Source of the DNA: Candidatus Saccharimonadota bacterium | GTDB lineage: Bacteria > Patescibacteriota > Gracilibacteria > UBA1369 > 2-02-FULL-48-14 | Length of the DNA: 32,000 bases | NCBI GenBank assembly: GCA_041661045.1 | Contig: JBAZVE010000001.1 | Coordinates: forward strand, 690,001 to 722,000 | Direction of reading: 5' to 3' | Part shown: piece after piece, positions 1 through 32,000 of the stretch | How the letters are laid out: each line of letters starts with the position of its first letter | Position numbering within the stretch: position 1 is the first letter of the stretch | Notes under the pieces: model-generated | Databases searched by the model: none | Seen by the model: only the letters and a program-made list of their open reading frames with translations | What the model was told of the DNA's origin: nothing | Position numbers and translations under genes: made by a program

Positions 1-366
1 GTTGATGCGCGTTCCCCAGCCCACTTCTTCATTTTCGATATAGAGATCTCGTGGAATCGAGATCATGGAAACCAGTTTTTGGTTGTGGTCCAGGGAAGCC
101 ACGATCATGGTGTCGGTTAAGTTTTCTCCGTCATGACCTTCACCGCCCACTCCAATCAGCAGGATGTTGCTGTGCCCATAAGCATCGGTTTCCAGAGTGC
201 GGCCCACCGCCGAGATGAGGATTTGTTTCACCGAAAAGGGATTTCCCATGGCCAGCGCTCCGATCACGCCTTTTAAGGTGAAAACCCCCAAAATCAGGGC
301 CAGCACACTTAAAGCCAAATGCTCCTTTACCCAAGATTTGGCTTTGGAGGTCTTGATGGGTCTCAT
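1..366 (-). CDS. LytR-CpsA-Psr (LCP) family protein, N-terminal part (gene runs off left edge)
   Basis: Minus-strand frame is open from ATG (364-366) to the window edge, so it is absent from the ORF track. Translation MRPIKTSKAKSW..TM helix..NILLIGVGGEGHDGENLTDTMIVASLD..ISIPRDLY fits the LCP signature. Confidence 0.8.
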   Translation of the reverse strand, partial: MRPIKTSKAKSWVKEHLALSVLALILGVFTLKGVIGALAMGNPFSVKQILISAVGRTLETDAYGHSNILLIGVGGEGHDGENLTDTMIVASLDHNQKLVSMISIPRDLYIENEEVGWGTRIN

Positions 367-444
367 CTCAAAAGAATTCATGCGGAAGAGGCGTCAGAAA
401 CTTGCAGATATTCTACCGAAGGTTGGTCTTTTTTTAAAGAGGAT

Positions 445-702
445 TTATTGAGTTTTTTTAAGTATCCCCATGGTTTTGAGTATTTTCACGATTTCCTCAA
501 TTTTATCTTTTTCCATCCTTCTGTATTTCGCCGCCAAATCCAAATCTCCTTCTTTCAGTTTGTTTTCTTTGAACACGCAAAGCTCCAGTAGGTCTACACC
601 CAAGGTCTCGAGCTCCTTATTCTTGAGCTTTACCGAACTCAAGAGTTTGATTATTGAATGGGTGCTGTCTAGTTTGAGTTTTTTCATGACTCCTGATGTC
701 AA
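445..702 (-). CDS. hypothetical small protein (likely true start MKKLKLD at 687)
   Basis: 85-aa ORF in the track, co-oriented and tightly packed between tspO and the LCP gene. No recognisable domain. Confidence 0.5.
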   Translation of the reverse strand: MTSGVMKKLKLDSTHSIIKLLSSVKLKNKELETLGVDLLELCVFKENKLKEGDLDLAAKYRRMEKDKIEEIVKILKTMGILKKTQ

Positions 703-708
703 TTGAGC

Positions 709-1104
709 TTATCTGTTCAGGTAGGTGATGGTGAGTTGAAGCACCGTGGCAAAACTGCCCCAAAGCAGGTAGGGGATATTGGCGTACACAACCCATCGAA
801 AACGAGGCCACACGGCTACAAACGCCCAAATAAGCGTCCCCAAAACCAACAAAATATCTATGGAGGCCAGAATATTGTTTTCCAGCCCAAACTGAATGGG
901 CGTGAAGCTGAGATTGAAGATCAGATTGAGCAAAAAGGGGAGGGCAACCCATCGTGGGATTTTTCGGGTAAAGGCTTTGTAAAATACAAATCCAAATGAA
1001 ATGAAAATGAGTACATATAAAACGGTCCACACCGGCCCAAATAGCCAGCTTGGTGGCGCCCAGAGCGGCTTTATCAATTCCGTGTAATAAGTGATTTCAT
1101 CCAT
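709..1104 (-). CDS. tspO: TspO/MBR family tryptophan-rich sensory protein
   Basis: 131 aa, five-TM pattern, with motifs KPxWAPPSWLFGPVWTVLY and W/Y-rich helices typical of TspO. Confidence 0.85.
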   Translation of the reverse strand: MDEITYYTELIKPLWAPPSWLFGPVWTVLYVLIFISFGFVFYKAFTRKIPRWVALPFLLNLIFNLSFTPIQFGLENNILASIDILLVLGTLIWAFVAVWPRFRWVVYANIPYLLWGSFATVLQLTITYLNR

Positions 1105-1200
1105 GGTGTTGTGTACAGTTTAACCAGAAATAGCATTTGGTCCATACCTCTTAAATAAAAAGAGGCTGCGTTTTTCATATCTTTTTAAATATAATGGATT

Positions 1201-1581
1201 TTATTCCTTATGGCGTTTATATAAGAAAACAGTGTTAATAATAATCGCCCATACTGAAATTGCTAATGCTATTAGCATATAAGCCTCGCTGAGACCCCCA
1301 TAGTATCCATGTTGAATTAAATATGTTGAGGCGTAAATTGATGCCACATAATAGAAGCTTGATTGACGAAAGTGGTCGAGGCTATTTGGCTTGCGTAGTT
1401 TTTCGAGCTCCGCCATCAGTTTATTGGCCAGCCAAAATAATAGAGAACCTATTACAACAATCGAGAGAAACGCTTCGGGTGTTCCCACTAGTATTATACT
1501 GGATAAACCGATAGTCGACTCTAATGATGCCACAACAAAAATTGTGCCGATAAGAACAGGCATGAGAAAAGCTGCGTACAA
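1201..1581 (-). CDS. hypothetical integral membrane protein
   Basis: 126-aa ORF with about 4 hydrophobic helices. No recognisable family. Confidence 0.6.
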   Translation of the reverse strand: MYAAFLMPVLIGTIFVVASLESTIGLSSIILVGTPEAFLSIVVIGSLLFWLANKLMAELEKLRKPNSLDHFRQSSFYYVASIYASTYLIQHGYYGGLSEAYMLIALAISVWAIIINTVFLYKRHKE

Positions 1582-1647
1582 CAGGGGTGATATTATCTTT
1601 TTGATTATGTGTATATGCTATGGATAGTAATAAATGGGGCAACCGTC

Positions 1648-1692
1648 AGCTGATGTTCGTGTGTTGGTGAACTTGCTTAAATGGTAAAAATT
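1648..1692 (-). repeat. truncated attC-like site (left half only)
   Basis: agctgat-GTTC-gtgtgttggtg-aacttgcttaaatGGTAAAAAtt matches the left box, GKYC bulge, L stem and P2 5' arm with GGTAAAAT bulge of sites E and R. The right half is missing. Confidence 0.5.
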
Positions 1693-1900
1693 AATTTTGC
1701 TCAACGATTGTTAATGCTTTTTCGGCATCTTCTTCTTTACATTGCAGTTGATAGCCACCAAATGCATTTGAAAGTAATGGGTTCGTTCCAATTATTCCTT
1801 CGTTGTTGAGGAAGCATGGAATGCCTTCTGATTCGAGGTGGTTTTTACAGATGTTTGCTTCGTAAGGATCCAAAAAAGTTTTTATTGTGACGAAACTCAT
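1691..1900 (-). CDS. DUF2007-like small protein (putative signal-transducing protein fold)
   Basis: 69 aa. The pattern VTIxTFxDPxEAxxxKxxLEsEGIPCFLxNE resembles the DUF2007 family. Confidence 0.6.
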   Translation of the reverse strand: MSFVTIKTFLDPYEANICKNHLESEGIPCFLNNEGIIGTNPLLSNAFGGYQLQCKEEDAEKALTIVEQN

Positions 1901-2466
1901 TTACTCAGTAACTCAAAGGAGGCAATGATCTCCTGAATTTCTGCATTGATTCCATCTACTTCAGTTGATGGGCTGTAGTTGTAGTAGTAAGTAGCGTCTT
2001 CAGCAATGTATATTCTGTTGCCTTGCGTGACGAGTGGGTCCTCTTTTTCGTTTGCATACGAAATGATTACTTCAAAATAGTGGTTTCCACTAAATTCTGA
2101 TGTAAAGGTATAACTTGCTCGTTGCGGTGGATTGCAACCGAAACCACAATCGGTAAGATTACTTTTTTTCACGCTTACAAATCCCCAAGAAGAAGGAAAC
2201 TGCAGTGAAAATCCTGCACCTTCGTTGAATGTGTCTCTTACAGTAATTACGCTTGCTCCCGCCGTATCTTGATTTACTGATAATGCATAATCGGCCTCCG
2301 TTTCTGGTTCGGCGGAGCTTTCCTCCACAGTTTTCGTTTCATCTTCGATTGTTGGCACTGGAGTTTGGGAGCTTTGCCACCAGTACATCCCTCCGCCGAC
2401 TGCTACAGCCGTAATAATAACTGCGAGTATGACGGGAAGGATGCCTTTGGAATTTTGCTCATTCAT
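1897..2466 (-). CDS. N-terminally membrane-anchored secreted protein, unknown function
   Basis: 189 aa. It has a single N-terminal TM helix ending GGGMYWWQ, then an acidic linker and a soluble domain. It overlaps the downstream ORF by 4 nt. Confidence 0.65.
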   Translation of the reverse strand: MNEQNSKGILPVILAVIITAVAVGGGMYWWQSSQTPVPTIEDETKTVEESSAEPETEADYALSVNQDTAGASVITVRDTFNEGAGFSLQFPSSWGFVSVKKSNLTDCGFGCNPPQRASYTFTSEFSGNHYFEVIISYANEKEDPLVTQGNRIYIAEDATYYYNYSPSTEVDGINAEIQEIIASFELLSK

Positions 2467-2522
2467 GGTTTTATGAGTTAAGAATTATTTCTTGTTGGCA
2501 GTATAGAGGTCAGTGCAATTTT

Positions 2523-2567
2523 GTACAATGTTCGCGACAAAGCGAACCGTTTACCCTGCCGTTAGGG
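2523..2567 (-). repeat. degenerate short attC-like site (Z)
   Basis: gtacaat-GTTC-gcgacaaagcgaac...gcc-gttaggg. The left box and GKYC bulge are intact, there is a 6-bp hairpin gttcgc/gcgaac, and the right box is GTTAGGG. The body is deleted. Confidence 0.35.
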
Positions 2568-2630
2568 GATTAGATCTTGCTATTTCGTGTATAAGTTGTT
2601 AGGTTTGCTTACTAATTTTATTGGCTTCGA

Positions 2631-2933
2631 ATGAGTGCAATAGACATCAAATTCAATAGAGCTGCTACTCTTCATCTGCTTAGTCAAAGACCAAGAACTG
2701 TTCAGGAGCTTTGTGATGCGCTAGTGGATTCTGGAGTTGACGCTCATCGTTCTACTTATCATCGAATTATACAGGAATTAACTCGAGAGGGGTTAATAAC
2801 TCCTGCAGAAGTACTGCCTGCTTCTGGCCGTGGACCTGGATCAATAAGACACGAGCTTACTGCAGCTGGTAAAGAAGAAATTGGTAAGACACGAGCAGCA
2901 ATTGCAGCTGTTTTTATGGGGCCTTTCGCCTAA
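2631..2933 (+). CDS. winged-helix DNA-binding protein (putative transcriptional regulator), cassette-borne, inverted relative to array
   Basis: 100 aa. LLSQRPRTVQELCDAL...STYHRIIQELTREGLI resembles a wHTH (PadR/MarR/ArsR-like) recognition unit. The stop codon lies inside the left box of site A. Confidence 0.55.
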   Translation: MSAIDIKFNRAATLHLLSQRPRTVQELCDALVDSGVDAHRSTYHRIIQELTREGLITPAEVLPASGRGPGSIRHELTAAGKEEIGKTRAAIAAVFMGPFA

Positions 2934-2963
2934 TGTTCGTGAACCTGTTATTCATTGTTGGCT
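2928..2963 (-). repeat. internally deleted attC-like site (A), H/M family
   Basis: gcctaat-GTTC-gtgaa..cctg..ttattcat-T-gttggct. The ends are the same as in sites H and M, but the three-way-junction body is missing. Confidence 0.5.
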
Positions 2964-2979
2964 CTCGTTGCGCTGATTT

Positions 2980-3567
2980 TTATTCAAATTTTAGAGTGGA
3001 CATCATTTCTGTTAGATCATCAGCTGGTGGATCAGAAACTTCATGTATCCCAAGAGTATAAAAAATTACTACTGTACCTTTATTTGCTGCGAAATAGTAT
3101 GTTGTACCGTTCAAATCCTCAAGAATACCTTTTGTAAAATCATTCTCTCCCAAATGTATCTCTTCGGGAGATGTGGTGAGATAGTTGTAGTTTTTACCAA
3201 TATACTCTTCGAGAGTTAAGTCCGTTGTTTCAGATTTCACTCCAATGTTAGGGACCGTGCATGGTGCGATCATGTCACCTGGTGGAAGGGATTCAACAAA
3301 GCCTTCTAGGTCAAAATCAAGACAAGATTCAAATACATCTTGTTCCCACAAACCTTCTTGGGAAGGTGGTGACCACCAATTCTCGTGTGCAACCAGTGTG
3401 CTTGGGTACTCAAATGTAAACCCATTACCTCCCCAAGTATTTATATTTTCATCCTCCGCATCTTCAATTTCGAGAATGGCTTCTCGTTTTTGCCACGAGT
3501 AAATTCCGGCCCCTAAAATTAATGAGACTAAGAGGAGGGAGAGAATGATTTTGCTATATTTTGACAT
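2980..3567 (-). CDS. N-terminally membrane-anchored secreted protein, unknown function
   Basis: The track ORF 2980-3612 is trimmed to the internal ATG at 3565-3567 (MSKYSKIILSLLLVSLILGAGIYSWQ), because the upstream 45 nt lie inside attC-like site B. Confidence 0.65.
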   Translation of the reverse strand: MSKYSKIILSLLLVSLILGAGIYSWQKREAILEIEDAEDENINTWGGNGFTFEYPSTLVAHENWWSPPSQEGLWEQDVFESCLDFDLEGFVESLPPGDMIAPCTVPNIGVKSETTDLTLEEYIGKNYNYLTTSPEEIHLGENDFTKGILEDLNGTTYYFAANKGTVVIFYTLGIHEVSDPPADDLTEMMSTLKFE

Positions 3568-3685
3568 AAGATTTCGCAGTATGCGATATTCACTGGCTGT
3601 ATAATATCGCACGAAGTGCAGTGCAGCCAGTGAATATGGGTGTAGCGAGGTGCAACCGAGCGAAACCGCATACTGCGTGTTGCCA
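3564..3685 (-). repeat. attC-like site (B), left box degenerate
   Basis: L stems are cgcagtatgcg / cgcatactgcg, followed by -T-gttgcca. The P2 arm is cactggctg..cagccagtg with a ..gcacGAAgtgc.. loop. The left box acataag is degenerate and overlaps a start codon. Confidence 0.6.
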
Positions 3686-3705
3686 TAGAATAATTACGCC
3701 AATTT

Positions 3706-3714
3706 TGGTATAAT
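3706..3714 (+). promoter_or_regulatory. extended -10 promoter (TGgTATAAT) for cassette methyltransferase
   Basis: TG-n-TATAAT at 3706-3714, 18 nt upstream of the ATG at 3733. Confidence 0.5.
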
Positions 3715-3732
3715 GAGATAATTAAAATTAAA

Positions 3733-4254
3733 ATGAAACGAATTTTAGAAATAGGGCCGGGCTCGAATCCAATGCACCAAAAACATGGCGAGAATTTGAG
3801 GAAATTAGCACCAAATGAACGCAACTTGTTACTAGAGGAAGGAGAAGATTATACTGCGTTGGAATTACCAAGAGTTGCTTTTAATCACTGGATTTGGCAG
3901 ACCGCGAAAGAAGCATACGGAGATCGTGTGCATTTTGTGCATGGAGATGGAACAGAAATGTCATTTGAGGATGAAAGTTTTGATGAGTTGGTTGCGAACG
4001 GTTCATTTGTTGGTGATGAAAAAACTTTTGCTGAATTTCATCGTGTTTTAAAACAAGGAGGAATTTTGCGTTTGGGAACAAAAGCACAAAATGCACAAAG
4101 AGTAGTGCATGATTGGGCGTATAGACTTGGCAAAATGGGCTTTACCATGGTGGATGAATTAACTCATCGTTATAGGTATACCCATAATAAGGGAGTGATT
4201 GCCAATCTTAGAGGAACTGATTATGTCGTTTTAGTTTTTCGTAAGGAATCCTAA
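3733..4254 (+). CDS. class I SAM-dependent methyltransferase, cassette-borne, inverted relative to array
   Basis: 173 aa. Motif I is ILEIGPG, followed by the acidic post-I ALEL, GDGTEMSFEDESFDEL and LKQGGIL. Confidence 0.8.
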   Translation: MKRILEIGPGSNPMHQKHGENLRKLAPNERNLLLEEGEDYTALELPRVAFNHWIWQTAKEAYGDRVHFVHGDGTEMSFEDESFDELVANGSFVGDEKTFAEFHRVLKQGGILRLGTKAQNAQRVVHDWAYRLGKMGFTMVDELTHRYRYTHNKGVIANLRGTDYVVLVFRKES

Positions 4255-4280
4255 TTGAGCGTCCTGTCAAAATTATTCTA

Positions 4281-4300
4281 TGGCAAAGTGCGTGTTAAGT
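4281..4300 (-). repeat. minimal remnant attC-like site (C)
   Basis: tggcaaa-GTGC-g-T-gttaagt. Both R boxes and the bulge are present with no body. The left hexamer plus 9 more nt (4272-4286) are the exact reverse complement of 3680-3694, next to site B. Confidence 0.5.
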
Positions 4301-4380
4301 GATGTAATTTTTCTGGTTTAATCCTTTGATCTCTAAAAGAAATCACCTTTTAAAGGGAATAAAAATTTGATTTTCCGTCA

Positions 4381-4704
4381 TTATATGTCAATAACTTCAA
4401 CATGATCAGCAATTCCTAGTTCCCATCTTGGGTTAAAATTAGGATCTCCAAAAGTTGCCTGATATCTAGGATCAAGGTCTTCCTCTCCTTGAAAAACAGC
4501 TTGTCCGAGTGTCAAAACTACTAAATCATGTGCTGTGCCAAATACTTCCTCAACGGCAATGTCATATGCTCTTTCAGCACTAACTGGCCATTCTTGTTGT
4601 AATCTTTTGGCAACATTTGGAGCGTTATATCCATCCGTGCCGGCAATGACTTTCATTACGACTTCATCATGTTCACATACCGATACTATTCCTTGTGTAC
4701 CCAT
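4381..4704 (-). CDS. hypothetical protein (cassette ORF)
   Basis: 107-aa ORF, the only long ORF between sites C and D. No recognisable domain. Confidence 0.6.
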   Translation of the reverse strand: MGTQGIVSVCEHDEVVMKVIAGTDGYNAPNVAKRLQQEWPVSAERAYDIAVEEVFGTAHDLVVLTLGQAVFQGEEDLDPRYQATFGDPNFNPRWELGIADHVEVIDI

Positions 4705-4860
4705 GCAAGTGTTAGTTAAGTATTTAGTGGTGTACTGTAGGTTGGAACCGTCGACTCGTCAAGATTAAAATTTATTGTCTAATATGGTTCTATTACAGAA
4801 AATCAAATTTTCGTTTCTTTTTAAAAGTTGACGGGATGGAAAAAGAGAAAAATGTATTTT

Positions 4861-4935
4861 GCCTAATGTCCCTGCGTAGCCAACTTGGGTGAGGGCTTTT
4901 GTAGAAAAGCCCTCACCAGCTATGTAGTGTTGTCG
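4861..4935 (-). repeat. attC-like site (D), short form lacking P2
   Basis: gcctaat-GTCC-ctgcgtagc ... gctatgtag-T-gttgtcg. The body is caacTTGGGTGAG plus a perfect 13-bp hairpin ggtgagggctttt/aaaagccctcacc. The two L-stem mismatches are G.T on the plus strand. Confidence 0.7.
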
Positions 4936-4967
4936 GAAGTATCCAGCTCACTAACTTTTTCAAAACT

Positions 4968-5237
4968 TTAATTTGCTTCTTCGTATTTTTCTAAAAAATT
5001 ATGCATTCTTTTATATTTTTCGTGCACAACAACATCCTCTAGAATTCCTTCAGCTCTTGTCTTTAACAGAATTCGTAAATTTTGAATTATCTGTGGCTGT
5101 ATATTGCCTTCATTGTCTGTTCTAGGTTGTATTTTTGCAAAGACTTCTCCCAAACTAGTCTCACTTAAATGTTCAAGTGCGGCTGCTCTTAACTGAGTCG
5201 GCGTGATTTTTGATGGTGATGTTTCGCCTAGTTCCAT
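4968..5237 (-). CDS. hypothetical protein (cassette ORF)
   Basis: 89-aa ORF. Its last codons and stop lie inside the cassette's terminal inverted repeat. Confidence 0.6.
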   Translation of the reverse strand: MELGETSPSKITPTQLRAAALEHLSETSLGEVFAKIQPRTDNEGNIQPQIIQNLRILLKTRAEGILEDVVVHEKYKRMHNFLEKYEEAN

Positions 5238-5243
5238 TTTTAA

Positions 5244-5271
5244 ATTATATCATATATTTCAAATTTTGCAA
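5244..5271 (-). promoter_or_regulatory. sigma70-like promoter TTGCAA-N16-TATAAT, leaderless geometry
   Basis: On the minus strand the -35 TTGCAA is at 5266-5271 and the -10 TATAAT at 5244-5249. Only 6 nt separate the -10 from the ATG (5237). Confidence 0.5.
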
Positions 5272-5308
5272 ATTAAAGTTTTGAAAAAGAACCAATTCTG
5301 GATATTTC

Positions 5309-5445
5309 GTACAACGGCTGTGCGTTGGTGAAGTTGGACAGTAGTAAAATATACGAAGTGTGACTACTGGCCAACTTGGGTGAGGGCTTTATGGTTGAGC
5401 GAAGCCAGCCTAAAAAAAGACCGAACTGCTAACGCGCTGTTGTAC
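5309..5445 (-). repeat. attC-like site (E)
   Basis: gtacaac-GGCT-gtgcgttgg ... ctaacgcgc-T-gttgtac. P2 is aagttggacagtagt-AAAATAT-acGAAgt-..actactggccaactt, followed by TTGGGTGAG. It contains an exact GCGAAGC. Confidence 0.8.
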
Positions 5446-5492
5446 GATGAAGAAAAAAATGCGTCGCAATTAAAGCACAAATGAATGGCTTT

Positions 5493-5789
5493 CTAGAGGA
5501 GATAGTCAAGGTCAGTGACGAGACTGCCCGTAATGTTCCTAAGTGGTGCCCCCATTTCTGAAGAGGGGTATTTTTCTTGAAACTCAGATAGAGAAGCGTT
5601 TATGACAGGGCCATTTACTGTGAGAGCATATACCACAATGTCATTTTTTCTTCCCAAAATAACAACAGTTCCTCGAGTGCCAAGGTGATTTTTGCCAGTA
5701 AAAACATCTCCTCTTTGTGGGTTGCTCCAGATTTCGTGGGCAATATCTTGAGGAGTTTCTTCATTGCTGGACGCACATGACTCAGCCAT
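5493..5789 (-). CDS. hypothetical protein (cassette ORF)
   Basis: 98-aa ORF, the only long ORF between sites E and F. Confidence 0.6.
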   Translation of the reverse strand: MAESCASSNEETPQDIAHEIWSNPQRGDVFTGKNHLGTRGTVVILGRKNDIVVYALTVNGPVINASLSEFQEKYPSSEMGAPLRNITGSLVTDLDYLL

Positions 5790-5815
5790 TTTGTGATTTT
5801 TTAAATTGTCCTCTC

Positions 5816-5824
5816 ATTATAGCA
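5816..5824 (-). promoter_or_regulatory. extended -10 promoter (TGcTATAAT) for ORF 5493-5789
   Basis: The minus strand reads aTGcTATAATgagaggacaatttaaaaaatcacaaaATG. Confidence 0.45.
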
Positions 5825-5838
5825 TTTTTTCCTTTTTC

Positions 5839-5954
5839 GTACAACGGTCGCAGTATAGCTGAAGTTTATACATGGTAAAATGACCGAAAAGCCAACCAAG
5901 TATAAACTTGGGTGAGGGCTGATCTAGCCCGAACCAGCTATACTGCTGTTAGCT
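5839..5954 (-). repeat. attC-like site (F)
   Basis: gtacaac-GGTC-gcagtatagctg ... cagctatactgc-T-gttagct. It has a P2 with GGTAAAAT, then TTGGGTGAG and a gggct/agccc hairpin, then GAAC. Confidence 0.8.
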
Positions 5955-5962
5955 GATGTTTA

Positions 5963-6274
5963 CTAAATAGATATATCAGTTGGATTTTGTTCCGCATATC
6001 CAAATTTACCTAGGATGTGATTTGCAGCAATCCATAAATCAGAATAATCACCATTAACGATGGCGCTTGTTTCGTCTGGCGATAGATTAGTAACTCCAGT
6101 GGATGCAAAGTCTACTAAAATATCTGTGAGGATTGTATCCTCAGGATGTTCTCTGGCAACATTTAATAATGTGGCAGCGTCAGAGGACTCAGAATGCATC
6201 TTAATGATCTTTGCCAAACCCAAAACTACTTTTTCGTGGGCACTTCGCTTAACTGGTTCGTCATCTATACTCAT
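5963..6274 (-). CDS. hypothetical acidic protein (cassette ORF)
   Basis: 103-aa ORF between sites F and G. Confidence 0.6.
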   Translation of the reverse strand: MSIDDEPVKRSAHEKVVLGLAKIIKMHSESSDAATLLNVAREHPEDTILTDILVDFASTGVTNLSPDETSAIVNGDYSDLWIAANHILGKFGYAEQNPTDISI

Positions 6275-6282
6275 GTCAGTGC

Positions 6283-6309
6283 ATTATAATATATTTCGAT
6301 TGCATGCAA
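6283..6309 (-). promoter_or_regulatory. sigma70-like promoter TTGCAT-N15-TATAAT, near-leaderless
   Basis: On the minus strand the -10 TATAAT is at 6283-6288, 8 nt from the ATG at 6274. The -35 TTGCAT is at 6304-6309. The spacer is 1-2 nt short. Confidence 0.4.
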
Positions 6310-6317
6310 TAAATTTC

Positions 6318-6377
6318 AGCTAATGTTGGGAATGACTGAGCGAAGCGAAGGAATGAACCGCATAGTCATTGTTAGGC
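6318..6377 (-). repeat. attC-like site (G), 60-bp short form
   Basis: agctaat-GTTG..atgact-gaGCGAAGCGAAGgaatGAACc-gcatagtcat-T-gttaggc. It lacks P2 and keeps the GCGAAGC mini-hairpin and GAAC. Confidence 0.65.
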
Positions 6378-6396
6378 GATGTGAATTTTTCTCCAA

Positions 6397-6720
6397 TTAT
6401 TTAGTAGCTTCTTCTTCTTTTTCAAAAATCTTTGAAATCAATTCACGTACAAATGCTTTAGCTTGCTCTACGTCTAGTTCCTCAACATATCCGTCTTCAT
6501 CTAATTTACCATTAAGTACTCCAGCCCTAATTAAGCTTTCAAAAACAGCAAAATCATAGCTACCTGACCCATTAAATCTCTTACCATCAAAAATTCTTTC
6601 CGGATTATTTGTCCATGGGGCTACGGCAAGTTGACGGAGATATTCTCTAAGAGTAACTTCTTTTGCGTTATATGGTTCGTTGGGTTTAACACTGATGTCT
6701 AGAATTTCTTTGTGGTTCAT
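6397..6720 (-). CDS. hypothetical protein (cassette ORF)
   Basis: 107-aa ORF with a consensus promoter immediately upstream. Confidence 0.65.
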   Translation of the reverse strand: MNHKEILDISVKPNEPYNAKEVTLREYLRQLAVAPWTNNPERIFDGKRFNGSGSYDFAVFESLIRAGVLNGKLDEDGYVEELDVEQAKAFVRELISKIFEKEEEATK

Positions 6721-6739
6721 GGTTTTTGAAATAGAATTT

Positions 6740-6767
6740 ATTATATGTCAATCATAATATTTGTCAA
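6740..6767 (-). promoter_or_regulatory. consensus sigma70 promoter TTGACA-N16-TATAAT inside cassette
   Basis: The minus strand reads caacTTGACAaatattatgattgacaTATAATaaattctatttcaaaaaccATG. Confidence 0.65.
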
Positions 6768-6791
6768 GTTGAATGTGGGAAAATTCATTTC

Positions 6792-6897
6792 GCCTAATGT
6801 TCGTGAATAACCGAAGGTTGCTAATGGTAAAACATGCCGAAGGCGGACCGTTGGCAACTTTGGGCGAACGAAGTGAGCCGGTTATTCACTGTTGTAC
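6792..6897 (-). repeat. attC-like site (H)
   Basis: gcctaat-GTTC-gtgaataaccg ... cggttattcac-T-gttgtac. P2 is gttgctaatggt-AAAACAT-gccGAAggc-gg-accgttggcaac with two G.T pairs. It is followed by TTTGGGCGAA and cGAAg. The body is about 90% identical to site M. Confidence 0.85.
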
Positions 6898-6930
6898 GCT
6901 GTATTAAAATTTGATCGCGTTCAGCGAGCA

Positions 6931-6959
6931 TTGGAAGAGTGGCAATTTTTTGCTATAAT
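6931..6959 (+). promoter_or_regulatory. sigma70-like promoter TTGGAA-N17-TATAAT for inverted cassette ORF
   Basis: The -35 is at 6931-6936 and the -10 at 6954-6959. The -35 lies inside the cassette's terminal inverted repeat. Confidence 0.6.
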
Positions 6960-6982
6960 GTAAAGAATTAACTTTTTGTTCT

Positions 6983-7399
6983 ATGGCCATGGAAGGTCCT
7001 AATTACGACGATCCGATTGAGCAAGATAAGCAACACGCTTTGAATCAAATTAGAACTATTGGGCCAGAAAAACCAGTAGGGTATTTGCCAGTAGAAACCA
7101 TCACAGGTTATTGTGGTCAAAATTTTGATGTATTTGTAGCAGAATGTCGTCAGAGAGGTCACGAAACTCGTATATTCACGGGCGGAGGATGGCCTGGTTT
7201 TTCTGGCTCATTGTATGTATATGATAAAGTTTCTCTGCAAAATTTGCTCAATCGGAACCAAAGTATTCTGGAACAATCTGGTTGGCCACTGAATCCTGAT
7301 GAATTTGTAGCTAATCTTCATGTTTGGGTTCAAGAAGGAACTCCTATTTTTAAGTTGATTGCTCAAGCATTTGGAGATAAGTTCAGCGAAAGTCTTTAA
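6983..7399 (+). CDS. hypothetical protein (cassette ORF, inverted relative to array)
   Basis: 138-aa ORF, the only long ORF between sites H and I, with its own promoter. Confidence 0.65.
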   Translation: MAMEGPNYDDPIEQDKQHALNQIRTIGPEKPVGYLPVETITGYCGQNFDVFVAECRQRGHETRIFTGGGWPGFSGSLYVYDKVSLQNLLNRNQSILEQSGWPLNPDEFVANLHVWVQEGTPIFKLIAQAFGDKFSESL

Positions 7400-7447
7400 G
7401 CAAAAATTGCCACTCTTTCAATCCTGTTAGGGAAATTTTAGTATGGC

Positions 7448-7569
7448 GTACAACGTCCGAGACTATGAGAAGTCGGACAGGTGTAAAATACGCTGAAGGC
7501 GTACACCTGTCCAATTTGGGTGAACGACTGATCAAAGAGAAGGAGTGAACCTCATAGTCTCTGTTGTGT
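7448..7569 (-). repeat. attC-like site (I)
   Basis: gtacaac-GTCC-gagactatgag ... ctcatagtctc-T-gttgtgt. P2 is gtcggacaggtgt-AAAATA-cgcTGAAGgcg-t-acacctgtccaat, followed by TTGGGTGAA and ..GAAC. Confidence 0.85.
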
Positions 7570-7598
7570 GATGTTTTGCTGCAGTTACCCAGCGTCTA

Positions 7599-7627
7599 TA
7601 GACAAAATATATGTAAAGTGTTATAAT
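7599..7627 (+). promoter_or_regulatory. sigma70-like promoter TAGACA-N17-TGtTATAAT for inverted cassette ORF
   Basis: The -35 is at 7599-7604. The extended -10 has TG at 7619-7620 and TATAAT at 7622-7627. Confidence 0.6.
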
Positions 7628-7652
7628 TCTTACTTATCCCTAAAGCTTTTAC

Positions 7653-8027
7653 ATGAAGTCAACTACCGATTCAGATCAACCACATTTTAATGGACTGGAG
7701 ATATCAGAGGTGCCCAGAAAAATAAGAGTACGAACTACAACATATCCAAATGGGCTTGTTGGTGTTTTGTCTAGGAATGGCAATTCTGTGACATTTAAGA
7801 CATTAGAAGATGAGAATTACCCCGCTATACAGCAAGCAGGTGGTTATTGCGATGCTGTTTGGGAGTATCAATTTGAATTAGATACTAATGGACAGCCCAT
7901 TCGTACGGTAGAGAAAACGCTTGTAGTAAAGGAAGGTCAGTGGGCACCTTTGGACCCTAGCTTTCCCGAGCATATATCGGAGGGGCCTAATTATATGTGG
8001 AGTGTAATTACTGACACATTGTCATAA
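7653..8027 (+). CDS. hypothetical protein (cassette ORF, inverted relative to array)
   Basis: 124-aa ORF between sites I and J, with its own promoter. Confidence 0.65.
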   Translation: MKSTTDSDQPHFNGLEISEVPRKIRVRTTTYPNGLVGVLSRNGNSVTFKTLEDENYPAIQQAGGYCDAVWEYQFELDTNGQPIRTVEKTLVVKEGQWAPLDPSFPEHISEGPNYMWSVITDTLS

Positions 8028-8045
8028 AAGCTGCAGCAAAATTTC

Positions 8046-8162
8046 ACACAATGTTCGAGACTATGTAAAGTTTGCCAGTGATAAAATATGCTGAAGGCGG
8101 ATCACTGGCAAATTTGAGCGAAACGAGCAAAGCGAAGTGGAGCTACATAGTCTCTGTTGTGA
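8046..8162 (-). repeat. attC-like site (J)
   Basis: acacaat-GTTC-gagactatgta ... tacatagtctc-T-gttgtga. P2 is gtttgccagtgat-AAAATAT-gcTGAAggc-gg-atcactggcaaat, followed by TTTGAGCGAA and aGCGAAGt. Confidence 0.85.
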
Positions 8163-8180
8163 GAAGTTGCTTTGAACTTT

Positions 8181-8408
8181 TTATTTTGCTTTCGATTTGC
8201 TCATTTGATGTACGATGAGCGAAACAATCAGGCCAATAACTCCACCAACAATCATGCTAACGAAAACAACGGGCACAACTGGATTTGAGGATTCTAAATC
8301 TTGAGAGACAATGAATTGGATAGTGCTATAGACGGTGAGAGCTGAGACTAGCCCACAGAGGAGGCCTGTTGCAATGCCTGTTGTATAGAGATGTTTTGGA
8401 TGATGCAT
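8181..8408 (-). CDS. small two-TM membrane protein (paralog of 10213-10440)
   Basis: 75 aa, MHHPKHLY..two hydrophobic helices..SKSKAK. About 70% identical by eye to the ORF at 10213-10440. Confidence 0.7.
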   Translation of the reverse strand: MHHPKHLYTTGIATGLLCGLVSALTVYSTIQFIVSQDLESSNPVVPVVFVSMIVGGVIGLIVSLIVHQMSKSKAK

Positions 8409-8475
8409 AAGTGTAAAGTAAATTATTACCCTGATTGTTTAGACTCTTTTATATTATATGGTTCAAAGCAATTTC

Positions 8476-8581
8476 GTACAACGGTCGCGCATAAACGAAG
8501 AAGACCAGCGGTAGAATATCCCGTAGGGTTACCGCTGGTCAATTTGTGCGAACGAAGTGAGCTGTTTATGCGCTGTTGTAC
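8476..8581 (-). repeat. attC-like site (K)
   Basis: gtacaac-GGTC-gcgcataaac ... gtttatgcgc-T-gttgtac. P2 is gaccagcggt-AGAATAT-cccGTAggg-tt-accgctggtc, followed by TTTGTGCGAA and cGAAg. Confidence 0.85.
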
Positions 8582-8598
8582 GATGCCGTGAAAAATGG

Positions 8599-8841
8599 CT
8601 ACTCTTTTACTGGAAGACAGGTAATTGTACCTAATTCACCACTAACCCAATTGCCATCTAAATCATATAGTCTTGTGATAGTAGATGTTCCGTCAGGATT
8701 GTTTTCCAAAACTTCTCCATGAAATTGTTTGGTAGGGTCATAGGGTTTAAGGCCAAAGTTACTCATCCAGCTAAATTGTGAAAAAGTAAATCTAGGCAAT
8801 TCTTTTGCTTCTTCAGGGGAAAGGGTACGTGGATTCTCCAT
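8599..8841 (-). CDS. hypothetical protein (cassette ORF)
   Basis: 80-aa ORF between sites K and L. Confidence 0.6.
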   Translation of the reverse strand: MENPRTLSPEEAKELPRFTFSQFSWMSNFGLKPYDPTKQFHGEVLENNPDGTSTITRLYDLDGNWVSGELGTITCLPVKE

Positions 8842-8897
8842 ATTTCATGGTGATTAGGAATGTAAACTACTCTAATTATAACATTTTTCACGGTTTC

Positions 8898-9036
8898 GTA
8901 CAACGTTCCGCACTATGCGAACTTGTGCAGGTGTAAAATAGCCGAAGGCGGACACCTGTACAAGTTGGGTGAAGGTTTTTCAGGCTGCGCAAAGCCAGCC
9001 GATCAGAAAACCTGAACCGCATAGTGCGTGTTGTAC
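8898..9036 (-). repeat. attC-like site (L), near-identical body to P
   Basis: gtacaac-GTTC-cgcactatgcg ... cgcatagtgcg-T-gttgtac. P2 is cttgtgcaggtgt-AAAATA-gccGAAggc-gg-acacctgtacaag with one G.T pair. It is followed by TTGGGTGAA, P3 aggtttt../..aaaacct and GAAC. Confidence 0.85.
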
Positions 9037-9062
9037 GCTGTAATAAAAAATGCGATGACAAA

Positions 9063-9296
9063 CTATTTATCTTTCTTTTCTTCAACTCCACCAACCCATT
9101 GAACAACAGGCTTTGCCACTTCTGGCGTAGTTAGAGGTTCGAAAACTACTTCCCCAGCTTTTTTTGCTGTATCACCTGCTTGTGAAACAACTGGAGGTTG
9201 TAAACCATCCCAAGTAACAGCAGGAGATTCTGGCTTGGCAGGTGGCAAAGCCTCCCATGCAGTTACAGGAGATTCTGTTTTTTTTGTGTCAGACAT
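9063..9296 (-). CDS. hypothetical Pro/Val-rich small protein (cassette ORF)
   Basis: 77-aa ORF between sites L and M. Low-complexity composition. Confidence 0.55.
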   Translation of the reverse strand: MSDTKKTESPVTAWEALPPAKPESPAVTWDGLQPPVVSQAGDTAKKAGEVVFEPLTTPEVAKPVVQWVGGVEEKKDK

Positions 9297-9352
9297 GTAA
9301 ATGTTTGTTAAATTATGGTCTATCAGATGATTATAGCATTTTTTGTTATGGC

Positions 9353-9458
9353 GTACAATGTCCGTGAATAACCGAAGGTTGCTAATGGTAAAATATGCCG
9401 AAGGCCAACCATTAGCAACTTTGAGCGAACGAAGTGAGCCGGTTATTCACTGTTAGGC
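9353..9458 (-). repeat. attC-like site (M), H family
   Basis: gtacaat-GTCC-gtgaataaccg ... cggttattcac-T-gttaggc. The P2 stem gttgctaatggt/accattagcaac is perfectly paired. Confidence 0.85.
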
Positions 9459-9472
9459 GTTGGTTAGGGGTG

Positions 9473-10003
9473 CTAACGAATTGATGAAAAAATTTCTTCG
9501 ACTAAACCAGCTTCTGCGACTGGGGGCTGAAAAAATATTTGGCAATAATAATCCTGAGATTTTTCTTCTGACCATTCAGCAAGACTGAGACCGATGTTGC
9601 CATTTCCAACATTATCTTGAGTGCCAAATATTGAGTATTTTACTTTTACTAATTCGTCTTGTTTCTCAAAAGTGCGAGTGTCGGATTGAAGTATTTCAGC
9701 CTCCATGCCGCCTTGCCAGTCGCAGTCGATCATCATTGTTTTCTCCTGTTTTGCGTCGTAAAACTGTGTATAAACTCCTCCTGAATCATAAGTCTCATCA
9801 GCATAAGTCCAAGATGAAGGGTAATCTAATTCATAATTAATGCTACCGAATGTGAAGGAGGTAAGCAGGGCTTCTGGGCTTTCGACTGCGACGACATCAT
9901 CTGTTTCAATGGTAATACCGGAATTTATAGCAGTATCATCTACTTGTGACGAACAGGCGGCAAAAGAAACTGTGATAGCGAATAGGAGTAGAAATTTTTT
10001 CAT
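9473..10003 (-). CDS. putative lipoprotein, unknown function (cassette ORF)
   Basis: 176 aa. The signal peptide has a lipobox-like MKKFLLLFAITVSFAAC. Confidence 0.7.
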   Translation of the reverse strand: MKKFLLLFAITVSFAACSSQVDDTAINSGITIETDDVVAVESPEALLTSFTFGSINYELDYPSSWTYADETYDSGGVYTQFYDAKQEKTMMIDCDWQGGMEAEILQSDTRTFEKQDELVKVKYSIFGTQDNVGNGNIGLSLAEWSEEKSQDYYCQIFFQPPVAEAGLVEEIFSSIR

Positions 10004-10078
10004 ATTTACTTGTTAAATGATACTTGAATCATATCGGAAGTTGTTGTTTTTACAAAACTTCTCGTACCTCTAACTTTC

Positions 10079-10192
10079 GCCTAACGTTCGCGCATATGCA
10101 AAGTGCGAGCGCGGTAAAATGTTAGCACGCAGTGCTACACCGCGCGAGCATTTGGGCGAGGCCTCAGCCAAGCTGCATATGCGCTGTTGTAC
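10079..10192 (-). repeat. attC-like site (N)
   Basis: gcctaac-GTTC-gcgcatatgca ... tgcatatgcgc-T-gttgtac. P2 is gtgcgagcgcggt-AAAATGT-tagcacGCAgtgcta-c-accgcgcgagcat, followed by TTGGGCGAG. Confidence 0.85.
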
Positions 10193-10212
10193 GGTGTTGC
10201 TTTGAGCAAACA

Positions 10213-10440
10213 CTATTTGGTTTTTGATTTACTAACTTGATGTACTGTGAAAGACACGATCGAGCCAATAATGCCTCCAACTAAAAGGCTTATAACTACA
10301 ACTGCAATAACTGGATTTGTTGTTTCTAAGTCTTGTGAAGCAATATATTGCATTGTGCTGTATACGGTTAGTGCAGAAATAAGACCGCAGAGGACACCTG
10401 TTACTAGACCTGTCACATAAAGATGTTTTGGATGATGCAT
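10213..10440 (-). CDS. small two-TM membrane protein (paralog of 8181-8408)
   Basis: 75 aa, MHHPKHLY...SKSKTK. Same length and architecture as the ORF at 8181-8408. Confidence 0.7.
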   Translation of the reverse strand: MHHPKHLYVTGLVTGVLCGLISALTVYSTMQYIASQDLETTNPVIAVVVISLLVGGIIGSIVSFTVHQVSKSKTK

Positions 10441-10501
10441 ATTGATGAAATTAATTATTGGCTTGATTGAATATGATTATTGTACTGCTCAAAGCAATTT
10501 C

Positions 10502-10625
10502 GTATAACGGCCGAGAATATGTGAAGTTTTGTAGCGGTACAATTTGCCCGAAGGGCTCACCACTACAAAACTTGGGTGAGCGACTGAGTGGAACGAAGGA
10601 GAGAACCACATATTCTCTGTTAAGT
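10502..10625 (-). repeat. attC-like site (O)
   Basis: gtataac-GGCC-gagaatatgtg ... cacatattctc-T-gttaagt. P2 is gttttgtagcggt-ACAATTT-gcccGAAgggc-tc-accactacaaaac, followed by TTGGGTGAG and ..GAAC. Confidence 0.85.
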
Positions 10626-10641
10626 GGTGTTGTGCTGATTT

Positions 10642-11154
10642 TTACTTACAATATCCAGTAGACTTGTCATAAGTCTTACCATCGGAGCAGCTGCAACGGG
10701 CATTTAACCAGTCGCCATCCGTTTCCGTACAGTTATTCCCTACGACATCAGTCCAAAAATAATATGCCCCTTCTGGGTTCGGCAAGCCAACAGACACAGC
10801 AAAAGCGGCTCCACCTGGACCGCCGAATGTCGTCTGGCAGTAACCTGTTTTTTTGTCGTACATCATCTCTTGCGTTTGCCTTTCTTCTAGCGGACATTCA
10901 CAAACACTGTCGCTAAATGAACCGCCACTTAATTCACAGTTATATCCAACTAATTCGTCCCATTCATTTGATGAAGTGACTTCAGTTATAGTTTCAGGTT
11001 CGTTTAGTTCTTGCTCTTGGACGGAAACTGATGGCGACTCTTGCGATTCATTCGTTTGCCAAAAGTAAACTCCTCCACCACCAATCAATGCAGCGATAAC
11101 TGCAACGAGTACCATTTTGCTTGTTTGAGACATAAATGTTTTGGTTAAATGCAA
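10642..11154 (-). CDS. Cys-rich membrane-anchored secreted protein, unknown function (cassette ORF)
   Basis: 170 aa. The N-terminal TM helix ends GGGGVYFWQ, followed by an acidic linker. The C-terminal domain has about 10 Cys and a repeated KxTGYC motif. The start may be the internal MSQTSK. Confidence 0.65.
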   Translation of the reverse strand: MHLTKTFMSQTSKMVLVAVIAALIGGGGVYFWQTNESQESPSVSVQEQELNEPETITEVTSSNEWDELVGYNCELSGGSFSDSVCECPLEERQTQEMMYDKKTGYCQTTFGGPGGAAFAVSVGLPNPEGAYYFWTDVVGNNCTETDGDWLNARCSCSDGKTYDKSTGYCK

Positions 11155-11185
11155 ATTTAGCTTACGGGAAAATCAGCGCAATGTC

Positions 11186-11323
11186 ACTTAACGTCCCGCA
11201 CTATGCGAGCTTGTGCAGGTGTAAAATAGCCGAAGGCGGACACCTGTACAAGTTGGGTGAAGGTTTTCAGGCTGCGCGAAGCCAGCCCATCAGAAAACCT
11301 GAACCGCATAGTGCGTGTTATAT
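11186..11323 (-). repeat. attC-like site (P), near-identical body to L
   Basis: acttaac-GTCC-cgcactatgcg ... cgcatagtgcg-T-gttatat. The body matches L almost base for base and contains an exact GCGAAGC. Both R-box hexamers differ from those of L. Confidence 0.85.
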
Positions 11324-11327
11324 GGTT

Positions 11328-11720
11328 TTATTTGCCATCTTCCAAGACGCAATCTGCTTCAATTTCAATCAGCCATTCTGGATTTATAAATCCAGACACT
11401 TCTGCGAAAGTACAGGCGGGCTGTATGTTAGAGAAAAATTCTCCGTGAGCTTTTGCAGCATCTTTCCACGTTTTCATATCTCTTAACAAGATACGTGTGC
11501 GAATTACATCTTCAAGCGAACCGCCGGCTTGCTCGATAACATTTTTGATAATCGTTAGGCAACGTTTCGATTGTTCATATACATTGCCTGGAGAATGAAC
11601 TGAACCATCTTCCGCAATTGGCGCAGTTCCAGTGACAGCGATAAAGTTGCCGATTCTTACAGCCCGCGAAAACCCAATTTCTTTTTCTAACGGCTGATTG
11701 TAAGTGATGTTTTTTCTCAT
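11328..11720 (-). CDS. ridA: RidA/YjgF/UK114 family protein (cassette ORF)
   Basis: 130 aa. FSRAVRIGNFIAVTGTAP...VYEQSKRCLTIIKNVIEQAGGSLEDVIRTRILL...IEIEADC is the typical RidA family pattern. Confidence 0.85.
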   Translation of the reverse strand: MRKNITYNQPLEKEIGFSRAVRIGNFIAVTGTAPIAEDGSVHSPGNVYEQSKRCLTIIKNVIEQAGGSLEDVIRTRILLRDMKTWKDAAKAHGEFFSNIQPACTFAEVSGFINPEWLIEIEADCVLEDGK

Positions 11721-11757
11721 AAATGTTTTTTAAGAGGTAGTGCAGGCAAATAATGCC

Positions 11758-11883
11758 ATATAACGGCTGGGTATAGGCGATGTTGTTGCGCGGTAAAATA
11801 TGCCACGAAGTGGCTCACCGCGCAACAATATGGGAGAACGAAGAAGCGAAGCGACTGAGTGAACCGCCTATACCCTGTTACAT
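11758..11883 (-). repeat. attC-like site (Q)
   Basis: atataac-GGCT-gggtataggcg ... cgcctataccc-T-gttacat. P2 is gttgttgcgcggt-AAAATAT-gccacGAAgtggc-tc-accgcgcaacaat. It is followed by an exact GCGAAGC and GAAC. Confidence 0.85.
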
Positions 11884-12004
11884 GATGTGCATATTTTCCT
11901 TAATTTCTTGAAAAGGAATTCTTCTTTAAAAGAGACTGATTTTGTTTTCTGTTTTGGGCGAGGGCAGAGGGGATTAAGGGGTGAATGCCCGAGCCCAAAA
12001 CTCC

Positions 12005-12832
12005 TCATTCCACGTCTCCTTGCGCTATCCTATTTTGTGCTTCTTGCATTAATTTCTCTGCTTCCTTTTTCATGAGATCATTAATTCTGTCTACTGCATC
12101 CATACTTCCGTTATATCTTTCCATTACTTTCTTATCCCTGAAGTATTTCAGAGTTGTTCCCTCGTATTTCCATACTGTCCAAAGACGATTTTTCATCAGC
12201 TTGAGGTTGTAAACTTTTGCTTCGGCAATGGAGAGGGCATTTTCAATCTTGAGTGAATTTACGAATGTCTCAATCATGGTTATGAATCCGCCAAAATTTT
12301 CGACGAAAGCTGTTCGTTGAGCTGGCGGTCTCATTCGTTCGGGTGTTGCCATTCTCTCATTGCGATCCAGCAACCTTTCAAAGTCATATCGAAATTGTTT
12401 AATATTGCCGTTTGCTGATCTTACCAAGTAATCAGTGATTAAAATTTTGTTGTGAACATAATAACTTTTGAGTCTCATTTTGATCAGATCTTCATCAAAG
12501 TAAATGGCAATGGTTGCTGGGAAATTAGTCTCTTGGATAGCATAAAAATTTGGGTCGGTTACTACTTGAACTTGCTCCACAATTGTTTTTGCTCTGGCAA
12601 TAAAATCTTCAAGCTGACTGACTGCGACAAGTAAATGACTTAATGTTTGAGAAAAAGCTATCTCTGTCCGCCTGATTGCTTCTTTTCTGTTTGATCTCTT
12701 TTGTAGGCACCCTTTAACTAAAAATCCAATAACTGAGAGAATGATTGCTAAAAATGGACCTAGGGCAGAGCCAATTAGCGTTTGCCATTTTTCGATAAAT
12801 TCAGTTGATGTGATTAATTTTAGTGTTTCCAT
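12005..12832 (-). CDS. hypothetical membrane-anchored protein (third gene of three-gene cassette)
   Basis: 275 aa with one TM helix near the N-terminus and a helical/coiled C-terminal part. No recognisable domain. Confidence 0.65.
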   Translation of the reverse strand: METLKLITSTEFIEKWQTLIGSALGPFLAIILSVIGFLVKGCLQKRSNRKEAIRRTEIAFSQTLSHLLVAVSQLEDFIARAKTIVEQVQVVTDPNFYAIQETNFPATIAIYFDEDLIKMRLKSYYVHNKILITDYLVRSANGNIKQFRYDFERLLDRNERMATPERMRPPAQRTAFVENFGGFITMIETFVNSLKIENALSIAEAKVYNLKLMKNRLWTVWKYEGTTLKYFRDKKVMERYNGSMDAVDRINDLMKKEAEKLMQEAQNRIAQGDVE

Positions 12833-12872
12833 TGCTTGTGGATGATACTCTTTTTACCCTATAAAAAACACC

Positions 12873-13508
12873 TTAATTGTATGAGGGAACAGAATGTTCC
12901 CTACAATCATAGTTGCCTTTTATGTTGGCGTTATAGTAACTGCCAAAGGAGGATGCTTTTTGCAGTTCTGCCCAAATTGACTTTGGTGTTTCGCAATAGT
13001 GATAATATTTTCCATTAATGTTCATAATCAAGTAACTGTTGCTTTTGTCGTACCATGCGCCTTCGATGAAAGAGCTTTTTGATGTATTTAAGTATTCAAA
13101 ATATGAACTATCGAGATTAACGGAATCTTTTCGATACTGAACAGCAACGTAATTCTGTTTTGATTGTGAATCTTTTTCGTACTTTTCAAGGCAATCAAAA
13201 AGAATATCGGTCATTAACGATTCTTCTTCGTCTTCAAGCTCGAAGGTCGGATATTCGCCTTGAGAATTTACGAAAGAACCATCTGGTTGAGTTATGTATC
13301 CCTGAGAATTCAGAAATTCATTTCCTTTTTGGGCGGCTTCAGAAAGACAAACGTCATAGAAAGGTGAAGATGTTATCTCCTCAATGGTATTTTTTGATGA
13401 ATTGTCTTGAATATCTGGCCTGAGAACGTAAAACATGAAGCCACCAATAAGAAGTGTCCAAAAGGCAACTATGATTATTATTGGTTTTTTGGAGGAATTA
13501 GTTTTCAT
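12873..13508 (-). CDS. hypothetical membrane-anchored secreted protein (second gene of three-gene cassette)
   Basis: 211 aa with an N-terminal TM helix (PIIIIVAFWTLLIGGFMFYVL) and a soluble domain. Confidence 0.65.
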   Translation of the reverse strand: MKTNSSKKPIIIIVAFWTLLIGGFMFYVLRPDIQDNSSKNTIEEITSSPFYDVCLSEAAQKGNEFLNSQGYITQPDGSFVNSQGEYPTFELEDEEESLMTDILFDCLEKYEKDSQSKQNYVAVQYRKDSVNLDSSYFEYLNTSKSSFIEGAWYDKSNSYLIMNINGKYYHYCETPKSIWAELQKASSFGSYYNANIKGNYDCREHSVPSYN

Positions 13509-13517
13509 AAGTCTGTA

Positions 13518-13781
13518 TCACGTTAAATTAGTAATAATGCCGTAAAGTATAGAAAAAATAATGAAGGAAAAAATAATTCCAAGCTGAATCAGTATGCTTT
13601 TTTTGAGTGGAAATTTGTATATTGCTTCCAAAATTATCCCCAAGGCCAATATCAACGTTAAAACTACTAGCCAAATTATAGAAAAATTAAAATGCCACAT
13701 TAACAGCTCTAACAATATGTAAACAAAAATAATGCCTTGGTTTGTTCTATTATTAAATGTTTTTGTTAGAGCGTTTTTCAT
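13518..13781 (-). CDS. hypothetical small integral membrane protein (first gene of three-gene cassette)
   Basis: 87 aa with 2-3 hydrophobic helices. It lies 9 nt upstream of the next ORF. Confidence 0.55.
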   Translation of the reverse strand: MKNALTKTFNNRTNQGIIFVYILLELLMWHFNFSIIWLVVLTLILALGIILEAIYKFPLKKSILIQLGIIFSFIIFSILYGIITNLT

Positions 13782-13914
13782 GGTTTGTATTATATAGTAA
13801 ATTGTTTTCGGAGCGAAGCGGAGAAAACTCCTTATTTCCCCTCTATAAAACAGAAAACAAAATCAGATCTCATTTTTAAGAATTGGCTTTAGCCAAAAGG
13901 AAAATATGCATTTC

Positions 13915-14036
13915 ATGTAACGTCCGTGTGTTGGCGAAGTTTGGACGTGGTAAAATTAGCACGAAGTGCGTACCACGGCCAAACTTGTGAGAGGCTTTTC
14001 TGGAGGAAAGGCCGAACCGCTAACACACTGTTATGT
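13915..14036 (-). repeat. attC-like site (R), attC of the integrase-proximal cassette
   Basis: atgtaac-GTCC-gtgtgttggcg ... cgctaacacac-T-gttatgt. P2 is gtttggacgtggt-AAAATTA-gcacGAAgtgc-gt-accacggccaaac, followed by TTGTGAGAG, a P3 hairpin and GAAC. Confidence 0.85.
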
Positions 14037-14104
14037 GCTGTTTCATTTTTCATTTGCGACTGAAGGGAGCAAATGTGAGCAAAGTGAACAGAGAAATGCT
14101 TTTA

Positions 14105-14473
14105 CTACTTCCCTTCGATGAGTTCTAGTAAACGACTGCAATATTCTTCAACCGCTTCAGCACCACTAGCTGTTATTGTATCAAAATTCTGTCTAAGTTC
14201 ATTCATGATGGAATCAAAGGCGGCGATAGCCTCAGGGTTGCTTAATTGCATAGCCAGATCTGCTTGATCTTCGTTATATGTGCTACGCAAATACTCTTCG
14301 TAATTACGGAGAAATCTGCGAGGGTTTCCACCTGTATCTTGCCCACTAAAGGCATATTGGATGGCCCCCATCATATTGCGTGCCTGACGATCGAGTTTAC
14401 AGCCTCGAGAAAAATTATTTCTAATAATGTCTAATACATGATCTCTTTGGCTGTCGCCGCCTTCGATACGCAT
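14105..14473 (-). CDS. hypothetical protein (first, integrase-proximal cassette ORF)
   Basis: 122-aa ORF between site R and the attI-like junction. Confidence 0.6.
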   Translation of the reverse strand: MRIEGGDSQRDHVLDIIRNNFSRGCKLDRQARNMMGAIQYAFSGQDTGGNPRRFLRNYEEYLRSTYNEDQADLAMQLSNPEAIAAFDSIMNELRQNFDTITASGAEAVEEYCSRLLELIEGK

Positions 14474-14523
14474 ATTTTTTGGATTAAGTGATTAAAAGCA
14501 TTTCTCTAAAAAATGGAATGGCA

Positions 14524-14760
14524 CATAACTCGTTTCTAACGGAAAACAGTGCGGCTAGCAAGGGGGAATGGGGTGTTTTGGTGAAATGGGGGAGGAGGAG
14601 TGAAGAAACGAGTTGTGGGGAGTGGGGTGACAAAAAGGTGAATTCTGTAAGGAATTTGTCAGGTTTTTGTCATGAATTTGTCAGAAGGGCGGGGTGGGAG
14701 TGGGAAAAATTCAGGAAAGTTTAAGGAAAAATTCAGAAAAAATTCAGGATTTTTTCAGGT
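14524..14760 (-). promoter_or_regulatory. attI-like junction and intI/cassette intergenic control region
   Basis: acataa|c at 14524-14530 is the exact complement of the site R right box gttatgt, and the cassette inverted repeat ends there. Further right lie 2x GAATTTGTCAG (14652, 14674; 22 bp apart), 3x AAAAATTCAGR (14705, 14727, 14738) and a tract of (R)TGGGG runs (14562-14704). Confidence 0.6.
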
Positions 14761-14805
14761 TTGGGCTATAGAGTGGGGGTATTCCTTACTTTTTTACTTT
14801 TACTT

Positions 14806-15618
14806 ATGGAACTCAAAGAAGCTTTGGCCTTAATGGAAAGAGAGCTTCGGCTGAGGCATTACAGCTCTAAAACGGTGAAAAATTACTTAAGATGTGTGGA
14901 GCTTTATTTTTCGGGGAAGAAAAGTTTGGCGTATCGGGAGGAGGAGCTCAAAGGGTTTTTGTTTGGGAAGCTTGAAGCTGGGGCGGCGCCGGAGACGGTG
15001 AATCTTTATCTTTGTGCGGTGAAGTTTTTTTATAAACAATGTTTGCACTTTAAGGGTATTGTGAAAGTTCGTTTTGCGCGAAGAAATGTGCGCTTGCCGG
15101 TGGTGCTTTCGAGGGAGGAGATCCTTAAGATTTTAGAATTTATTCCCAACACAAAGCACCGTTATTTGGTGGCGCTGGCGTATGGGGCGGGGCTGCGCGT
15201 GAGTGAGGTGGTTCGGTTGAGGGTTGCAGATCTTGATTTTGCACGGAAGCTGCTTGTGGTGCGAGAAGGGAAGGGTGGCAAAGCGAGGGTGACGCTTTTG
15301 CCCGAAAATTTGAGGGAAGAGCTGAAGAGTTTTGTTGTGGGGAAAGTGGCGATGGATTTTGTGTTTGAGAGTGAACGGGGTGGGGCTTTGAGTACACGGT
15401 CGGCTCAAAAGGTTTTTGCGGTGGCTTTGGAGAAAACGGGACTGCAGAAAGAGGCTTCGTTCCATTCTTTGCGGCACAGTTTTGCGACGCATTGTTTGGA
15501 AAATGGAGTGGACAGTCGCTTCATTCAAAAACTGCTTGGACACAGTGCCATTCGTACTACAGAAAGGTATACGCAAGTGAGTCAGGTGAGTTTGGCGGGA
15601 ATTCGGAGTCCACTTTAG
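14806..15618 (+). CDS. IntI-like tyrosine recombinase lacking the IntI-specific insertion
   Basis: About 270 aa from the ATG at 14806 (the track starts at TTG 14761). Blocks shared with IntI1 are RLPVVLSxEE, YGAGLRVSE, LRVADLDF, VREGKGGKAR, HSLRHSFATH, LLGHS and ERYTQV, plus the C-terminal GIRSPL. Only about 58 aa separate GKGGKAR from HSLRH, against about 105 in IntI1. Confidence 0.85.
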   Translation: MELKEALALMERELRLRHYSSKTVKNYLRCVELYFSGKKSLAYREEELKGFLFGKLEAGAAPETVNLYLCAVKFFYKQCLHFKGIVKVRFARRNVRLPVVLSREEILKILEFIPNTKHRYLVALAYGAGLRVSEVVRLRVADLDFARKLLVVREGKGGKARVTLLPENLREELKSFVVGKVAMDFVFESERGGALSTRSAQKVFAVALEKTGLQKEASFHSLRHSFATHCLENGVDSRFIQKLLGHSAIRTTERYTQVSQVSLAGIRSPL

Positions 15619-15650
15619 GGTTTTGATTTTTATCTTATGATTTTTGTGAA

Positions 15651-17081
15651 ATGATTCTTCCACTGTTATCGGCGCTGAGTTTTTTCATTGGGATTTTGGT
15701 GGCGGCGTTTGGGGAGTGGAATCTTTTGCGTGGTGAGATGGCTTGGATTTTTGTGATCGCAATGGGCTGCCTTTTTAAGAAAAGATTTTTGGGTGTTTTG
15801 ATTTTAGCCTTTTTGTTCGGGGTTTTGAGGATGAATGTGTACGAGCAGAGCTTGGGGGAGGCTTCGATTGTGGCTTTGGAGGAGGGCGTTTTTGAGGGGC
15901 GGATTGTGTCTGAAGTGGACACGCGGATTGATCACCAAAACATTATAGTGGACACGGAGTATGGAAGGATTTTGGCGGAGCTGTCCTTGTATGAGTTGGT
16001 GCACTATGGAGATTTTGTGGAACTGCGGGGCCAATTGGAAGTTCCGGAGCAGGGGAGTTCGTATGCGCGGTATTTGTTTCGAAATAAAGTTCTTTACACA
16101 ATGAACTCTGCGCGGGTGGAAGTCTTAAAGGGTGCGGGGACTTCGTTGCGGGGGTCGCTGTATGCATTTAAAGGGGTGGTGCAAAAAAGAATCAACCGGC
16201 TTTATTTTGAGCCGGAGGCGAGTTTGGTTTCCGGCTTATTGTTGGGAAGCCGAAAGGGGATGAGCGAGGAGCTCACGGCGGATTTTCAGGCGGTGGGGCT
16301 CACGCACATTGTGGCGGTTTCCGGGTACAATATTAGCCTGGTGATTGCGTTTATCTTTTGGAGTTTTTCTTTTTTGTTGATAAAAAAACGAGTGGTTTTG
16401 AGTGTGCTCATGGTGGCTCTTTTTGTCCTTTTTGTGGGAGCTTCGGCGGCGGCGGTGCGGGCGGGAATCATGGGGAGTTTGACGGCGTGGGGGCTTTACA
16501 TCGGGCGCAAGAGTCAGGCGTTTTTTGCTTTGCTGTGGAGCGCCGTGCTCATGACGATATGGAATCCGGCGATTCTCCCTTTTGATATTGGCTTTCAACT
16601 TTCCTTTGCCTCGACCCTTGGCATTTTGGTCTTTGTTCCCATCTTGGAAAAAGCTTTTCCGCTCCAAAAGATCAAGTCAAAGCTTTTGAAGGAGGCTTTG
16701 TTTTTGACCCTTAGCGCGCAGTTGGCGACAACCCCTTTTATCGCCTTTTATTTTGGACGATTTTCCATTATTTCCCTGCTTGCAAATTTGCTTGTTGCTC
16801 CGCTTTTGCCCTTCTCGATGCTGTTTTCGGCACTGTCTTTGATTGGAGGAGAACTGTTTAGCCTTTTGGCCGGAGTCTATTTAAAAGCGGTGATCGGTGT
16901 GGTGCGTTTGCTCGCAAAAATTCCCCATGCGGACATTGCGATGCCGCTGAGTTTGGAGTTTTTTATTTTCTTTTTGTGCGTGCTTGTTTTTTCGACTCTT
17001 CTTTTTTATAGATCCAAATTGGCCCGAGCTTTTGGTCTCGAATCCTGGGGAGTTTTTTCCAAGGCTCTAAACCCTCAATAA
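15651..17081 (+). CDS. comEC: ComEC/Rec2 family DNA internalisation channel (short form, no metallo-beta-lactamase domain)
   Basis: 476 aa, polytopic. LVSGLLLGSRKGMSEELTADFQAVGLTHIVAVSGYNISLV is the ComEC competence-domain signature. Confidence 0.85.
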   Translation: MILPLLSALSFFIGILVAAFGEWNLLRGEMAWIFVIAMGCLFKKRFLGVLILAFLFGVLRMNVYEQSLGEASIVALEEGVFEGRIVSEVDTRIDHQNIIVDTEYGRILAELSLYELVHYGDFVELRGQLEVPEQGSSYARYLFRNKVLYTMNSARVEVLKGAGTSLRGSLYAFKGVVQKRINRLYFEPEASLVSGLLLGSRKGMSEELTADFQAVGLTHIVAVSGYNISLVIAFIFWSFSFLLIKKRVVLSVLMVALFVLFVGASAAAVRAGIMGSLTAWGLYIGRKSQAFFALLWSAVLMTIWNPAILPFDIGFQLSFASTLGILVFVPILEKAFPLQKIKSKLLKEALFLTLSAQLATTPFIAFYFGRFSIISLLANLLVAPLLPFSMLFSALSLIGGELFSLLAGVYLKAVIGVVRLLAKIPHADIAMPLSLEFFIFFLCVLVFSTLLFYRSKLARAFGLESWGVFSKALNPQ

Positions 17082-17532
17082 GAAAGGCGTTGGACACCAC
17101 CAAGGCGCCGGGTTTGAGTTGGGGAAGCAGTTGTTCCTTCATCCGCTTCATGGAGTGGGTGAGCAAGTAACAAAAAATAATGTCCGCGTCGCTGAGGTCT
17201 TTTTTCCAGAAATTTCCGAACTTAAGTTTTGCCTTGCTGCGCCACCAAAATAGACCAAGAAATTTTGCCCAGAGCCACACGAGCGGAGAAAATTCATAAC
17301 CCACGGCATTGGCACCGTATTCTTTTGCGGCCTTGTGCACCAAACGGCCATCACCACTGCCAAGGTCGTAAACTTTCATGCCGGGTTTGATGTGTGCTGC
17401 TTTGAGCATTCGTTCCACTTGCACCATTTCGGTGGGCACAAAAGGAGCGCCTGCGATCATGGCGTAGCAAGTGGGAACAATCAGTACGATGTAGCCGAGG
17501 ATTTCGAGTGGCGAGAGGTTTGGAACTGTCAT
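16963..17532 (-). CDS. class I SAM-dependent methyltransferase
   Basis: 189 aa. Motif I is VYDLGSGDGRLV, followed by the post-I GYEFSP. The 3' end overlaps the comEC 3' end convergently. Confidence 0.75.
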   Translation of the reverse strand: MTVPNLSPLEILGYIVLIVPTCYAMIAGAPFVPTEMVQVERMLKAAHIKPGMKVYDLGSGDGRLVHKAAKEYGANAVGYEFSPLVWLWAKFLGLFWWRSKAKLKFGNFWKKDLSDADIIFCYLLTHSMKRMKEQLLPQLKPGALVVSNAFLIEGLEPWKKLPRIRDQKLGPIWIYKKEESKKQARTKRK

Positions 17533-17644
17533 TGCGGCTTCTAAAGATCGGAGCTAAGATACAGTAAAATCCAGCCATGCACTATCTCATTCTCACTGCT
17601 TTGGTCATCGTTGGGTTTCCTTATATCCTTAGCCTCCTTCAAGC

Positions 17645-18055
17645 ATGTTCTTCAAAAGTAAAACGCTCTCGCACCGTCAAACGGCCATGATTGGTTTTGT
17701 ACTCGCGCTCATGTCACTGCTCACGATTGGCATTACGGTTTTTCTTTTTATGCAAGTGGGGGAATGGCTCTACCAAAATGGAATTTATTCCATGGATCTT
17801 TTCTTTGTGGTCTTTTTTGTAACGCTCTTTTTGGCGGTCCAAGGCATTTTGCTTTTTGGATTCCCTCTTTACTACGCTCAAGATAAAAAGAGCCACATGA
17901 CTGGACTCCGCATTTTGGTCTGGGCTTTGCTGTGGATGCTCGGCTTGGTTTTTGTTTCTTCATTGATTCTTGTGCCTTTGACCGGGCAGGAATCTTTTTC
18001 TTTGGAGCAGTTGGAGTCTGAGCTCGGGACCGAAGTTACGGAAGTCCTGGAATAA
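17645..18055 (+). CDS. hypothetical integral membrane protein
   Basis: 136 aa with about 4 TM helices. Confidence 0.6.
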   Translation: MFFKSKTLSHRQTAMIGFVLALMSLLTIGITVFLFMQVGEWLYQNGIYSMDLFFVVFFVTLFLAVQGILLFGFPLYYAQDKKSHMTGLRILVWALLWMLGLVFVSSLILVPLTGQESFSLEQLESELGTEVTEVLE

Positions 18056-18073
18056 TGGGTTTTGCTTTGGTCG

Positions 18074-18106
18074 AAAAAAGCCCTGCCGGATGGCGGGGCT
18101 TTTTTA
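18074..18106. terminator. bidirectional Rho-independent terminator
   Basis: aaaaaagccctgcc-ggat-ggcggggcttttttt. A GC-rich 9-bp stem with one G.T pair is flanked by an A-tract and a T-tract. It lies between convergent genes. Confidence 0.75.
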
Positions 18107-18124
18107 CTTAAGAAGCAAGGAAAA

Positions 18125-18322
18125 TTAAGCTTTCTTGAGCATTGGAAGCCCAGTTCGCTTGTTTTCGGTCGTCTTGTATCCATCTGGGAGAGCATCGAGA
18201 GCATCATCTTTTTCTTTGCGAGCAAAGTAATAGATTTGCTGTTTGCGTCCTCCGCGGAGGGTAACCATCTTTCCGTGAAGGAAGTAGGTTTGACCTTTGC
18301 TGTTTGTGACTGAGTAAGCCAT
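18125..18322 (-). CDS. small basic conserved-looking hypothetical protein
   Basis: 65-aa ORF (KGQTYFLHGK..LRGGRKQQIYYFARK..LPDGY..ENKRTGLPMLKK). The terminator lies directly downstream. Confidence 0.5.
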   Translation of the reverse strand: MAYSVTNSKGQTYFLHGKMVTLRGGRKQQIYYFARKEKDDALDALPDGYKTTENKRTGLPMLKKA

Positions 18323-18476
18323 AAACGATAGGGGTTAGGGGTTAAACTGATCCGATTATAGTAACCTGTTATCAGGTTGGAAAGCGCAAAGGCTTGCAAA
18401 ATATAGAAGCTGTGGTGTCTTTCAGATCAGCCAACCTGAAAAATCGCCCTTCCGTGGCCGACCTTTTTAGTGCCTA

Positions 18477-18504
18477 TTGACTTCAAAAAGCTTCTCAATA
18501 TACT
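18477..18504 (+). promoter_or_regulatory. sigma70-like promoter TTGACT-N16-TATACT upstream of tRNA-Glu
   Basis: The -35 is at 18477-18482 and the -10 at 18499-18504, about 44 nt upstream of the tRNA 5' end. Confidence 0.55.
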
Positions 18505-18547
18505 GGACTAGCCCTCAAACAGGAGCAGATTTGGCTTCGCCGAACAG

Positions 18548-18622
18548 GGTCCCATCGTCTAACGGTTAGGACAACAGGTTTTCATCCTGTAAATCGGAGT
18601 TCGATTCTCCGTGGGATCACCA
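18548..18622 (+). tRNA. tRNA-Glu (anticodon UUC), CCA encoded
   Basis: Cloverleaf by hand. The acceptor stem is GGTCCCA/TGGGATC, the D stem GTCT/GGAC and the anticodon stem ACAGG/CCTGT with loop TTTTCAT (TTC). The T arm is CGGAG-TTCGATT-CTCCG, followed by a discriminator A and CCA. Confidence 0.9.
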
Positions 18623-18674
18623 CACAAACAAGACCGCCCGCAGGGTGGAGTTCTTGGCGGGGGTTTGCGAGCGT

Positions 18675-19655
18675 TTAGCGATCTTTTCTCACTCGAAAGA
18701 GGTGAAAGCCTACACGACTATTATACTGAAAAGGAAGGTACAGGCTTTTATCTGGTTCTACTTTTTCAAACCTGTCTTTTGGAATGTATTTCAAATATTG
18801 ATCACCATCGGAAACAATAAAGAAAAATGAATCGTCGTGGCATAATTCCCAGATCTCATCACAACTTTTTTCTATTTTTGTTCTACCTATAACTCCATTG
18901 GTTTGATCTATTAAGAATGGCACAATTGCAGAGTCAAAATGGTTATTTCTATCCGCAAGCACCCTTGTTATTGAATGAGAGAAATTCCATAAATCTCCTA
19001 ATTCTGCTCTTTGTATATGCAGATTTTCTAGTGGCTGAGCTTTTTCATTGGCTATTACCCATCTTTTTATTAGGTTCGTATAATATTCACTATCACCTAA
19101 TTTTGACTCCAATTTTGCCCGACTTGGAGCTTTGTAGCCTGGATATATGGGGTCAAGAACATTGGGAGTAAAATGTATTCGACCTATGGAAGGAGTAAGT
19201 GGCGCTATTACAAGTTCCCCTAAAGTAAAATTTGTTTCTGGGTCTTTCTTATAGTAATAGCGTTGAATTGCCTCTTGCCACGCTACAGTTACAGGGTCTG
19301 AATCCACAACGGTGACTTCTGCGGCCTGTCCATAATTTGCAAGAATATTTCCGTTAGCACCAAATCCTGAAACAATAAGGATGTTTTTAGCATTAATAAG
19401 CTGAGCCCTTAAGAGTTCTTGCACTCTTGCAGCACTTGGTGTTCGGATATTTCCATCCGATTTGTCGGCTTGCTCCGGGTCTGAATAATCCGGATATTCA
19501 AAGAGTTCACCTTTCTTTGTTCGTGCAACACATTCCAACAGAGCTGCTTCAAAACCCTCTCCCGATAAGTCTAACCCTCTATTGACTGCATTGGACCTTA
19601 GTCTGGTTCCGTCAATGATGATTCTACGGTCTGCCTCAGTAAGTCCATTGTCCAT
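18675..19655 (-). CDS. hypothetical protein (possible Rossmann-like core)
   Basis: 326-aa ORF. ILIVSGFGANG...VTVVDSD is vaguely like a nucleotide-binding fold. No confident family. Confidence 0.6.
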   Translation of the reverse strand: MDNGLTEADRRIIIDGTRLRSNAVNRGLDLSGEGFEAALLECVARTKKGELFEYPDYSDPEQADKSDGNIRTPSAARVQELLRAQLINAKNILIVSGFGANGNILANYGQAAEVTVVDSDPVTVAWQEAIQRYYYKKDPETNFTLGELVIAPLTPSIGRIHFTPNVLDPIYPGYKAPSRAKLESKLGDSEYYTNLIKRWVIANEKAQPLENLHIQRAELGDLWNFSHSITRVLADRNNHFDSAIVPFLIDQTNGVIGRTKIEKSCDEIWELCHDDSFFFIVSDGDQYLKYIPKDRFEKVEPDKSLYLPFQYNSRVGFHLFRVRKDR

Positions 19656-19761
19656 GCGTAGATTTTAACATAGAATGAAGGCCTGTCAAATAGCTGGAAA
19701 AAGAGTAAGTAAAAATTATTGCTTGAATAAAATCCGTCCGCCTCTTTCGATAGAGTGCAAG

Positions 19762-20331
19762 CTACGCTTTAATGAGTGCCTTCGCACCCACTCGTCTATG
19801 TTGACTTATTTCAGTTCTAATTTCTTCGATCCGTGCATCGTCCAATCTTTTGCTCTTGAATGCTGCCAGTACAGCTTCTCTTGTGAGGCCAATTTCTTTG
19901 GCAACGCCTCTAATAATGTCCTCTGCCTCTTGAAGACTGAGGGTGCCAGAGTCCAAGTTGATCAGGGGTGGCTCTGCTTGTAGGTCCATGCCACTAATGA
20001 GTCGATCCGCCAGGTCTATTGCATAGTAGTGGTCTGTAGACCTTGTTTCATCAAGAATCTGCATGAGTGCTTGATGCATTTGGGCTTTCAGTTTTAGTGC
20101 CCTTTCCACTTTTGCACTGAATGCTGGTTCTGAATCTGCTTGAATCTTTTGACTGGCTGCTAATTCTTCTTCTTCTACTTTATGTTGTACCCTTAACCTT
20201 AACAATTCTGCTTCGTGCTTTTGATGAAGATGCCTTCGCTCGGTGCTTTGACCTTCTTCTAATTTCGCTCTTTTCCACTCCAGCTCACCAATGTCTTGGA
20301 AGCCTCCGTAAATGTCCTTGAGGTCGGTCAT
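19762..20331 (-). CDS. hypothetical coiled-coil protein
   Basis: 189-aa ORF, highly charged with a heptad-like N-terminal half. Confidence 0.6.
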   Translation of the reverse strand: MTDLKDIYGGFQDIGELEWKRAKLEEGQSTERRHLHQKHEAELLRLRVQHKVEEEELAASQKIQADSEPAFSAKVERALKLKAQMHQALMQILDETRSTDHYYAIDLADRLISGMDLQAEPPLINLDSGTLSLQEAEDIIRGVAKEIGLTREAVLAAFKSKRLDDARIEEIRTEISQHRRVGAKALIKA

Positions 20332-20472
20332 TTTTGTAAATTATGGGCAAGAGGGGATTAAACCACATATGTTGAGACTGTGTCAATCCCGTGTAGGTTG
20401 ATGTCATTGGAACATGCCAATTTGCGCTTTCTATTCTTTGATGATAACCTTTTTTCATCTTCACCTCGCCAT

Positions 20473-21348
20473 ATGAAAAAACTTACACTCTTTATTCTTG
20501 CGCTCTTCGTTTTGAGCGGTTGTAGCTCTTTTGGGACTCGGGACACGGTAACGGATTCTGATTTTGGCAGTACGGATGCACCTAAAATGATGGAGGAGAG
20601 TTATGAAATGGCGGCGGACAGTGTCGAGAGGAAGATGGATTCTTCTTTGGTGATCAATGGGGGTGGGGTGGTGGAAGGGGTGGAGCAAAAAGTGATTAAA
20701 ACGGGATCGCTCGCCTTGCACATGGAGAGTGTTCAAGATGGAGTGGCTGCTATCCAGTCTAATGTTAAGCTTTGGGGTGGGGAAGTAAGTGCCTCCAATG
20801 TGAATCGTTATGAAAATGCTTATGTTGCGAACATGACGGTGAAAGTGCCTTCTGCCCAGTTTGATACCGCTTTGGCGGGACTCAAGGCTTTGGCGGTTTA
20901 TGTGGACAGCGAAAGCACCAATGCGTCCAATGTGACGGAAGCGTACATGGATCTTGAAGCACGCCTGAGTAATGCAAAAGAAGCGGAAGTTCAGTACCTT
21001 GCTATTTTGGACAGGGCCACGACGGTGGAGGAGATTTTACAGGTTACCGATTATCTTTCCGCGGTTCGATATGAGATTGAAAGCATTGAAGGACAGCTGA
21101 AATATTACGACAGCACCGTGGACTATTCCACCATTGAGCTTTATTTAACCGAAGATGAAAGTGTTCAGGCGGTGCAAGAAACTTGGAGGCCGCTCAGCAC
21201 TTTGCGGGAGGCCTTGAGCAACTGGGCTGTCTTTTTGCAGGATTTGGCGGACTCCGCCATTTATCTCCTTATTTTTGGCTGGCCTCTGATTTTGGTGGGC
21301 ATTGCCCTTTGGATCTGGAGACGAGGCCGCGGAAAAAAACGGAAATAG
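20473..21348 (+). CDS. DUF4349-like lipoprotein
   Basis: The track ORF is trimmed to MKKLTLFILALFVLSGC (lipobox). It has the pattern VIKTGSLALHMESV...MTVKVPSAQFDTALAGLKAL...YMDLEARL..., a coiled segment and a C-terminal TM helix, as in DUF4349 proteins. Confidence 0.75.
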   Translation: MKKLTLFILALFVLSGCSSFGTRDTVTDSDFGSTDAPKMMEESYEMAADSVERKMDSSLVINGGGVVEGVEQKVIKTGSLALHMESVQDGVAAIQSNVKLWGGEVSASNVNRYENAYVANMTVKVPSAQFDTALAGLKALAVYVDSESTNASNVTEAYMDLEARLSNAKEAEVQYLAILDRATTVEEILQVTDYLSAVRYEIESIEGQLKYYDSTVDYSTIELYLTEDESVQAVQETWRPLSTLREALSNWAVFLQDLADSAIYLLIFGWPLILVGIALWIWRRGRGKKRK

Positions 21349-21359
21349 GATGTAAATAA

Positions 21360-21421
21360 GAGGGATGAAAGACTTGCTCGCTACGAGAGCCTTTATGTAG
21401 CTCACAAGTCCTTCATTCCTC
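21360..21421. repeat. 17-bp-arm inverted repeat between convergent genes (possible terminator)
   Basis: gagggatgaaagacttg (21360-21376) pairs with caagtccttcattcctc (21405-21421) with 2 mismatches and a 28-nt loop. There is no clear T-tract. Confidence 0.4.
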
Positions 21422-21428
21422 TTTCACC

Positions 21429-22067
21429 TTATCTCCGTTTTTTTGTCGTTTTCCCAGGCCAGGGACAGATTTTGTACAAGGGGCAGCTTTCACATTTGGG
21501 CTTACGGGCGGTGCAGGTTTTGCGGCCATGAAAAATCAACTGGAGGTGCAGCTTAGACCAATGTTCTTTGGGCACGACGGCTTTGACCTGGCGCTCGGTT
21601 TTATCCCGATTCTTTCCGGAATCTGCCAAGCCCAGACGGTTGCACACGCGATGAATGTGAGTGTCCACAGGGAAGGCGGGCATGTTGAACCATTGTGCTT
21701 GCACCACTTGAGCTGTTTTTGCGCCCACGCCGGGGAGAGAGGTCAACGCCTCCAGGGTGCTGGGAACTTCTCCCCCAAGCGCCTGAATCGCCCTGGCGCA
21801 GCCCATGATGGCCTTGGTCTTACTGTTGAAATAGCCGCAGGGAAAGATTATTTTTTTCACCGTTTCTTCTCCCATTGCCAAAATATCCTCCGGAGTGCAG
21901 CCGTGATCTTTTGGAAAGAGCAGCGGGGTGATGAGGTTCACCCGTTCATCCGTGCACTGTGCCGATAAAATCACGGAGATCAGCAATTCAAAAGCATTGC
22001 GATGCTCGAGGGGAGCCTCCGGGTTTGGGAATTCTTGATCGAGTATTTTGAGCAGCGTCTCAATCAT
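21429..22067 (-). CDS. nth: endonuclease III (DNA-(apurinic or apyrimidinic site) lyase)
   Basis: 212 aa. It has the HhH-GPD motif LPGVGAKTAQVV, VDTHIHRV, and a C-terminal 4Fe-4S cluster CTARKPKCESCPLYKIC. Confidence 0.9.
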   Translation of the reverse strand: MIETLLKILDQEFPNPEAPLEHRNAFELLISVILSAQCTDERVNLITPLLFPKDHGCTPEDILAMGEETVKKIIFPCGYFNSKTKAIMGCARAIQALGGEVPSTLEALTSLPGVGAKTAQVVQAQWFNMPAFPVDTHIHRVCNRLGLADSGKNRDKTERQVKAVVPKEHWSKLHLQLIFHGRKTCTARKPKCESCPLYKICPWPGKTTKKRR

Positions 22068-22446
22068 CCGTCATGGAAGAAGTTTTGGAGTTTTGGGCAA
22101 AACCGCTTTCTTCGAGGTAGGAAAGATCTTGATCTTCGGTCACTTCCATTTCTTGCAAAATCTCGCTTTCTTCCAAATGGATGAAGGATTGCGCCTCCAC
22201 TACGCTTCGGTCGAGTTTTCGGAGGTCTGATTGAAGAGATTCGTAGTCGATTTGCAGTTGCTTCAACTCGTAGCCTTTTGCGGGTCCGCGGCTGTTCATG
22301 TAGAGATAAGTTCCGGTGCTGCTGATGGCCAAAAAGAGCAGCGTCCCAATGAGGATTTGATAAGTGCTTCGGACTTCAAGGGAAAGGGGCTTGCGGCTTC
22401 TTCTCCACTTGAAAGGGCGAACGGCGTGGGTGAGTGGATCCATCAT
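22060..22446 (-). CDS. hypothetical single-TM protein (FtsL-like topology, speculative)
   Basis: 128 aa with one TM helix followed by a coiled segment. It overlaps nth by 8 nt. Confidence 0.5.
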   Translation of the reverse strand: MMDPLTHAVRPFKWRRSRKPLSLEVRSTYQILIGTLLFLAISSTGTYLYMNSRGPAKGYELKQLQIDYESLQSDLRKLDRSVVEAQSFIHLEESEILQEMEVTEDQDLSYLEESGFAQNSKTSSMTDD

Positions 22447-22462
22447 GGCTTTTACTTTACCA

Positions 22463-23356
22463 TTACTGATTTAAGACTTCCAGTCGAGTGTTCAGTAAGC
22501 CTGTGGAGAGGGCTCCAATCTGTTCAAAAGCGGCTGGGGTGAGGTCGATGATATAGCCCTCGGTATAGGGGCCACGGTCGACCACTTCCACCACCACGGT
22601 GATTTGGGTGTCCAGATTGGTGACGCGAACTAAAGTTCCGAAAGGAAGGGTTTTGTGGGCGGCCATGAAGCCGTAGGCCTCGAGGGCTGTGCCGGAAGCG
22701 GTGTTGTGCCCATCGAAACTGTAGCCGTAGTACGAGGCGATTCCATATTCCACTTGGCTGGTGAAGGGCTGTTTTTTAAAACGATAAATCAAATCGGCGA
22801 GTTCCCCACGGGTGAGGGGACTGCCGGGGAGGTAATCCCCGGTGTCATCGGGGACAATAAGGGCGTGATCAATTCCGTATTGGAGGTAGGCGGTGTACCA
22901 GGCATCGTTTGCGACGCCGGGGAGTTCACTTTGGAGTCCCGTGGCCAAAATCAACATTTTAAGCGCTTCGGCTCGGTTCACGGTGTCCAGAGGTTTAAGG
23001 GATCCATCTTCATGGCCGCTTACAATGTCCAGCTCGGCTGCAGTATTCACATAATTTATATACCAAGCGTCCACTTCAATGTCCGGGAAGCTGGCGACCT
23101 CTGTCCACTCCAGGGGCACTTCACTCACCTCCAGAATCATCTTTAAAGCCTCCACTCGATTCACCGGGTTCATGGGGCCAAAAGATCCATCTTCGTATCC
23201 CGTGAGAAAGCCCGCTTGAGTTCCGTAATAAACCCCGTCGTAATAGGCATGGTGATCCGGAACATCCGTGTACCAACTGCTTAAAGCTCCGGAGGTGACG
23301 CCGGGTGCCAGGAGGAGAGAAGCGAGGATGGGACCTAAAAAGGTGATGGACCTCAC
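22463..23356 (-). CDS. SLH-repeat protein with C-terminal RlpA-like double-psi beta-barrel domain
   Basis: 297 aa with a signal peptide and three SLH-like repeats (GYEDGSFGPMNPVNRVEALKMIL etc.). The C-terminal GIASYYG..GHNTASG...AAHKTLPFGTLVRVTN.....VVDRGP is the RlpA/DPBB pattern. Confidence 0.8.
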   Translation of the reverse strand: MRSITFLGPILASLLLAPGVTSGALSSWYTDVPDHHAYYDGVYYGTQAGFLTGYEDGSFGPMNPVNRVEALKMILEVSEVPLEWTEVASFPDIEVDAWYINYVNTAAELDIVSGHEDGSLKPLDTVNRAEALKMLILATGLQSELPGVANDAWYTAYLQYGIDHALIVPDDTGDYLPGSPLTRGELADLIYRFKKQPFTSQVEYGIASYYGYSFDGHNTASGTALEAYGFMAAHKTLPFGTLVRVTNLDTQITVVVEVVDRGPYTEGYIIDLTPAAFEQIGALSTGLLNTRLEVLNQ

Positions 23357-23808
23357 TGTTTATACTTAATCACGACTTGTCGGTAGTTGCCTTCGCCGAT
23401 GCTTTCGGTGACTAAATTGTCGTAGCCTTTGGTCTTGATCATCATGTGAACGAGACGGCGGAAATAAGGAGACATGGGGGGAAGAGCGGCTTGGATTTTG
23501 CTGCTTTCCACTTCTTTCATTTTTTGTTCGGCGATGGTGAGTACATTTTCTTCTTGGCGCTTGCGATAGTTGTCTACATCAAAGGAGATGGTGATGTCTT
23601 CTCCCAACTGTTTGTGGAACATAACGGTGAGAATTTTTTGCATGGCCAAAAGGTTTTCACCATGGTGGCCGATCAAAAGGCTGGGTTCTTCCGAAACGGA
23701 ATTCACACGGAAGTTTTTCGGTTCGGTCTCCTCAATCTCAATATCGGTGAAATCGATGCCTAATTTTACGAGGAACTCCGATACGAGCTTTTTGATTTGC
23801 TTTTCCAT
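23353..23808 (-). CDS. jag: Jag/KhpB-type R3H RNA-binding protein
   Basis: 151 aa. It has a KH-like segment LLIGHHGENLLAMQ and a C-terminal R3H (PPMSPYFRRLVHMMI...ESIGEG). It sits in the conserved position after yidC. Confidence 0.8.
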   Translation of the reverse strand: MEKQIKKLVSEFLVKLGIDFTDIEIEETEPKNFRVNSVSEEPSLLIGHHGENLLAMQKILTVMFHKQLGEDITISFDVDNYRKRQEENVLTIAEQKMKEVESSKIQAALPPMSPYFRRLVHMMIKTKGYDNLVTESIGEGNYRQVVIKYKQ

Positions 23809-23831
23809 AATAACGAATGGTTTAGGGTAAT

Positions 23832-25091
23832 CTAATGTTTGCGGTCGATCACTCGTACTTGAACGGAATCTTCAGGGGACTCTTTTTTTGGGCCCTCTTT
23901 ATTTACCACAAGTTGTTGGAGTATGCCATAGAAAGTTGAAGTTCCCCAGTATAGACCCACGGCTGCGGGGAGCTGGGCGGTGAACACCGCGATCATGGCG
24001 GGCATCAAATATTTCATCATTTTGTTGGCCATTTCCATCTCATTGGGCTTGGCATCCCCCGCTTTTTCGTCCTTTTTCTTTTCATCTTTCTTCTTCTTTT
24101 GTTTGGCCTGCATCAATTGCATCTGTAAAAATTGCAATCCCCCCACAATGATGGGCAAGACGATGACGCTTTTGGTGAGCAGATCAAAACCAAAGAAAGA
24201 GGAGTTGATTTCGTGAAGAGAAAAGGCCGGAAGAAAATCGTAAATCAGAGTGATCCGATCTGGAGAAAGCCCTCCGTTGATCACATAAAACAGAGCAATA
24301 AGGATTGGAAATTGGATGAGCATGGGCAAACAACTCGACAGAGGATTTGTTTTGCTGCTTTTCCAGAGCAACATGGTTTCTTGCGCCAGTCGGGTTTGGT
24401 CATTGGCGTACTTTTTCTTCAGTTCTTCCAATTTAGGTTGGAGCTCTTGCATGCGTTTTTGCGCCTTCATTGCCTTTTGAGAGGGGACCAAAAGAATGGT
24501 TCGAATCACCAAAGTGAGCAAAATAATGGCCAAGCCCAGGTGATGTCCGGGCATATAAATAAGGATGCCCACCAAAACATTGAGCAACGGTTGATAAATG
24601 AGAGTGCGCCACAATTTGGTGAGTACGCTGGGATTGTGGATTTCGAATTCCGGAGAACTGAACTCATTCCATTCCAATTTGTATCGGCCCAGCTCTCCAA
24701 AATAGGAATAACTGTAATTCAAGAGGCTGATGGTGGTCTTTTTCCCGGGTTCAATGATTTGATCTTTGTTCGTGGTGCATTCGGGCAGGTTTTGGCTGCT
24801 CACTTCTGTAAAGGCTTCATCCGCATAACGCAAAACTTTAAAAGGAGGGTGGAGAAAATCGACCTCCGCTCCGGAATCCACACATTCGTAGGTCAGCGTT
24901 ATGGGCTCCGTACTGTTGTTTTGGAGCACCACTTTGACCTCTTTTCCTATCGCATATTCATTTTTTTGAGTTTTGAAAGCAAGATCACCGCTTTCCAGAG
25001 AAGTGTCGCTTTTCCCTCCTTGGAAGGCCTGCATAATCAAAATAGTGGCCAAAAAGACCAATAGGTAAGGGAAAATATTGAATTTTTTCAT
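23832..25091 (-). CDS. yidC: membrane protein insertase YidC
   Basis: 419 aa. It has the YidC/Oxa1 core (LAIILLTLVIRTILLVPSQKAMKAQKRMQELQPKLEELKKKY..., NPLSSCLPMLIQFPILIALF) and lies in synteny with rnpA. Confidence 0.9.
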   Translation of the reverse strand: MKKFNIFPYLLVFLATILIMQAFQGGKSDTSLESGDLAFKTQKNEYAIGKEVKVVLQNNSTEPITLTYECVDSGAEVDFLHPPFKVLRYADEAFTEVSSQNLPECTTNKDQIIEPGKKTTISLLNYSYSYFGELGRYKLEWNEFSSPEFEIHNPSVLTKLWRTLIYQPLLNVLVGILIYMPGHHLGLAIILLTLVIRTILLVPSQKAMKAQKRMQELQPKLEELKKKYANDQTRLAQETMLLWKSSKTNPLSSCLPMLIQFPILIALFYVINGGLSPDRITLIYDFLPAFSLHEINSSFFGFDLLTKSVIVLPIIVGGLQFLQMQLMQAKQKKKKDEKKKDEKAGDAKPNEMEMANKMMKYLMPAMIAVFTAQLPAAVGLYWGTSTFYGILQQLVVNKEGPKKESPEDSVQVRVIDRKH

Positions 25092-25426
25092 GGCTTGAGG
25101 ATGTTTTTTAAACTGGATTGCAGCTCGTCAAAGGAGGCTTTGACCACCGGTCTTCGAGCTAGAAGCACTATATCAAAAGAATTTGTCTTTGGCACGAGAT
25201 CTTCTTTTTCCAAGAGGCGAACGATCTCATAGATCTGTCGGCGTTTTCGGTTTCGCTTCACTGCGGATTTCTCGAGTTTCTTCCCCACAAGCACGGCATA
25301 ATGATTTTCTCCAAGGCCATTCTCCTTCTTAAATACCACAAAAAAAGGGGTAGCTATGGACTTTTCATCCTTTAAAATAGCTCCCACCGCCGTCTTACCA
25401 TGAATTCGTTTACTTCGTTTTATCAC
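25088..25426 (-). CDS. rnpA: ribonuclease P protein component
   Basis: 112 aa, basic, with the RNR-like motif [12 protein letters not shown]. It lies between rpmH and yidC. Confidence 0.85.
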
Positions 25427-25562
25427 GACGAACAGATACCGTAAGCTGATGGCGGCCCTTAGCGCGGCGGCGGTTCAGCACCGCTTGTCCACTTTTTGTA
25501 GACATTCGCTTGAGGAAGCCATGGGTTCGAGCTCGTTTCCGTCTTTTAAGTTTTCCTAACAT
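25410..25562 (-). CDS. rpmH: 50S ribosomal protein L34
   Basis: Not in the ORF track (50 aa). Minus-strand translation [50 protein letters not shown] carries the L34 signature (RTHGF..RM.T..G..VL.RRRAKGR..LTV). It overlaps the rnpA start by 17 nt. Confidence 0.85.
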
Positions 25563-25732
25563 GGTTGTGTTGGTGCCGCTTACGCGGCGTTATTGCCTAG
25601 CAAGCCTTTTGGGCTCGCTTGGTAGTGCGGTGATTTTATTCAGGCTTCTCACGAAAGTCAAGGGTATTGGAGAGAGGATTGCTAAAAGCCAAAATCTTTT
25701 GTACAGTGGGTTCATCTGGATACCGTTTATCT

Positions 25733-27703
25733 ATGTTTCTACAACTTCAACAAGAATCCCTGATTTTGGGCCGTAAACCTCAGGGTTTTACCGAGCACTT
25801 CTATACGGAGTGGGACGACGGCATTGGAAAGGAGAAAATCTCCCTCTTCTTACTCATCTCTATTCACAGCACTCAGGTTCCCGGGCCCGAAGTGGCCAAA
25901 GAAGCCTTTCAACTCTTGCAAGACCACTTCTTGGATGACCTTTCGGGAGATCCTTATGATCGTTTTGAGAGTGCGCTGCGGGAAATCAACAGGATGGTGA
26001 ATGAGAAAGAGAAGGAATTAGACCTCAAATTTGTGCCCAATGTGAATGTGATTATTGGAGTGATTCAAAAGGACATGGTCTTTTTGTCTCAACGAGGGGA
26101 GGCGCAAGGCTATTTGCTTCGCAAACGACATGTGAGTTCGATCACCGAGGGGCTTTATGATGAGAAGAATAAAGAAGAGCTTTTCCAAAATATTGCGAGT
26201 GGAGGGATGGAAGTGGGGGACTCTTTGATGTTCGTTACAGGTCCGCTCATTCAGTTTGTGACGCCAAATGATCTGTCTAAGATCTTTTCCGAGCAAGCTT
26301 TGCCGGATGCCATGAAAGAGCTGGAGGATCTTTTGCAGGGGGATATGGAGGATCAAATGATGCTGTTGGCTTTCGAGGTTTTGGAGAAAACAGAGTCTCT
26401 TTCGGAAGCTCCCGTGGTGAGGGACCATAAGAGGGAAGAAGAAATTGAGGATGAAGATGAGCGGCCGGTGCCTTCGGCGCTCCATGCGGATGAGGATCGA
26501 CCTCGTGTGGGGCGCTTGAACAAGGGGATTGAAGAACTTCGTAAATTTGCGGCTCGTAAAGAAACTTGGGCCTTTTTGGACACGGTTCGATCTTGGGAAA
26601 AGAAAAAACTCTTATTTGCACTGGGAACGGTGGGTGCCGTTCTTCTGATTGGACTGTTCCTCATGACCTCGGTGCTTGGGAAACAAAGGAAAATTCAGGA
26701 GATGGAGGACAATCTGGCTTTGGCTCAAGAAAACATCACTCAAGCTCAAACGCAGGGTGCTTTTGATAAAGCGGCGGCGAATGAACTTTTGGATCAGGCG
26801 GAGGCTTTGGCGATCACCGTGCTCGACTCCGGGTTTTCGGGTGGAGAAGCCAGCCAAATCTTGGATGAAGTGGAGGATCAGAGGAATGCTTTGGACAATG
26901 TTCAAGTGGTGGATAAAGACAGCATTCGTTTGCTCGCGGATCTGAGTGATTCTTTGGCGGGAGCCTCCTTGATTGGAGTGGATGTTTATGGCGACCGCAT
27001 CGTGGCGTACACGGCTCAAAATGCATATCAAATTCTTTTGGATCAAGTTGAATCTCCCGACTTGCTGGATGCCAATGATAAGGTTCTTGCTGGAGAGTTT
27101 TTTGAAGACTATGACACGGTGGTGATGGTGACAGCGGGAGGAAATCTTATTGAATACACCAATGGCAACGCGCAATTTGCCGATACCGCGGATGTGGACT
27201 GGCATACGGGCGTGGATATTGCGACTTACTCCAACAAAGTTTATGTTTTGGATCCGATTTCCAATCAAATTTGGCGATACCAACGGGGAACCGATGGTTA
27301 CGGAGGAGCTCAGCCCTACTTTTCTGATGAAATCGATCTGACGGATGCGGTTTCCTTGGCGGTGGACGGCAGCATTTGGTTGCTCAATCAGGATGGCGGT
27401 TTGCTCAAATATCTGAGCGGTAGTCTCGTTGAATTTGAGATCAAAAAAGCGCCTCTCACTTCCATGGAAGGGGCCAGCCAAGTGTATACGGATCTTGAAA
27501 TCAATCAGCTCTACATTTTGGATCCTTCCGATGATCGACTGTTTATCTTTGATAAGAGCGCCAAGAATGCGGATCTCACTTATAACGCTCAATATGTCTT
27601 TGAAGATTTGAAAGGTACGCTCGTTGACTTTTTCATCGATAAAGATCGCAATGTGATTGTGCTCACCACTACGCAAGCTTTGTATGAACTGAGTTTTGAA
27701 TAG
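25733..27703 (+). CDS. large hypothetical membrane protein (cytoplasmic N-domain, one TM, repeat-rich C-domain)
   Basis: The track ORF starts at 25667; the ATG at 25733 (MFLQLQQESL) is preferred. There is a central TM helix LLFALGTVGAVLLIGLFLMTSVL. The C-terminal half has repeated beta-strand-like segments (VYVLDP..NQIWRY, LYILDPSDDRLFIF) suggesting a propeller. Confidence 0.7.
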   Translation: MFLQLQQESLILGRKPQGFTEHFYTEWDDGIGKEKISLFLLISIHSTQVPGPEVAKEAFQLLQDHFLDDLSGDPYDRFESALREINRMVNEKEKELDLKFVPNVNVIIGVIQKDMVFLSQRGEAQGYLLRKRHVSSITEGLYDEKNKEELFQNIASGGMEVGDSLMFVTGPLIQFVTPNDLSKIFSEQALPDAMKELEDLLQGDMEDQMMLLAFEVLEKTESLSEAPVVRDHKREEEIEDEDERPVPSALHADEDRPRVGRLNKGIEELRKFAARKETWAFLDTVRSWEKKKLLFALGTVGAVLLIGLFLMTSVLGKQRKIQEMEDNLALAQENITQAQTQGAFDKAAANELLDQAEALAITVLDSGFSGGEASQILDEVEDQRNALDNVQVVDKDSIRLLADLSDSLAGASLIGVDVYGDRIVAYTAQNAYQILLDQVESPDLLDANDKVLAGEFFEDYDTVVMVTAGGNLIEYTNGNAQFADTADVDWHTGVDIATYSNKVYVLDPISNQIWRYQRGTDGYGGAQPYFSDEIDLTDAVSLAVDGSIWLLNQDGGLLKYLSGSLVEFEIKKAPLTSMEGASQVYTDLEINQLYILDPSDDRLFIFDKSAKNADLTYNAQYVFEDLKGTLVDFFIDKDRNVIVLTTTQALYELSFE

Positions 27704-27776
27704 ACTATCAGAAATAGAAGACTCCTTTGGGAGCGCTCCGGGCCGCTAGGCCAAGTCTTACTCCCTCACGATCCTC

Positions 27777-28943
27777 TTATTTTCCTCCACTACTCTTTAT
27801 GAGTTGGGCCATAAACTTTTCTTCTTGGCTGGGCAGGACCAGAACTTTAATGCTGGATTTTGTTTTTGAAATGCAGACTGCGTTTTTCTTGTTCGCAGCT
27901 TCGTCCAGCTCCAGGCCAAAGGGTTTTAAATAATCGCAAATTTGGCGGCGGAGGTAGAAGGCGTTTTCACCAATTCCGGCGGTAAAGACAATGGCATCGG
28001 GAAGGCCGCCCAGCGGTATGAAATAACTGCCGATGAGTTTGGCCACTTGATAACTGAAGACTTCAAAGGTGCGGAGGGTTCCGGGTGCCTTGGGTTTTGC
28101 CCACAGGCTACGGATATCGGAGCCGATGCCCGAAAGACCCTTGAATCCGGATTCATGCTCCAAAAGATGATGCACGGCCTCCGGTTTTTGTTTCTTTTGG
28201 AGATGAAAAATGATGGCGGGATCAATGCTGCCGGAGCGAGTGCCCATCATGGGGCCTTCCAGTGGGGTGAAACCCATGGAAGTGTCTATGGATTTCCCGT
28301 TTTTAATGGCGCAGAGGCTCACCCCATTGCCAATGTGGCAGGTGATGAGCGAGGGCGACTTTTTTTTGAGGTGTTTGGAGGCCGCTTCCGCTGCTCCGGC
28401 GTGGCTGGTTCCATGGAAACCATAACGACGAATCCCTTCTTTTTTGTACAGTGCATAGGGAAGTCCATAAAGAAAAGCCTTTGCCGGAAGACTGTGATGA
28501 AAAGCGGTGTCGAAGACGGCAAAATGTTTGGCTGAGGGGATTTTTTTGAGACAAGCTTTGAGAGTGCTGAGATTGGACGGGTTGTGTAAAGGGGCCAGAG
28601 CATTGAGTCCCGCAAGTTTTTTTAAAACCAAAAAGTTGATGCGTGTCGGTTTTTTAAAGGCTTCTCCGCCGTGCACCACGCGGTGGGCTACTTTTTTGAT
28701 TTCCTTTAAATTTTTTACGATTCCATCATCTTGTAAACGGCCCAAGCCGTAACTCAAGGCTTCTTCGTGGTTTTTTATTTTTGTGGGGACGGTCTCTTCC
28801 GGGCCATCTTTAAAAGACCTCCTAAAATGACAGTGTTTTTGTCCAATGGCATCGATATGACCCTTGTAGACTTGATCCAACTCTTCATCAAAGAGCGCAA
28901 AACGGAGGGAAGAAGAACCGGCATTGAGAACGAGAATTGCCAT
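27777..28943 (-). CDS. ackA: acetate kinase
   Basis: The track ORF is trimmed to MAILVLNAGSSSLRFALF. It has RVVHGG, GFHGTSH and TCHIGNGVS, all typical AckA motifs. Confidence 0.9.
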   Translation of the reverse strand: MAILVLNAGSSSLRFALFDEELDQVYKGHIDAIGQKHCHFRRSFKDGPEETVPTKIKNHEEALSYGLGRLQDDGIVKNLKEIKKVAHRVVHGGEAFKKPTRINFLVLKKLAGLNALAPLHNPSNLSTLKACLKKIPSAKHFAVFDTAFHHSLPAKAFLYGLPYALYKKEGIRRYGFHGTSHAGAAEAASKHLKKKSPSLITCHIGNGVSLCAIKNGKSIDTSMGFTPLEGPMMGTRSGSIDPAIIFHLQKKQKPEAVHHLLEHESGFKGLSGIGSDIRSLWAKPKAPGTLRTFEVFSYQVAKLIGSYFIPLGGLPDAIVFTAGIGENAFYLRRQICDYLKPFGLELDEAANKKNAVCISKTKSSIKVLVLPSQEEKFMAQLIKSSGGK

Positions 28944-29039
28944 GGCGTAAGCAAACTTTAACACATAAAAAATGTGATGGGAATGGTCTTGATCCACCGG
29001 TAAAAGTGGGGTAAGATAATGGGGTAATAAACTTACCCC

Positions 29040-29288
29040 ATGCATTCACATAAACGATTGAATCGAGAGAAAGTGAATTTCATGCTTGACCGAAAGCTGG
29101 TCTTAGAAATGAAACAGTATGTTCCTGAAGGGGAGCGGAGTAATTTTGCAAATGAAGCTTTTGAGGAGGCACTGAGCCTTCTTAAAAGGCGAAAAGCCAT
29201 GGAAATGATTGATGAATTGAGAGCCAAAAATACCCTGCGACTCACGACAGAAGAGATCATTGAAGCAAAAAATTATGGAAGAAAATAA
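29040..29288 (+). CDS. ribbon-helix-helix type antitoxin (VapB-like)
   Basis: 82 aa. KVNFMLDRKLVLEMKQYVPEGERSNFANEAFEEAL has an RHH-like pattern. It overlaps the downstream PIN gene by 14 nt. Confidence 0.6.
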   Translation: MHSHKRLNREKVNFMLDRKLVLEMKQYVPEGERSNFANEAFEEALSLLKRRKAMEMIDELRAKNTLRLTTEEIIEAKNYGRK

Positions 29289-29700
29289 GTTTATTGTTGT
29301 GGACGCTTCTTTGGTTCTTAAATGGTTTTCTCCAGAAGAAGAGGATTTGGAACAGGCCTTAAAACTATATTACCGGCATGGGGAGGGGCAATTTCGTATT
29401 TTGGTTCCGGAGCACTTTTTTGTTGAGGTCTCCAATGTGTTTGCTCAGAAATTTTTAGACTCTGCCGAAAGCCATTTTTCAAAAATTAAAATGCTTGGAT
29501 TCGTTGGATGTTTCATTGATATTTCCATCGCCTCGGTGGCCTTTGGACTCAAAAGAAAATATCCTAAAATATCTTTTTATGATGCTGCCTACCATGCTTT
29601 GGCGCTTACAAAAGGAGTCCCTTTTATTACGGCAGATAAAAGTTACTATGAAATGGTTAAAAATGAGGGAAACATTGTTCTTCTTAAGGACTATCGTTAG
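29275..29700 (+). CDS. vapC: PIN-domain toxin (VapC-like)
   Basis: FIVVDASLVLKWF carries the first acidic residue, followed by YDAAYHALAL and FITADKSY, the typical PIN layout. The preferred start is MEENK at 29275 (the track starts at 29260). Confidence 0.75.
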   Translation: MEENKFIVVDASLVLKWFSPEEEDLEQALKLYYRHGEGQFRILVPEHFFVEVSNVFAQKFLDSAESHFSKIKMLGFVGCFIDISIASVAFGLKRKYPKISFYDAAYHALALTKGVPFITADKSYYEMVKNEGNIVLLKDYR

Positions 29701-29726
29701 AATGACCTTGTCTCTTAAGTCTCGCC

Positions 29727-32000
29727 ATGACTAAAACCGACAAGCAGGCCCTGCAGTGGCTTAAAAAATACTTGCGTTACACCGATTACATCGGGGCGGC
29801 GCAGCTCTATTTAAAGGACAATGCTTTGCTTGCGGAAAAGCTCAAGCCCGAGCACATTAAAGAACGCATTTTGGGGCATTGGGGAACGGTTCCCGGACTC
29901 AATTTTATTTATGCCAATTTGAATTATTTAGTGTGGAAGCACGATGCGGAAATGCTTTTGGTCACGGGGCCGGGGCATGGTGCACCGTCTATTTTAGCGA
30001 ACTTGTTTGCCGAAAAAACACTGACGGAATTTTATCCGGATTTTCCGCGGGATGGGAAGGGAATGGCACGATTGATTCATGATTTTAGCTGGCCGCACAC
30101 GGCGTTTCCCAGTCATGTGACGCCCGGAGTTCCCGGGTCCATTTTGGAAGGTGGTGAATTGGGTTACAGTTTAGCCACCGCCTTTGGCGCGGTGATGGAT
30201 AACCCCAACTTGATTGCAGCAGTGGTGGTTGGAGATGGAGAAGCGGAGACCGGGCCCATCGCGGCGGCTTGGCACAGTAATAAATTTCTCAATCCACGGA
30301 CCAGTGGAGCGGTGCTTCCTATTGTGCACATCAATGGTTACAAAATTTCAAACCCCACTATTTTTGGGCGCATGGATGATAAAGAACTTCGATCCTTGTT
30401 TGTGGGTTATGGTTATGAGCCTTTTATTGTGGAAGCCCCCAATTTGGAAAGCAAGATGATGGAGGTGATGGAGGAGGCGTATCAACGCATTCGTAAAATT
30501 CAAAAGGCTGCACGGAAGAGCAAGAAAGCATTTTTAAAGCCCAAGTGGCCTGTGATTTTGCTTCGGTCTCCCAAGGGCTGGAAGGGGATTCAGAAATTTC
30601 ATGGACACAGTATTGAAGGATCTTTTCGTGCGCATGGCGTTCCCGTTGGACATCCCAAGGAAGATCCCACGGCGCTCAAGGCTATTGAGAGCTGGCTCAA
30701 GATTTATAAAATTCAAGAATTGGTGGATGCACAGGGGCGGCCCAAGCCGGAGGTTTTGGAGTTTGTGCCCACGGGGGCCAAGCGCATCGGAGCATGCAAG
30801 CATGCTATTGGAGGGAATATCATGCAGCCGCTCAAATTGCCGGCGGCGGGGAAGTATGCGCTCAAATTTAAGAAACGGGGACAGGTACAGGCGGGAAGCA
30901 CGCCGGTGGGTGCGGAGTTTTTACGAGACCTTACGGTGCTCAATCCTAAGACATTTCGCATCTTTTGTCCCGATGAATTGGAATCGAATTTGTTCAAAGC
31001 CGTGTTTGAAAAAACGGGACGGGGCTTTATGTGGCCACTCAACAAAAATGATGAGCACATGCAGCCCGACGGGCGCATTCTGGAGATGCTTTCGGAGCAC
31101 ACTTTGCAGGGCTGGATGATGGGATACACGCTCACCGGTCGTTTTGGATTCTTCTCCAGTTATGAGGCTTTTCTTACGATTATTGCGAGCATGGTGGATC
31201 AGTATGCCAAGTTTTTAAAACAGAGCTTTAAAGTGAAATGGCGTAAGCCCGTGCCTCCTTTGGTTTATCATTTGGGCAGTGTGGGGTGGAGGCAGGAGCA
31301 CAATGGATATTCGCACCAAAATCCAAGTTTTGTGAGCAATCTTTTGCAAAAGCATGGGGAGTTTTGCCAAGTGTATTACCCCTGTGATGCCAACAGTTTT
31401 TTGGCGGCCATGGAAGAAGCTTTTCAAAAACCCAACACCATTAGTGTGATTGTGGCGGACAAACGCGAAGTGCCTCAGTGGCTCAGTTTGGCGGAGGCCC
31501 GTGAGCAGGCCAAGGCGGGTATTGGAATTTGGGAGTGGGCGACGGGCCGCGAGGCGAGTCGAAATCCGGATGTTGTTTTGGCCAGCGCCGGAGATTACAT
31601 GACGCAGGAAGCCATGCACGCCATTCAACTGTGTAAAGAACTGGTGCCGGAAATGAAGATTCGCATGGTGAATATTTCTGAACTCACCGGGCTGTGTATG
31701 GGAGACTACTGTGGTAGCTCTCACGCATGCATCAACGAAGCCATGGTGGAGAAATATTTTACAAAAGATAAGCCGGTGGTCATCAACTATCATGGGTACA
31801 CCAATGACATGGAGCAGGTGCTTTGGTCCTTTGTGGATGCCAAACGATTCAGTTTGCATGGTTACCAGGAACGCGGATCCACCACCACTCCTTTTGATCT
31901 TAAGGTGGTGAATGAAACGGATTTTTACCACTTGAGTATGGACATGATCCGCTTGGCCTCGCCGCACAATAAAGCGGTTGCCAAAAAACGCGATACACTC
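29727..32000 (+). CDS. xfp: xylulose-5-phosphate/fructose-6-phosphate phosphoketolase (C-terminus beyond window)
   Basis: The frame is open from ATG 29727 to the window end, so it is absent from the track. It has LGHWGTVPGLNFIYANLN, VTGPGHGAP, EGGELGYSL, VGDGEAETGP and LPIVHINGYKISNPT, which are phosphoketolase hallmarks. Confidence 0.9.
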   Translation, partial: MTKTDKQALQWLKKYLRYTDYIGAAQLYLKDNALLAEKLKPEHIKERILGHWGTVPGLNFIYANLNYLVWKHDAEMLLVTGPGHGAPSILANLFAEKTLTEFYPDFPRDGKGMARLIHDFSWPHTAFPSHVTPGVPGSILEGGELGYSLATAFGAVMDNPNLIAAVVVGDGEAETGPIAAAWHSNKFLNPRTSGAVLPIVHINGYKISNPTIFGRMDDKELRSLFVGYGYEPFIVEAPNLESKMMEVMEEAYQRIRKIQKAARKSKKAFLKPKWPVILLRSPKGWKGIQKFHGHSIEGSFRAHGVPVGHPKEDPTALKAIESWLKIYKIQELVDAQGRPKPEVLEFVPTGAKRIGACKHAIGGNIMQPLKLPAAGKYALKFKKRGQVQAGSTPVGAEFLRDLTVLNPKTFRIFCPDELESNLFKAVFEKTGRGFMWPLNKNDEHMQPDGRILEMLSEHTLQGWMMGYTLTGRFGFFSSYEAFLTIIASMVDQYAKFLKQSFKVKWRKPVPPLVYHLGSVGWRQEHNGYSHQNPSFVSNLLQKHGEFCQVYYPCDANSFLAAMEEAFQKPNTISVIVADKREVPQWLSLAEAREQAKAGIGIWEWATGREASRNPDVVLASAGDYMTQEAMHAIQLCKELVPEMKIRMVNISELTGLCMGDYCGSSHACINEAMVEKYFTKDKPVVINYHGYTNDMEQVLWSFVDAKRFSLHGYQERGSTTTPFDLKVVNETDFYHLSMDMIRLASPHNKAVAKKRDTL

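What the first reader, a model, noticed from the sequence alone, without database searches (positions are those of the whole stretch)
1648..15618. Integron-like cassette array of about 19 cassettes next to a divergent tyrosine recombinase, in a CPR-like genomic context
Between about 2.5 and 14.5 kb nearly every intergenic gap holds an imperfect palindrome bounded by RYYYAAC (low-coordinate end) and GTTRRRY (high-coordinate end).
- Most full-bodied copies are 106-139 bp and one (D) is 75 bp: sites B, D-F and H-R. Site G is a 60-bp short form.
- Truncated copies are Z, A and C, plus a remnant at 1648.
- The gaps are separated by single short ORFs, and once by three ORFs. Of the 21 ORFs, 17 are on the minus strand.
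- Only four have recognisable domains: RidA, a SAM-methyltransferase, a wHTH protein and a lipoprotein signal.
- A tyrosine recombinase gene (14806-15618, +) sits at the proximal end and points away from the array.

This is the layout of a sedentary chromosomal integron (intI, attI, then cassettes each ending in attC).

By eye the array is more AT-rich than the flanking core genes. That core (short comEC, ackA plus phosphoketolase, SLH/RlpA wall protein, rpmH-rnpA-yidC-jag) resembles streamlined uncultivated lineages. The taxonomic call is inference only.
Basis: partly seen in the sequence, partly recalled or inferred. Interest (0 to 1): 0.9.

Follow-up and report, generated by a model that had tools for sequence, protein, structure and literature searches.

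The report
Integron-like cassette array in CPR bacteria
A candidate-phyla (CPR) bacterium carries about 20 single-gene cassettes separated by folding DNA palindromes next to a short tyrosine recombinase. The same arrangement recurs across the CPR, so it looks like an undescribed relative of the integron run by an enzyme that lacks the integron integrase's hallmark domain.

Summary

**What is in the window**
- Between 1.6 and 14.1 kb there are 20 related imperfect palindromes: 13 full (about 105-140 nt), the rest short or truncated.
- They separate about 20 cassettes, mostly one orphan ORF each.
- The full sites share one single-strand fold, with 29 of 38 pairs showing compensatory changes.

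**Evidence that the cassettes move**
- The bases outside each AAC/GTT core are complementary across each ORF, not across each palindrome. This is the classical cassette-boundary signature.
- A model built only from window sites finds 95 more sites in 80 CPR loci. All lie upstream of the homologous recombinase and all on the same strand.
- Two strains with identical recombinases differ by a cassette replacement whose ends fall on the predicted cores.
- MAG contigs often end at the conserved platform site, ATTTC-RYRY-AAC|TCGTTTCTATRCGAA.

**Where it departs from an integron**
- The 270-aa recombinase is closest to VchIntIA and archaeal XerA but lacks the IntI insertion.
- The sites have no extrahelical bases in the L stem.
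- Most cassettes carry their own promoter.

No description was found in the searchable literature. Verdict: new variant of a known kind; interest high.

The parts
14806..15618 (+). Tyrosine recombinase, 270 aa, IntI/XerA-like but without the IntI-specific insertion. It is transcribed away from the array.
   Evidence: Pfam Phage_integrase plus Phage_int_SAM_4. Best NCBIfam hit is TIGR02249 integron integrase, 194 bits against a cut-off of 265, in two stretches; next is XerA_Arch at 190 bits. Best PDB hit is 2a3v IntI4, where query 178-198 replaces IntI4 182-245. Foldseek top hits are 2a3v, then XerA. The catalytic R131, K156, H220, R223 and H246 are invariant and Y255 nearly invariant in the family alignment.
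14515..14620 (+). Platform (attI-like) site. The crossover core is CACATAAC|TCGTTTCTAACGGAA at 14522-14543. Its inverted partner AGAAACGAGTTGTG lies at 14603-14617.
   Evidence: The motif ATTTC-RYRY-AAC|TCGTTTCTATRCGAA was found 48 times on the + strand within 900 nt upstream of recombinase genes, against 4.5 expected. The four bases to the left of AAC pair with the far end of the first cassette. The inverted repeat folds with z = -4.2. Contigs of other MAGs start exactly at this AAC.
14625..14805 (+). Recombinase upstream region with short direct repeats (GAATTTGTCAG twice, AAATTCAG/TTTCAGG three to four times). Possibly accessory binding sites or a promoter.
   Evidence: Read from the sequence. 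TTTCAGG-type repeats recur upstream of the homologues in L006, L009, L010 and L073. Function not tested.
13912..14039 (+). attC-like site R, nearest the recombinase. The + strand is the inferred folding ('bottom') strand.
   Evidence: Model 106 bits; fold z = -6.3.
11755..11886 (+). attC-like site Q
   Evidence: Model 114 bits; fold z = -5.3.
11183..11326 (+). attC-like site P. Its body is 96% identical to that of site L.
10499..10628 (+). attC-like site O
10076..10195 (+). attC-like site N
9350..9461 (+). attC-like site M. Its body is 92% identical to that of site H.
8895..9039 (+). attC-like site L
   Evidence: z = -8.4.
8473..8584 (+). attC-like site K
8043..8165 (+). attC-like site J
7445..7572 (+). 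attC-like site I
   Evidence: (121 bits).
6789..6900 (+). attC-like site H
   Evidence: The Logan contig L101 ends inside this site.
6316..6382 (+). attC-like site G, a short form without the central stem.
   Evidence: Weak model hit at 6244-6380 (18.8 bits). The cores were read from the sequence.
5836..5957 (+). attC-like site F. It was not used to build the model.
   Evidence: Model 75.6 bits; fold z = -6.8.
5306..5448 (+). attC-like site E
4860..4938 (+). attC-like site D, a 75-nt form lacking the central stem.
   Evidence: Model 26.5 bits.
4255..4300 (+). Site C. Only the right end remains (…GCAAAGTGCGTGTTAAGTG).
   Evidence: Repeat family D14; sequence.
3561..3686 (+). attC-like site B. 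Its left core is deleted.
   Evidence: Model 57 bits; sequence.
2926..2955 (+). Site A, an internally deleted remnant of about 30 nt (GCCTAATGTTCGTGAA…TTATTCATTGTTGG).
   Evidence: Sequence.
2520..2600 (+). Site Z. The left core and left arm are intact; the right half is degenerate.
   Evidence: Repeat family D7; sequence.
1645..1690 (+). Distal-most remnant, the left half of a site with a mutated core. It marks the end of the array.
   Evidence: Sequence. No sites further left in the window or in 9 kb beyond it.
1691..14473 (-). About 20 cassettes with about 23 ORFs of 64-275 aa. Four ORFs are on the + strand (2631-2933, 3733-4254, 6983-7399, 7653-8027). Recognised domains are RidA 11328-11720, KTSC 12873-13508, a methyltransferase 3733-4254, a wHTH 2631-2933 and DUF2007 1691-1900; the rest are orphans. 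The 75-aa membrane proteins at 8181-8408 and 10213-10440 are paralogues.
   Evidence: ORF list; Pfam. None of the ORFs has a homologue in 88 other fetched loci, whereas comEC does. A perfect TATAAT lies between the core and the start codon in 8 of 14 minus-strand cassettes; 2000 shuffles gave a mean of 1.7 and a maximum of 6.

Best explanation
This is a chromosomal gene-cassette platform that works like an integron but is built from different parts.

**Components**
- A Xer/IntI-type tyrosine recombinase of about 270 aa, probably the 'Cand' group of simple tyrosine recombinases. Its gene sits next to the platform site.
- A conserved platform site with the layout of a recombinase core site: ATTTC-RYRY-AAC | TCGTTTC | TATRCGAA. 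In many lineages the platform site is itself palindromic.
- Cassettes stacked on the far side of that site. Each consists of the outer half of a core, usually its own promoter and one ORF, then a 60-145-nt imperfect palindrome.

**Proposed substrate**
On the + strand of the window the palindrome folds into these parts, in order:
- an R stem (RYRY-AAC/GTT-RYRY);
- an invariant G plus a 3-nt bulge;
- an 11-bp L stem whose distal half carries the same TAT-RNG-AAG as the platform site;
- a three-way junction.

The folded strand therefore imitates the platform site.

**Proposed reaction**
The recombinase cuts and exchanges strands at AAC|N, which is G|TT on the coding strand of the cassettes. Cassettes are excised as circles and inserted at the platform site. 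This reshuffles a strain-specific pool of accessory genes.

**Shown here**
- The fold and its covariation.
- The exclusive, strand-fixed linkage of the sites to the recombinase gene in dozens of CPR genomes.
- The position of cassette boundaries at the low-coordinate cores.
- Cassette duplication and strain-to-strain cassette replacement with ends at those cores.

**Inferred, not shown**
- That single-stranded DNA rather than duplex DNA is the substrate.
- That the + strand is the reactive one.
- That this recombinase is the catalyst.
- That resolution needs replication, as in integrons.
For: **Structure**
- In the window, 29 of 38 pairs show compensatory changes.
- Across 101 sites from 43 sources (the window and 42 loci), 93.3% of cells are paired. 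The shuffled control gives 68.5% and the slid controls 31-42%. 36 of 41 pairs have double changes.
- Single-stranded DNA folds have z = -2.8 to -8.4.

**Linkage to the recombinase**
- A model built from window sites only finds 26 hits in the window and six other loci (L001, L002, L004, L006, L007, L008).
- It finds 95 hits (E <= 3e-4) in 80 GTDB loci. All are upstream of the recombinase and all on its strand; 0 lie in 618 kb downstream.
- 35 of 41 loci with at least 1.5 kb of upstream sequence have a site.

**Cassette boundaries**
- In the window, the 4 nt outside the cores match across the ORF at 3.56/4, against 2.0/4 across the same palindrome. Over 24 nt the figures are 16.6 against 9.2, permutation p < 5e-5. 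The test includes the platform core.
- The same holds for 41 site pairs in about 25 other loci (p = 4e-8).
- A duplicated cassette in L001 runs from one AAC|G to the next AAC|G.

**Population variation**
- L089 and L091 carry an identical recombinase and flanks 99.2-99.6% identical. A 2264-nt, three-ORF segment in one is replaced by a 1027-nt, one-ORF segment in the other.
- The breakpoints are CAGCTAAC|G of a site and CAAC|TCTTTTTTATACG of the platform site.
- Contig ends fall within 300 nt of the recombinase gene 22 times upstream and 2 times downstream. At least five contigs start at the platform AAC itself.

**Platform site**
- 48 matches against 4.5 expected, mostly 100-160 nt before the start codon.
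- It shares TAT-RCG-AAG with the L arm of the palindromes.

**Recombinase**
- The closest solved relatives are VchIntIA and XerA. The catalytic residues are conserved.

**Which strand folds**
- G.T outnumbers A.C by 73 to 32 in the inner stems when read on the + strand.
- The invariant G after AAC matches the bottom-strand R' feature of canonical attC sites described in PMC2727003.
Against: - **No biochemical or read-level evidence.** No circular junctions were seen, and the catalyst is assigned by linkage only.
- **Alignment bias.** The 101-site alignment was fitted to the model's structure, which inflates the paired fractions.
- **Rough E-values.** The model's calibration was shortened.
- **Weak strand evidence.** The G.T/A.C asymmetry could partly reflect strand-biased mutation and the RNA scoring of the aligner.
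- **Duplex alternative not excluded.** The left end of each palindrome is by itself a duplex site resembling the platform site, with a 9-nt rather than 7-nt spacer. A purely double-stranded reaction therefore remains possible.
- **Asymmetry on the opposite arm.** The extra unpaired bases lie on the R'-L' arm. Canonical extrahelical bases lie on the R''-L'' arm. Strand choice must work differently, if it exists at all.
- **Not every homologue has an array.** L006 is 52% identical in the family alignment and has neither an array nor the platform motif.
- **Whole genomes could not be scanned.** Exclusivity of the sites rests on about 1.1 Mb of flanking sequence.
Confidence: 0.8

Rival explanations
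1. Housekeeping Xer plus dif, with hitch-hikers. On this reading the recombinase is the cell's chromosome-dimer resolvase, as Smyshlyaev et al. assume for the 'Cand' group. The conserved site upstream of its gene is the dif site, as in XerS/difSL. The cassettes are small integrative elements that exploit it, like IMEX elements such as CTX phage. The locus would then not be a dedicated adaptive platform.
For: - The platform site has the arm-spacer-arm layout of a Xer core site and sits next to the recombinase gene.
- The protein lacks the IntI insertion and has the Xer-like FESERGG...T motif there.
- The NCBIfam XerA model scores almost as high as the IntI model.
- PMC8138268 treats the CPR group as Xer-related, listed alongside class-specific groups that may compensate for Xer.
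- The folded palindrome resembles the folded attP(+) idea of CTX phage. That comparison is from established knowledge and was not tested here.
Against: - The locus lies near origin-type genes, not near an obvious terminus: rnpA-yidC-jag in the window, dnaA within about 7 kb in L006 and L008.
- The cassettes carry no replication, phage or mobilisation genes, only single accessory ORFs.
- 35 of 41 loci carry sites, so the array is the rule rather than an occasional invasion.
- The two readings are not exclusive. The enzyme could do both jobs.
Confidence: 0.12
2. A canonical sedentary chromosomal integron: a true member of the IntI/attC family that is merely divergent in sequence.
For: - The best NCBIfam, PDB-sequence and fold hits are integron integrases.
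- The C-terminal GIRSPL resembles IntI4's GVLSPL.
- The cores are AAC/GTT with a G after AAC, as in attC sites.
- The layout and the boundary signature are those of integrons.
Against: - The IntI-defining insertion (IntI4 182-245) is replaced by 21 residues.
- The TIGR02249 score of 194 is below the cut-off of 265.
- There are no extrahelical bases in the L stem. The only asymmetry is on the other arm.
- The platform site is palindromic.
- Most cassettes carry their own promoter.
Confidence: 0.05
3. REP/BIME- or MITE-type intergenic palindromes, spread by a transposase and unrelated to the neighbouring recombinase. A REP-associated Y1 transposase would be a candidate, and Y1_Tnp genes occur in L001 and L008. 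Alternatively, RNA-level elements such as terminators or 3'-UTR stabilisers.
For: - They are structured intergenic palindromes.
- They lie at the 3' end of most ORFs.
- Y1_Tnp genes occur in two arrays.
Against: - All 121 model hits are on one strand and on one side of the recombinase gene; none lie in 618 kb downstream or in the window's 26 kb of flanks.
- Complementarity of the outer bases runs across the ORFs, not across the palindromes.
- Strain differences and duplications end at the cores.
- G.T pairs favour the strand that is not the mRNA strand of most cassettes.
- One arm of the ORF-flanking inverted repeat lies upstream of the -10 box, so it would not be transcribed.
Confidence: 0.03

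Closest known systems
Integrons (IntI integrase, attI, attC cassettes), especially sedentary chromosomal integrons of Vibrio and Xanthomonas
   Same: - The recombinase gene is divergent from a one-sided array.
- A platform site lies next to the recombinase gene.
- Cassettes consist of one ORF followed by an imperfect palindrome conserved in structure more than in sequence.
- Crossover is at G|TT / AAC, with a G after AAC.
- The inverse core of a cassette matches the core at its own start. This boundary rule is recalled from the integron literature, not from a paper read here.
- Palindromes within one array are similar to each other.
- The content is orphan and strain-specific, and cassette duplications occur.
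- The recombinase's closest solved relative is VchIntIA.
   Different: - The recombinase lacks the IntI-specific insertion that reads the extrahelical bases.
- The L stem has no extrahelical bases. Instead there is a 4x1 unpaired spacer with the extra bases on the R'-L' arm, plus a three-way junction.
- Complementarity extends about 20 nt beyond the cores into the cassette.
- The platform site is core-site-like and often a hairpin.
- Most cassettes have their own TATAAT promoter.
- The host range is CPR/Patescibacteria. IntegronFinder 2.0 does not mention that phylum.
Single-recombinase Xer/dif systems (archaeal XerA/dif, XerS/difSL, XerH/difH) and the 'Cand' group of simple tyrosine recombinases (Smyshlyaev et al. 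2021, PMC8138268)
   Same: - A short two-domain recombinase of about 270 aa without an arm-binding domain or the IntI insertion.
- XerA is the second-best solved relative.
- The site has inverted arms around a 6-8-nt spacer and lies next to the gene.
- The family is CPR-wide.
   Different: - The site is followed by an array of up to 20 cassettes with folding palindromes.
- The locus lies near origin-type genes in several genomes.
- One arm of the site is supplied by whichever cassette is first.
IMEX elements using folded single-stranded DNA, such as the CTX phage attP(+) recombined by XerCD at dif (from established knowledge, not tested here)
   Same: Two inverted core-like sites a few tens of bases apart can fold into a hairpin that mimics the chromosomal target, with a mismatched central region. 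Integrated elements stack up next to the target.
   Different: The units here are single accessory genes without phage functions. They share one palindrome family and occur as a regular feature of the locus.
Acinetobacter pdif modules (from established knowledge, not tested here)
   Same: Small gene modules bounded by Xer-type sites and shuffled between replicons.
   Different: pdif sites are plain 28-bp duplex sites in alternating orientation on plasmids. Here the sites are 60-145-nt structured palindromes, all in one orientation, in one chromosomal array.
REP/BIME elements with RAYT transposases
   Same: Short structured intergenic palindromes.
   Different: REPs are dispersed genome-wide in both orientations. 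These sites are confined to one array, lie on one strand, and have recombination-type boundaries.

Membership tests
Integron (IntI/attC/attI) sensu IntegronFinder | The integrase carries the IntI-specific additional domain (the insertion in the catalytic domain, IntI4 about 182-245). | tested here: not met
   The phmmer alignment to 2a3v splits in two. Query 178-198 (21 aa) stands where IntI4 has 64 aa. TIGR02249 scores 194 bits against a cut-off of 265, in two stretches. The Foldseek alignment to 2a3v has about 45 extra columns.
Integron (IntI/attC/attI) sensu IntegronFinder | attC sites are imperfect palindromes with R''-L''...L'-R' boxes, conserved in structure rather than sequence, with RYYYAAC/GTTRRRY cores. 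| tested here: inconclusive
   R and L stems and strong covariation are present. The AAC/GTT triplets are invariant, but the outer core is RYRY rather than YYY/RRR in most sites. The IntegronFinder attC model is not available here.
Integron (IntI/attC/attI) sensu IntegronFinder | Extrahelical bases on the R''-L'' arm of the folded bottom strand, plus a roughly symmetric unpaired central spacer. | tested here: not met
   The L stem is fully paired in all 13 full sites. The only asymmetry is a 3-nt bulge (a 4x1 spacer) on the R'-L' arm. The canonical definition was taken from PMC2727003.
Integron (IntI/attC/attI) sensu IntegronFinder | Cassette boundaries lie in the core. The outer core at the start of a cassette matches its own inverse core, not the adjacent one. 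| tested here: met
   3.56/4 against 2.0/4 in the window, p < 5e-5. 3.20/4 against 2.08/4 in other genomes, p = 4e-8. The duplicated cassette is bounded by AAC|G on both sides.
Integron (IntI/attC/attI) sensu IntegronFinder | An attI site lies next to intI, intI is divergent from the array, and new cassettes enter at attI. | tested here: met
   A conserved platform site lies 100-280 nt upstream of the gene. All sites are on one side. The strain difference lies at the platform-proximal end, with distal cassettes shared.
Integron (IntI/attC/attI) sensu IntegronFinder | Cassettes are mostly promoterless and expressed from a common Pc promoter. | tested here: not met
   8 of 14 minus-strand cassettes have a perfect TATAAT, four of them with a TG extension, between the core and the start codon. 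Shuffles give a mean of 1.7. The two reversed cassettes at 6983-7399 and 7653-8027 have + strand promoter matches. No Pc-like match lies in 14474-14805. These are consensus matches only.
Xer/dif chromosome dimer resolution | One duplex site per chromosome, with 11-bp arms around a 6-8-bp spacer, located at the replication terminus. | tested here: inconclusive
   An arm-spacer-arm layout is present in the platform site. The location is near rnpA-yidC-jag in the window, and dnaA lies within about 7 kb in L006 and L008. Terminus position and copy number per genome cannot be tested with these tools.
'Cand' subgroup of simple tyrosine recombinases (PMC8138268) | A Xer-related two-domain recombinase restricted to candidate phyla. 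| not tested
   The fit is by description only: 270 aa, no arm-binding domain, and all 80 GTDB relatives in CPR-type MAGs. The authors' profiles were not available.
REP/BIME or MITE repeats | Copies dispersed over the genome in both orientations, independent of a neighbouring recombinase. | tested here: not met
   121 of 121 model hits are on one strand and upstream of the recombinase. None lie in 618 kb downstream, in window 15-32 kb, or in 9 kb left of the array. Whole genomes were not scanned.

The most novel reading that the evidence does not exclude
CPR bacteria as a group may carry a sister or precursor of the integron.
- It would be a cassette-capture platform whose recombinase is still Xer-like, with no IntI insertion.
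- Its platform site is still dif-like.
- Its cassette sites are hairpin mimics of that site, without extrahelical bases.

If so, cassette capture through folded DNA either predates the IntI-specific domain or arose twice from Xer/dif. It would also mean that a large, self-expressed accessory gene pool sits at one predictable locus in many of these reduced genomes. That locus is exactly where MAG assemblies break, so the pool has been largely invisible.
Probability: 0.45. Interest if true: 0.95.

Novelty: new variant of a known kind. Interest (0 to 1): 0.86.

Why it matters
- **Origin of integrons.** The IntI insertion and its reading of extrahelical bases are taken as essential for integron function. 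A working cassette platform without either would give a concrete intermediate between Xer/dif and IntI/attC, and would make that step testable.
- **Host range.** Integron surveys report almost nothing outside a few phyla, and none of the papers searched here report one in Patescibacteria. In this analysis 35 of 41 CPR loci with enough upstream sequence carry the sites.
- **Biology of reduced genomes.** CPR genomes are about 1 Mb and epibiotic. A dedicated locus for swapping self-expressed accessory genes would be a main route of adaptation. In related arrays the content includes a CBASS-type nucleotidyltransferase, a restriction-modification system and a HicA toxin.
- **Practical use.** The platform motif and the covariance model locate these arrays. 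They also explain a systematic assembly break in CPR MAGs: contig ends fall within 300 nt of the recombinase gene 22 times upstream against 2 times downstream.

Tried and rejected
**Tests that gave nothing**
- Rfam has no family for the sites. Gathering thresholds over the whole window, and the E-value mode on 11.9-14.8 kb, gave only a tRNA and a chance sRNA hit.
- The strict RYYYAAC/GTTRRRY counts showed little enrichment, which revealed that the real core differs.
- Body similarity of the palindromes next to the two paralogous 75-aa ORFs did not settle which palindrome travels with which ORF. J-N is 66% and K-O is 58%, against a background of 63 +/- 7.5%. The L001 duplication and the L089/L091 comparison settled it instead.
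- The general promoter scan of the array was not enriched (41 against 34 +/- 5). Only the targeted test of the cassette 5' regions was.
- A genome-wide DNA pattern scan for the sites was designed but dropped. Any pattern loose enough to catch most sites would give about 1e5 chance hits in 596 Gb.
- tblastn of all window cassette proteins against 88 other loci found nothing, so no shared cassette could be used to show transfer between genomes.
- Eight literature searches and four papers searched for key terms found no description of integron-like arrays in CPR/Patescibacteria.

**Considered and rejected**
- CRISPR or a tandem array: the units are palindromes separated by ORFs.
- Genetic code 25: long ORFs are intact under table 11.
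- A prophage or plasmid island: core synteny on both sides is conserved in relatives.

Full report
**1. What is in the window**

The ORF map, the repeat search and reading the sequence show one repeat family in almost every gap between short ORFs from 1.6 to 14.1 kb.

Thirteen copies are complete: E 5306-5448, F 5836-5957, H 6789-6900, I 7445-7572, J 8043-8165, K 8473-8584, L 8895-9039, M 9350-9461, N 10076-10195, O 10499-10628, P 11183-11326, Q 11755-11886 and R 13912-14039.

Seven are short or damaged. B 3561-3686 lacks its left core. D 4860-4938 and G 6316-6382 lack the central stem. Z, A and C are fragments. A left-half remnant at about 1645-1690 ends the array.

They separate about 20 cassettes, most with one ORF of 64-210 aa. 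One has three ORFs (12005-13781) and one has two (1691-2466). Four ORFs are on the + strand.

Pfam recognises only a RidA-type protein, a KTSC domain, a methyltransferase, a weak winged-helix and DUF2007. G+C is about 0.34-0.44 in the array against 0.45-0.53 in most of the flank.

The flanks are core genes:
- To the left: TspO in the window, then LytR, a D-Ala-D-Ala carboxypeptidase, a glycosyltransferase, a sigma factor, FBPase and aldolase further left.
- To the right: comEC, a methyltransferase, a tRNA, a DUF4349 lipoprotein, endonuclease III, an SLH-DPBB wall protein, jag, yidC, rnpA and ackA.

The identical recombinase is on record from a 1.32-Mb contig of a MAG labelled Candidatus Gracilibacteria. 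Its relatives are labelled Peregrinibacteria/Peribacteria. Long ORFs are intact under the standard code.

**2. The palindromes have a conserved fold, not just a conserved sequence**

RNAalifold on the 13 full sites gives 38 pairs, of which 29 show compensatory double changes. As single-stranded DNA every site adopts the same architecture, with z-scores of -2.8 to -8.4 against shuffles.

On the + strand the architecture is, in order:
- an outer R stem (RYRY-AAC pairing with GTT-RYRY);
- an invariant G and three unpaired bases that have no partner on the other arm;
- a fully paired L stem of 10-12 bp;
- a 15-bp stem capped by GTAAAAT and a mini-hairpin;
- a third, variable arm (TTGGGTGA...GAAC) on the 3' side.

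The invariant parts are AAC, the following G, and GTT.

**3. The sites belong to the recombinase, in many genomes**

A covariance model was built from 12 window sites only.

- It finds the held-out site F and the damaged B, D and G.
- It finds nothing in window 15-32 kb or in the 9 kb left of the array.
- Its hits in the window and six other loci fetched through the recombinase total 26.
- In 80 loci fetched from GTDB species representatives, again through the recombinase (46-63% identity), it finds 95 sites at E <= 3e-4.
- The 80 loci are CPR-type MAGs: Peribacteria, Nomura-, Komeili-, Uhr-, Falkow-, Kerfeld-, Berkel-, Moran-, Portnoybacteria and Saccharibacteria. A few carry evidently wrong labels.
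- Every hit is upstream of the recombinase gene and on its strand. The loci hold 316 kb upstream and 618 kb downstream.
- 35 of 41 loci with at least 1.5 kb of upstream sequence have a site.
- On 101 sites from 43 sources (the window and 42 loci), 93.3% of pair cells are standard pairs. Shuffles give 68.5% and slid controls 31-42%. 36 of 41 pairs show double changes. The caveat is that this alignment was fitted to the model.

A dispersed REP- or MITE-type family is therefore excluded as far as about 1.1 Mb of sequence can exclude it.

**4. Where the cassettes begin and end**

Integron cassettes have a classical signature. Recombination cuts inside the core, so the outer core bases at the start of a cassette pair with the inverse core at its own far end, not with the core next door.

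This was tested in the window:
- The four bases outside AAC/GTT match across each ORF at 3.56 of 4, with 12 of 16 perfect. Across the same palindrome they match at 2.0 of 4, and unrelated pairs at 1.67.
- Over 24 nt the values are 16.6, 9.2 and 8.1. No permutation out of 20,000 reached the observed value.
- The pairing includes the last unit. The right end of site R matches the bases left of CACATAAC at 14522-14529, which is the core of the platform site.

The same signal holds for 41 consecutive site pairs in about 25 other loci (3.20 against 2.08 of 4, p = 4e-8).

Which palindrome travels with which ORF is settled by two findings:
- A duplicated cassette in the Peregrinibacteria genome CP064962.1 (L001). 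Near-identity runs from just after one AAC|G, through the palindrome and the ORF, to the next ...TTCGCTTAAC|GT.
- The strain comparison in section 5.

A cassette is therefore the ORF plus the palindrome on its low-coordinate side, that is, downstream of the minus-strand ORF. The crossover is at the low-coordinate cores. On the cassettes' coding strand this reads G|TT, as in integrons.

Unlike canonical cassettes, the complementarity continues for about 20 nt beyond the core, with a conserved small mismatch (AAA opposite NTG). The excised circle would therefore carry a much longer hairpin than the array-embedded site.

**5. Evidence that cassettes move**

- **Strain comparison.** The identical recombinase protein P0118 occurs in different samples. 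L089 and L091 are 99.2-99.6% identical on both sides. Between the flanks, 2264 nt with three ORFs in one is replaced by 1027 nt with one ORF in the other. The left breakpoint is ...AATTTCAGCTAAC|G at a model-called site. The right breakpoint is CAAC|TCTTTTTTATACG, 120 nt before the start codon. The distal cassettes are shared, so the difference is at the platform-proximal end.
- **Contig ends.** Contigs end within 300 nt of the recombinase gene 22 times upstream and 2 times downstream. L030, L036, L046, L055 and L074 start at positions 1-3 of the platform AAC itself. That is what an assembler does when the sequence to the left differs among strains.
- **No shared content.** None of the window's cassette proteins has a homologue in any other fetched locus, while comEC does.
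- **Duplications.** Duplicated cassettes occur in L001 and L058.

**6. The platform site**

Upstream of the recombinase genes there is a conserved sequence, ATTTC-RYRY-AAC|TCGTTTCTATRCGAA.

- It gives 48 + strand matches within 900 nt upstream, against 4.5 expected. Most lie 100-160 nt before the start codon; in the window it is 279 nt before.
- Left of the bar is cassette-derived and varies. Right of the bar is constant.
- The layout is that of a tyrosine-recombinase core site: an arm (ATTTCRYRYAA), a spacer of about 7 nt, and an inverted arm (TATRCGAAA).
- It is followed by a short palindrome. In several lineages (L021, L058, L075, and the window at 14524-14537/14603-14617, z = -4.2) a full inverted copy ending in GTT follows, so the platform site is itself hairpin-capable.
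- The L arm of the cassette palindromes carries the same TAT-RNG-AAG, two bases further from AAC. With the 3-nt bulge looped out, the folded palindrome reproduces the geometry of the platform site.

This is the basis for the proposed mechanism: the folded strand presents two recombinase-binding arms around an irregular spacer.

**7. The recombinase**

- It is a 270-aa two-domain tyrosine recombinase with the catalytic R, K, H, R and H invariant and the Tyr nearly invariant across the family.
- The best NCBIfam model is the integron integrase (194 bits, below the cut-off of 265), followed closely by archaeal XerA (190), then XerC and XerD.
- The best PDB sequence match is VchIntIA (2a3v), but in two pieces. 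Twenty-one residues stand where IntI4 has the 64-residue segment that includes the IntI-specific insertion.
- An AlphaFold model (pLDDT 87) finds 2a3v first and XerA second.
- The C-terminal GIRSPL resembles IntI4's GVLSPL.
- The published classification of tyrosine recombinases describes a 'Cand' group of Xer-related enzymes from candidate phyla, listed alongside class-specific groups that may compensate for Xer. It defines the integron group by its catalytic-domain insertion.
- The absence of the insertion goes together with the absence of extrahelical bases in the L stem. In integrons that insertion reads those bases (for the DNA side; the pairing of the two absences is my inference).

**8. 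Which strand, and what is inferred**

The + strand is the likely reactive ('bottom') strand, for four reasons:
- It carries AAC followed by an invariant G, as canonical bottom strands do.
- The crossover cores are the low-coordinate ones.
- G.T outnumbers A.C by 73 to 32 in the inner stems on this strand.
- Two G.T positions are conserved.

This also argues against an RNA role in the cassette transcripts, which have the opposite sense. In addition, one arm of the ORF-flanking repeat lies upstream of the -10 box.

Still inferred are single-strand folding in vivo, strand choice, a single strand exchange resolved by replication, and catalysis by this enzyme. A duplex reaction at the left end of each palindrome is not excluded.

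**9. Expression**

- Eight of 14 minus-strand cassettes have a perfect TATAAT, four of them with a TG extension, between the core and the start codon. Shuffles give a mean of 1.7 and never exceeded 6 in 2000 trials.
- The reversed cassettes at 6983-7399 and 7653-8027 have good + strand promoter matches.
- The cassettes therefore appear self-expressed, unlike the mostly promoterless integron cassettes. These are consensus matches, not measurements.

**10. Comparison and verdict**

The locus works like an integron in layout, boundary rule, platform-proximal variation, structure-defined sites and orphan cargo.

It fails three defining features of the family as currently drawn: the IntI insertion, the extrahelical bases, and promoterless cassettes driven by Pc. 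It shares features with single-recombinase Xer/dif systems and with IMEX elements that fold single-stranded DNA.

The main open alternative is that the enzyme is, or is also, the cell's Xer. That does not remove the cassette platform.

Eight literature searches and four papers searched for key terms found no account of such arrays in CPR/Patescibacteria. The library does not hold most subscription journals, so prior description cannot be ruled out.

I rate it a new variant of a known kind, with high interest. Confidence is 0.8 that it is a recombinase-driven cassette platform of the kind described.

Noticed in passing
window 11930-12000 and 13795-13866; L007 4351-4480: A second repeat type. 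It is a hairpin, TTTTGGGCGAGGGCAGAGGGGATTAAGGGGTGAATGCCCGAGCCCAAAA (fold z = -3.2), together with a perfect 20-nt inverted repeat (11936-11955 / 13847-13866). Both are nested inside the cassette-level repeat and bracket the three-ORF cassette. Two tandem copies of the hairpin occur in the array of another genome (L007). It could be a nested mobile unit or a regulatory element. There is no Rfam match.
   Followed up: partly
window 14640-14760; L006 9700-9740; L009/L010 about 120-200; L073: Short direct repeats (GAATTTGTCAG, AAATTCAG, TTTCAGG) lie between the platform site and the recombinase start. Similar TTTCAGG repeats occur upstream of homologues, including L006, which has no array. They may be accessory binding sites or promoter elements.
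   Followed up: no
window 14500-16500: There is a very strong G-over-C skew (0.39-0.45) on the coding strand of the recombinase and the start of comEC. This is far above the rest of the window, whose cumulative skew rises throughout without a turning point.
   Followed up: no
L009 171-584 and L010 2-631 (same as L002/L004): In the two closest Peribacteria relatives, an extra ORF (137 or 209 aa, no Pfam hit) lies between the platform site and the recombinase gene. It is co-oriented with the recombinase and is absent from the window.
   Followed up: no
L001 1700-4450, 7150-7950, 8830-9270: The array of Peregrinibacteria CP064962.1 is invaded by insertion sequences (rve, DDE_Tnp_1, a Y1_Tnp gene). 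It also holds a HicA toxin with a small upstream partner, as large chromosomal integrons often hold toxin-antitoxin cassettes.
   Followed up: no
L007 (= L029, OY970195.1) 2600-9500: This stretch runs from the distal model-called site to the recombinase. Upstream of the proximal site's position it holds a CBASS-type SMODS gene with a partner, a LexA-like repressor, a DNA methylase and a SacI-type restriction enzyme. A DUF488 gene and murB are bracketed by the two palindromes. The upstream region therefore holds defence genes, and an apparently core gene sits between sites.
   Followed up: no
L006 9780-9860: The homologue without an array or platform motif lies just downstream of what looks like the 3' end of a tmRNA or tRNA gene (GGTTCGACTCCCC...CCACCA). 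Its neighbours were the same on all 23 contigs read. The family therefore includes members with a different, possibly ordinary integrase or Xer, role.
   Followed up: partly
window 8181-8408 and 10213-10440: Two cassettes encode paralogous 75-aa two-helix membrane proteins (72% DNA identity), separated by four other cassettes.
   Followed up: partly
L020-L022, L032, L052, L054, L063, L071, L074, L078, L080, L082, L085: Several GTDB MAGs are titled Gammaproteobacteria, Pseudomonadales, Bdellovibrionales or Actinomycetota, yet they carry this CPR-type recombinase. Several of them also carry the platform motif or the palindromes. The record titles are probably wrong, or the contigs are mis-binned.
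   Followed up: no
L101 1-43 (Logan SRR18595301), equal to window site H: An independent assembly of the same organism breaks inside site H, which is 92% identical to site M. This is a repeat-induced break, showing how these arrays fragment short-read assemblies.
   Followed up: yes
window 18548-18619: A tRNA gene (62 bits). It is the only Rfam family reaching its gathering score in the window.
   Followed up: no

Follow-up and report, generated by a model that had tools for sequence, protein, structure and literature searches.

Strand-biased folding signals in the attC-like sites of an integron-like cassette array from a candidate-phyla-radiation bacterium

The DNA analysed (i.e., the window) is a stretch of 32,000 nt from assembly GCA_041661045.1 (contig JBAZVE010000001.1, positions 690,001-722,000, forward strand), and the interval under study comprises window positions 4,861-14,036. 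The host is a candidate-phyla-radiation bacterium with a metagenome-assembled genome labelled Gracilibacteria, and its nearest relatives are Peregrinibacteria/Peribacteria. A cassette array spans approximately 1640-14530 of the window, the interval under study being the recombinase-proximal part (Table 1). The cassette ORFs are small and mostly orphan, and this gene content fits an integron. They lie mainly on the strand opposite to the sites (19 of 23 ORFs in the window; in the family, 63 of 81 intervals between sites), in agreement with a first-pass annotation of this DNA in which the plus strand was considered non-coding for most of them. In 11 of 11 loci, the recombinase gene lay downstream of the sites and was encoded on the strand that carries them. 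Judged from sequence, the repeats among these small genes can be identified as the recombination sites (i.e., attC-like cassette ends) of an integron-like array. Related sites were gathered with a covariance model, which gave a family of 133 distinct sites (119 from outside the window), 126 of which were used for folding energies. Site letters map onto D to R of the first-pass annotation, the positions of which agreed with ours (D starting at 4861, R ending at 14037), and the long hairpin previously called P2 is here P1.

Table 1. Positions of sites, cassette ends and recombinase gene in the window
Feature	Position	Strand	Basis and remarks
Truncated site	1640..1690	+	Recombinase-distal array end; read from sequence
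Site B	2927..2963	+	Short derivative; boxes and L stem only
Site C	3561..3687	+	Full three-way-junction site; covariance model 74.5 bits
Site D	4858..4937	+	Without long hairpin; two L-stem G.T; covariance model and folding
Site E	5306..5447	+	5 G.T pairs; GCGAAGC at 5399; plus-minus difference -8.3 kcal/mol
Site F	5836..5956	+	Covariance model and folding energies
Site G	6317..6378	+	Deletion derivative; GCGAAGC at 6340
Site H	6789..6899	+	Long hairpin T.G at 6822/6853 and 6825/6850; covariance model
Site I	7445..7571	+	Covariance model 116 bits
Site J	8043..8164	+	Covariance model
Site K	8473..8583	+	Inner hairpin cap C-GTA-G
Site L	8895..9038	+	Core near-identical to P core
Site M	9350..9460	+	Core near-identical to H core
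Site N	10076..10194	+	Inner hairpin cap C-GCA-G
Site O	10499..10627	+	C.A mismatch 10535/10562; minus predicted 2.1 kcal/mol more stable
Site P	11183..11325	+	GCGAAGC at 11276; covariance model
Site Q	11755..11885	+	GCGAAGC at 11846; covariance model and folding
Site R	13912..14038	+	Cassette adjoining attI-like site; plus-minus difference -7.6 kcal/mol; covariance model
H 3' box and extension	6891..6953	+	Complementary to 7400-7454 (I 5' flank and 5' box)
O 3' box and extension	10619..10645	+	Complementary to 11166-11192 (P 5' flank and 5' box)
Q 3' box and long extension	11877..11960	+	Complementary to ~13830-13921 (R 5' flank/box)
attI-like primary site	14516..14640	+	GGCACATAAC joined to TCGTTTCT, pairs with AGAAACGAGTTG ~80 nt downstream
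IntI-like tyrosine recombinase, 270 aa	14806..15618	+	PF00589 match

There is one attC-like site per cassette, 110-145 nt long, and the predicted fold of its plus strand as single-stranded DNA was a conserved three-way junction. The R stem is formed by the 5' box (...AAC-G) paired with the 3' box (T-GTT...), a one-sided bulge of 3 nt (TYC) follows AAC-G on the plus strand, and the L stem is 11 bp long. In the long hairpin, an AWAAT bulge is conserved and the inner mini-hairpin has a C-GAA-G cap, and the second hairpin has the base GGY-GA...GA-RCC with a tandem G.A pair; in site Q, tandem G.A pairs alternate with Watson-Crick steps of 2 bp along the second hairpin. Compensatory changes were noted at 27 of 35 consensus pairs among the window sites, and 95.7% of cells were paired in the 133 distinct sites as opposed to 70.8% in shuffled and 31-38% in slid controls. 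Site G retains both boxes and the second hairpin together with the L-stem 3' arm, and aligns with the 3' half of the site at 201-327 of L026. The truncated site, which received no score from the covariance model, retains GGTAAAA together with the 5' box and the L-stem 5' arm, and is similar to the 5' half of site R. The crossover triplet 5'-AAC-3' sits on the plus strand, where it marks the boundary of the cassette as well as the attI-like junction.

Computed complementarity of cassette ends was found at all 15 of 15 junctions, where the 3' box of each site paired with the 5' flank and box of the next site over 17-27 bp (20-27 bp in 13 of 15, the pairing of R with the attI-like site included). 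The R stems present in situ are short hybrids of neighbouring cassettes. Further G.T pairs had been claimed for the cassette-end repeats and were found: the end of H, which would give the long R stem of a circularised cassette, showed 57 Watson-Crick, 5 G.T and 0 A.C pairs, and the 27 positions of the end of O included 5 G.T, 1 other mismatch and 0 A.C. The end of Q, which bounds a three-ORF cassette, showed 79 Watson-Crick, 3 G.T and 2 A.C pairs. At the attI-like site, the bases left of AAC derive from the first cassette, the junction of AAC with TCSTTTCT is conserved, and contigs break exactly at this junction. The site is conserved in L026, L001, L002 and L069, occurs as a variant in L029 and L031, and folded more stably as plus than as minus strand (-11.7 vs -7.85 kcal/mol, z -3.3).

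The recombinase resembles IntI in several respects. Its best Protein Data Bank match by sequence (E 1.5e-39) as well as by fold (E 4e-16) was VchIntIA (2A3V), its best NCBIfam model was TIGR02249 (194.6 bits in two stretches; cut-off, 265), its catalytic residues (R, K, H, R, H and Y) are conserved, the C-terminal G-I-R-S-P-L is IntI-like, and the gene is divergent from the cassettes and adjoins the primary site. Unlike IntI, the protein is shorter by approximately 43 residues, missing between chain residues 181 and 246 of 2A3V, exactly at the additional domain (chain residues 182-245), and its model is without the extra helix between residues 177 and 197. Scores were under the curated cut-offs of both IntI and XerA models. 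Sequence and model both indicate a recombinase without the IntI-specific additional domain. Homologues (43-68% identity) were noted in L026, L029 and 8 metagenome contigs, in each case downstream of an array on the same strand. In two published accounts, the additional domain is treated as defining IntIs and as necessary for integron recombination (PMC9668308; PMC4792948). A recombinase without a domain held necessary for integron-mediated recombination is an argument against our main reading.

Obvious differences between mismatch types were noted when stem pairs were tallied on the plus strand. Thus, 35 consensus pairs in 14 full sites comprised 432 Watson-Crick, 38 G.T, 5 A.C and 15 other cells, the last mostly purine-purine, and 15 cassette-end stems comprised 278 Watson-Crick, 36 G.T, 2 A.C and 17 other. 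The earlier view that nearly every mismatch is a G opposite T was therefore correct as to the majority and as to the relative rarity of A.C, but neither "nearly every" nor G.T-only can stand, since A.C pairs exist (e.g., 7474/7513 in site I and that in site O) and G.A, A.G and A.A pairs are common. Purine-purine pairs made up about a third of non-Watson-Crick cells, notable among them being the tandem G.A conserved at the second hairpin's base. The individual G.T pairs were located as previously described, in the L stem of D (4874/4925, 4876/4923), E (5327/5430, 5329/5428, with a third at 5321/5436 added by the model alignment) and R (13933/14021) and in the long hairpin of L (8927/8959), P (11215/11247) and H, where M has A-T at both positions. 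The cores of H and M, said to differ exactly by A-to-G changes, differ at 7 positions, only 2 of which are A-to-G changes that give G.T pairs.

The same bias was evident in the family, with 386 G.T vs 68 A.C in the 133 distinct sites, 126 vs 46 after removal of three conserved G.T columns and 111 vs 43 at variable stem positions of the 119 non-window sites, ratios that could be slightly inflated by the covariance model used for collection, which penalises A.C more than G.T. By column, G.T exceeded A.C in 21 and A.C exceeded G.T in 6 (manual count from the tally table), and two columns had a conserved G.T, one in 126 of 129 sites and the other in 96 of 132. As a check on structure-prediction bias, pairs predicted from the minus strand alone gave 12 G.T vs 2 A.C.

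Part of this excess could be mutational because the plus strand is generally G+T-rich, and one may suppose that the repeats are recombination sites in which the asymmetry arises from compositional or mutational skew, with either strand, a cruciform or duplex DNA being used. We consider this unlikely. GC skew is positive throughout the window, and the plus strand is enriched in G and T both at third codon positions and in intergenic DNA outside the sites (GC skew +0.17 to +0.18, T>A), so that a neutral G.T:A.C ratio of approximately 1.6-1.7 to 1 is expected. The observed excess is far above this value, both in the cassette-end stems (36 to 2) and in the family (126 to 46), which includes loci of unrelated composition. 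Against a null of 0.63, the variable-column test gave p = 0.003 for the family and was marginal for the window alone (15 vs 3, p = 0.056). Skew would also not account for the retention of the two conserved G.T columns, for sites that are purine-rich (A>T) in a T-rich background, for purine-only motifs such as GAA caps and tandem GA, or for an asymmetry of folding that survives when G.T pairing is forbidden. On the side of skew, the near-identical cores of H and M and of L and P are joined to unrelated boxes that differ at both ends, which implies crossovers at both boxes. It follows that exchange must take place at the 3' box as well, and thus the choice of strand may not be absolute.

The c-GAA-g triloop caps described in the first-pass annotation proved to be a real, family-wide feature, the inner hairpin being capped by C-GAA-G in 77 of 133 sites, by GCA in 5 and by GGA in 3, usually in the context GCC-GAA-GGC or CAC-GAA-GTG. 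A C-closed GNA loop, as in d(GCGAAGC), is a stable DNA mini-hairpin motif, and such d(GCGAAGC)/GNA-triloop mini-hairpins were reportedly described by Hirao and co-workers. Like these, most sites are capped by C-GNA-G loops on G-C-rich stems, and four (E, G, P and Q, as claimed) contain the exact heptamer; unlike them, the stability of the site caps is a prediction, from ViennaRNA DNA parameters that may not credit GNA loops. The fifth plus-strand copy of GCGAAGC starts at 13813, one base from the 13812 first given, lies outside any site and folded no better than shuffles (z -0.7). Window-wide enrichment of the heptamer on both strands was not significant (7 copies vs 3.4 +/- 1.95 expected; 6 of 100 shuffles reached 7), and 4 of the 7 copies were on the plus strand within sites, far above the sites' share of the sequence. 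Tandem GA/GA was found in 93 of 133 sites and an unpaired G was invariant at two positions; these features, together with the C-GAA-G caps, the 5'-Y-GA-R-3' form of the tandem G.A and the AWAAT bulge, occur on the plus strand only.

Comparison of folding energies with DNA parameters indicated that the plus strand was more stable for 13 of 17 window sites, equal for 1 and less stable for 3 (mean -2.1 kcal/mol; e.g., -29.9 vs -27.1 kcal/mol for site C), as the first-pass annotation had anticipated. In the family, the plus strand was more stable for 116 of 126 sites (mean -3.2 kcal/mol, Wilcoxon p 4e-20) and remained so with G.T pairing forbidden (-0.88 kcal/mol, 95 vs 25 sites). A hairpin of a different family (11951-11997), taken as a control, folded equally on both strands (-13.8 vs -13.2 kcal/mol); the asymmetry is therefore not general to the region. 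With RNA parameters, the asymmetry was larger (-8.9 kcal/mol, 123 of 126 sites), as might be expected if plus-strand transcription of the repeats, antisense to the cassettes, yielded structured RNAs. Also in keeping with RNA are the G.U and tandem G.A pairs, which are classic RNA signals, and the conserved TGGTATAAT/GGTAAAAT bulge, which on the plus strand looks like an extended -10 element. We nevertheless regard this explanation as quite improbable, as the repeats matched no Rfam family even at E values up to 1, the main cap, a GNA loop of 3 nt with a C-G closing pair, is of the DNA mini-hairpin type and no RNA tetraloop, the ends of the elements are cassette boundaries that each pair with the box of a neighbouring site, a tyrosine recombinase and an AAC junction invariably accompany the elements, and promoter-like matches in the region were at chance level (30 vs 25.3 +/- 6).

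The nearest comparison is with canonical attC sites, especially the long, array-homogeneous repeats of sedentary chromosomal integrons such as that of Vibrio cholerae. The GAA triloop at the end of the attCaadA7 bottom strand is a likeness to the present caps. As in canonical arrays, a single imperfect palindrome stands at the 3' end of each cassette ORF, the array is co-oriented and adjoins a divergent recombinase gene, the terminal boxes contain AAC/GTT triplets with the crossover triplet on the non-coding (bottom) strand, the sites in situ are hybrids of neighbouring cassettes, and stability, G:T mispairs and purine content are all higher on the bottom strand. Unlike canonical attC, the L box here is without single extrahelical bases, and the AAC arm bears a one-sided 3-nt bulge. 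In place of a "variable terminal structure" there is a conserved three-way junction that distant genomes and metagenomes share, together with its invariant unpaired bases (AWAAT, G, tandem GA). In addition, the circular cassette has an R stem of 20-27 bp as opposed to 7 bp, the boxes are RYRY-like (GTTGTAC) and not strictly GTTRRRY, and many cassettes have strong putative promoters of their own. For canonical attC, the bottom strand was reported to be 2.12 kcal/mol more stable, with 1.24 vs 0.39 G:T mispairs and a purine skew, and its extrahelical bases lie opposite AAC, as opposed to on the same arm for the top strand (Nivina et al. 2016, PMC5027507). The plus-strand folding signal itself is thus known integron biology and not new in kind, because the same bottom-strand bias has been published.

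The conserved 3-nt bulge on the AAC arm is a contrary feature, having canonical top-strand geometry. On the plus strand, the TYC bulge comes after AAC-G, whereas on the minus strand it lies opposite that strand's own AAC, as in a canonical bottom strand (PMC5027507), and the H/M and L/P pairs of sites need crossovers at the 3' box, where AAC is on the minus strand. It might thus be the minus strand that is recombined, with the apparent G.T pairs of the plus strand representing C and A deliberately left unpaired. We think this very improbable. The recombinase is without the domain that reads extrahelical bases, and therefore the canonical bulge rule need not apply; the orientation of ORFs and recombinase and the plus-strand junction of AAC with TCGTTTCT make the plus strand bottom-like; and the minus strand, less stable in 116 of 126 sites, would bear TC/TC tandem mismatches and TTC loops.

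A second comparison is with Xer recombination of folded phage single-stranded DNA, as in the forked hairpin of CTX-phi attP(+) at dif and in IMEX elements, where the recombinase is without an IntI domain, the site is one folded strand and only that strand is exchanged. Like that system, an Xer-type recombinase without the IntI domain would here act on a site folded from one strand. Unlike it, arrays of many gene cassettes are present with no phage, and the platform adjoins rnpA-yidC-type genes (in L031 also dnaA) and not a terminus dif; a dif-like core site of 28-31 bp was not recognised here.

The earlier proposal that the plus strand is the folded strand, following the bottom-strand logic of integrons, was supported in that all computed orientation markers agreed, these markers being mismatch types, folding energy, purine motifs, AAC, ORF strand and recombinase position. 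The interval is thus probably part of a chromosomal integron-like cassette array in which the plus (bottom) strand is folded and recombined. Selection would act on the plus-strand fold only, and stem substitutions giving plus-strand G.T would be tolerated for that reason, with loops and mismatches taking the form of purine motifs that would have no stable minus-strand counterpart. The fold with its covariation, the strand asymmetry, the pairing of cassette ends and the constant linkage and orientation relative to the recombinase are results of computation; single-stranded recognition, the point of cleavage and the identity of the catalyst we infer as follows. The neighbouring IntI-like tyrosine recombinase would bind the folded plus strand, cleave it within 5'-AAC-3' between the second A and the C, and exchange it, the partner being either a second folded site or the attI-like site at 14529, whereby cassettes would be excised or inserted; in an excised circle, the 3' box, the next 5' box and their flanks would form the 20-27-bp R stem. 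From its sequence, the element looks like an undescribed integron variant, of a type that is abundant in metagenomes.

Small ORFs, mostly on the minus strand, were found to fill the window from about 1640 to 14530, each with an attC-like repeat of 110-145 nt on its left, and a tyrosine recombinase gene adjoined this array. Beyond the recombinase lay ordinary chromosomal genes (ComEC, tRNA-Glu, DUF4349, endonuclease III and an SLH/DPBB protein), the same chromosomal stretch continuing with Jag, YidC, RnpA and acetate kinase. Cassette ORFs were opposite in strand to the sites in 19 of 23 cases in the window and, among the matches listed, in 63 of 81 inter-site intervals family-wide. They were short, mostly without a Pfam match (exceptions were RidA/L-PSP, KTSC and a methyltransferase) and almost without homologues among other sampled arrays, a character that is of the usual integron type. 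Two cassettes encoded 75-aa membrane proteins that were 71% identical, and the sites beside them (J/K and N/O) were unlike one another. Near-consensus sigma-70-type promoters were noted just upstream of the ORFs in several cassettes; one matched at 12 of 12 positions and two are predicted to drive plus-strand ORFs, so that expression may not depend on one platform promoter. The array of a related Peregrinibacteria locus (L026) was interrupted by insertion sequences (rve, DDE_Tnp_1) and by a Y1 (IS200/IS605-type) transposase with G+C-rich hairpins of its own.

Positions of features in the window and in related loci from other assemblies
Feature	Sequence	Position	Strand	Remark
Sites A0, A, B, C	window	left of site D		repeat inventory
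Sites D to R	window	4858-14038	plus	letters of the first-pass annotation kept
Sigma-70-type promoter match	window	5244-5272	minus	
Sigma-70-type promoter match	window	6740-6767	minus	
Sigma-70-type promoter match	window	6931-6959	plus	
Sigma-70-type promoter match	window	7599-7627	plus	
ORFs with predicted cassette promoters	window	6983-7399; 7653-8027	plus	
Cores of sites H and M	window	6799-6890; 9360-9451		AAC-G to T-GTT
Cores of sites L and P	window	8905-9029; 11193-11316		AAC-G to T-GTT
GGT plus A-W-A-A-T element	window	6826-6833; 9387-9394		alignment columns 49-56
Membrane-protein cassettes	window	8181-8408; 10213-10440	minus	
Second hairpin family	window	11951-11997	plus	
Second hairpin family	L029	4373-4465		
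Second hairpin family	L034	2746-2768		
Second hairpin family	L087	7966-7988		
Second hairpin family	L132	823-845		
Complement of 3' box of site R	window	14520-14529		GGCACATAAC
Direct repeats	window	14668-14760		
Tyrosine recombinase, 270 aa	window	14806-15618	plus	adjoins array
jag-yidC-rnpA	window	23353-25426		
Insertion sequences	L026	1721-4442; 7157-7934; 8834-9262		
ATTCAGG...TTTGTCAG pair	L026	~9940-9965		
G+C-rich stretch	L029	~9790-10000		
G+C-rich stretch	L031	~9800-10000		
dnaA	L031	17255-18736		

Given the 14 full-length window sites, a three-way junction of 35 pairs was obtained with RNAalifold, and compensatory double changes were present in 27 of these consensus pairs. Read 5' to 3' on the plus strand, the site opens with a 5' box whose last bases are AAC, then a G facing the T in front of GTT. 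A one-sided T-Y-C bulge leads into the L stem, whose 5' arm measures about 11 nt. An invariant G comes next, then a long hairpin (about 15 bp) in which A-W-A-A-T is unpaired and which includes an inner mini-hairpin; a further invariant G stands before a second hairpin of the form GGY-GA-(variable stem-loop)-GA-RCC. The L stem is completed by its 3' arm, and T-GTT with the 3' box ends the site. From this window consensus a covariance model was built, which found 15 window sites, on the plus strand without exception, six sites upstream of a 67%-identical recombinase in Peregrinibacteria genome CP064962.1 (L026) and two upstream of a 56%-identical recombinase in locus L029. A metagenome motif scan yielded at least 120 contigs, and the model, applied to the first 100 listed, gave at least 148 further sites in roughly half of them, in arrays of up to 11 that were always co-oriented; the site family is common in metagenomes among the matches listed. 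None of 10 viral-contig pattern matches contained a true site according to the model, which speaks for its specificity.

Standard pairs accounted for 95.7% of cells in the resulting family of 133 distinct sites, compared with 70.8% in shuffled controls and 31-38% in slid registers, and the L stem showed compensatory changes at 9 of 10 pairs with 96.7% of cells paired. Since the R and L helices covary, the site is an imperfect palindrome with R and L boxes, as in attC. These repeats fold, and their fold is under selection. Of about 129 family sites, 127, 127 and 120 had A, A and C, respectively, as the bases of the 5' box triplet (with T in 8), opposite G-T-T, while the RYYYAAC/GTTRRRY purine/pyrimidine pattern outside the triplet was approximate only (e.g., GTTGTAC). 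Between the R and L boxes, where canonical attC has an unpaired central spacer, there were the conserved G opposite T and a one-sided 3-nt bulge in 126 of 129 sites. No conserved single-base bulge was present in the consensus of the L stem, which has 10-11 stacked pairs, and T-Y-C, located after AAC-G and on the arm of AAC, accounts for all conserved extra bases. The terminal part was a conserved three-way junction with invariant unpaired nucleotides in 133 sites from many contigs. In all full sites, the paired GGT and unpaired A-W-A-A-T read TGGTATAAT or GGTAAAAT, a plus-strand sequence that resembles an extended -10 promoter element; it may serve as a bulge recognised by a protein, or else as a signal for promoter activity or priming on single-stranded DNA.

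The first-pass annotation had claimed, under the label "G.T-only", that nearly every scored stem mismatch is a G opposite T when the plus strand folds, and had proposed from this that the plus strand is the folded one. Its individual pair statements for sites D, E, H, L, P and R, checked one by one, were correct, and in the systematic tally A.C was not as common as G.T (table below). By helix, window counts of G.T and A.C were 19 and 2 for the in-situ R stem, 4 and 0 for the L stem, 13 and 2 for the long hairpin and 2 and 1 for the second hairpin. Because structure prediction on the plus strand could itself favour G.T, a consensus was also predicted from the reverse-complement alignment; its pairs, read on the plus strand, gave 12 G.T versus 2 A.C in the window and 26 versus 6 with L026. 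When the three columns with conserved G.T were removed, the family retained 126 G.T versus 46 A.C (p 4e-10 for departure from 1:1) and the 119 non-window sites 111 versus 43, and G.T exceeded A.C in 21 family columns versus 6 the other way. Thus, the tallies in the window, the reverse-complement pairs, the family and the columns indicate that the G.T bias on the plus strand is real and general. The observation was confirmed in substance but the word "only" was too strong, since A.C cells exist and purine-purine oppositions are frequent. The commonest of the latter was a tandem 5'-Y-GA-R-3' at the base of the second hairpin, with GA opposite GA in 93 of 133 sites; in site Q and in L026 201-327, the second hairpin is built of 2-bp Watson-Crick steps and tandem G.A pairs in alternation. 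These motifs are also strand-specific, the minus-strand equivalent being TC/TC.

Oppositions scored on the plus strand
Set	Watson-Crick	G.T	A.C	Other
Window, 35 consensus pairs x 14 sites	432	38	5	15
Window cassette-end stems, 15 junctions	278	36	2	17
Family, 133 distinct sites, among the matches listed	3890	386	68	126

Certain procedures were set aside in reaching these counts. Folding with G.T forbidden as a definition of strand-neutral stems often lost the consensus fold (sites D, E and H), and consensus pairs predicted per strand together with the family alignment were used instead. Automatic helix extension counted overlapping helices twice and gave spurious A.C cells in site Q; it was kept solely for verifying individual pairs. 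Gapped local alignment of cassette ends ran into AT-rich noise, its totals of 76 G.T versus 40 A.C not being meaningful, and the cassette-end tally rests on ungapped stems of 17-27 bp.

Base composition was weighed as a neutral source of the bias. The plus strand is enriched in G and T, both in intergenic DNA outside the sites and at the third codon position of minus-strand ORFs (background GC skew +0.17 to +0.18, A-T skew -0.04 to -0.10), so that a neutral process would give about 1.6-1.7 G.T per A.C, or a null G.T share of 0.63. Against this null, the excess was significant for the family (p 0.003) and marginal for the variable columns of the window alone (15 versus 3, p 0.056); addition of the cassette-end stems (13 non-conserved G.T, 2 A.C) gave 28 versus 5, clearly above it. 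Moreover, the sites are purine-rich (G>C, A>T) whereas the background is T-rich, and generic G+T skew is thus no explanation for their purine content.

Similar stabilities of the two strands were not seen when folding energies were compared. With DNA parameters, the plus strand was better in 13, equal in 1 and worse in 3 of 17 window sites (mean plus-minus difference -2.1 kcal/mol) and better in 116 of 126 family sites (mean -3.2 kcal/mol, Wilcoxon p 4e-20). With G.T forbidden, it was still better in 95 family sites versus 25 (mean -0.88 kcal/mol), and with RNA parameters in 123 (mean -8.9 kcal/mol). As a control, an unrelated conserved hairpin in the array, the window member of the second hairpin family, was symmetric (-13.8 versus -13.2 kcal/mol). 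This family has a stem GTTTTGGGCGAGGGC/GCCCGAGCCCAAAAC and a conserved loop AGAGGGGATTAAGGGGTGAAT, and its members were noted inside cassettes, always on the same strand as the attC-like sites.

An inner hairpin of at least 3 bp was present in 113 of 133 sites, with a 3-nt loop in 95 of those 113. This loop read GAA in 77 sites, a further 8 had GCA or GGA, and a C-G closing pair was present in 77; the caps thus match C-GNA-G, a stable DNA mini-hairpin motif. Of the exact heptamer GCGAAGC, also singled out in the first-pass annotation, the reported copies were found (5399, 6340, 11276, 11846 and 13813), but the window total of 7 was not above chance (3.4 +/- 1.95), and the copy at 13813 lies outside any site and folded no better than shuffles.

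Nivina et al. (2016) found the bottom strand of 263 canonical attC sites to be 2.12 kcal/mol more stable, with a residual strand difference of 1.28 kcal/mol once G:T was removed, to carry more G:T mispairs (1.24 versus 0.39) and to be purine-enriched (PMC5027507). Corresponding values here were 2.1-3.2 kcal/mol, a 2.7- to 7-fold G.T excess, a residual 0.9 kcal/mol and purine-rich sites, and they match canonical attC in direction and size. The earlier inference was therefore correct and re-derives a published rule: mismatch types, energies and purine content support the plus strand as the folded strand, according to the bottom-strand logic of integrons. As the strand bias repeats a published property of attC, it is by itself confirmation and not discovery.

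In contrast with these likenesses, the architecture of the sites departed from that of canonical attC. Canonical extrahelical bases lie near L'' on the arm opposite the bottom-strand AAC (PMC5027507), whereas the L box here has no single extrahelical bases and the conserved bulge is on the AAC arm, as in the canonical top-strand geometry (PMC5027507). Similarly, the terminal structure of canonical attC is variable and not conserved in sequence but is here a conserved three-way junction with invariant unpaired bases, and the circular cassette has a very long R stem.

The length of this stem was evident at cassette junctions. At 15 of 15 junctions, the 3' box of one site and 8-18 further bases were complementary to the 5' flank and 5' box of the next site, in stems of 17-27 bp (20-27 in 13 of 15), with a TG/TT or TG/GT mismatch at positions 10-11 in most and G.T at position 11 in 14 of 15, while the box pairs inside one site in situ form short hybrids. 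Both ends of one cassette thus belong together, and the crossover would lie inside the boxes. Much longer terminal inverted repeats were present in three cassettes, among them both of those with the long cassette-end repeats already reported in the first-pass annotation. Near-identical cores were shared by sites H and M and by sites L and P, whose boxes on both sides, both flanks and neighbouring ORFs are unrelated, so that exchange has to take place at the 3' box as well. It could come about through occasional top-strand events, through copying of cores or through a second strand exchange in which hairpin tips are swapped.

At the last junction, the 3' box of site R pairs with GGCACATAAC, directly followed by TCGTTTCT. 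The junction AAC-TCSTTTCT beside the recombinase gene was kept in six related loci (L026, L001, L002, L069, L029 and L031), and the bases to its left differed between loci; from this conservation it is read as a putative attI-like insertion point with exchange at or beside the AA-C step on the plus strand. In the window and closer relatives, TCGTTTCT pairs with AGAAACGA-GTTG about 80 nt downstream, so the primary site may fold too (-11.7 kcal/mol for the plus versus -7.85 kcal/mol for the minus strand). The distal inverted copy, AGAAACGAGTTG, was found only in the window, L026, L001 and L002, with a shorter version in L069, and L029 and L031 keep AAC-TCCTTTCT alone; a folded attI is thus not established family-wide.

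Several other features were noted around this junction. Five independent assemblies (L001, L002, L027, L028 and L030) end on the array side of the recombinase, L001/L027 and L002 at 0-50 nt from AAC-TCGTTTCT and L028 and L030 slightly inside the platform, as population-level variation in cassette content would lead one to expect. The stretch from the attI-like site to the start of the recombinase gene contains direct repeats (AATTTGTCAG three times and AAATTCAGGA-like four times), which are candidates for accessory binding sites or for an operator; relatives keep the pair ATTCAGG...TTTGTCAG, in L026 and, upstream of the recombinase, in L001, L002 and L030. A G+C-rich structured stretch, GGGCTAGCCC ... 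GGCAATTCC ... CTGCTGCCGGCC.CCATCGAGTCTTCTTTGGGGGCC plus a T run, lies between junction and recombinase in the more distant relatives L029 and L031, is absent from the window, and may be a small RNA or regulatory element.

The catalytic domain of the recombinase was recognised as PF00589 (E 5e-39), with R131, K156, H220, R223 and H246 invariant and Y255 nearly invariant among 30 homologues. Its best NCBIfam model was TIGR02249 (integron integrase), at 194.6 bits against a cut-off of 265 and with the match split in two, followed by XerA (190.4 bits, cut-off 220). Among Protein Data Bank entries, VchIntIA (2A3V) came first in sequence (E 1.5e-39) and in fold (AlphaFold model with pLDDT 86.7, Foldseek E 4e-16, 311 columns for a 270-residue query), with XerA second. 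Chain residues 182-245 of 2A3V are passed over in the sequence alignment, opposite query residues 178-198, and this jump (181 to 246 versus 177 to 199) indicates that about 43 residues are missing at the IntI-specific domain, at which position the AlphaFold model has no extra helix. In the literature (PMC9668308, PMC4792948), this additional domain is used to define IntIs and is described as necessary for integron-mediated recombination. With the defining domain missing, the protein was not filed as an IntI; by alignment and predicted structure, it is an IntI-like recombinase without the IntI-specific domain and, unlike integron integrases, lacks the domain that reads extrahelical bases.

The nearest relatives of this recombinase, at 63-67% identity, were from Peregrinibacteria and Peribacteria. 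Homologues of 43-68% identity lay downstream of sites on the same strand in 8 metagenome contigs among the matches listed, all about 270 aa and aligned without a large insertion; together with the window, L026 and L029, the recombinase was downstream of same-strand sites at 11 of 11 loci. A divergent recombinase, a co-oriented array and a primary site between them were present in the window and 10 other loci. In the window, 8-10 kb separate the platform from jag-yidC-rnpA; in L031, a 52%-identical relative, its distance from dnaA is 7 kb, and both surroundings are origin-type neighbourhoods. A housekeeping dif/Xer system was considered as an explanation and not favoured, given this placement of the platform among origin-type genes and the cassettes in every relative examined; a non-exhaustive look for a dif-like core of 28-31 bp recognised none.

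Fold, strand asymmetry, cassette-end complementarity and a conserved platform were thus all evident from computation. That the repeats are structured RNAs instead of folding DNA is only weakly tenable, as an Rfam 15 scan at E up to 1 returned nothing on the repeats (tRNA-Glu and three chance-level matches were elsewhere), the triloops are of DNA type and the repeat ends coincide with cassette junctions. In the DNA reading, the plus strand would fold when single-stranded, during replication or after DNA uptake; the recombinase would bind the R and L stems and cleave between AA and C; and exchange of one strand, whose partner would be either a second folded site or the attI-like site, would excise or insert cassettes. 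GC skew was positive across the whole window without a switch, suggesting that the plus strand may be the lagging-strand template, which is the less common orientation among chromosomal integrons (PMC5371416).

The strand bias is known for integrons; its carrier departs from canonical integrons, and no description of it was found in the searchable part of the literature on integrons or attC in the candidate phyla radiation, Patescibacteria, Peregrinibacteria or Peribacteria. Less expected than the bias is this setting, namely a recombinase nearest to integron integrases but without the domain held to be needed for single-strand recombination, and sites that are conserved three-way junctions and not simple hairpins with extrahelical bases. 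It is quite possible, although we would put it a little short of an even chance, that these arrays represent a second, structurally distinct lineage of gene capture by folded single-stranded DNA, widespread in bacteria of the candidate phyla radiation, in which the IntI-specific domain of an IntI-like recombinase either was never present or has been lost, and the enzyme would read three-way-junction sites by way of conserved bulges, G.T wobbles and tandem G.A pairs in place of extrahelical bases, the system being either a surviving intermediate between Xer and IntI or a parallel invention. If active, the system would bear on the origin of integrons from Xer-like recombinases, on strand selection without recognition of extrahelical bases and on gene acquisition by genome-reduced bacteria of the candidate phyla radiation, and would offer new structure-specific recombination sites for engineering.

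Follow-up and report, generated by a model that had tools for sequence, protein, structure and literature searches.

The stretch of DNA analysed here (the window, 32,000 nucleotides from a Candidatus Saccharimonadota bacterium) contains an array of 15 attC-like sites (4861..14036, minus strand in reading direction), located with a scan of fixed geometry. The left and right boxes start, all on the minus strand, at 4861/4929, 5309/5439, 5839/5948, 6318/6371 and 6792/6891 (sites 1-5), 7448/7563, 8046/8156, 8476/8575, 8898/9030 and 9353/9452 (sites 6-10), and 10079/10186, 10502/10619, 11186/11317, 11758/11877 and 13915/14030 (sites 11-15). Each site is an imperfect palindrome bounded by AAC and GTT triplets at the cassette ends, as in an integron, and the geometry is constant at all 15: AAC + 4 nt + stem1 ... 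stem1' + 1 nt + GTT. Stem1 has no bulges, and the sole asymmetry is the 4 nt versus 1 nt beside the R helix; the extrahelical bases characteristic of integrons on the R''-L'' arm of the folded bottom strand are absent. Near-identical attC cores flank unrelated cassette bodies, and every core has on its + strand the motif TGnTAAAAT, which resembles an extended -10 element. The attC signature occurs 2.49 times per 10 kb upstream of the recombinase gene, in one orientation, versus 0.05-0.32 elsewhere. An attC finder based on local alignment of the inner flanks was replaced by the fixed 4/1 geometry scan because the large one-sided bulge made true sites inseparable from background. An Rfam scan of the window returned nothing but one tRNA.

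The array ends at 14529 and is followed by a terminal attI-like site (14523..14617, no strand assigned; ACATAAC|TCGTTTCTAA...AGAAACGAGTTGTGG) that is itself hairpin-like. Conservation of this site with a related locus, L001, begins exactly past the AAC. The recombinase gene starts at 14806 on the strand opposite to the cassette ORFs, the divergent layout with an attI that is expected of integrons; it is also found in L001 and in many metagenome loci. In the close syntenic relatives L002-L005, no array was found within ~700 nt upstream of the recombinase gene. Boxes match 7.0/8 across one cassette versus 6.0/9 within one attC, and this agreement of the variable R' with the R'' of its own cassette is indirect evidence that crossover may occur at G|TT, as in integrons. 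Homologous cassettes in L034 and L071 were compared to map the cassette boundaries; the cores that flank them are themselves related.

The recombinase (14806..15618, + strand) is a tyrosine recombinase of 270 aa, IntI/XerA-like and without the IntI-specific insertion. The integron integrase model TIGR02249 gives 194.6 bits versus a cut-off of 265 and is matched in two stretches. When the protein is aligned with VchIntIA (IntI4, 2a3v), query residues 177-199 face residues 181-246, and therefore ~43 aa are missing, corresponding to the IntI-specific insertion. The additional domain peculiar to IntI (the I2 helix) is thus lacking, and the protein has the make-up of a Xer-type enzyme without insertions. 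A XerA model scores 190 bits, the PDB matches are XerA-type chains (E = 1e-34 and 5e-31), and close homologues are all 260-275 aa long. In the literature this recombinase family has been described as Xer-related only, as the 'Cand' subgroup (Smyshlyaev et al. 2021, PMC8138268). Deletion of I2 from a classical IntI is expected to impair recombination of single-stranded attC sites (PMC4792948).

Complementarity between the two ends of a cassette extends well beyond the boxes. Of the 16 well-defined cassettes between 4294 and 14529, 15 have ends in which the ~24 nt that follow the GTT box complement the ~24 nt that precede the next AAC box, and further complementary blocks in five cassettes lengthen the arms to 50-100 nt. 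The original prediction for this DNA had given such arms to every cassette, each pair unique in sequence. The first claim applies to 15 of 16 cassettes and so not to all; as to the second, the arms are largely cassette-specific, but they form small families in which bases 8-12 are conserved. At its distal end (2500-4300) the array is degenerate and has no arms.

Arm coordinates, all given on the + strand, were obtained from an inverted-repeat search and an in-register comparison of cassette ends. The search recovered every arm pair in the prediction and added 5439/5845, 8575/8904, 9030/9359 and 4345-4381/4792-4828; the pairs 6371/6798 and 9452/10085 are visible only in the in-register comparison. 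In cassette 4294-4867 the arm 4294..4381 and its partner from the inverted-repeat search, 4792..4867, have a weak block 1 and a strong block 2 (4345-4381, 37 nt, 78%). Cassette 4929-5315 has at its right (GTT) box the arm 4929..4976 (block 1 4929-4946, block 2 4955-4976), and its partner, 5268..5315, ends in the left (AAC) box. The perfect 22-mer predicted for this pair was found again (4955-4976 / 5268-5289, 100% over 22 nt); as had been said, it covers a stop codon on one side (ORF 4968-5237, minus strand) and on the other overlaps a promoter-like TTGCAA-16-TATAAT at 5271-5244 (minus strand). The arms of cassette 5439-5845, 5439..5462 (inverted repeat 88%, also in register) and 5822..5845, are followed on the minus strand, directly after the latter, by TATAAT at bases 25-30. 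Two cassettes were delimited by in-register comparison: 5948-6324, with weak arms of ~15 nt (5948..5962 and 6310..6324), and 6371-6798 (6371..6389 and 6780..6798). The inverted-repeat search gives cassette 6891-7454 a two-block arm, 6891..6953, whose block 2 overlaps a + strand promoter-like site (6931-6959) of ORF 6983-7399, and a partner, 7400..7454, that begins directly past the stop codon of the same ORF.

Both methods locate the arms of cassettes 7563-8052 (7563..7584 and 8031..8052), 8156-8482 (8156..8177 and 8461..8482), 9030-9359 (9030..9056 and 9333..9359), 10186-10508 (10186..10208 and 10486..10508) and 10619-11192 (10619..10642 and 11169..11192), as well as the partner arms 8882..8904 and 11745..11764. 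The first of these two belongs to cassette 8575-8904, whose other arm, 8575..8597, is followed directly by the stop codon of ORF 8599-8841; the second belongs to cassette 11317-11764, where the arm 11317..11336 overlaps the last codons of ORF 11328-11720. The arms of cassette 9452-10085 (9452..9475 and 10062..10085) come from the in-register comparison. The three-gene cassette 11877-13921 has long, multi-block arms, 11877..11979 (inverted-repeat search) and 13831..13921. The latter lies within the cassette leader, which is conserved in cassettes from other metagenomes, and the former is an inverted, diverged copy of that leader. In the first cassette, 14030-14529, the arm 14030..14104 has a 39-nt purine-rich insertion between block 1 (14030-14050) and block 2 (14090-14104); its partner, 14493..14529, consists of block 2 (14493-14507) and block 1 (14509-14529).

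The pairing has a fixed register. In the in-register comparison of 16 unrelated cassettes, own partners pair at 81-100% at bases 2-9, at 0-12% (Watson-Crick) at bases 10-11 and at 75-100% at bases 12-21, and the background level is reached from base 25; block 1 ends at about base 22-25 across cassettes. This constant architecture of the extension, with its mismatch at bases 10-11 and its common end, is an addition to the original prediction. At bases 12-24 own partners match on average at 10.1/13 versus 4.1/13 (sd 2.1) for non-own ends in the same register, with cassette 5948-6324 (8/13) a weak exception. Non-own matches beyond base 12 amount to 22-34%, so the arms are private there. Of 17 cassettes, 15 align locally with their own partner at a score above the 95th percentile for non-own pairs. 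With the 16 window cassettes taken unselected, pairing is found in 90.3% of cells versus 59.7% in shuffles (90.3% was reached in 0 of 500), and in ~40% when the partners of the same cassettes are slid.

Changes in the arms tend to be matched on the other side. In the co-variation count for the window cassettes, 18 of 22 pairs have changed on both sides; related loci were also analysed. For example, the paralogous cassettes 8156-8482 and 10186-10508 have 71% overall identity and arms that differ at one position, where the change is compensated. Three cassettes have the arm end AAAAATG in common, and their bases 12-16 differ, again with compensation. Transition mismatches, read on the + strand, are G·T in 23 cases and A·C in 4 (p = 0.0003; p = 0.005 versus a 60:40 null), so that the strand with preserved pairing is the one antisense to most cassette mRNAs. 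The fixed register, the co-variation and the strand-biased wobble show that pairing has been maintained since the arms originated. GC skew is positive in the window, so part of the G·T excess could stem from strand-biased mutation.

Recombinases 46-67% identical to this one are accompanied by the same architecture in L001, L011, L034, L057, L062, L071 and L074, and an oriented attC-like hairpin array adjoins the gene in 14 of the 31 related loci with enough upstream DNA. The related arrays are bimodal. Among their 23 cassettes with good R boxes, 16 have the helix in place; in 5 of the remaining 7 it is present at 13-14/14 matches, displaced by an insertion of 22-93 nt at the base 10-11 loop. 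Classical cassettes behave differently. At bases 12-24 the match is 3.7/13 for 35 Vibrio chromosomal cassettes and 3-4/13 for 8 class 1 cassettes, and in both groups complementarity stops at bases 8-12. The contention that canonical cassettes pair in the R boxes alone is sound in that they lack the extended arms, and too strict in that their complementarity runs 1-5 bp past the 7-bp R box. An automatic k-mer definition of attC was workable in few of 80 gammaproteobacterial loci, and the Vibrio control consists of eight arrays with hand-checked motifs; Colwellia arrays were left out because their boxes are unclear. Neither integron-like arrays in candidate phyla nor an extended pairing of cassette ends turned up in the literature searched.

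Within the array the arms stand on either side of the ORF; once a cassette was excised as a circle they would, as had been anticipated, make the attC stem longer. In predicted folds of the circle junction a 13-bp outer helix is stacked on a 10-bp R helix. This fold is more stable than that of the same attC in its array context in 15/15 cases, by a mean of 10.8 kcal/mol (range 5.7-18.5), and in 15/15 cases the + strand gives the more stable fold. Between the R helix and stem1 there is a 3-nt bulge. Relative to the integrase gene, it lies on the arm opposite to the one with the extrahelical bases in Vibrio attC sites, and analogy with the classical choice of strand is therefore not straightforward.

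The best explanation, to which we give about even odds, sees the arms as an outer helix, private to each cassette, on the recombination hairpin of an integron-like system with a Xer-like recombinase. The bottom (+) strand of the cassette would fold by pairing of its own two ends. Bases 1-9 (the GTT/AAC box plus two) would form the R helix, bases 10-11 a conserved soft spot (T·T and G·T on the + strand, A·A and A·C on the other), and bases 12 to ~24 a helix of free sequence. Bases 2-12, TTRYRYGAAAT, could serve as an 11-nt arm resembling that of XerD in dif; in E. coli, dif has TTATGTTAAAT at its end, as the literature gives verbatim. This motif occurs 5 times in the window versus 0.55 expected, always at a cassette start. 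The outer helix would hold the whole 11-nt arm, its non-Watson-Crick end included, in continuous duplex, and the hairpin may thereby mimic a double-stranded Xer site for an enzyme without the IntI I2 domain. Crossover would be at AA|C, because of which the stem halves would stand at opposite cassette ends in the array; the full stem would exist only in the excised circle, or across a looped-out ORF in single-stranded array DNA. Use of the arms by the recombinase, the strand used and the crossover point are what we infer from this anatomy, and recombination of the bottom strand has indirect support from the G·T excess and the more stable folds of the + strand. Arms of 50-100 nt exceed what a closing helix needs, and therefore some other process would add length.

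Such a process might be all there is to the arms: they may be a decaying by-product of the making or copying of cassettes, with no role of their own. The promoter/leader end could have been duplicated in inverted form at the 3' end, or template switching at the hairpin base could have extended a palindrome. The multi-block arms of five cassettes do span almost all of their non-coding DNA, and arms end at a -10 box on one side and a stop codon on the other, as expected if only essential sequence limits extension. With the inverted copy of the conserved leader in cassette 11877-13921, the long arms suggest that some copying step lies behind them. Some copying from one end of the cassette to the other is needed in any case, since a private complement of 13-100 nt is beyond point mutation. 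Neutral relics, however, would not keep a single register with a conserved mismatch, stay perfect around insertions of 22-93 nt, diverge less than the ORF while acquiring compensated changes, or favour G·T on one strand by 23:4, and in the degenerate distal array the arms have decayed together with the attC sites. A by-product without function thus appears rather unlikely. Alternatively, the arms might act within the array, where the two ends of a cassette would pair across the ORF in single-stranded DNA and remove the R boxes from the attC fold; this would stabilise the array or define a cassette-centred substrate for excision. In minimum-energy folds of attC-cassette-attC + strands, 9 of 13 cassettes form such a cross-ORF helix (19-24/24 pairs), and in those nine the boxes of the attC itself form 0/7 pairs; in array context the attC flanks match at 4.4/13 and the boxes of one site at just 6.0/9. 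These are energy predictions for 600-900 nt of naked DNA, however, and the pairing would have to overcome single-strand-binding proteins and loops of 300-2000 nt. Action in the array is a quite unlikely account of the arms, and one compatible with the hairpin explanation, since the helix in question would still be there once the circle had formed.

Pairing could also work in RNA, between the ends of the cassette mRNA or in + strand (antisense) or read-through transcripts, for example as a processing mark. In RNA a G·U pair is stable, and the wobble is biased towards the + strand, on which every attC core has its extended -10-like TGnTAAAAT; cassettes also appear to have promoters of their own, and 5 of the 14 minus-strand cassettes have a TATAAT or TACAAT that occupies bases 25-30 exactly. 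A promoter scan of the window, however, gave 32 sites versus 26.6 in shuffles, which is not an enrichment, and for this reason the promoter reading depends on the boxes at bases 25-30. For sense mRNAs the bias has the wrong direction, mismatches on the minus strand being A·C. Where a cassette promoter can be recognised, the stretch from the R' box to the TATAAT is the 5' arm, which is therefore upstream of the transcript start. The predicted pairing of 5' UTR and 3' end in minus-strand cassette mRNAs is supported on neither count, and the recombination boxes inside both arms point to DNA; a function in RNA is improbable. Far-fetched by comparison with what is found is the idea of MITE/IS-like miniature transposons, each unit being bounded by terminal inverted repeats and the 'attC' sites being mere spacers. 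Inverted repeats that begin with a conserved 11-12 nt do bracket each ORF, and families of cassette ends are common to several metagenomes. Against this, the repeats are private to each unit beyond base 12, the units contain no transposase and are confined to the array, and the boxes have no target duplications; the supposed spacers are conserved, fixed-geometry hairpins in one orientation after a tyrosine recombinase gene in many genomes, and their near-identical cores flank unrelated bodies as in Vibrio arrays. MITE/TIR and terminator readings were both rejected, the arms being 300-2000 nt apart and followed by no T run.

For the explanation as a recombination hairpin, several known systems can be compared. 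As in classical integrons (the V. cholerae chromosomal integron and class 1), a gene for a tyrosine recombinase points away from an array whose small ORFs, most of them in one orientation, have imperfect AAC...GTT palindromes between them; attC cores are similar while cassette bodies are unrelated, with cargo mostly of unknown function, and the variable part of a box matches the box at the other end of its own cassette, which fits a G|TT crossover. In contrast to those systems, the recombinase has no I2 insertion, end complementarity covers ~24-100 nt with a mismatch at bases 10-11 where theirs stops at 8-12 nt, and stem1 has no extrahelical bases but a 3-nt bulge on the opposite arm beside the R helix. 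In addition, many cassettes here seem to have their own promoter at a fixed distance, and the terminal attI-like site is itself hairpin-like.

In the phage CTXphi, an IMEX, a hairpin of single-stranded phage DNA mimics a double-stranded dif-like site for XerCD (PMC4792948). Set against that system, the hairpin predicted here would likewise be duplex-like with an 11-nt Xer-like arm: the enzyme is of Xer type without I2, the folded stem would imitate a duplex and display no extrahelical bases, and TTRYRYGAAAT resembles the XerD arm of dif. Unlike CTXphi, the locus has many small gene cassettes beside the recombinase gene and no phage genes, and the stem halves are split by the crossover and stand at opposite cassette ends. 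Xer/dif resolution of chromosome dimers uses a double-stranded site with two inverted 11-nt arms around a centre of 6-8 nt; a scan of 166 loci other than the window found no such dif-like ATTTCRYRTAA-N5-9-TTAYRYGAAAT. In length (~270 aa), domain make-up and best matches the enzyme is like the 'Cand' Xer recombinases (PMC8138268) and XerA, XerS and XerH. The role assumed for those proteins is chromosome dimer resolution at a dif site of 28 nt, whereas here an attC-like array adjoins the gene.

Two questions about integrons have long been open: how cassettes arise, and how a Xer-like enzyme could have recombined folded single strands before there was a domain of the I2 type. The CPR arrays bear on both, combining a Xer-like enzyme without that domain with private stems of 24-100 nt, and the fixed design of the stem is open to mutation and test. 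The findings imply that integron finders keyed to the IntI insertion overlook a type of cassette array common among candidate-phyla bacteria (14/31 related loci with enough flanking DNA). It is possible, though we put the chances well short of even, that these arrays are a working integron lineage without I2, either a surviving proto-integron or a parallel invention, in which long stems belonging to each cassette imitate a double-stranded Xer site. If so, the units of recombination would be centred on the cassette and not on attC, the copied arms would be a readable trace of how cassettes were assembled, and there would be a living answer to what PMC4792948 asks, whether I2 or attC was the earlier.

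Pairing between arms, the complementary stretches at the two ends of one cassette, is confirmed not to be a product of chance in this array. Sixteen cassettes were defined from a GTT box to the next AAC box, and the first 40 nt of each were compared in register with the reverse complement of the last 40 nt, bases being counted inward from the cassette end. Bases 1-9 match between a cassette's own ends, and bases 10-11 essentially never do. Over bases 12-24 the mean is 10.1/13 matches with the own end vs. 4.1/13 (sd 2.1) with the ends of other cassettes; identity to the own partner is 75-100% across bases 12-21, drops to 50-62% across 22-24 and is at background from base 25. When the 16 cassettes, taken without selection, are aligned without gaps, 90.3% of cells are paired, compared to 59.7% in shuffles (0 of 500 attained the observed value) and ~40% when partners are slid, and 18 of 22 pairs show changes on both sides. 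All arm pairs listed in the original prediction were recovered by an inverted-repeat search, together with several unlisted ones. Additional blocks past the first occur in five cassettes: 4294-4867, 4929-5315, 6891-7454, 11877-13921 (~95 nt) and 14030-14529. The last of these, the window's first cassette, has a 39-nt insertion (14051-14089) followed by a perfect 15-nt second block. That every cassette carries arms was too broad a claim: pairing is weak in 5948-6324 and the in-register comparison found no cassette-end arms in the degenerate far end of the array, and otherwise the arm pairs hold.

The genome belongs to the candidate phyla (CPR). Its attC-like repeats, 60-140 nt each, form an array at ~2520-14529, left of the recombinase gene (14806-15618, + strand, 270 aa), and the minus strand carries most of the cassette ORFs. 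The array terminus ACATAAC|TCGTTTCTAA (14523-14529) is followed by non-repeat DNA and then by the recombinase gene; the array therefore reads on the minus strand, away from that gene, as in a classical integron, and the + strand corresponds to the integron 'bottom' strand. All attC share one + strand geometry: NNNNAAC, 4 nt, an 11-bp stem1, an inner stem/loop, a purine-rich one-sided insertion, stem1', 1 nt and GTTNNNN. Stem1 is without bulged bases. The sole asymmetry beside the R helix is 4 nt vs. 1 nt, a 3-nt bulge in the 5' half of the + strand, whereas in V. cholerae the corresponding strand carries its extra bases in the 3' half. The terminal attI-like site, AAC|TCGTTTCTAA ... AGAAACGA GTTGTG (14523-14617), is itself hairpin-like. 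It is kept in a Peregrinibacteria genome (locus L001, CP064962, ~9760-9880) with a 67% identical recombinase, and conservation begins exactly past AAC.

Some attC cores are nearly identical on unrelated cassette bodies, like Vibrio VCRs. Cores 8898-9036 and 11186-11323 are 97% identical from AAC to GTT, and 6792-6897 and 9353-9458 are 93% identical; the arms differ in both pairs. Degenerate, shortened or half attC are found at the far end of the array (1574-1690, 2523-2610, 2928-2963, 3564-3685 and 4262-4300). A (T)GnTAAAAT motif is conserved on the + strand in the apical part of each attC (e.g., 5874-5881, 8080-8087, 9387-9394, 10113-10120, 11792-11799 and 13949-13956); the L001 version is TGGTATAAT. 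It looks like an extended -10 promoter aimed toward the recombinase gene, antisense to most cassettes, or could be a protein-binding loop.

The arms belong to the cassette, not to attC. The two boxes of one attC in the array match at just 6.0/9, and their flanks at 4.4/13, which is background. When the cassette ends are joined as in an excised circle, the predicted + strand DNA fold stacks four elements: an outer helix of 13 bp, a 1x1 loop, an R helix of 10 bp and the 3-nt bulge into stem1. In 15/15 cases the predicted stability of this fold exceeds that of the same attC between its array flanks by 5.7-18.5 kcal/mol (mean 10.8), in keeping with the stem extension by cassette ends proposed originally, and the + strand fold always beats the - strand fold in predicted stability. 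For single-stranded array DNA, energy minimisation predicts a helix across the ORF in 9/13 cassettes, at the cost of the attC's own box pairing.

Classical cassettes lack this extension. Among 80 loci fetched around VchIntIA relatives, 35 distinct cassettes from eight Vibrio arrays, with hand-checked attC motifs, have own-partner complementarity of 74% at base 9, which drops to 46-49% over bases 10-11 and to the background level (23%) by base 12. Their bases 12-24 give 3.7/13 matches (maximum 6), with no excess of unregistered local complementarity beyond base 11 (14.9 vs. 15.2 in the non-own control). Eight class 1 cassettes (aadB, aadA2, blaVIM-2, two aac(6')-29, aac(6')-Ib4, arr-3 and dfrA14) show perfect pairing over 8-12 nt and none beyond (3-4/13). 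The original prediction that classical cassettes have no complementarity outside the R boxes is right in substance for both sets, except that they pair 1-5 bp past the 7-bp R box.

Mismatches in the helices are biased by strand. Transition mismatches appear on the + strand as 23 G·T vs. 4 A·C (p = 0.0003; p = 0.005 when the null is set at 60:40 to account for the positive GC skew). At bases 10-11, TG is opposite TT in 15/22 cassettes and opposite TG in 4, so that the + strand carries T·T with G·T, or a pair of wobbles, and the opposite strand A·A with A·C. Between the paralogues 8156-8482 and 10186-10508 (overall identity 71%) a single arm position has changed, with compensation in the partner (GAAC/GTTC vs. 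GAGC/GCTC). Three cassettes share the arm end AAAAATG and differ at bases 12-16 (AAGAA, CCGTG, TAATA), with partners changed to match or G·T-compatible. The description of each arm as unique needs softening. These substitution patterns indicate that pairing has been kept up, apparently under selection on the bottom strand.

Extended cassette-end pairing is a property of a CPR clade. Layout and attC geometry in L001 are the same as in the window. In a survey of 80 metagenome loci (recombinases 44-54% identical), a strict attC signature occurs at 2.49 per 10 kb upstream of the recombinase gene in the same orientation, compared to 0.05-0.32 per 10 kb elsewhere and 0.10 per 10 kb in gammaproteobacterial loci; of 31 loci whose upstream DNA extends over at least 3 kb, 14 have at least two attC sites. 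Among cassettes with well-matched boxes the bases 12-24 score is bimodal, 9-13 in 16/23 and 2-4 in seven. Five of these low scorers do have the partner arm (13-14/14 matches), displaced outward where 22-93 nt of purine-rich sequence are inserted directly at the loop of bases 10-11. Purine-rich one-sided insertions with GAGCGAAGCGA / GGAGTGAAC-like words, always on the same strand, lie inside attC cores and in several cassettes also at this loop. In the window they occupy 14051-14089 and the right-hand half of each attC (e.g., 7524-7548), and in related loci L011 5399-5460, L034 2442-2495, L057 1113-1207, L071 4397-4435 and L077 5545-5619. The closest syntenic contigs break at the array or are without one. 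The L001 array contains IS elements (rve, DDE_Tnp_1, Y1_Tnp; 1721-4442, 7157-7934, 8834-9262) and a HicA toxin pair (5308-5698) that appears inserted in one attC, with the left half at 5174 and the right half at 5772.

Unlike typical integron cassettes, many of those here seem to have a promoter of their own. TATAAT or TACAAT is found at exactly bases 25-30, in array direction, in 5/14 cassettes with minus-strand ORFs (minus strand, 5816-5821, 8453-8458, 8875-8880, 9330-9335 and 10479-10484); three of the five also have a TG two bases before it, the pattern of an extended -10 element. A generic promoter scan gave no enrichment over shuffles, so the promoter reading follows from positional regularity alone. 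In these five cassettes the 5' arm lies between the R' box (TTGTAC, a weak -35) and the -10 element, and it would therefore lie outside the cassette's own mRNA. Non-coding DNA at the other end is often just 11-27 nt, filled by the arm, which sometimes overlaps the stop codon. Pairing of the 5' UTR with the 3' end of cassette mRNA, also predicted, fails: the predicted position of the 5' arm upstream of the transcript and the strand bias argue against it. A conserved leader motif, GGGGAATAAGGTGTTTTCTCCGCTnCGCTCCGAAAAC with a GTTTTC...GAAAAC stem, is found upstream of the first gene in cassettes of different metagenomes (window ~13800-13840, minus strand; L014 ~8000-8090; L034 ~3110-3160 and 4400-4450; L071 ~6000-6050; L074 ~2090-2140 and 4010-4060), and no Rfam family matches it.

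The recombinase is 100% identical to a 'Candidatus Gracilibacteria' protein, the Peregrinibacteria enzyme being the next relative, and its close homologues all have the same length. VchIntIA (2a3v) is the best structural relative by sequence (E = 1.5e-39), matched in two pieces. Residues 177-199 align opposite IntI4 residues 181-246, and therefore ~43 residues of the IntI-specific insertion (I2) are missing. The integron-integrase model TIGR02249 scores 194.6 bits (cut-off 265), and the archaeal XerA model about equally. The genes yidC and likely rnpA, usually near a replication origin, lie at 23832-25426, ~10 kb from the array. GC skew changes sign nowhere in the window and is unusually high (+0.41) at 15001-16000, a stretch that covers the 3' end of the recombinase gene and the beginning of the ComEC gene. 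Smyshlyaev et al. placed candidate-phyla Xer-related recombinases in a 'Cand' subgroup, treated as Xer substitutes (PMC8138268).

Cassettes start, in array direction, with G|TTRYRYGAAAT, an 11-mer present 5 times in the window (0.55 expected) and always at cassette starts; the other end, read outward, is TTRYRYGATGT. The 11-mer resembles the XerD arm of E. coli dif, TTATGTTAAAT, confirmed verbatim in the literature. We infer that the arms serve to mimic a Xer site. Folding of the two cassette ends on the + strand would create a complete Xer-type arm of 11 nt, non-Watson-Crick at its two outermost positions, and the private helix beyond them would embed this arm in an uninterrupted duplex. Stem1, likewise of 11 bp, would act as the second arm, with the 4/1-nt asymmetry forming the site's centre, so that an enzyme lacking I2 would meet a near-duplex Xer site. 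Escudero et al. described I2 and extrahelical bases as a chicken-and-egg problem; as the nearest analogue they name CTXphi, in which a hairpin of single-stranded DNA 'mimics a ds-DNA molecule' for XerCD (PMC4792948). The crossover, which we infer at AA|C, would split the stem, and therefore the full stem would exist only where a cassette's own ends meet, in an excised circle or across a looped-out ORF in the single-stranded array. The cassette, rather than attC, would in this sense be the centre of the recombination unit.

The private 13-100 nt complement must have arisen by copying between the two cassette ends, either at cassette birth, as one of the original proposals has it, or possibly at a later stage. 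Traces of this step may be seen in the long multi-block arms and in the left arm of 11877-13921, which repeats in inverted and diverged form a leader also conserved in other metagenomes. Cassette-end pairing is confirmed as structured, conserved across the CPR clade and absent from the classical cassettes tested; a literature search found no publication on these arrays or the extended pairing, and the novelty claimed for the stem extension holds. We rate the array as an integron-like system with a different type of recombinase and a different site architecture, which tools demanding the IntI C-terminal signature would not call an integron.

Follow-up and report, generated by a model that had tools for sequence, protein, structure and literature searches.

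The 32-kb window analyzed here, from a bacterium of the candidate phyla radiation (CPR), carries, at 14806..15618 on the plus strand, the gene of a 270–amino acid tyrosine recombinase that is IntI-like and lacks the IntI-specific insertion (I2 region). The gene is divergent from an array of cassettes and adjoins a putative attI (14520..14614, plus strand), which contains a sequence match to the box of the nearest array site and an inverted repeat. Each cassette consists of an ORF followed by its site, and the array reads leftward on the minus strand from attI at ~14.52 kb. The first-cassette ORF (14105..14473, minus strand) has a 34% identical homologue that is a cassette in the array of another locus, L056.

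The array contains 13 full-length sites and one short site, all on the plus strand; the full-length sites span 5309–14036. The leftmost, S01 (5309..5445; 113 bits), consists of an R box, bulge, L stem, P2, P3, L′, and a second R box. The other full-length sites are S02 (5839..5954; 98 bits), S04 (6792..6897), S05 (7448..7569; 124 bits), S06 (8046..8162), S07 (8476..8581), S08 (8898..9036), S09 (9353..9458), S10 (10079..10192), S11 (10502..10625), S12 (11186..11323), S13 (11758..11883), and S14 (13915..14036), the last being closest of all to the recombinase. The short site, S03 (6318..6377; 17 bits), is devoid of P2; its R boxes nevertheless match the adjoining cassettes. Decayed sites, also on the plus strand, lie to the left. 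The one at 3560..3687 (54 bits) retains L, P3, and a P2 whose bulge reads TATAAT, while its 5′ R box and the bulge next to it are deleted; the one at 4859..4939 (31 bits) has lost nearly all of P2. Reading of the sequence revealed the 5′ half of a site at 1647..1692 (plus strand) and further remnants at ~2523–2575, ~2928–2965, and ~4283–4310.

A sequence-only reading of this DNA had described the sites as attC-like, with a conserved three-way junction, and folding with DNA parameters gave the same junction in all 13 full-length sites. The covariation that it had noted, with stems that differ between sites and stay complementary, proved real: in a window alignment (A1) built by MAFFT without regard to structure and not fitted to any, 29 of 38 pairs changed on both sides. 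Pairing was found in 95.3% of cells over these 38 pairs, compared to 29 to 45% when partners were slid, and none of 500 shuffles attained the observed values. The L stem of the window sites was 100% paired, with 9 of its 10 pairs covarying. Over window, genome, and metagenome sites, pairing was 93 to 95% (30 to 45% in slid controls), percentages that are inflated in alignments A3 and A4, since these were fitted to the model, and not in A1.

The R stem is 8 bp long and is closed by an invariant G·T pair, after which comes a 3-nt bulge on the cleaved arm; the L stem has 10 to 11 bp and no extrahelical bases. The junction is tight, with one G between L and P2, one G between P2 and P3, and no nucleotide between P3 and L′. 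P2 has the form first described: its stem finishes with GGT, AAAAT(A/G)T bulges out on the 5′ side, and a GAA-capped mini-hairpin is followed by ACC. CGAAG occurs 21 times in the 13 sites (~1.9 expected), and its complement CTTCG does not occur. The bulge motif, thought to be constant, is so within one subclade (GGTAAAAT) but not in relatives, which carry GGTATAAT; in distant lineages P2 is short and has no bulge, and most lineages are without it.

Several segments previously taken as single-stranded are parsed differently by this analysis. The base of P2 is a helix of AAG with the TT of TTGGG (A-T, A/T-T/A, and G·T), both of which had been read as unpaired. RCC is the partner of GGY, and their Y:R pair covaries, being T-A in six and C-G in five window sites and 86 versus 34, respectively, in metagenome sites. 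The GA opposite GA forms a tandem G·A mismatch that prolongs P3; its G·A pair is retained in 136 of 150 sites, and the second position is A·G or is swapped for A-T or G·T. The GKYC segment, described as lying opposite a single T, is a G·T wobble followed by 3 nt (TTY or KYC) that bulge out on the R′-L′ arm only, with nothing on the opposite side. At least 96% of sites have this bulge. On the 3′ arm, the R and L stems leave nucleotides unpaired in no more than 5 sites of 150 in one set and no more than 4 of 87 in the other. The R box, given as RYYYAAC, holds as a box, and (C)RYAYAAC describes it more closely. Genuinely unpaired are the 3-nt bulge after AAC-G, a single G at each of two junction positions, the AAAAT bulge, and the GAA loops. 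Most of the sequence that had been counted as conserved and unpaired is thus predicted to be paired or to form G·A pairs at the junction core, and the argument for extra protein contacts drawn from it was built on a wrong parse.

The two strands of the sites are not equivalent. The plus strand is more stable than the minus strand in 217 of 237 sites, by a mean of 3.1 kcal/mol (P = 9e-37), and only the plus strand folds well. G·T is commoner than A·C (110 versus 65), and CGAAG outnumbers CTTCG by 187 to 3. Covariation and strand asymmetry favor the plus (bottom) strand as the strand that would fold.

These data bear on the possibility that the sites are duplex Xer-type modules of the pdif kind, with the recombinase binding both R-box ends as double-stranded DNA and the hairpin being incidental. 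The recombinase is indeed Xer-sized and Xer-like, the R arm resembles a dif arm, and pdif-type modules are already known (PMC7399989). We nevertheless regard this reading as very unlikely: three nested helices covary, among them two internal local hairpins that would be superfluous in a duplex binding site; strand asymmetry is strong (G·T/A·C, CGAAG/CTTCG, and folding energy); and homology between sites breaks at one R box of the two (see below).

Very little credence is given to a role of the sites in transcription or at the RNA level, as terminators, inter-cassette insulators, or promoters, the last suggested by the TAAAAT of the bulge and the TATAAT of relatives. TATAAT is the −10 consensus and is often preceded by TG, and the cassettes appear to have their own promoters. 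However, a promoter scan found none at the site bulges, where the sole −35–like hexamer lies 4 to 6 nt rather than 16 to 18 nt away; a plus-strand promoter would run antisense to 20 of 24 cassette ORFs; cassette mRNA has the minus-strand sequence, with A·C and C·T mismatches in the fold; the bulge is missing in most lineages; and no Rfam family was matched by the sites, even at E values up to 5. The hammerhead ribozyme, which is defined by a conserved core CUGANGA ... GAAA and a cleavage triplet, was considered for its identical three-helix topology and tandem G·A and was rejected, as the core UGGGYGA lacks C3, U4, and A6 and there is no Rfam match.

Exchange of cassettes has left its trace in the boxes. 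When boxes were compared across 118 adjacent site pairs, the five variable nucleotides in the 3′ box of one site and those in the 5′ box of the next were complementary at 4.14 of 5 positions, perfectly so in 55% of pairs. Within sites, complementarity was 2.77 of 5 (8% perfect), the random level being 2.62. The halves of R boxes are therefore swapped across cassettes. Five segments that are duplicated or shared were informative: their homology ends at the 5′ box only (site positions 8–13; once within the first 28 nt) and, where it extends the other way, continues unbroken through the 3′ box. The crossover side is taken from these five boundaries, which place the crossover (..AA^C) within the 5′ R box on the window plus strand, the integron “bottom” strand. 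The box consensus is (C)RYAYAAC / GTTRTRY(G), with AAC and GTT 92 to 100% conserved; flanking bases (T at −4 and C at −1) are conserved as well, giving an R arm of 10 to 11 nt.

At the putative attI, GCACATAAC (14521–14529) is the exact reverse complement of the S14 3′ box GTTATGTGC (nine of nine positions), and we infer an attI crossover at 14528^14529. An 11-bp inverted repeat formed by AACTCGTTTCT (14527–14537) and AGAAACGAGTT (14604–14614) is common to the window and locus L001, and an integron layout, with a recombinase gene, attI, and a one-orientation array, is found in both. Cumulative GC skew revealed no switch in the window, and attI is not located at such a switch.

The top family match of the recombinase is the integron integrase model TIGR02249, with 194 bits against a cut-off of 265 and the match split into two stretches; PF00589 (Pfam) is matched at 5e-39. 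Assignment as a XerA, XerC, or XerD chromosome-dimer resolvase was rejected, the NCBIfam scores being 190, 160, and 142 against cut-offs of 220, 335, and 330, respectively. In the clade alignment, R131, K156, H220, R223, and H246 never vary, and Y255 is almost as constant. VchIntIA (2a3v) is the best fold match of the predicted recombinase structure (pLDDT 85). Residues 192–214 align to residues 181–246 of VchIntIA, 21 residues facing ~65, and ~43 residues corresponding to VchIntIA 182–245, the IntI-specific additional domain around patch III with its I2 helix, are missing; the predicted structure likewise has no helix at residues 178–196 and no extra helix of the I2 region. The absence of the IntI insertion, suspected from the sequence, is thus borne out by the VchIntIA alignment, the split TIGR02249 match, and the lengths of clade members (259 to 288 amino acids in 30 of 30). 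The view presented is that of a 32-kb window, and a second, classical IntI may be present elsewhere in these genomes.

The site design tracks this short-recombinase clade. In CPR genomes, 28 loci include 3 kb or more of sequence ahead of the recombinase gene; 26 of these carry sites, always upstream of the gene and on the same strand. A metagenome scan that started from the DNA motif yielded 120 site-bearing loci; 14 of them hold a short recombinase of the clade, all 14 with the same site-gene geometry and none with a long IntI. Many CPR assemblies end just upstream of the clade recombinase gene. The junction core (G, AWGTT / AAYWT, G, GGYGA / GARCC) and the TAT of the L stem are 84 to 100% conserved over 237 sites, i.e., 87 sites from 32 genome loci and 150 metagenome sites. 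The sites span many CPR lineages and their stem sequences vary freely; only distal P2 and distal P3 are variable parts. While clade recombinases are only 40 to 67% identical, the junction core is kept at 89 to 100% across dozens of CPR lineages, so the conservation is not a matter of recent common descent, as had been argued from the window.

This spread was weighed against an explanation by which the sites belong to a sedentary chromosomal integron as ordinary attC, their constant motifs reflecting similarity within a lineage (descent or concerted evolution) without added function. Sites within chromosomal arrays and taxa are known to be alike (PMC8352920), and two pairs in the window are close copies: the bodies of S04 and S09 are 93% identical, and the first 78 nt of S08 and S12 are 97% identical. 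We consider the explanation unlikely, as the core is kept in 237 sites from dozens of CPR lineages while stems turn over completely, the 3′ junction motifs are conserved also in sites selected by their 5′ half alone, and neither the extrahelical bases nor the I2-bearing integrase that mark classical integrons are present.

The likeness to classical integrons is otherwise extensive. Classical attC sites (59-base elements) have the same inverted core boxes ..YAAC / GTTR.. at both ends and a G after AAC on the cleaved strand, and in both systems a crossover at bottom-strand AA^C leads to the exchange of box halves between cassettes. The attC bottom strand folds better, too, and bears the GAA loops (PMC2727003). 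Classical integrons also share ORF-plus-site cassettes arrayed next to a divergent recombinase gene with attI. In contrast, classical attC sites have two to three extrahelical bases on the R″-L″ arm, their definition including a conserved extrahelical G in L″ and a T 6 to 8 nt away (PMC2727003); CPR sites lack these and have as a spacer the one-sided 3-nt bulge on the other (R′-L′) arm. Classical attC is recognized mainly by structure (PMC2727003) and has a free “variable terminal structure,” whereas CPR sites are conserved far past the boxes, including T at −4 and C at −1 of a 10- to 11-nt R arm, and have a fixed three-way junction. The VCR sites of Vibrio superintegrons resemble CPR sites in being long (~120 to 130 nt), with a “complex branched secondary structure” (PMC2727003), and highly similar within a host. 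The VCR branch, however, is deletable and distal to an L stem with extrahelical G, T, and T, and VCR sites are used by an I2-bearing integrase; the CPR branch point is conserved in sequence across the superphylum and is placed where the L box should be, and the neighboring recombinase has no I2. IntI (VchIntIA) itself is the best match in sequence as well as fold, shares the catalytic R, K, H-x-x-R, H, and Y, and has the same gene position relative to the array; it differs in possessing the additional domain, whose I2 helix serves as the dock for extrahelical bases (PMC7790495, PMC9668308).

Among Xer-based systems, the attP(+) of CTX phage is a folded single strand that mimics dif for Xer proteins without I2 (PMC7790495). 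As in the model proposed below, the folded strand rebuilds a Xer core with an imperfect central region, and only one strand is exchanged (PMC7790495). CTX is, however, the genome of a phage; it integrates a single time into the host dif by means of housekeeping XerCD, unlike the hundreds of different CPR cassettes, found in arrays with a dedicated recombinase and with attI away from a GC-skew switch. The pdif modules of Acinetobacter plasmids are, like CPR cassettes, small gene modules with Xer-type site ends; pdif sites are 28-bp dif-like duplexes in alternating orientation, without a fold or a dedicated adjacent recombinase, and their modules lack the integron-type box exchange that CPR sites have.

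Our preferred explanation, with a probability of roughly 0.7, is that the repeats are the attC equivalents of a CPR chromosomal integron and that their plus strand folds into a dif-like core. The recombinase would act on these sites. The fold would recreate a Xer/dif-like core site. The R arm would be TTTCRYATAA, comparable over ~10 nt to ATTTAACATAA, the XerD arm of E. coli dif on the complementary strand. It would be followed by a 6-bp central region bearing the 3-nt bulge and by an L arm of 11 “bp,” in which the distal L stem (ATATSN) would be coaxially stacked on the base of P3 (GGY:RCC and the tandem G·A). P2 would branch within the L arm, between the two conserved Gs, and substitute for extrahelical bases. 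Conservation and general rules for three-way junctions suggest this arrangement of arms and central region, as well as the L/P3 stacking and the part given to P2. The bulge, G·T, G·A, and branch, present on the plus strand only, may then set which strand is used and hold the L-arm subunit in an inactive state, with the result that a single strand would be exchanged. In classical integrons these tasks fall to the extrahelical bases and to the I2 helix of IntI, neither of which is present here.

It could also be that a host factor, and not the recombinase, binds the junction core or the P2 bulge. Such a factor might be architectural, or it might be a polymerase or primase acting to make an excised cassette single strand duplex. 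The conserved bases exceed the needs of two recombinase subunits, and the −10–like sequence in an unpaired hairpin bulge recalls single-strand promoters and origins. This seems very improbable to us, as a candidate gene linked to the arrays was not found, and the bulge is subclade-specific, while the core is universal and geometrically fits an 11-bp arm.

A literature search found no paper describing this site type with this recombinase clade. The additional domain of IntI is held to be a defining integron trait (PMC9668308), and I2 together with extrahelical bases is held to be what enables attC recombination (PMC7790495, PMC2727003); gain of I2, in this account of integron origin, let a Xer-like recombinase use folded attC and avoid a lethal second exchange (PMC7790495). 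Judged from sequence, the CPR sites and their recombinase are a natural, widespread system that has the signatures of integron exchange and neither I2 nor extrahelical bases. CPR genomes rank among the smallest genomes known. We put at about even odds the broader proposal of a large, undescribed CPR-wide integron lineage, found also in at least one cultured spirochaete, that recombines cassettes through folded single strands by using a dif-like core with a one-sided bulge, G·T/G·A, and a conserved hairpin branch in place of I2 and extrahelical bases, and that is either ancestral to the IntI type or an independent solution. CPR platforms may escape tools for which the IntI-specific domain defines an integron, so CPR cassette arrays may be undercounted. 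The CPR system also raises a testable question, namely, how strand choice and single-strand exchange would be achieved without I2 or extrahelical bases.

The window belongs to a CPR bacterium. Between positions 1 and 14036, small ORFs, most of them on the − strand and without a Pfam match, are separated by repeats of 106 to 139 nt. At 5309–14036 (+), we mapped 13 of these attC-like sites at full length and one further copy of 60 nt; to the left of this range lie two decayed copies (3560–3687 and 4859–4939) and smaller remnants. A cassette consists of the site body and the gene located 3′ of it in + coordinates, i.e., an ORF followed by a site on the − strand. Most cassette proteins had no match in Pfam; the matches obtained were to RidA/L-PSP, a methyltransferase, an HTH protein, KTSC, and DUF2007. 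In the other arrays that we fetched, a homologue was found for a single cassette ORF.

Two − strand cassettes, 8181–8408 and 10213–10440, are paralogous (72% identity over 256 nt, a 75-aa ORF in each), and the sites flanking them differ from each other. The 75-aa ORF of the former matches the Pfam families DUF3792 and ECF_trnsprt weakly, below threshold. The cassette at 11890–13914 is unusually long (2.0 kb) and contains three ORFs on the − strand, encoding 275, 211 (with a KTSC domain), and 87 aa, along with GAA-hairpin remnants near 11960 and 13805; it possibly represents cassettes fused following site decay. Near-consensus sigma-70-type promoters at 6767–6740 (−, 12/12), 7599–7627 (+, 11/12), 6931–6959 (+, 10/12), and 5272–5244 (−, 10/12) are located directly 5′ of single cassette ORFs, both + strand ORFs included. 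Promoters may be carried by the cassettes themselves instead of being provided by one array promoter.

When folded with DNA parameters, every full copy adopts the same architecture: a 5′ R box, a bulge, an L stem, P2 and P3 hairpins, the L′ strand, and a 3′ box. In a MAFFT alignment of the window sites made without structure information, 38 pairs are supported, 29 of which changed on both sides. In total, 95.3% of cells pair, compared to 29 to 45% when the 3′ partners are slid by 1 to 3 columns, and none of 500 shuffles attained the observed values. The L stem is 100% paired, with 9 of its 10 pairs covarying. The three-way junction and the covariation of its stems, both proposed in the sequence-only reading, are thus confirmed.

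The same reading had treated several junction motifs as unpaired, and this part of its parse has to be revised. The “AAG” and the “TT” of TTGGG pair together and form the base of P2, while the G of “GKYC,” thought to face a lone T, pairs with that T as an invariant G·T, leaving a one-sided 3-nt bulge. “GGY” pairs with “RCC,” the third pair alternating between T-A and C-G (6 versus 5 in the window, 33 versus 29 in genome sites, and 86 versus 34 in metagenome sites). The GA located 3′ of GGY is opposite the GA located 5′ of RCC; the G·A pair is retained in 136 of 150 sites, and the second position is A·G or has A-T or G·T in its place. Tandem G·A pairs in a pyrimidine-GA-purine context are a stable helix element. 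The junction is tight: a single G links L to P2, another links P2 to P3, and P3 adjoins L′ directly. The 3-nt bulge, both junction Gs, and the GAA loops are what is conserved and truly unpaired; the AAAAT bulge of P2 belongs to this set only in the subclade of the window.

Known structured RNAs were considered as well. At gathering thresholds, the sole Rfam match of the window is a tRNA gene elsewhere, at 18548–18619 (+), and a search of 5200–14200 with E values up to 5 yielded nothing relevant. The hammerhead shares the helix order, and tandem G·A extends one of its helices; it was rejected, as its invariant core bases are missing from the sites.

Folding favors the + strand, which is the more stable one in 217 of 237 sites, with a mean difference of 3.1 kcal/mol (Wilcoxon p = 9e-37). 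With the two conserved G·T positions left out, G·T pairs outnumber A·C 110 to 65. CGAAG is found 187 times (26 expected), and CTTCG, its complement, 3 times (20 expected). Cassette mRNA would be of − strand sequence, so the structure is not under selection as cassette RNA. Were the sites duplex Xer modules with incidental hairpin potential, the three covarying helices and the strand asymmetry would remain unexplained, and we consider this explanation very unlikely.

The repeats behave as integron-type recombination sites. On average, 4.14 of the five variable bases in a 3′ box complement the 5′ box of the following site, with 55% perfect matches (118 adjacent pairs), compared to 2.77 of 5 and 8% for the 5′ box of the same site; the random level is 2.62. 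Such complementarity across cassettes indicates that crossover occurs inside the box and that cassettes are shuffled. In each of five duplicated or shared segments, the + strand 5′ box is where homology ends, at site positions 8 to 13 (for one segment, within the first 28 nt), while homology extending toward the 3′ box passes through it unbroken. The + strand thus corresponds to the integron “bottom” strand. Crossover takes place at AA^C, followed by G, as it does in classical attC (PMC2727003).

Beside the recombinase gene, GCACATAAC (14521–14529) complements the last site's 3′ box exactly, and no site body follows it. This context is as expected of an attI junction, and we place a putative attI at 14520–14614. 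When the attI regions of five loci were aligned, conservation was seen just between the window and the locus of its closest relative (L001). Right after the inferred crossover lies an 11-bp inverted repeat, AACTCGTTTCT (14527–14537) and AGAAACGAGTT (14604–14614), with a G-rich 66-nt loop and both arms identical in L001; attI itself may fold. Direct repeats are found between attI and the recombinase start, at 14651–14685 and 14705–14760: GAATTTGTCAG twice, AAATTCAG three times, and then TTTTTCAGG. Accessory binding of proteins or a role in regulation is possible for these repeats. A strong local excess of G over C (skew of 0.20 to 0.41) covers the attI region, the recombinase gene, and a ComEC gene (14000–17000). 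Cumulative skew climbs from one end of the window to the other, which places the locus away from a replication terminus.

The tyrosine recombinase (270 aa, 14806–15618) is 67% identical to its closest relative, which is encoded in a complete Peregrinibacteria genome. Of the NCBIfam models, it matches that of the integron integrase best, in two stretches and under the cut-off; Xer models score lower. By both sequence and predicted fold, the best PDB match is VchIntIA (structure 2a3v). Residues 192 to 214 of the recombinase are opposite VchIntIA residues 181 to 246, with ~43 residues absent, and the predicted structure (pLDDT of 85) has no extra helix in this region. The absent stretch is the IntI-specific additional domain, I2, which docks extrahelical bases and prevents exchange of the second strand (PMC7790495) and is treated as a defining trait of IntI (PMC9668308). 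In line with its absence, the sites carry no extrahelical bases, i.e., unpaired bases of classical attC, on the arm that bears them there.

Searching with a covariance model of the 13 window sites, we recovered this site type in the closest relative's array. Among 28 CPR genome loci in which 3 kb or more precedes a homologous short recombinase, the model finds sites in 26; in CPR loci, they are always upstream and on the same strand and never downstream. The lineages include Peregrinibacteria, Uhrbacteria, Dojkabacteria, Moranbacteria, Wolfebacteria, Gracilibacteria, and Saccharibacteria-labelled MAGs. Reciprocally, metagenome contigs were scanned with a 23-nt pattern limited to the 5′ half of the site. 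This yielded 120 loci, the first 100 of which carry 171 sites, on one strand per locus. Fourteen loci contain a strong match to the recombinase clade (12 complete, 271 to 298 aa from stop to stop, and 2 cut by the contig end), all arranged with the same geometry, and no long IntI-type protein was detected. The 3′ junction motifs, which lie outside the search pattern, are still 91 to 99% conserved in metagenome sites. The site design therefore tracks the recombinase clade.

In many assemblies (L004–L069, match starts 81–700), the contig runs out within a few hundred bases 5′ of the recombinase gene; the repeat arrays probably break the assemblies and are thus underrepresented in MAGs. The L001 array is broken up by several insertion-sequence genes (rve, DDE_Tnp_1, and Y1_Tnp; 1721–4442 and 7157–9262) and contains a HicA toxin cassette and a duplicated cassette (191–861 and 4522–5182, 96% identical). 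A clade recombinase of 384 aa, extended at its N terminus and lacking the IntI insertion in its core, is also encoded by a cultured spirochaete, Brucepastera parasyntrophica RmG11 (NZ_CP084606.1; L072, 9653–10807). At least six sites of the same architecture lie downstream of it on the opposite strand (13087–20363), making this strain a possible experimental model.

The family-wide consensus reads T-T-T-C-R-Y-A-Y-A-A-C-G, a T-T-Y bulge, S-S-G-N-A-T-A-T-S-N, and G; then A-W-G-T-T, P2, A-A-Y-W-T, and G; and finally G-G-Y-G-A, P3, G-A-R-C-C, N-S-A-T-A-T-N-C-S-S, and T-G-T-T-R-T-R-Y-G. This core is kept superphylum-wide while the stems turn over freely, a pattern that shared descent alone fails to produce; we regard it as an unlikely source of the conserved motifs. 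Binding of a host factor to the core or the bulge is another reading of this conservation, one that we hold to be quite improbable.

In distant lineages, P2 is 7 bp long with a GAA cap. The P2 bulge GGTAAAAT is restricted to a Peregrinibacteria-like subgroup, where relatives carry GGTATAAT. It contains TAAAAT in the window (e.g., 5347–5353) and TATAAT, the −10 consensus, in relatives (L043:1219–1343, L056:1868–2015, and L022:4843–4980), and it is also similar to the ATAA end of the R arm. No promoter was called at the bulge of any site, the sole −35-like hexamer (TTGCCA or TTGACA) being only 4 to 6 nt 5′ of it, and promoter-like matches are not enriched (30 versus 23.3 ± 4.8). Terminator-like sites, 11 compared to 8.2 ± 3.1 expected, are not systematically located at the repeats. 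A promoter, terminator, or RNA role of the conserved elements is very unlikely, as both orientation and spacing misfit.

We propose that the sites are recombined as folded single strands. The R arm, TTTCRYATAA, would end at the cleavage point of the fold. It resembles what we take to be the XerD arm of E. coli dif in the complementary-strand reading, ATTTAACATAA; the E. coli dif sequence was confirmed as present in the literature. Six base pairs (C-G, G·T, and four L-stem pairs), with the bulge within, would follow 3′ of the R arm, and the second arm would span 11 positions: six L-stem pairs (ATATSN), three GGY:RCC pairs, and two G·A pairs. Since zero nucleotides separate P3 and L′, they should stack coaxially under the general rule for three-way junctions. 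In this stack, the 3′ strand GARCC-NSATAT would be unbroken, and P2, placed between the two conserved Gs, would exit and re-enter the opposite strand in the middle of the second arm. One recombinase subunit would bind the R arm and cleave, while a second subunit would bind the L/P3 arm and be held inactive by the mismatches and the branch. Strand choice would come from the + strand–specific bulge, G·T and G·A pairs, GAA loops, and branch. A precedent for a folded single-strand site used by an I2-less recombinase is provided by CTX phage, where I2-less Xer enzymes use a folded single strand mimicking dif and carry out single-strand exchange (PMC7790495).

Branched terminal structures (VCR), GAA loops, and lineage-specific likeness of sites are already known. 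No relevant paper emerged when the literature, in sources that largely leave out subscription journals, was searched for integrons or attC in CPR, Patescibacteria, or named CPR phyla, for attC with three-way junctions, and for insertion-less integron integrases. Four features are in no paper that we found: the absence of extrahelical bases, a bulge confined to one side on the cleaved arm, a sequence-conserved junction replacing the L box and variable terminal structure, and a constant partnership with an I2-less integrase across CPR. Judged from its sequence, the system is integron-like in operation, yet it fails two defining tests of classical attC and IntI.

Follow-up and report, generated by a model that had tools for sequence, protein, structure and literature searches.

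Box pairing across the cassette genes

Does this repeat array consist of integron gene cassettes, and which enzyme would move them? The window, meaning the whole stretch of 32,000 nt that was analysed, comes from a Candidatus Gracilibacteria (CPR) genome. In our view the region is, with high probability, a sedentary chromosomal integron of this CPR genome, likely run by an adjacent tyrosine recombinase of 270 aa. The + strand is the 'bottom' (folding) strand of the array, and the cassette ORFs lie mostly on the - strand, reading away from the integrase. The array and its sites are as follows.

1645..14529, + strand: entire array of cassettes, some 19 attC-type sites and a half site near 1645
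5839..5954, + strand: attC F, left box GTACAAC, right box GTTAGCT
6318..6377, + strand: attC G, short site, left box AGCTAAT, right box GTTAGGC, 17.3 bits
6792..6897, + strand: attC H, left box GCCTAAT, right box GTTGTAC, core about 93% identical to that of M
7448..7569, + strand: attC I, left box GTACAAC, right box GTTGTGT
8046..8162, + strand: attC J, left box ACACAAT, right box GTTGTGA
8476..8581, + strand: attC K, left box GTACAAC, right box GTTGTAC
8898..9036, + strand: attC L, left box GTACAAC, right box GTTGTAC
9353..9458, + strand: attC M, left box GTACAAT, right box GTTAGGC
10079..10192, + strand: attC N, left box GCCTAAC, right box GTTGTAC
10502..10625, + strand: attC O, left box GTATAAC, right box GTTAAGT
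11186..11323, + strand: attC P, left box ACTTAAC, right box GTTATAT
11758..11883, + strand: attC Q, left box ATATAAC, right box GTTACAT
13915..14036, + strand: attC R of the integrase-proximal cassette, left box ATGTAAC, right box GTTATGT

The original prediction held that each right box complements the left box of the next site, on the far side of the ORF, and often disagrees with the left box of its own site. All eight box pairs that it listed are present in the sequence, and from S6→F through R→attI the rule is borne out: all four variable bases pair at 12 of 14 junctions (perfect junctions), while the own left box is matched at only 3 of 14 sites. Two junctions missing from that list fail, namely J→K (GTTGTGA against GTACAAC, 2 mismatches) and N→O (GTTGTAC against GTATAAC, 1 mismatch); at J→K the 7-mer rule is broken, yet the extension past the box still pairs. 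The cassettes of these two junctions are paralogues. Across the whole array, 13 of the 19 junctions from 2523 onward are perfect, and the distal sites of the array are degraded.

Such pairing might arise incidentally if a repeat unit were duplicated in tandem, or by chance where a few box variants are common. The boxes GTTGTAC and GTACAAC are indeed common, and the paralogy of the J→K and N→O cassettes would fit duplication. Four perfect junctions missing from the original list (S6→F, H→I, K→L and L→M, out of 12 perfect ones) all have this commonest right box. Three are uninformative, since the own left box fits just as well; H→I discriminates, the own left box of H being GCCTAAT. Where the right box is other than GTAC, however, 8 of 9 junctions are perfect, and shuffling of partners gave a mean of 2.5 perfect matches, with none of 20,000 shuffles reaching 12 in 14 junctions. 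The extension of the pairing past the box is also partner-specific (9.8 of 14 positions match between true partners against 4.25 of 14 between non-partners, p=7e-10). The cassette ORFs are unrelated in sequence and Pfam content, and no sign of tandem duplication as the source was seen. Permutation and non-partner controls thus refute this origin of the pairing, to which we assign next to no probability.

The same pattern recurs in relatives: among 37 junctions at 14 other loci, 19 are perfect and 30 have at most one mismatch, against 3 that match their own site and a shuffle mean of 2.2. The pairing across each gene is genuine, and it is the textbook hallmark of gene cassettes in integrons, where R' (RYYYAAC) is complementary to R'' (GTTRRRY) and cleavage falls in the AAC (PMC5027507). 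This rule is already the standard definition of a cassette boundary in an integron, and the pairing in the window is no new footprint. As for the claim that hexamers covary across the ORF, the pairing across the ORF stands and the unit does not: GTT and AAC are invariant, which leaves four variable positions out of seven in the box, so the covarying unit is a 4-mer within the box, and pairing also runs well past the box. What goes beyond the textbook is the CPR host, an integrase without the IntI-specific insertions that read extrahelical bases, L stems without such bases, long cassette-end pairing and a palindromic attI. We found no description of this CPR arrangement of recombinase gene plus array in the searchable literature.

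Core folding and cassette ends

The cores fold as conserved hairpins, with 95% of cells paired and compensatory changes in 29 of 38 pairs. As in attC sites, they are imperfect palindromes with RYYYAAC/GTTRRRY boxes, inner L boxes and a variable loop, and structure rather than sequence is conserved. A covariance model built from 13 sites gave 16 attC-like matches, on the + strand only and left of 14040 only. Summed over 13 sites, the + strand is more stable than the - strand (-353 versus -320 kcal/mol), in line with reports that attC sites favour the bottom strand (PMC5027507), and + strand cores carry an invariant G-T pair. No extrahelical bases were seen in the L stem (helix 2) of the folded cores, which is 100% paired without bulges; between the R and L helices, a 3-nt bulge on the 5' arm is all that stays unpaired.

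Cassette ends pair over about 22–25 bp, and up to about 100 bp, rather than over 7. Two cassettes illustrate this.

11877..13921: Q→R cassette, 2 kb, three ORFs of 275, 211 and 87 aa
14030..14529, - strand: ORF module of the first cassette, ORF 14105-14473, 122 aa

The Q→R cassette, whose 211-aa product has a KTSC domain, carries terminal inverted repeats of about 100 bp. In the first cassette the module ends are inverted repeats as well, GTTATGTGC..TTTCATTTTT pairing with AAAAATGGAA..GCACATAAC, plus a second block, AGAGAAATGCTTTTA.

These long ends could mean that what moves is the ORF module itself, a small element with terminal inverted repeats. By a transposition-like or double-exchange route, such modules would land between GTT and AAC of a palindromic repeat already in place, leaving cores and ORF modules to assort independently. 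Besides the length of the end pairing, several observations speak for this. The Q→R ends are kept in at least 10 other CPR loci around different cargo, and the first-cassette ends are 86–92% identical to those in a relative (L053), the ORF protein just 34%. Near-identical core pairs share neither flank in 15 of 18 cases, including pairs from different genomes: the core of L is 96% identical to that of P with unrelated ORFs, and the core of N is 93% identical to one from another genome (L053 2238-2359) with boxes differing on both sides. That a core travels with its ORF is alone not enough to account for these 15 pairs. The remaining 3 of 18, however, show the canonical linkage (right flank 100% identical, left flank not), and the duplicated blocks in two relatives (L065 and L009) span AA|C to AA|C, core plus ORF module together. 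Gene conversion would likewise be expected to produce shared cores alone, as would the making of cassettes on one attC template, the latter being the usual assumption for Vibrio-type arrays. No transposase domain was found in the cassette ORFs, and no target-site duplications at the inverted repeats, which are flanked by the attC core's invariant G and C instead. A transposon or MITE with terminal inverted repeats was rejected on the same grounds, and independent ORF modules appear very improbable.

attI and the point of exchange

Integron cassettes being the preferred reading, their entry point would lie at the right end of the array.

14523..14529, + strand: attI junction box ACATAAC, presumed exchange bond 14528|14529
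14524..14617: attI palindrome, CATAAC-TCGTTTCT, 66 nt, AGAAACGA-GTTGTG
14643..14757: two direct-repeat sets with 11-bp spacing, 3 TTTGTCAG-like and 4 GAAAAATTCAG-like copies

The box had been placed at 14524-14530 and its AA|C bond at 14529/14530, the sole coordinate error of the original prediction. That this last junction marks attI is the right reading, given the conserved junction and the identical cassette copies found there in L065 and L009; for the window itself, it probably holds likewise. TCGTTTC directly follows the AAC at attI in the window, L081, L019 and other loci, and the window and nine loci share a conserved AAC|TCGTTTC about 100–280 bp upstream of the integrase. The attI palindrome is similar to an attC-like R box with a 7-bp stem; it is conserved in L081 and occurs with 22-nt spacing in L019 and L039.

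L065 and L009 each contain a 100%-identical cassette block twice, one copy internal and one adjoining the integrase. Homology begins at ..TAAC and ends at ..CTAAC, i.e., in AAC triplets, and is followed by an attC core in one copy and by attI-side sequence in the other. A homologue of the first cassette lies between two attCs in L053, where homology breaks exactly at GTTATGT and ACATAAC. The proposed check on related genomes, that the same cassettes should occur in other contexts with breakpoints at AAC, was thus positive in L065, L009 and L053, and these duplicated and relocated cassettes support the claim of discrete units joined by site-specific recombination in the R box. The further claim that partner identity switches after the sixth base holds in so far as exchange is near the AAC, and is over-precise in that covariation does not fix one bond. 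Box positions 5–8 (A-A-C/T-G) show no informative variation, so covariation and duplicates together bracket the exchange between 3|4 and 7|8; the 6|7 bond would be the one cleaved by analogy with IntI.

On the + strand, a cassette would run from the C of RYYYAA|C through the hairpin core, the GTTRRRY box and the ORF, and would end with the RYYYAA of the box that comes next. Circular excision would join its two ends and re-form one complete attC, which would be why the right box of one site (N-1) pairs with the left box of the next (N) and not with its own. Strand exchange would take place within or beside the invariant AAC, and attI (14528|14529), beside the integrase gene, would be the entry point for new or re-inserted cassettes. 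We infer that recombination proceeds on the single (bottom) strand, and the adjacent 270-aa tyrosine recombinase is the likely catalyst.

The integrase and its linkage to the array

14806..15618, + strand: tyrosine recombinase, 270 aa, divergent from the cassettes, IntI-like without IntI-specific insertions

The protein matches PF00589 at 4.6e-39, its top NCBIfam match is the integron integrase TIGR02249, and its closest PDB sequence and fold match is 2a3v, VchIntIA, with XerA as the next-best structure matches after IntI. The catalytic set is complete (R131, K156, H220, R223, H246, Y255), and the C-terminal IRSPL motif is common to it and IntI1. Three insertions of IntI1 (8, 23 and 11 aa) are absent, and where VchIntIA has 64 residues the window protein has 21, without the alpha-I2 and beta-4,5 insertions; the structure model predicts merely a short hairpin between H167-177 and H197-211. 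IntI insertions carry residues that contact extrahelical bases (PMC3053210), and the additional domain by which IntegronFinder calls an IntI was reported as necessary for activity (Messier and Roy, 2001, as cited in PMC9668308). The window protein does not have this domain. Its scores are below the curated cut-off for IntI (TIGR02249, 194.6 versus 265) and for XerA (190.4 versus 220), XerC (160.7 versus 335) and XerD (142.6 versus 329.6), and the cut-off of no family tried was reached. The protein is therefore not a canonical IntI, and membership in Xer/dif was rejected on the three Xer thresholds.

The array could instead be an orphan attC cluster (CALIN), with cassettes moved by a canonical IntI, lost or elsewhere, and with the 270-aa protein as a housekeeping Xer-type dimer resolvase, adjacent by chance or old association. 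The missing IntI insertions would fit, as would the archaeal XerA score, which almost equals that of TIGR02249, and the classification of a 'Cand' subgroup as Xer-related (PMC8138268). The family is also near-universal in CPR, with 6,334 matches at E<=1e-20, not all of them CPR. The Xer cut-offs are missed widely too, however, and the linkage to the array is conserved. Of 36 loci of CPR homologues where 1 kb or more of upstream sequence is available, 32 have attC-model matches directly upstream, on the same strand and in the same geometry, though downstream genes differ. In L081, the closest complete genome (integrase 67% identical), 7 attCs lie upstream of the gene, and the downstream genes differ. 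Contigs end within 700 bp of the gene far more often upstream (34/80) than downstream (3/80), as expected if assemblies break at the repeat array. Together with the conserved attI motif abutting the gene and the identical cassette copies precisely at the integrase-proximal junction in two genomes, this makes an orphan cluster unlikely.

Comparison with known systems

As an integron run by the adjacent recombinase, the locus is like the Vibrio cholerae superintegron (VCR-type attC) in its long chromosomal array, its small ORFs mostly of unknown function and its related attCs. With sedentary chromosomal integrons it shares conserved AAC/GTT triplets, an R'' that complements the first bases of its own cassette, an attI beside a divergently transcribed tyrosine recombinase, and a bottom strand that folds better than the top. 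It differs from them in its CPR host, in an integrase without the alpha-I2 and beta-4,5 insertions, in L stems without extrahelical bases and in its palindromic attI. Complementarity of cassette ends is 22–25 bp or more in the window and 7–12 bp in five class 1 cassettes checked.

Xer arms are 11 nt long, and the conserved 11-nt arms of the window, TTTC-RYYYAAC, equal them in length. The protein is also like Xer/dif recombinases (XerA and the 'Cand' simple tyrosine recombinases; PMC8138268) in its size of about 270 aa, its domain layout and the lack of an insertion in the catalytic domain. In contrast to them, its gene adjoins an attC array and attI, with no single-dif-site action, and IntI models and an IntI structure score best, with all Xer cut-offs missed. 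Archaeal integrons (Ghaly et al., 2022; PMC9668308) are similar in coming from metagenome-assembled genomes outside the classical host range, but their IntIs keep the IntI-specific additional domain, which the window protein lacks; two Spirochaetota IntIs, distinct from typical ones, form their sister clade (PMC9668308).

The 'inverted' integron of a cultured spirochaete, Brucepastera parasyntrophica RmG11 (L069), has an integrase 41% identical to that of the window and also without the IntI1 insertions. Its attCs match the same covariance model, its R boxes covary at 5/5 junctions and its cassettes have terminal repeats of about 18–22 bp. Unlike in the window, the array follows downstream of the integrase, its attCs occupy the opposite strand, and the protein is extended at the N-terminus by about 115 aa.

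The direct repeats of 14643..14757, which may be accessory or regulatory binding sites, sit between attI and the start of the integrase gene. No sigma-70 consensus site (Pc-type promoter) was found in 14000-14900, but CPR promoters may differ from that consensus, and the cassettes carry leaders of about 45–60 nt.

Organization of the Array

The window stems from a metagenome-assembled Candidatus Gracilibacteria genome. Between about 1645 and 14036, small ORFs, mainly on the minus strand, alternate with repeats of about 60–140 nt. An Rfam scan of the window returned tRNA-Glu alone, and because the attC-like repeats stayed below the threshold of every Rfam family, a covariance model for attC was built from 13 window repeats. 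Scanning the 32 kb with this model matched 16 sites, all on the plus strand and all left of 14040; the rest of the window gave no attC-model match. Automated box scans overlooked bulged and short sites; three more sites, short or degraded, were found by eye, and several coordinates were set by hand. Sites are named by letter (F to R from left to right, as well as S2 and S6), and those left of 5300, in the distal part of the array, are degraded. To the right of the array lie:

14806–15618, plus strand: tyrosine recombinase gene (270 aa, hereafter the short recombinase), divergent from the cassette ORFs
beyond the recombinase: genes including ComEC, tRNA-Glu, YidC and acetate kinase

UGA is read as glycine in some Gracilibacteria; table 11 leaves the long housekeeping ORFs uninterrupted, and this alternative code was not needed. 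The gene for the ComEC-like DNA-uptake channel (15651–17081) begins 33 bp past the integrase stop, a suggestive neighbor for a system thought to work via single-stranded DNA. Its position is not conserved, as pyrimidine-synthesis genes occupy the same place in L081 (CP064962), the closest complete genome.

A methyltransferase cassette in the distal part (3679–4300), whose ORF is on the plus strand, ends in a terminal repeat that is perfect over 16 bp (TTGCCATAGAATAATT). The attC remnant after it measures just 20 nt (TGGCAAA-GTGCGT-GTTAAGT), as though the entire core between both boxes had been lost by deletion.

Boxes Covary Across Cassette Junctions

The original prediction held that the right box of a site complements not its own left box but the left box of the next site, on the far side of the ORF. 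When every site was tabulated, all eight box pairs listed there were correct. At the junctions from S6→F through R→attI (X→Y, right box of X against the next left box Y), 12 of 14 right boxes exactly complement the next left box at the four variable positions, while only 3 of 14 match their own left box, so that a site's own boxes indeed often disagree. Shuffled partners gave a mean of 2.5 perfect matches, and none of 20,000 shuffles reached 12. Where the right box was other than the common GTTGTAC, eight of nine junctions were perfect; over the whole array the count was 13/19. The last box, ACATAAC, is present as described, although at 14523–14529, one base to the left.

The two failing junctions, J→K and N→O, were absent from the original list. 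Their cassettes are paralogous, each encoding a 75-aa membrane protein, with about 70% nucleotide identity. As the extended ends of both cassettes still pair, the mismatches have the appearance of point mutations that arose in cassettes of some age. Elsewhere, among 37 junctions in 14 loci of other genomes, 19 were perfect, 30 had at most one mismatch, and three matched their own site. An array in a cultured spirochaete kept the box rule in 5/5 junctions.

In seven of the 19 left boxes (2523, 2928, 4861, 6318, 6792, 8046, and 9353), the final triplet is AAT and not the "invariant" AAC, so that T pairs with G at the position of exchange. This terminal T is common to the related cores H, M, and S2 although their outer six bases differ, and AAT boxes were also seen in three other loci (L005, L019, and L021).

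Cassette Boundaries and the Point of Exchange

The interpretation of the units as cassettes is supported, since the array matches standard integron cassette anatomy, read on the bottom strand. There, the R′ box is 5′-RYYYAAC-3′, complementary to the R″ box 5′-GTTRRRY-3′, and the integrase cleaves in AAC (PMC5027507; PMC3053210). Strand exchange takes place inside the R box, so each left box owes its outer six bases to the neighboring cassette, and these complement that cassette's own R″ box, beyond its ORF. Box covariation is how textbooks define the cassette boundary, not a new footprint.

Relatives were checked for the same cassette in other contexts, and breakpoints at AAC were found in two loci, L065 (a Gracilibacteria assembly) and L009 (a Patescibacteria single-cell genome). 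Each array contains a 100%-identical cassette block twice; after the internal copy comes an attC core, after the integrase-adjacent copy attI-side sequence. The duplicates are homologous from ..TAAC (left boxes GCCTAAC/ACATAAC in L065, GTATAAC/ATCTAAC in L009) to ..CTAAC, and the exchange is thereby confined to the interval from box position 3|4 to 7|8. The duplicates also reveal the integrase-proximal junction as the insertion site, in agreement with the last junction being attI, and show that such systems were active recently.

Exchange within the box is thereby upheld, whereas the proposed single bond after the sixth base (AA|C, positions 6|7) was over-precise. Covariation is unable to fix one bond because positions 5–8 (A, A, C or T, G) show no informative variation. 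By analogy with IntI, exchange may occur at exactly 6|7. The T at the seventh base moves with the H/M/S2 core family and gives this bond weak support, as the I and J cores differ there.

The window's first cassette (14030–14529) was found again in the locus L053, between two attCs, and homology stops exactly at GTTATGT and ACATAAC. A tblastn search with 25 window ORFs against 81 loci found no homologue beyond one, and there is therefore little cross-genome cassette sharing. In a blastn comparison with L081 only cores matched, and the cassettes were unmatched.

Cassettes End in Long Terminal Inverted Repeats

Complementarity of the cassette ends extends beyond 7 bp, usually as nine matches, a conserved 2-nt mismatch, and 9–14 further matches. 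Conserved 11-nt arms (TTTC-RYYYAAC and GTTRRRY-GATG) are followed by a cassette-specific extension, in which true partners match at 9.8/14 positions and non-partners at 4.25/14 (p = 7e-10). In some cassettes the repeats reach about 45–100 bp. In other CPR loci, at least 10/14 extension positions matched in 15 of 37 junctions, compared with 0.75% of non-partner comparisons. Five class 1 cassettes, taken as a control, showed end pairing of 7–12 bp only, in contrast to the terminal inverted repeats of 22–100 bp in the window. On circularization of a cassette, its repeats would form an additional outer stem, and the exchange point would thus come to lie mid-way along a long hairpin.

The Q→R cassette (2 kb; ends 11877–12008 and 13776–13921) carries three ORFs, one with a KTSC domain, between terminal inverted repeats of about 100 bp with the core motif TG(T/C)ACAT(A)TTTTCCTT. 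Its ends are 72–91% conserved in at least ten other CPR loci (L012, L007, L041, L037, L051, L053, L040, L004, L039, and L050), where the cargo measures 0.5–2.7 kb. Such ends resemble a reusable "end module" or a small mobile element inside cassettes. In the first cassette, the left terminal repeat contains an insert of about 39 nt (14052–14090) with a hairpin (CATTTGC...GCAAATG) that is absent from the right repeat; it is kept in the L053 homologue, though the ORF protein identity is just 34%.

attC Cores and the Short Recombinase

In the attC cores 95% of cells are paired, with compensatory changes in 29 of 38 pairs, while all shifted-register controls fall to 29–45% paired. Folding over 13 sites gave –353 kcal/mol for the plus strand versus –320 kcal/mol for the minus strand, and on the plus strand an invariant G-T pair adjoins AAC. 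An equivalent folding bias has been reported for attC bottom strands (PMC5027507). The window cores behave as attC sites should. Alignment and folding of the cores showed a fully paired L stem with no extrahelical base; the sole asymmetry is a 3-nt bulge in the 5′ arm, between the R and L helices.

The best family matches of the short recombinase are integron integrases, namely TIGR02249 (NCBIfam) and, both by sequence and by fold, VchIntIA (PDB 2a3v). It reached none of the curated cut-offs of the IntI, XerA, XerC, and XerD families. The C-terminal IRSPL of the protein is similar to the end of IntI1. The alignment to VchIntIA falls into two pieces, between which 21 residues stand against 64, and three insertions of IntI1 (8, 23, and 11 aa) are missing. 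Unlike canonical IntI, the short recombinase thus lacks the alpha-I2 and beta-4,5 insertions of the additional domain; its predicted structure (mean pLDDT 88) has only a short hairpin at the insertion site. IntI1 is reported to contact extrahelical bases through K219, Y220, W229, P242, H250, and H251 (PMC3053210), and the missing segments include these residues. An L stem free of extrahelical bases is in keeping with an integrase that lacks the contacting insertions.

Among 18 core pairs at least 85% identical, three share the right flank at 100% but not the left, the canonical pattern for a core linked to its ORF. In the other 15, neither flank is shared and homology stops exactly at AAC and GTT, as in L/P and H/M within the window and N versus L053 between genomes. 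Possible causes are gene conversion between cores, cassettes forming repeatedly on a single attC template, and exchange involving both R half-sites. Exchange at both core ends was not adopted, because three pairs show canonical linkage and the first two processes explain the remaining pairs equally well.

The attI Region

Directly past the last junction the sequence reads AAC|TCGTTTC, as it does at the same place in L081. In eight loci the motif AACTCGTTTC precedes the integrase gene by about 100–180 bp, and in the window by about 280 bp. The attI motif is palindromic with GAAACGA-GTTGTG, 66 nt downstream in the window; a version with 22-nt spacing occurs in L019 and L039. Judged from this palindrome, attI looks like a minimal attC.

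The interval between attI and the integrase gene contains two direct-repeat blocks (14643–14757) with exact 11-bp spacing, partly inverted to one another and composed of three TTTGTCAG-like and four GAAAAATTCAG-like copies. L081 has a similar GAATTCAGGGATTTGTCAGAAAA. These repeats may be accessory or regulatory binding sites. A promoter scan near attI found none.

The Short Recombinase Recurs With attC Arrays

A housekeeping Xer lying by chance beside orphan attC clusters would give the arrangement in the window, but is hard to reconcile with the loci around its homologues. Where 1 kb or more of sequence is available upstream of a CPR homologue, 32 of 36 loci have attC-model matches there on the same strand; they belong to Peregrinibacteria, Saccharibacteria, Nomurabacteria, Uhrbacteria, Dojkabacteria, Wolfebacteria, and others. 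Of 80 contigs, 34 break off no more than 700 bp upstream of the gene and 3 downstream of it, as would be expected if repeat arrays interrupt assembly. L081 carries seven attCs upstream of its integrase although its downstream genes differ, a spirochaete homologue also without insertions likewise carries an array, and identical cassette duplicates sit at attI. All of this makes a chance neighborhood unlikely, and the association of integrase and array is strong. The spirochaete system differs from the CPR systems in layout: its array lies downstream of the gene with attCs on the opposite strand, while CPR arrays lie upstream with attCs on the same strand.

Given the contig-end asymmetry, CPR assemblies probably lose these arrays systematically. 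In L081 (1721–4442 and 7157–9262) the array includes a HicA toxin cassette and is interrupted by several insertion-sequence genes (rve, DDE_Tnp_1, and Y1_Tnp).

Full-text searches of papers open without subscription turned up no account of integrons or attC arrays from CPR/Patescibacteria. One classification places candidate-phyla recombinases related to Xer in a "Cand" subgroup, for which it assumes a Xer-like role, and describes the integron insertion as "not fully conserved" inside its integron-like group (PMC8138268). Archaeal IntIs retain the additional domain (PMC9668308), in contrast to the window's recombinase. We rate the box finding as already known and the surrounding system as a new variant of integron. 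The real interest is an integron without the IntI hallmark domain and extrahelical bases, with long terminal repeats and a palindromic attI, that recurs across CPR.

As integrons are currently defined and detected by the additional integrase domain, which is absent here, arrays of this type would score as orphan attC clusters or escape detection. Should the short recombinase be the enzyme at work, a very large, poorly known share of bacterial diversity has a cassette-capture system left out of survey counts, and the claimed need for the additional domain and extrahelical bases in attC recombination would have to be qualified. More tentatively, and with somewhat less than even confidence, CPR and at least one spirochaete could share a widespread, largely tool-missed integron lineage with an insertion-less integrase, attCs without extrahelical bases, and mid-hairpin exchange. 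The insertions, thought to be essential, would then have been lost or never present. As an ancestral "proto-integron," the lineage would make folded-attC recombination older than the hallmark domain; as a variant selecting the strand otherwise, it would choose the strand via the 3-nt bulge and G-T pairs. The locus offers a natural system in which to study how strands are chosen and sites recognized without additional domain or extrahelical bases.

More distant recombinases of about 270 aa, 37–39% identical, were also seen in three Bacteroidota loci (L072, Maribacter; L071, a Bacteroidales assembly; L080, Kaistella), each with one weak upstream attC-model match (E 0.003–0.05). These matches could be due to chance, or the short-integrase type could reach further.

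Follow-up and report, generated by a model that had tools for sequence, protein, structure and literature searches.

The region from 2.5 to 14.5 kb of the window, the 32,000-nucleotide stretch of DNA that was analyzed, is the array of cassettes belonging to an integron-like element in a Peregrinibacteria (CPR) genome. The array is read from the minus strand, and the plus strand of the window is the folding, or "bottom", strand. A recombinase gene and a junction flank the array:

14806..15618, plus strand: IntI-like tyrosine recombinase of 270 aa, without the I2 insertion, divergent from the array.
14522..14550, plus strand: attI-like junction GCACATAAC/TCGTTTCTAACGGAAAAC (split at the bar); its attI side is kept in loci L013 and L029.

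The best NCBIfam match of the recombinase was TIGR02249 and the best PDB match was VchIntIA (2A3V). The TIGR02249 score, obtained in two stretches, was 194.6 bits, below the 265-bit cutoff, and the alignment to 2A3V also fell into two stretches, with chain residues 182-245 skipped. About 43 residues were absent from the recombinase exactly at the position of the IntI-specific I2 domain, which a functional integron platform is expected to have, and standard integron finders would probably not class the protein as an integron integrase. Nor is this a Xer/dif arrangement, which consists of a single dif with 11-bp arms and a 6-bp center and has no array, since the gene adjoins an array of 19 sites. 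A recombinase gene adjacent to and divergent from attI and the array, as in integrons, was found in the window, L001 (67% identity), L027 (56%), L029 and L013, and the attI junction AAC/TCGTTT was conserved in three genomes. Locus L001 lies in CP064962, a Peregrinibacteria genome. An Rfam scan of the window returned only tRNA and no curated family matching the sites, and a literature search found no relevant publication on integrons in CPR, Patescibacteria or Peregrinibacteria.

The sites of the window referred to below are as follows:

2927..2960, plus strand: site A, internally deleted, H/M-type, with the ends GCCTAAT-GTTC-GTGAA..GTTATTCAT-T-GTT.
5309..5445, plus strand: S06, complete site.
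5839..5954, plus strand: S07, complete site.
6318..6377, plus strand: truncated site, matching the right half of a core family found in full in CP064962 (L001 204-325), with a deletion at an AATGT microhomology.
6792..6897, plus strand: site H, core 6803-6889, boxes GCCTAAT and GTTGTAC.
7448..7569, plus strand: S10, complete site, with a stem-2 hairpin common to the L/P family.
8046..8162, plus strand: S11, complete site.
8476..8581, plus strand: S12, complete site.
8898..9036, plus strand: site L, core (L' to L'') 8909-9028, R' GTACAAC, spacer GTTC, T-GTTGTAC (R'').
9353..9458, plus strand: site M, core 9364-9450, boxes GTACAAT and GTTAGGC, H core family (92%).
10079..10192, plus strand: S15, complete site, the R''-side core of the ORF75b module in the window.
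10502..10625, plus strand: S16, complete site.
11186..11323, plus strand: site P, core 11197-11315, boxes ACTTAAC and GTTATAT, L core family (96%).
11758..11883, plus strand: S18, complete site.
13915..14036, plus strand: S19, complete site, belonging to the first cassette.

Each site consists of xxxxAAC, a G and a 3-nt bulge, an 11-bp L stem that closes a three-way junction, and T-GTTxxxx. Together with about 15 more on each side, the xxxx bases make up inverted-repeat arms, about 22 nt long and specific to the cassette, that flank each ORF. Several properties are those of attC sites, 1) the terminal boxes correspond to the attC pattern RYYYAAC...GTTRRRY, with AAC (AAT in 4 of 48 sites) and GTT invariant and a variable part that in the 48 sites fits RNNN rather than RRRY, 2) the sites fold as imperfect palindromes with a favored strand, the plus strand being the more stable in 38 of 47 (P = 4e-7), and 3) a cassette is an ORF with its downstream site, the crossover lying at AA/C (G/TT), as seen in a cassette duplicate in L001 and at the attI junction. 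The extrahelical bases that attC sites carry in the L-box region, and that determine which strand is used, were absent; the L stems had no single-base bulges and were perfect over 11 bp in 35 of 48 sites, with 32 different L' sequences. The sole asymmetry of the folded sites resided in the 3-nt bulge on the R' arm and the third hairpin.

The first-pass annotation of this DNA had singled out the pairs L/P and H/M as near-identical cores with differing boxes, and had assigned H/M-type ends to site A; its coordinates and sequences matched ours. Between AAC and GTT, L and P differed by four substitutions and one indel, while their variable tetranucleotides were GTAC and ACTT on the left and GTAC and ATAT on the right. 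H and M differed by seven substitutions in 98 nt, with boxes GCCT/GTAC and GTAC/AGGC. The flanks of both pairs were unrelated on both sides. The core identities of 96% (L/P) and 92% (H/M) were clear outliers from the background of 48-72% among the 13 complete sites of the window. The H/M boxes form reverse-complement pairs (GCCT..GTAC and GTAC..AGGC), which were considered as the footprint of an event on the other strand (chance about 0.06); this reading was dropped because GTAC and AGGC are the commonest boxes and the relation was absent from other family pairs.

Linkage was assessed in a set of 48 sites drawn from the window and from 12 further contigs, among which 25 site pairs in at least 8 contigs had near-identical cores between unrelated arms. 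The four variable R'' bases were statistically independent of core family, with a tetranucleotide distance of 2.12 in these pairs and 2.16 in other pairs (permutation P = 0.45), and seven distinct R'' boxes were joined to the L/P core alone. The canonical model, as the annotation correctly stated, links R'' to the core of its own site, and this linkage was retained in L001, where a whole cassette is duplicated from AAC to AAC with 97% identity over 656 bp; it did not hold for the sites at large. The mosaic recurred in independent contigs from other samples and is therefore neither chance nor an assembly artifact. Assembly chimeras were rejected on the same ground, since several samples yielded contigs with these junctions; moreover, TGTT and AAC, which the sites share, are too short to mislead an assembler.

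The breakpoint profile showed sharp limits, the left one being L'1 and the right one L''11/TGTT. Of the two boundaries proposed earlier, AAC and GTT, the right one stood, falling within the invariant T-GTT in all pairs, whereas on the left mismatch fell from background to core level between the 4-nt spacer and the first L' base, identity returning no earlier than the start of the L stem. The spacer GKYY that follows AAC was no more linked to the core than the boxes were, being identical in 2 of 18 comparisons against a background of 25%. Thus the unit extends from L' to L'' and not, as had been proposed, from C-GKYC to T-G.

Two gene modules of the window were traced in other genomes:

10185..10508, minus strand: ORF module consisting of a 75-aa membrane protein (ORF 10213-10440) and its inverted-repeat arms, bounded by T-GTT and AAC.
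11317..11764, minus strand: RidA ORF module (ORF 11328-11720, arms GTTATATGG.. and ..CCATATAAC), whose orthologues adjoin other cores.

The first module was 94.4% identical in L016, L017 and L018, from other metagenomes, where it was bounded exactly by TGTT and AAC, and it adjoins three different cores, joined exactly at T-GTT. The RidA module elsewhere adjoins at least three other core types, and among its orthologues the box bases of both arms co-vary with the ORF while the core differs. The arms of about 22 nt, variable box bases included, are inherited with the ORF. The hairpin cores, from L' to L'', and the ORF-plus-arm modules therefore have separate histories, with boundaries that have been mapped. 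The annotation had proposed that cores are uncoupled from ORFs and arms on both sides and had suggested looking for reassortment in related genomes; the uncoupling was supported and reassortment was seen, in the independence of R'', the module with three cores and RidA with its several core families. The paralogues ORF75a and ORF75b in the window (70% nucleotide identity) also have different cores, but are uninformative because a neutral core would be saturated at such divergence. Exact-protein look-ups for the ORFs adjoining L and P gave no match.

One way to bring a core together with many genes is to assemble new cassettes onto pre-existing cores, one of a few template cores being copied behind a gene and the arms created at the same time. 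The small number of core families behind many unrelated ORFs is in keeping with it, and is classically cited in favor of cassettes being formed in a host-specific way (PMC5371416; PMC8352920); the cassette-specific 22-nt arms also need an origin. However, the module that is 94% identical and bears three cores shows that cores change after the cassette exists, and the core families are shared at 90-97% by lineages whose recombinases are only 56-67% identical. We consider this origin improbable.

Contrary to what had been supposed, breakpoints were not confined to the R boxes. In three hybrid cores (L011, L024 and L029) the junction lay within or close to the conserved apical loop, single hairpins (a third hairpin of 53 nt and a stem-2 hairpin of 52 nt) were common to otherwise different cores, and the L/P family violated the four-gamete test. 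Deletions at microhomologies of 4-6 nt were common in these arrays, so that short homologies are evidently used in the lineage. A mini-site at about 4276-4295 (ATGGCAA/AGTGCGTGTT) was considered as a possible outcome of one cut at R' and another in L'', at a distance of 8 bp. This reading was dropped since the loss of sequence from a CGCAAAGTGCG-type core, by deletion at a GCAA microhomology, would account for the mini-site equally well.

Such deletions, following canonical duplication, might by themselves produce the mosaic if their end points lay in the TGTT of two sites (slippage between R'' direct repeats), each deletion placing a duplicated core against the ORF module that follows. The duplicated cassette of L001 and the many microhomology deletions fit this scheme, and similar attC sites are reported to undergo slippage without the integrase (PMC5371416). 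It requires two steps per re-association, yet the L/P core alone has acquired seven R'' boxes, and it leaves the unlinked spacer and the internal hairpin swaps unexplained. This route appears very unlikely.

The best reading, to which we assign a probability of roughly 0.4, is that whole core hairpins are replaced non-reciprocally and that foldability filters the products; the copying mechanism and the selective filter are the inferred parts of it. A whole core would be copied from one site into another, a gene conversion in the broad sense, by template switching or short-tract recombination between sites aligned on the invariant AAC-G and T-GTT. The product would be foldable only if L' and L'' came from the same donor and the arms stayed untouched; survivors would then show junctions at the base of the hairpin, and half-replacements would persist only as dead hybrid sites. 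One process could thus account for mosaicism at all levels, from the shared hairpins and the three hybrids to the four-gamete violation, and gene conversion has already been proposed to explain the homogeneity of 59-be (Boucher et al. 2006, PMC1382264). Several observations speak against core copying. The contiguous homology outside the core amounts to just 4-5 nt, a poor basis for RecA-type conversion when the families differ, and switching at the AACG microhomology should bring in the donor spacer, which was not seen. The closest relatives of P and L were L012 and L008, respectively, rather than each other, so they do not stem from recent homogenization within the array, and the explanation has to include transfer between genomes. 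No core change in a single step was caught among the sites compared.

A serious rival, although we think it somewhat unlikely, is recombinase-catalyzed exchange on both sides of the hairpin. The I2-less recombinase would cut the canonical AA/C on the R' arm and also exchange at the R''/L'' side, by second-strand exchange or by a reaction on the other strand, so that cores and ORF-plus-arm modules would reassort site-specifically. In IntI, contact between I2 and an extrahelical base blocks attack at the L box (PMC4792948); here the residues missing relative to VchIntIA fall in the I2 region and the perfect L stems carry no extrahelical bases. The constant position of the right junction in T-GTT, where one ORF module is joined to three cores, is also what such an exchange would give. 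On the left, the spacer lies 3' of AA/C and does not travel with the core, which argues against a crossover there unless the spacer is a C/T mutational hot spot. Furthermore, internal hairpin swaps and apical-loop hybrids cannot arise at R or L boxes, swaps that are purely reciprocal do not raise the copy number of a core in its genome, and the only recent duplicate seen, that of L001, has canonical ends. The three mechanisms listed by the first-pass annotation (gene conversion between cores, crossovers at both R boxes and assembly onto existing cores) were thus the right candidates, and none of them is proven.

No reliable model exists, according to PMC4792948 and PMC5371416, for how integron cassettes acquire or keep their sites. 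The separate histories of cores and modules provide direct evidence, from sequence, of how such sites arise or are renewed. Because Vibrio-type arrays have uniform site ends, core and gene histories are inseparable there. Here the gene module is barcoded by its variable box bases and long arms, and this barcode reveals both the exchange or copying of cores independently of genes and the positions of the junctions. The array further suggests that CPR bacteria have an integron-like system, with a recombinase that lacks the domain thought to define integron integrases. A bolder proposal, which we regard as rather unlikely, is that a Xer-length, I2-less relative of IntI runs a true CPR cassette system and, since nothing blocks the second exchange on folded sites, would swap cores as well as cassettes. 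If so, cores on the one hand and genes with their arms on the other would each be mobile and would assort independently. Such a system could represent a surviving stage between Xer and integrons, as well as a means of renewing cassette sites or of attaching them in the first place.

Among known systems, sedentary chromosomal integrons (e.g. the Vibrio cholerae repeats) resemble the array in 1) small, mostly promoterless ORFs between AAC...GTT imperfect palindromes, 2) a divergent tyrosine recombinase and an attI junction, 3) related sites behind unrelated genes and 4) a cassette start complementary to its own R''. They differ in that the window array has several core families, common to CPR lineages, rather than one; its box bases are highly variable and lie inside 22-nt cassette-specific arms, which makes breakpoints mappable; its sites have a three-way junction and a 3-nt bulge and no extrahelical bases; and its recombinase lacks I2. 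IntI (TIGR02249; VchIntIA, PDB 2A3V) aligns with the recombinase in the N-terminal and catalytic parts and shares the C-terminal ..SPL, whereas the 270-aa length, with about 43 residues fewer at I2, resembles that of XerA or XerC-like enzymes. The gene conversion or concerted evolution proposed for 59-be (Boucher et al. 2006, PMC1382264) has in common with our interpretation a homogenization of sites that is independent of the genes they follow. Unlike in that proposal, similarity here is not highest within one array, and the tract limits, hybrid by-products and reciprocal evidence from ORF modules are visible.

The hairpin cores of the array and its ORFs with their inverted-repeat arms are two kinds of module that assort independently. 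The array consists of short ORFs, most of them minus-strand, between about 2520 and 14530 of the window, with 19 recognisable sites between them, 14 of which are complete. Since the recombinase gene is divergent from the array and an attI-like sequence lies at the last cassette, the reading direction is the minus strand, and the plus strand of the window is the 'bottom' strand of integron nomenclature. The attI side of the junction was also present in two other contigs (L013, L029).

14522-14550, attI-like junction with the last cassette, GCACATAAC followed by TCGTTTCTAACGG
14806-15618, plus strand, tyrosine recombinase of 270 aa, divergent from the array

Four cassettes carried a plus-strand ORF, against the array direction (2631-2933, 3733-4254, 6983-7399, 7653-8027); at least two of these ORFs had TATAAT-like boxes upstream (about 6955 and 7623) and one encodes a methyltransferase-like protein. 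A tRNA gene was found 3 kb past the recombinase (18548-18619; Rfam RF00005, 62 bits). G+C content is higher in the right half of the window, where the ORFs are of ordinary housekeeping size.

Every complete site had the same plus-strand order: xxxxAA(C/T), a spacer of 4 nt (G K Y Y), L' (11 nt), the inner hairpins, L'' (11 nt), T and GTTxxxx, where the outer boxes are R' and R''. With DNA parameters the ends of the site were predicted to form an R stem, with a G·T pair and then a 3-nt bulge on the R' arm, while the centre formed a perfect L stem and a three-way junction with a variable third hairpin and a long stem 2, tipped by a conserved loop (GGTAAAATA.GCCGAAGGC). The plus strand had the greater predicted stability in 38 of 47 sites (Wilcoxon P=4e-7). 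Perfect 11-bp L stems occurred in 35 of 48 sites and were built from 32 distinct L' sequences, a strong covariation. The apex of stem 2 was a small hairpin of the GCC-GAAG-GC or GCAC-GAAG-TGC type with covarying stems (e.g. 8940-8950, 11228-11238, 6836-6846), which resembles the d(GCGAAGC) DNA mini-hairpin, a highly stable structure. AAT replaced AAC as the presumed cleavage triplet in about seven window sites (2931, 4865, 6322, 6796, 8050, 9357 and others), always preceding G (CpG to TpG), and in only 1 of 35 sites of the other loci.

From GTT onward, the right flank of each site was complementary over about 22 nt to the left flank of the next site, which ends in AAC; there were 9 perfect pairs, 2 positions limited to G·T pairing when read on the plus strand, and about 11 more pairs. 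Adjacent arms matched at 15.5 of 22 positions with a few degenerate sites included (17-20 is typical), compared with 8.3 in non-adjacent pairs (Mann-Whitney P=1e-6). The arms differed cassette by cassette and reached about 75 nt in the three-ORF cassette (11884-13914).

8575-8597 with 8882-8904, an example arm pair
11877-11955 with 13847-13921, arms of the three-ORF cassette

Two pairs of window sites shared nearly the same core.

6792-6897 and 9353-9458, sites H and M (spacers 6799-6802 and 9360-9363)
8898-9036 and 11186-11323, sites L and P (spacers 8905-8908 and 11193-11196)

From AAC to GTT, L and P differed by 4 substitutions and 1 indel, and H and M by 7 substitutions in 98 nt. The core identities, 96% for L/P and 92% for H/M versus 48-72% among the remaining window sites (S10/S11, 76%), make these pairs outliers. 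In a self-BLAST of the array, similarity ended where the sites end. The first-pass annotation had claimed that the variable box parts of both pairs differ, and all four did; it had also given the truncated site A H/M-type ends, and this proved to be an H-type site with an internal deletion. The window copies of L and P were not mutual nearest relatives, P being closest to L012 (97%) and L to L008 (96%), both on other contigs.

Scanning metagenomes for the right end of the L/P core yielded 11 true loci, and scanning genomes for that of the H/M core gave matches in one Gracilibacteria MAG and one Peribacteria MAG.

R'' bases beside cores of the two families
L/P-type core: GTAC, site L
L/P-type core: ATAT, P and L004
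L/P-type core: AGGC, L008
L/P-type core: GTGC, L012
L/P-type core: GTGT, L013
L/P-type core: ATGC, L014
H/M-type cores: GTAC (H), AGGC (M), GTAG (L004), GTGT (L023)

Among 48 non-redundant sites, the 25 pairs with a core identity of at least 0.89 had a mean R'' distance of 2.12 of 4, versus 2.16 in the remaining pairs (permutation P=0.45), and the R' tetranucleotide was as unlinked from the core as R''. Only two of these 25 pairs had a common R'', and one was a whole-cassette duplicate. The same core families, 90-97% identical, occurred in different CPR lineages (L023 2194-2299, Gracilibacteria; L024, Peribacteria; L001, Peregrinibacteria) yet the recombinases were only 56-67% identical, which would imply that cassettes or cores have been exchanged between lineages.

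The limits of the shared module were mapped as the mismatch frequency at each position of 18 near-identical core pairs, with unrelated pairs as background.

Mismatch frequency along near-identical core pairs
Left flank: 56-78%, background level
Left xxxx: 39-89%, background level
AA of AAC: 0%, invariant
C of AAC: 22%, background 17
Spacer 1: 0%, invariant G
Spacer 2: 22%, background 29
Spacer 3: 67%, background 50
Spacer 4: 28%, background 36
L'1 onward: 0-17%, background 44-75
Right, L'': 0-17%, core level
Right, TGTT: 0%, invariant
Right xxxx: 44-67%, background level

Because spacers were identical in only 2 of the 18 pairs, against 25% in the background, the shared module is the hairpin from L' to L'', and the spacer is no more linked to the core than the boxes are. 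The module had initially been drawn from C-GKYC to T-G; the map places its left end at L', with the right junction in the invariant T-GTT. The spacer differed (GTTC and GTCC) even between the copies of a whole-cassette duplicate in L001. Relative to the core, the three bulged bases behind AAC-G were randomised, with mostly C/T variation; they may form either an exchange zone or, as an unpaired bulge, a C/T hot spot. Spacer position 2 was G in 5/5 RidA and ORF75 5' ends, versus 12.5% among all sites, a hint that this base is linked to the ORF module.

The L001 duplicate is a 656-bp segment, 97% identical between copies, in CP064962 (Peregrinibacteria), whose recombinase is 67% identical to that of the window. 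It spans core, R'' and ORF between the AAC triplets of two successive sites, which is the unit that crossover between AA and C should yield. It confirms the assumed orientation, in which a core goes together with the ORF on its right (plus strand). The premise that R'' should stay with its core in the canonical model is therefore the correct null model. Since the canonical crossover cannot part the core from R'', some further process must be at work. Duplication with subsequent R''-R'' deletions is a very improbable candidate that would require many two-step events. The arrays of relatives were invaded by insertion sequences (rve, DDE_Tnp_1, Y1_Tnp and IS630-type genes).

L001 1721-4442, 7157-7934 and 8834-9262, invaded stretches
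L017 and L018, invaded upstream of the ORF75b module

The ORF75b module, a 75-aa ORF with its arms, was 94.4% identical over 324 nt to modules on contigs of other samples, with the identity starting exactly at TGTT and ending exactly at AAC, and its R'' side met three different cores. Orthologues of the RidA module, 82-85% identical in nucleotides, also adjoined other cores.

Cores beside two ORF modules
10185-10508, ORF75b module: S15, another complete window site
L016, L017 and L019-22, ORF75b module: remnant of the CGCACTTTGCG family
L018, ORF75b module: H/M-type right part (..GAGCCGGTTATTCAC-T-GTT)
11317-11764, RidA module: P
L029, RidA orthologue: hybrid core; first cassette, beside a 272-aa recombinase
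L033, RidA orthologue: GGGTATATACG-type core
L035, RidA orthologue: GCGTATAGCCG-type core

Cores and ORF modules thus reassort in relatives, as the uncoupling proposed in the first-pass annotation entails. The box bases of the RidA orthologues differed by at most one substitution and changed jointly on both arms (ATAT/ATAT, ATGT/ATGT, GTAT/GTAT; one mismatch in L035); the variable box bases are thus inherited with the ORF module and not with the core. That new cassettes are assembled on template cores is improbable, being contradicted by one ORF module with three cores. In L016-L021 the ORF75b module runs, after AAC, into non-site sequence beside an IS630-like element. Leaving the cassette orthologues aside, the RidA protein (11328-11720) had its closest named relatives in DPANN archaea (Micrarchaeota, Aenigmarchaeota, Pacearchaeota, Woesearchaeota, Nanoarchaeota; about 80% aa identity).

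Junctions also lay within cores. Three hybrid sites (L011, L024, L029) combined L' and L'' from different families and so cannot fold properly. L011 joined a left H/M half to a right L/P half; in L024 the left part was of another family and the right half M-type, with the junction in the apical loop. The two mapped hybrid-core junctions were in or adjoining the apical mini-hairpin of stem 2. Lone hairpins were common to otherwise different cores: the L/P third hairpin (53 nt) recurred in L005+3577, and the L/P stem-2 hairpin in L005+427 and window S10. Within the L/P family, the informative splits (L, L008, L013 against P, L012) and (L, P, L008 against L013, L012) were incompatible. The truncated sites look like deletions at microhomologies of 4-6 nt.

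We favour, with a probability of roughly 0.4, a non-reciprocal copying process: whole hairpin cores would be copied from site to site, and selection would keep only the sites able to fold. It is favoured because one process explains whole-core replacement, single-hairpin replacement and the dead hybrids, because the spacer does not accompany the core, and because these arrays demonstrably make use of short homologies. Against it count the very limited homology in the flanks and the finding that the most similar cores are not those within one array.

The top NCBIfam match of the recombinase was the integron integrase model TIGR02249 (194.6 bits, cutoff 265, in two stretches), and the top PDB match was VchIntIA (2A3V), with which it has the C-terminal ..SPL in common. 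Query residues 12-177 aligned with 11-181 of the chain and 199-270 with 246-317, so that about 43 residues of the I2 region, which is specific to IntI, are absent. Homologues of about 270 aa, 50-67% identical, are widespread in CPR, and those examined at 56-67% identity adjoin arrays of the same site type. The enzyme could be both the cell's Xer and the cassette recombinase.

L001 10001-10813, recombinase homologue
L027 10001-10813, recombinase homologue
L029 3988-4806, recombinase homologue

The main rival to hairpin copying, in itself rather unlikely, is that this I2-less recombinase exchanges on both sides of the hairpin, which fits the missing I2, the missing extrahelical bases and the invariant T-GTT junction but is at odds with the unlinked spacer and the internal swaps.

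In chromosomal integrons, similar attC sites behind unrelated genes are well known, and gene conversion and host-specific cassette formation have been proposed as causes (PMC1382264, PMC5371416, PMC8352920); likewise, the variable 4 bp of R' are known not always to match R'' within an array. The literature searched held no description of R'' and long arms mapping to the gene while the hairpin is exchanged, of hybrid-site by-products, or of such an array with an I2-less recombinase in CPR bacteria, although novelty is not thereby proven. Classical integron cassettes have only a 7-bp box in common, whereas this array has cassette-specific arms of about 22 nt. In integrons, I2 touches the extrahelical bases of attC, a contact that shields the L box from attack and so prevents exchange of the second strand (Escudero et al. 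2016, PMC4792948); in this CPR system both partners of that contact are absent.
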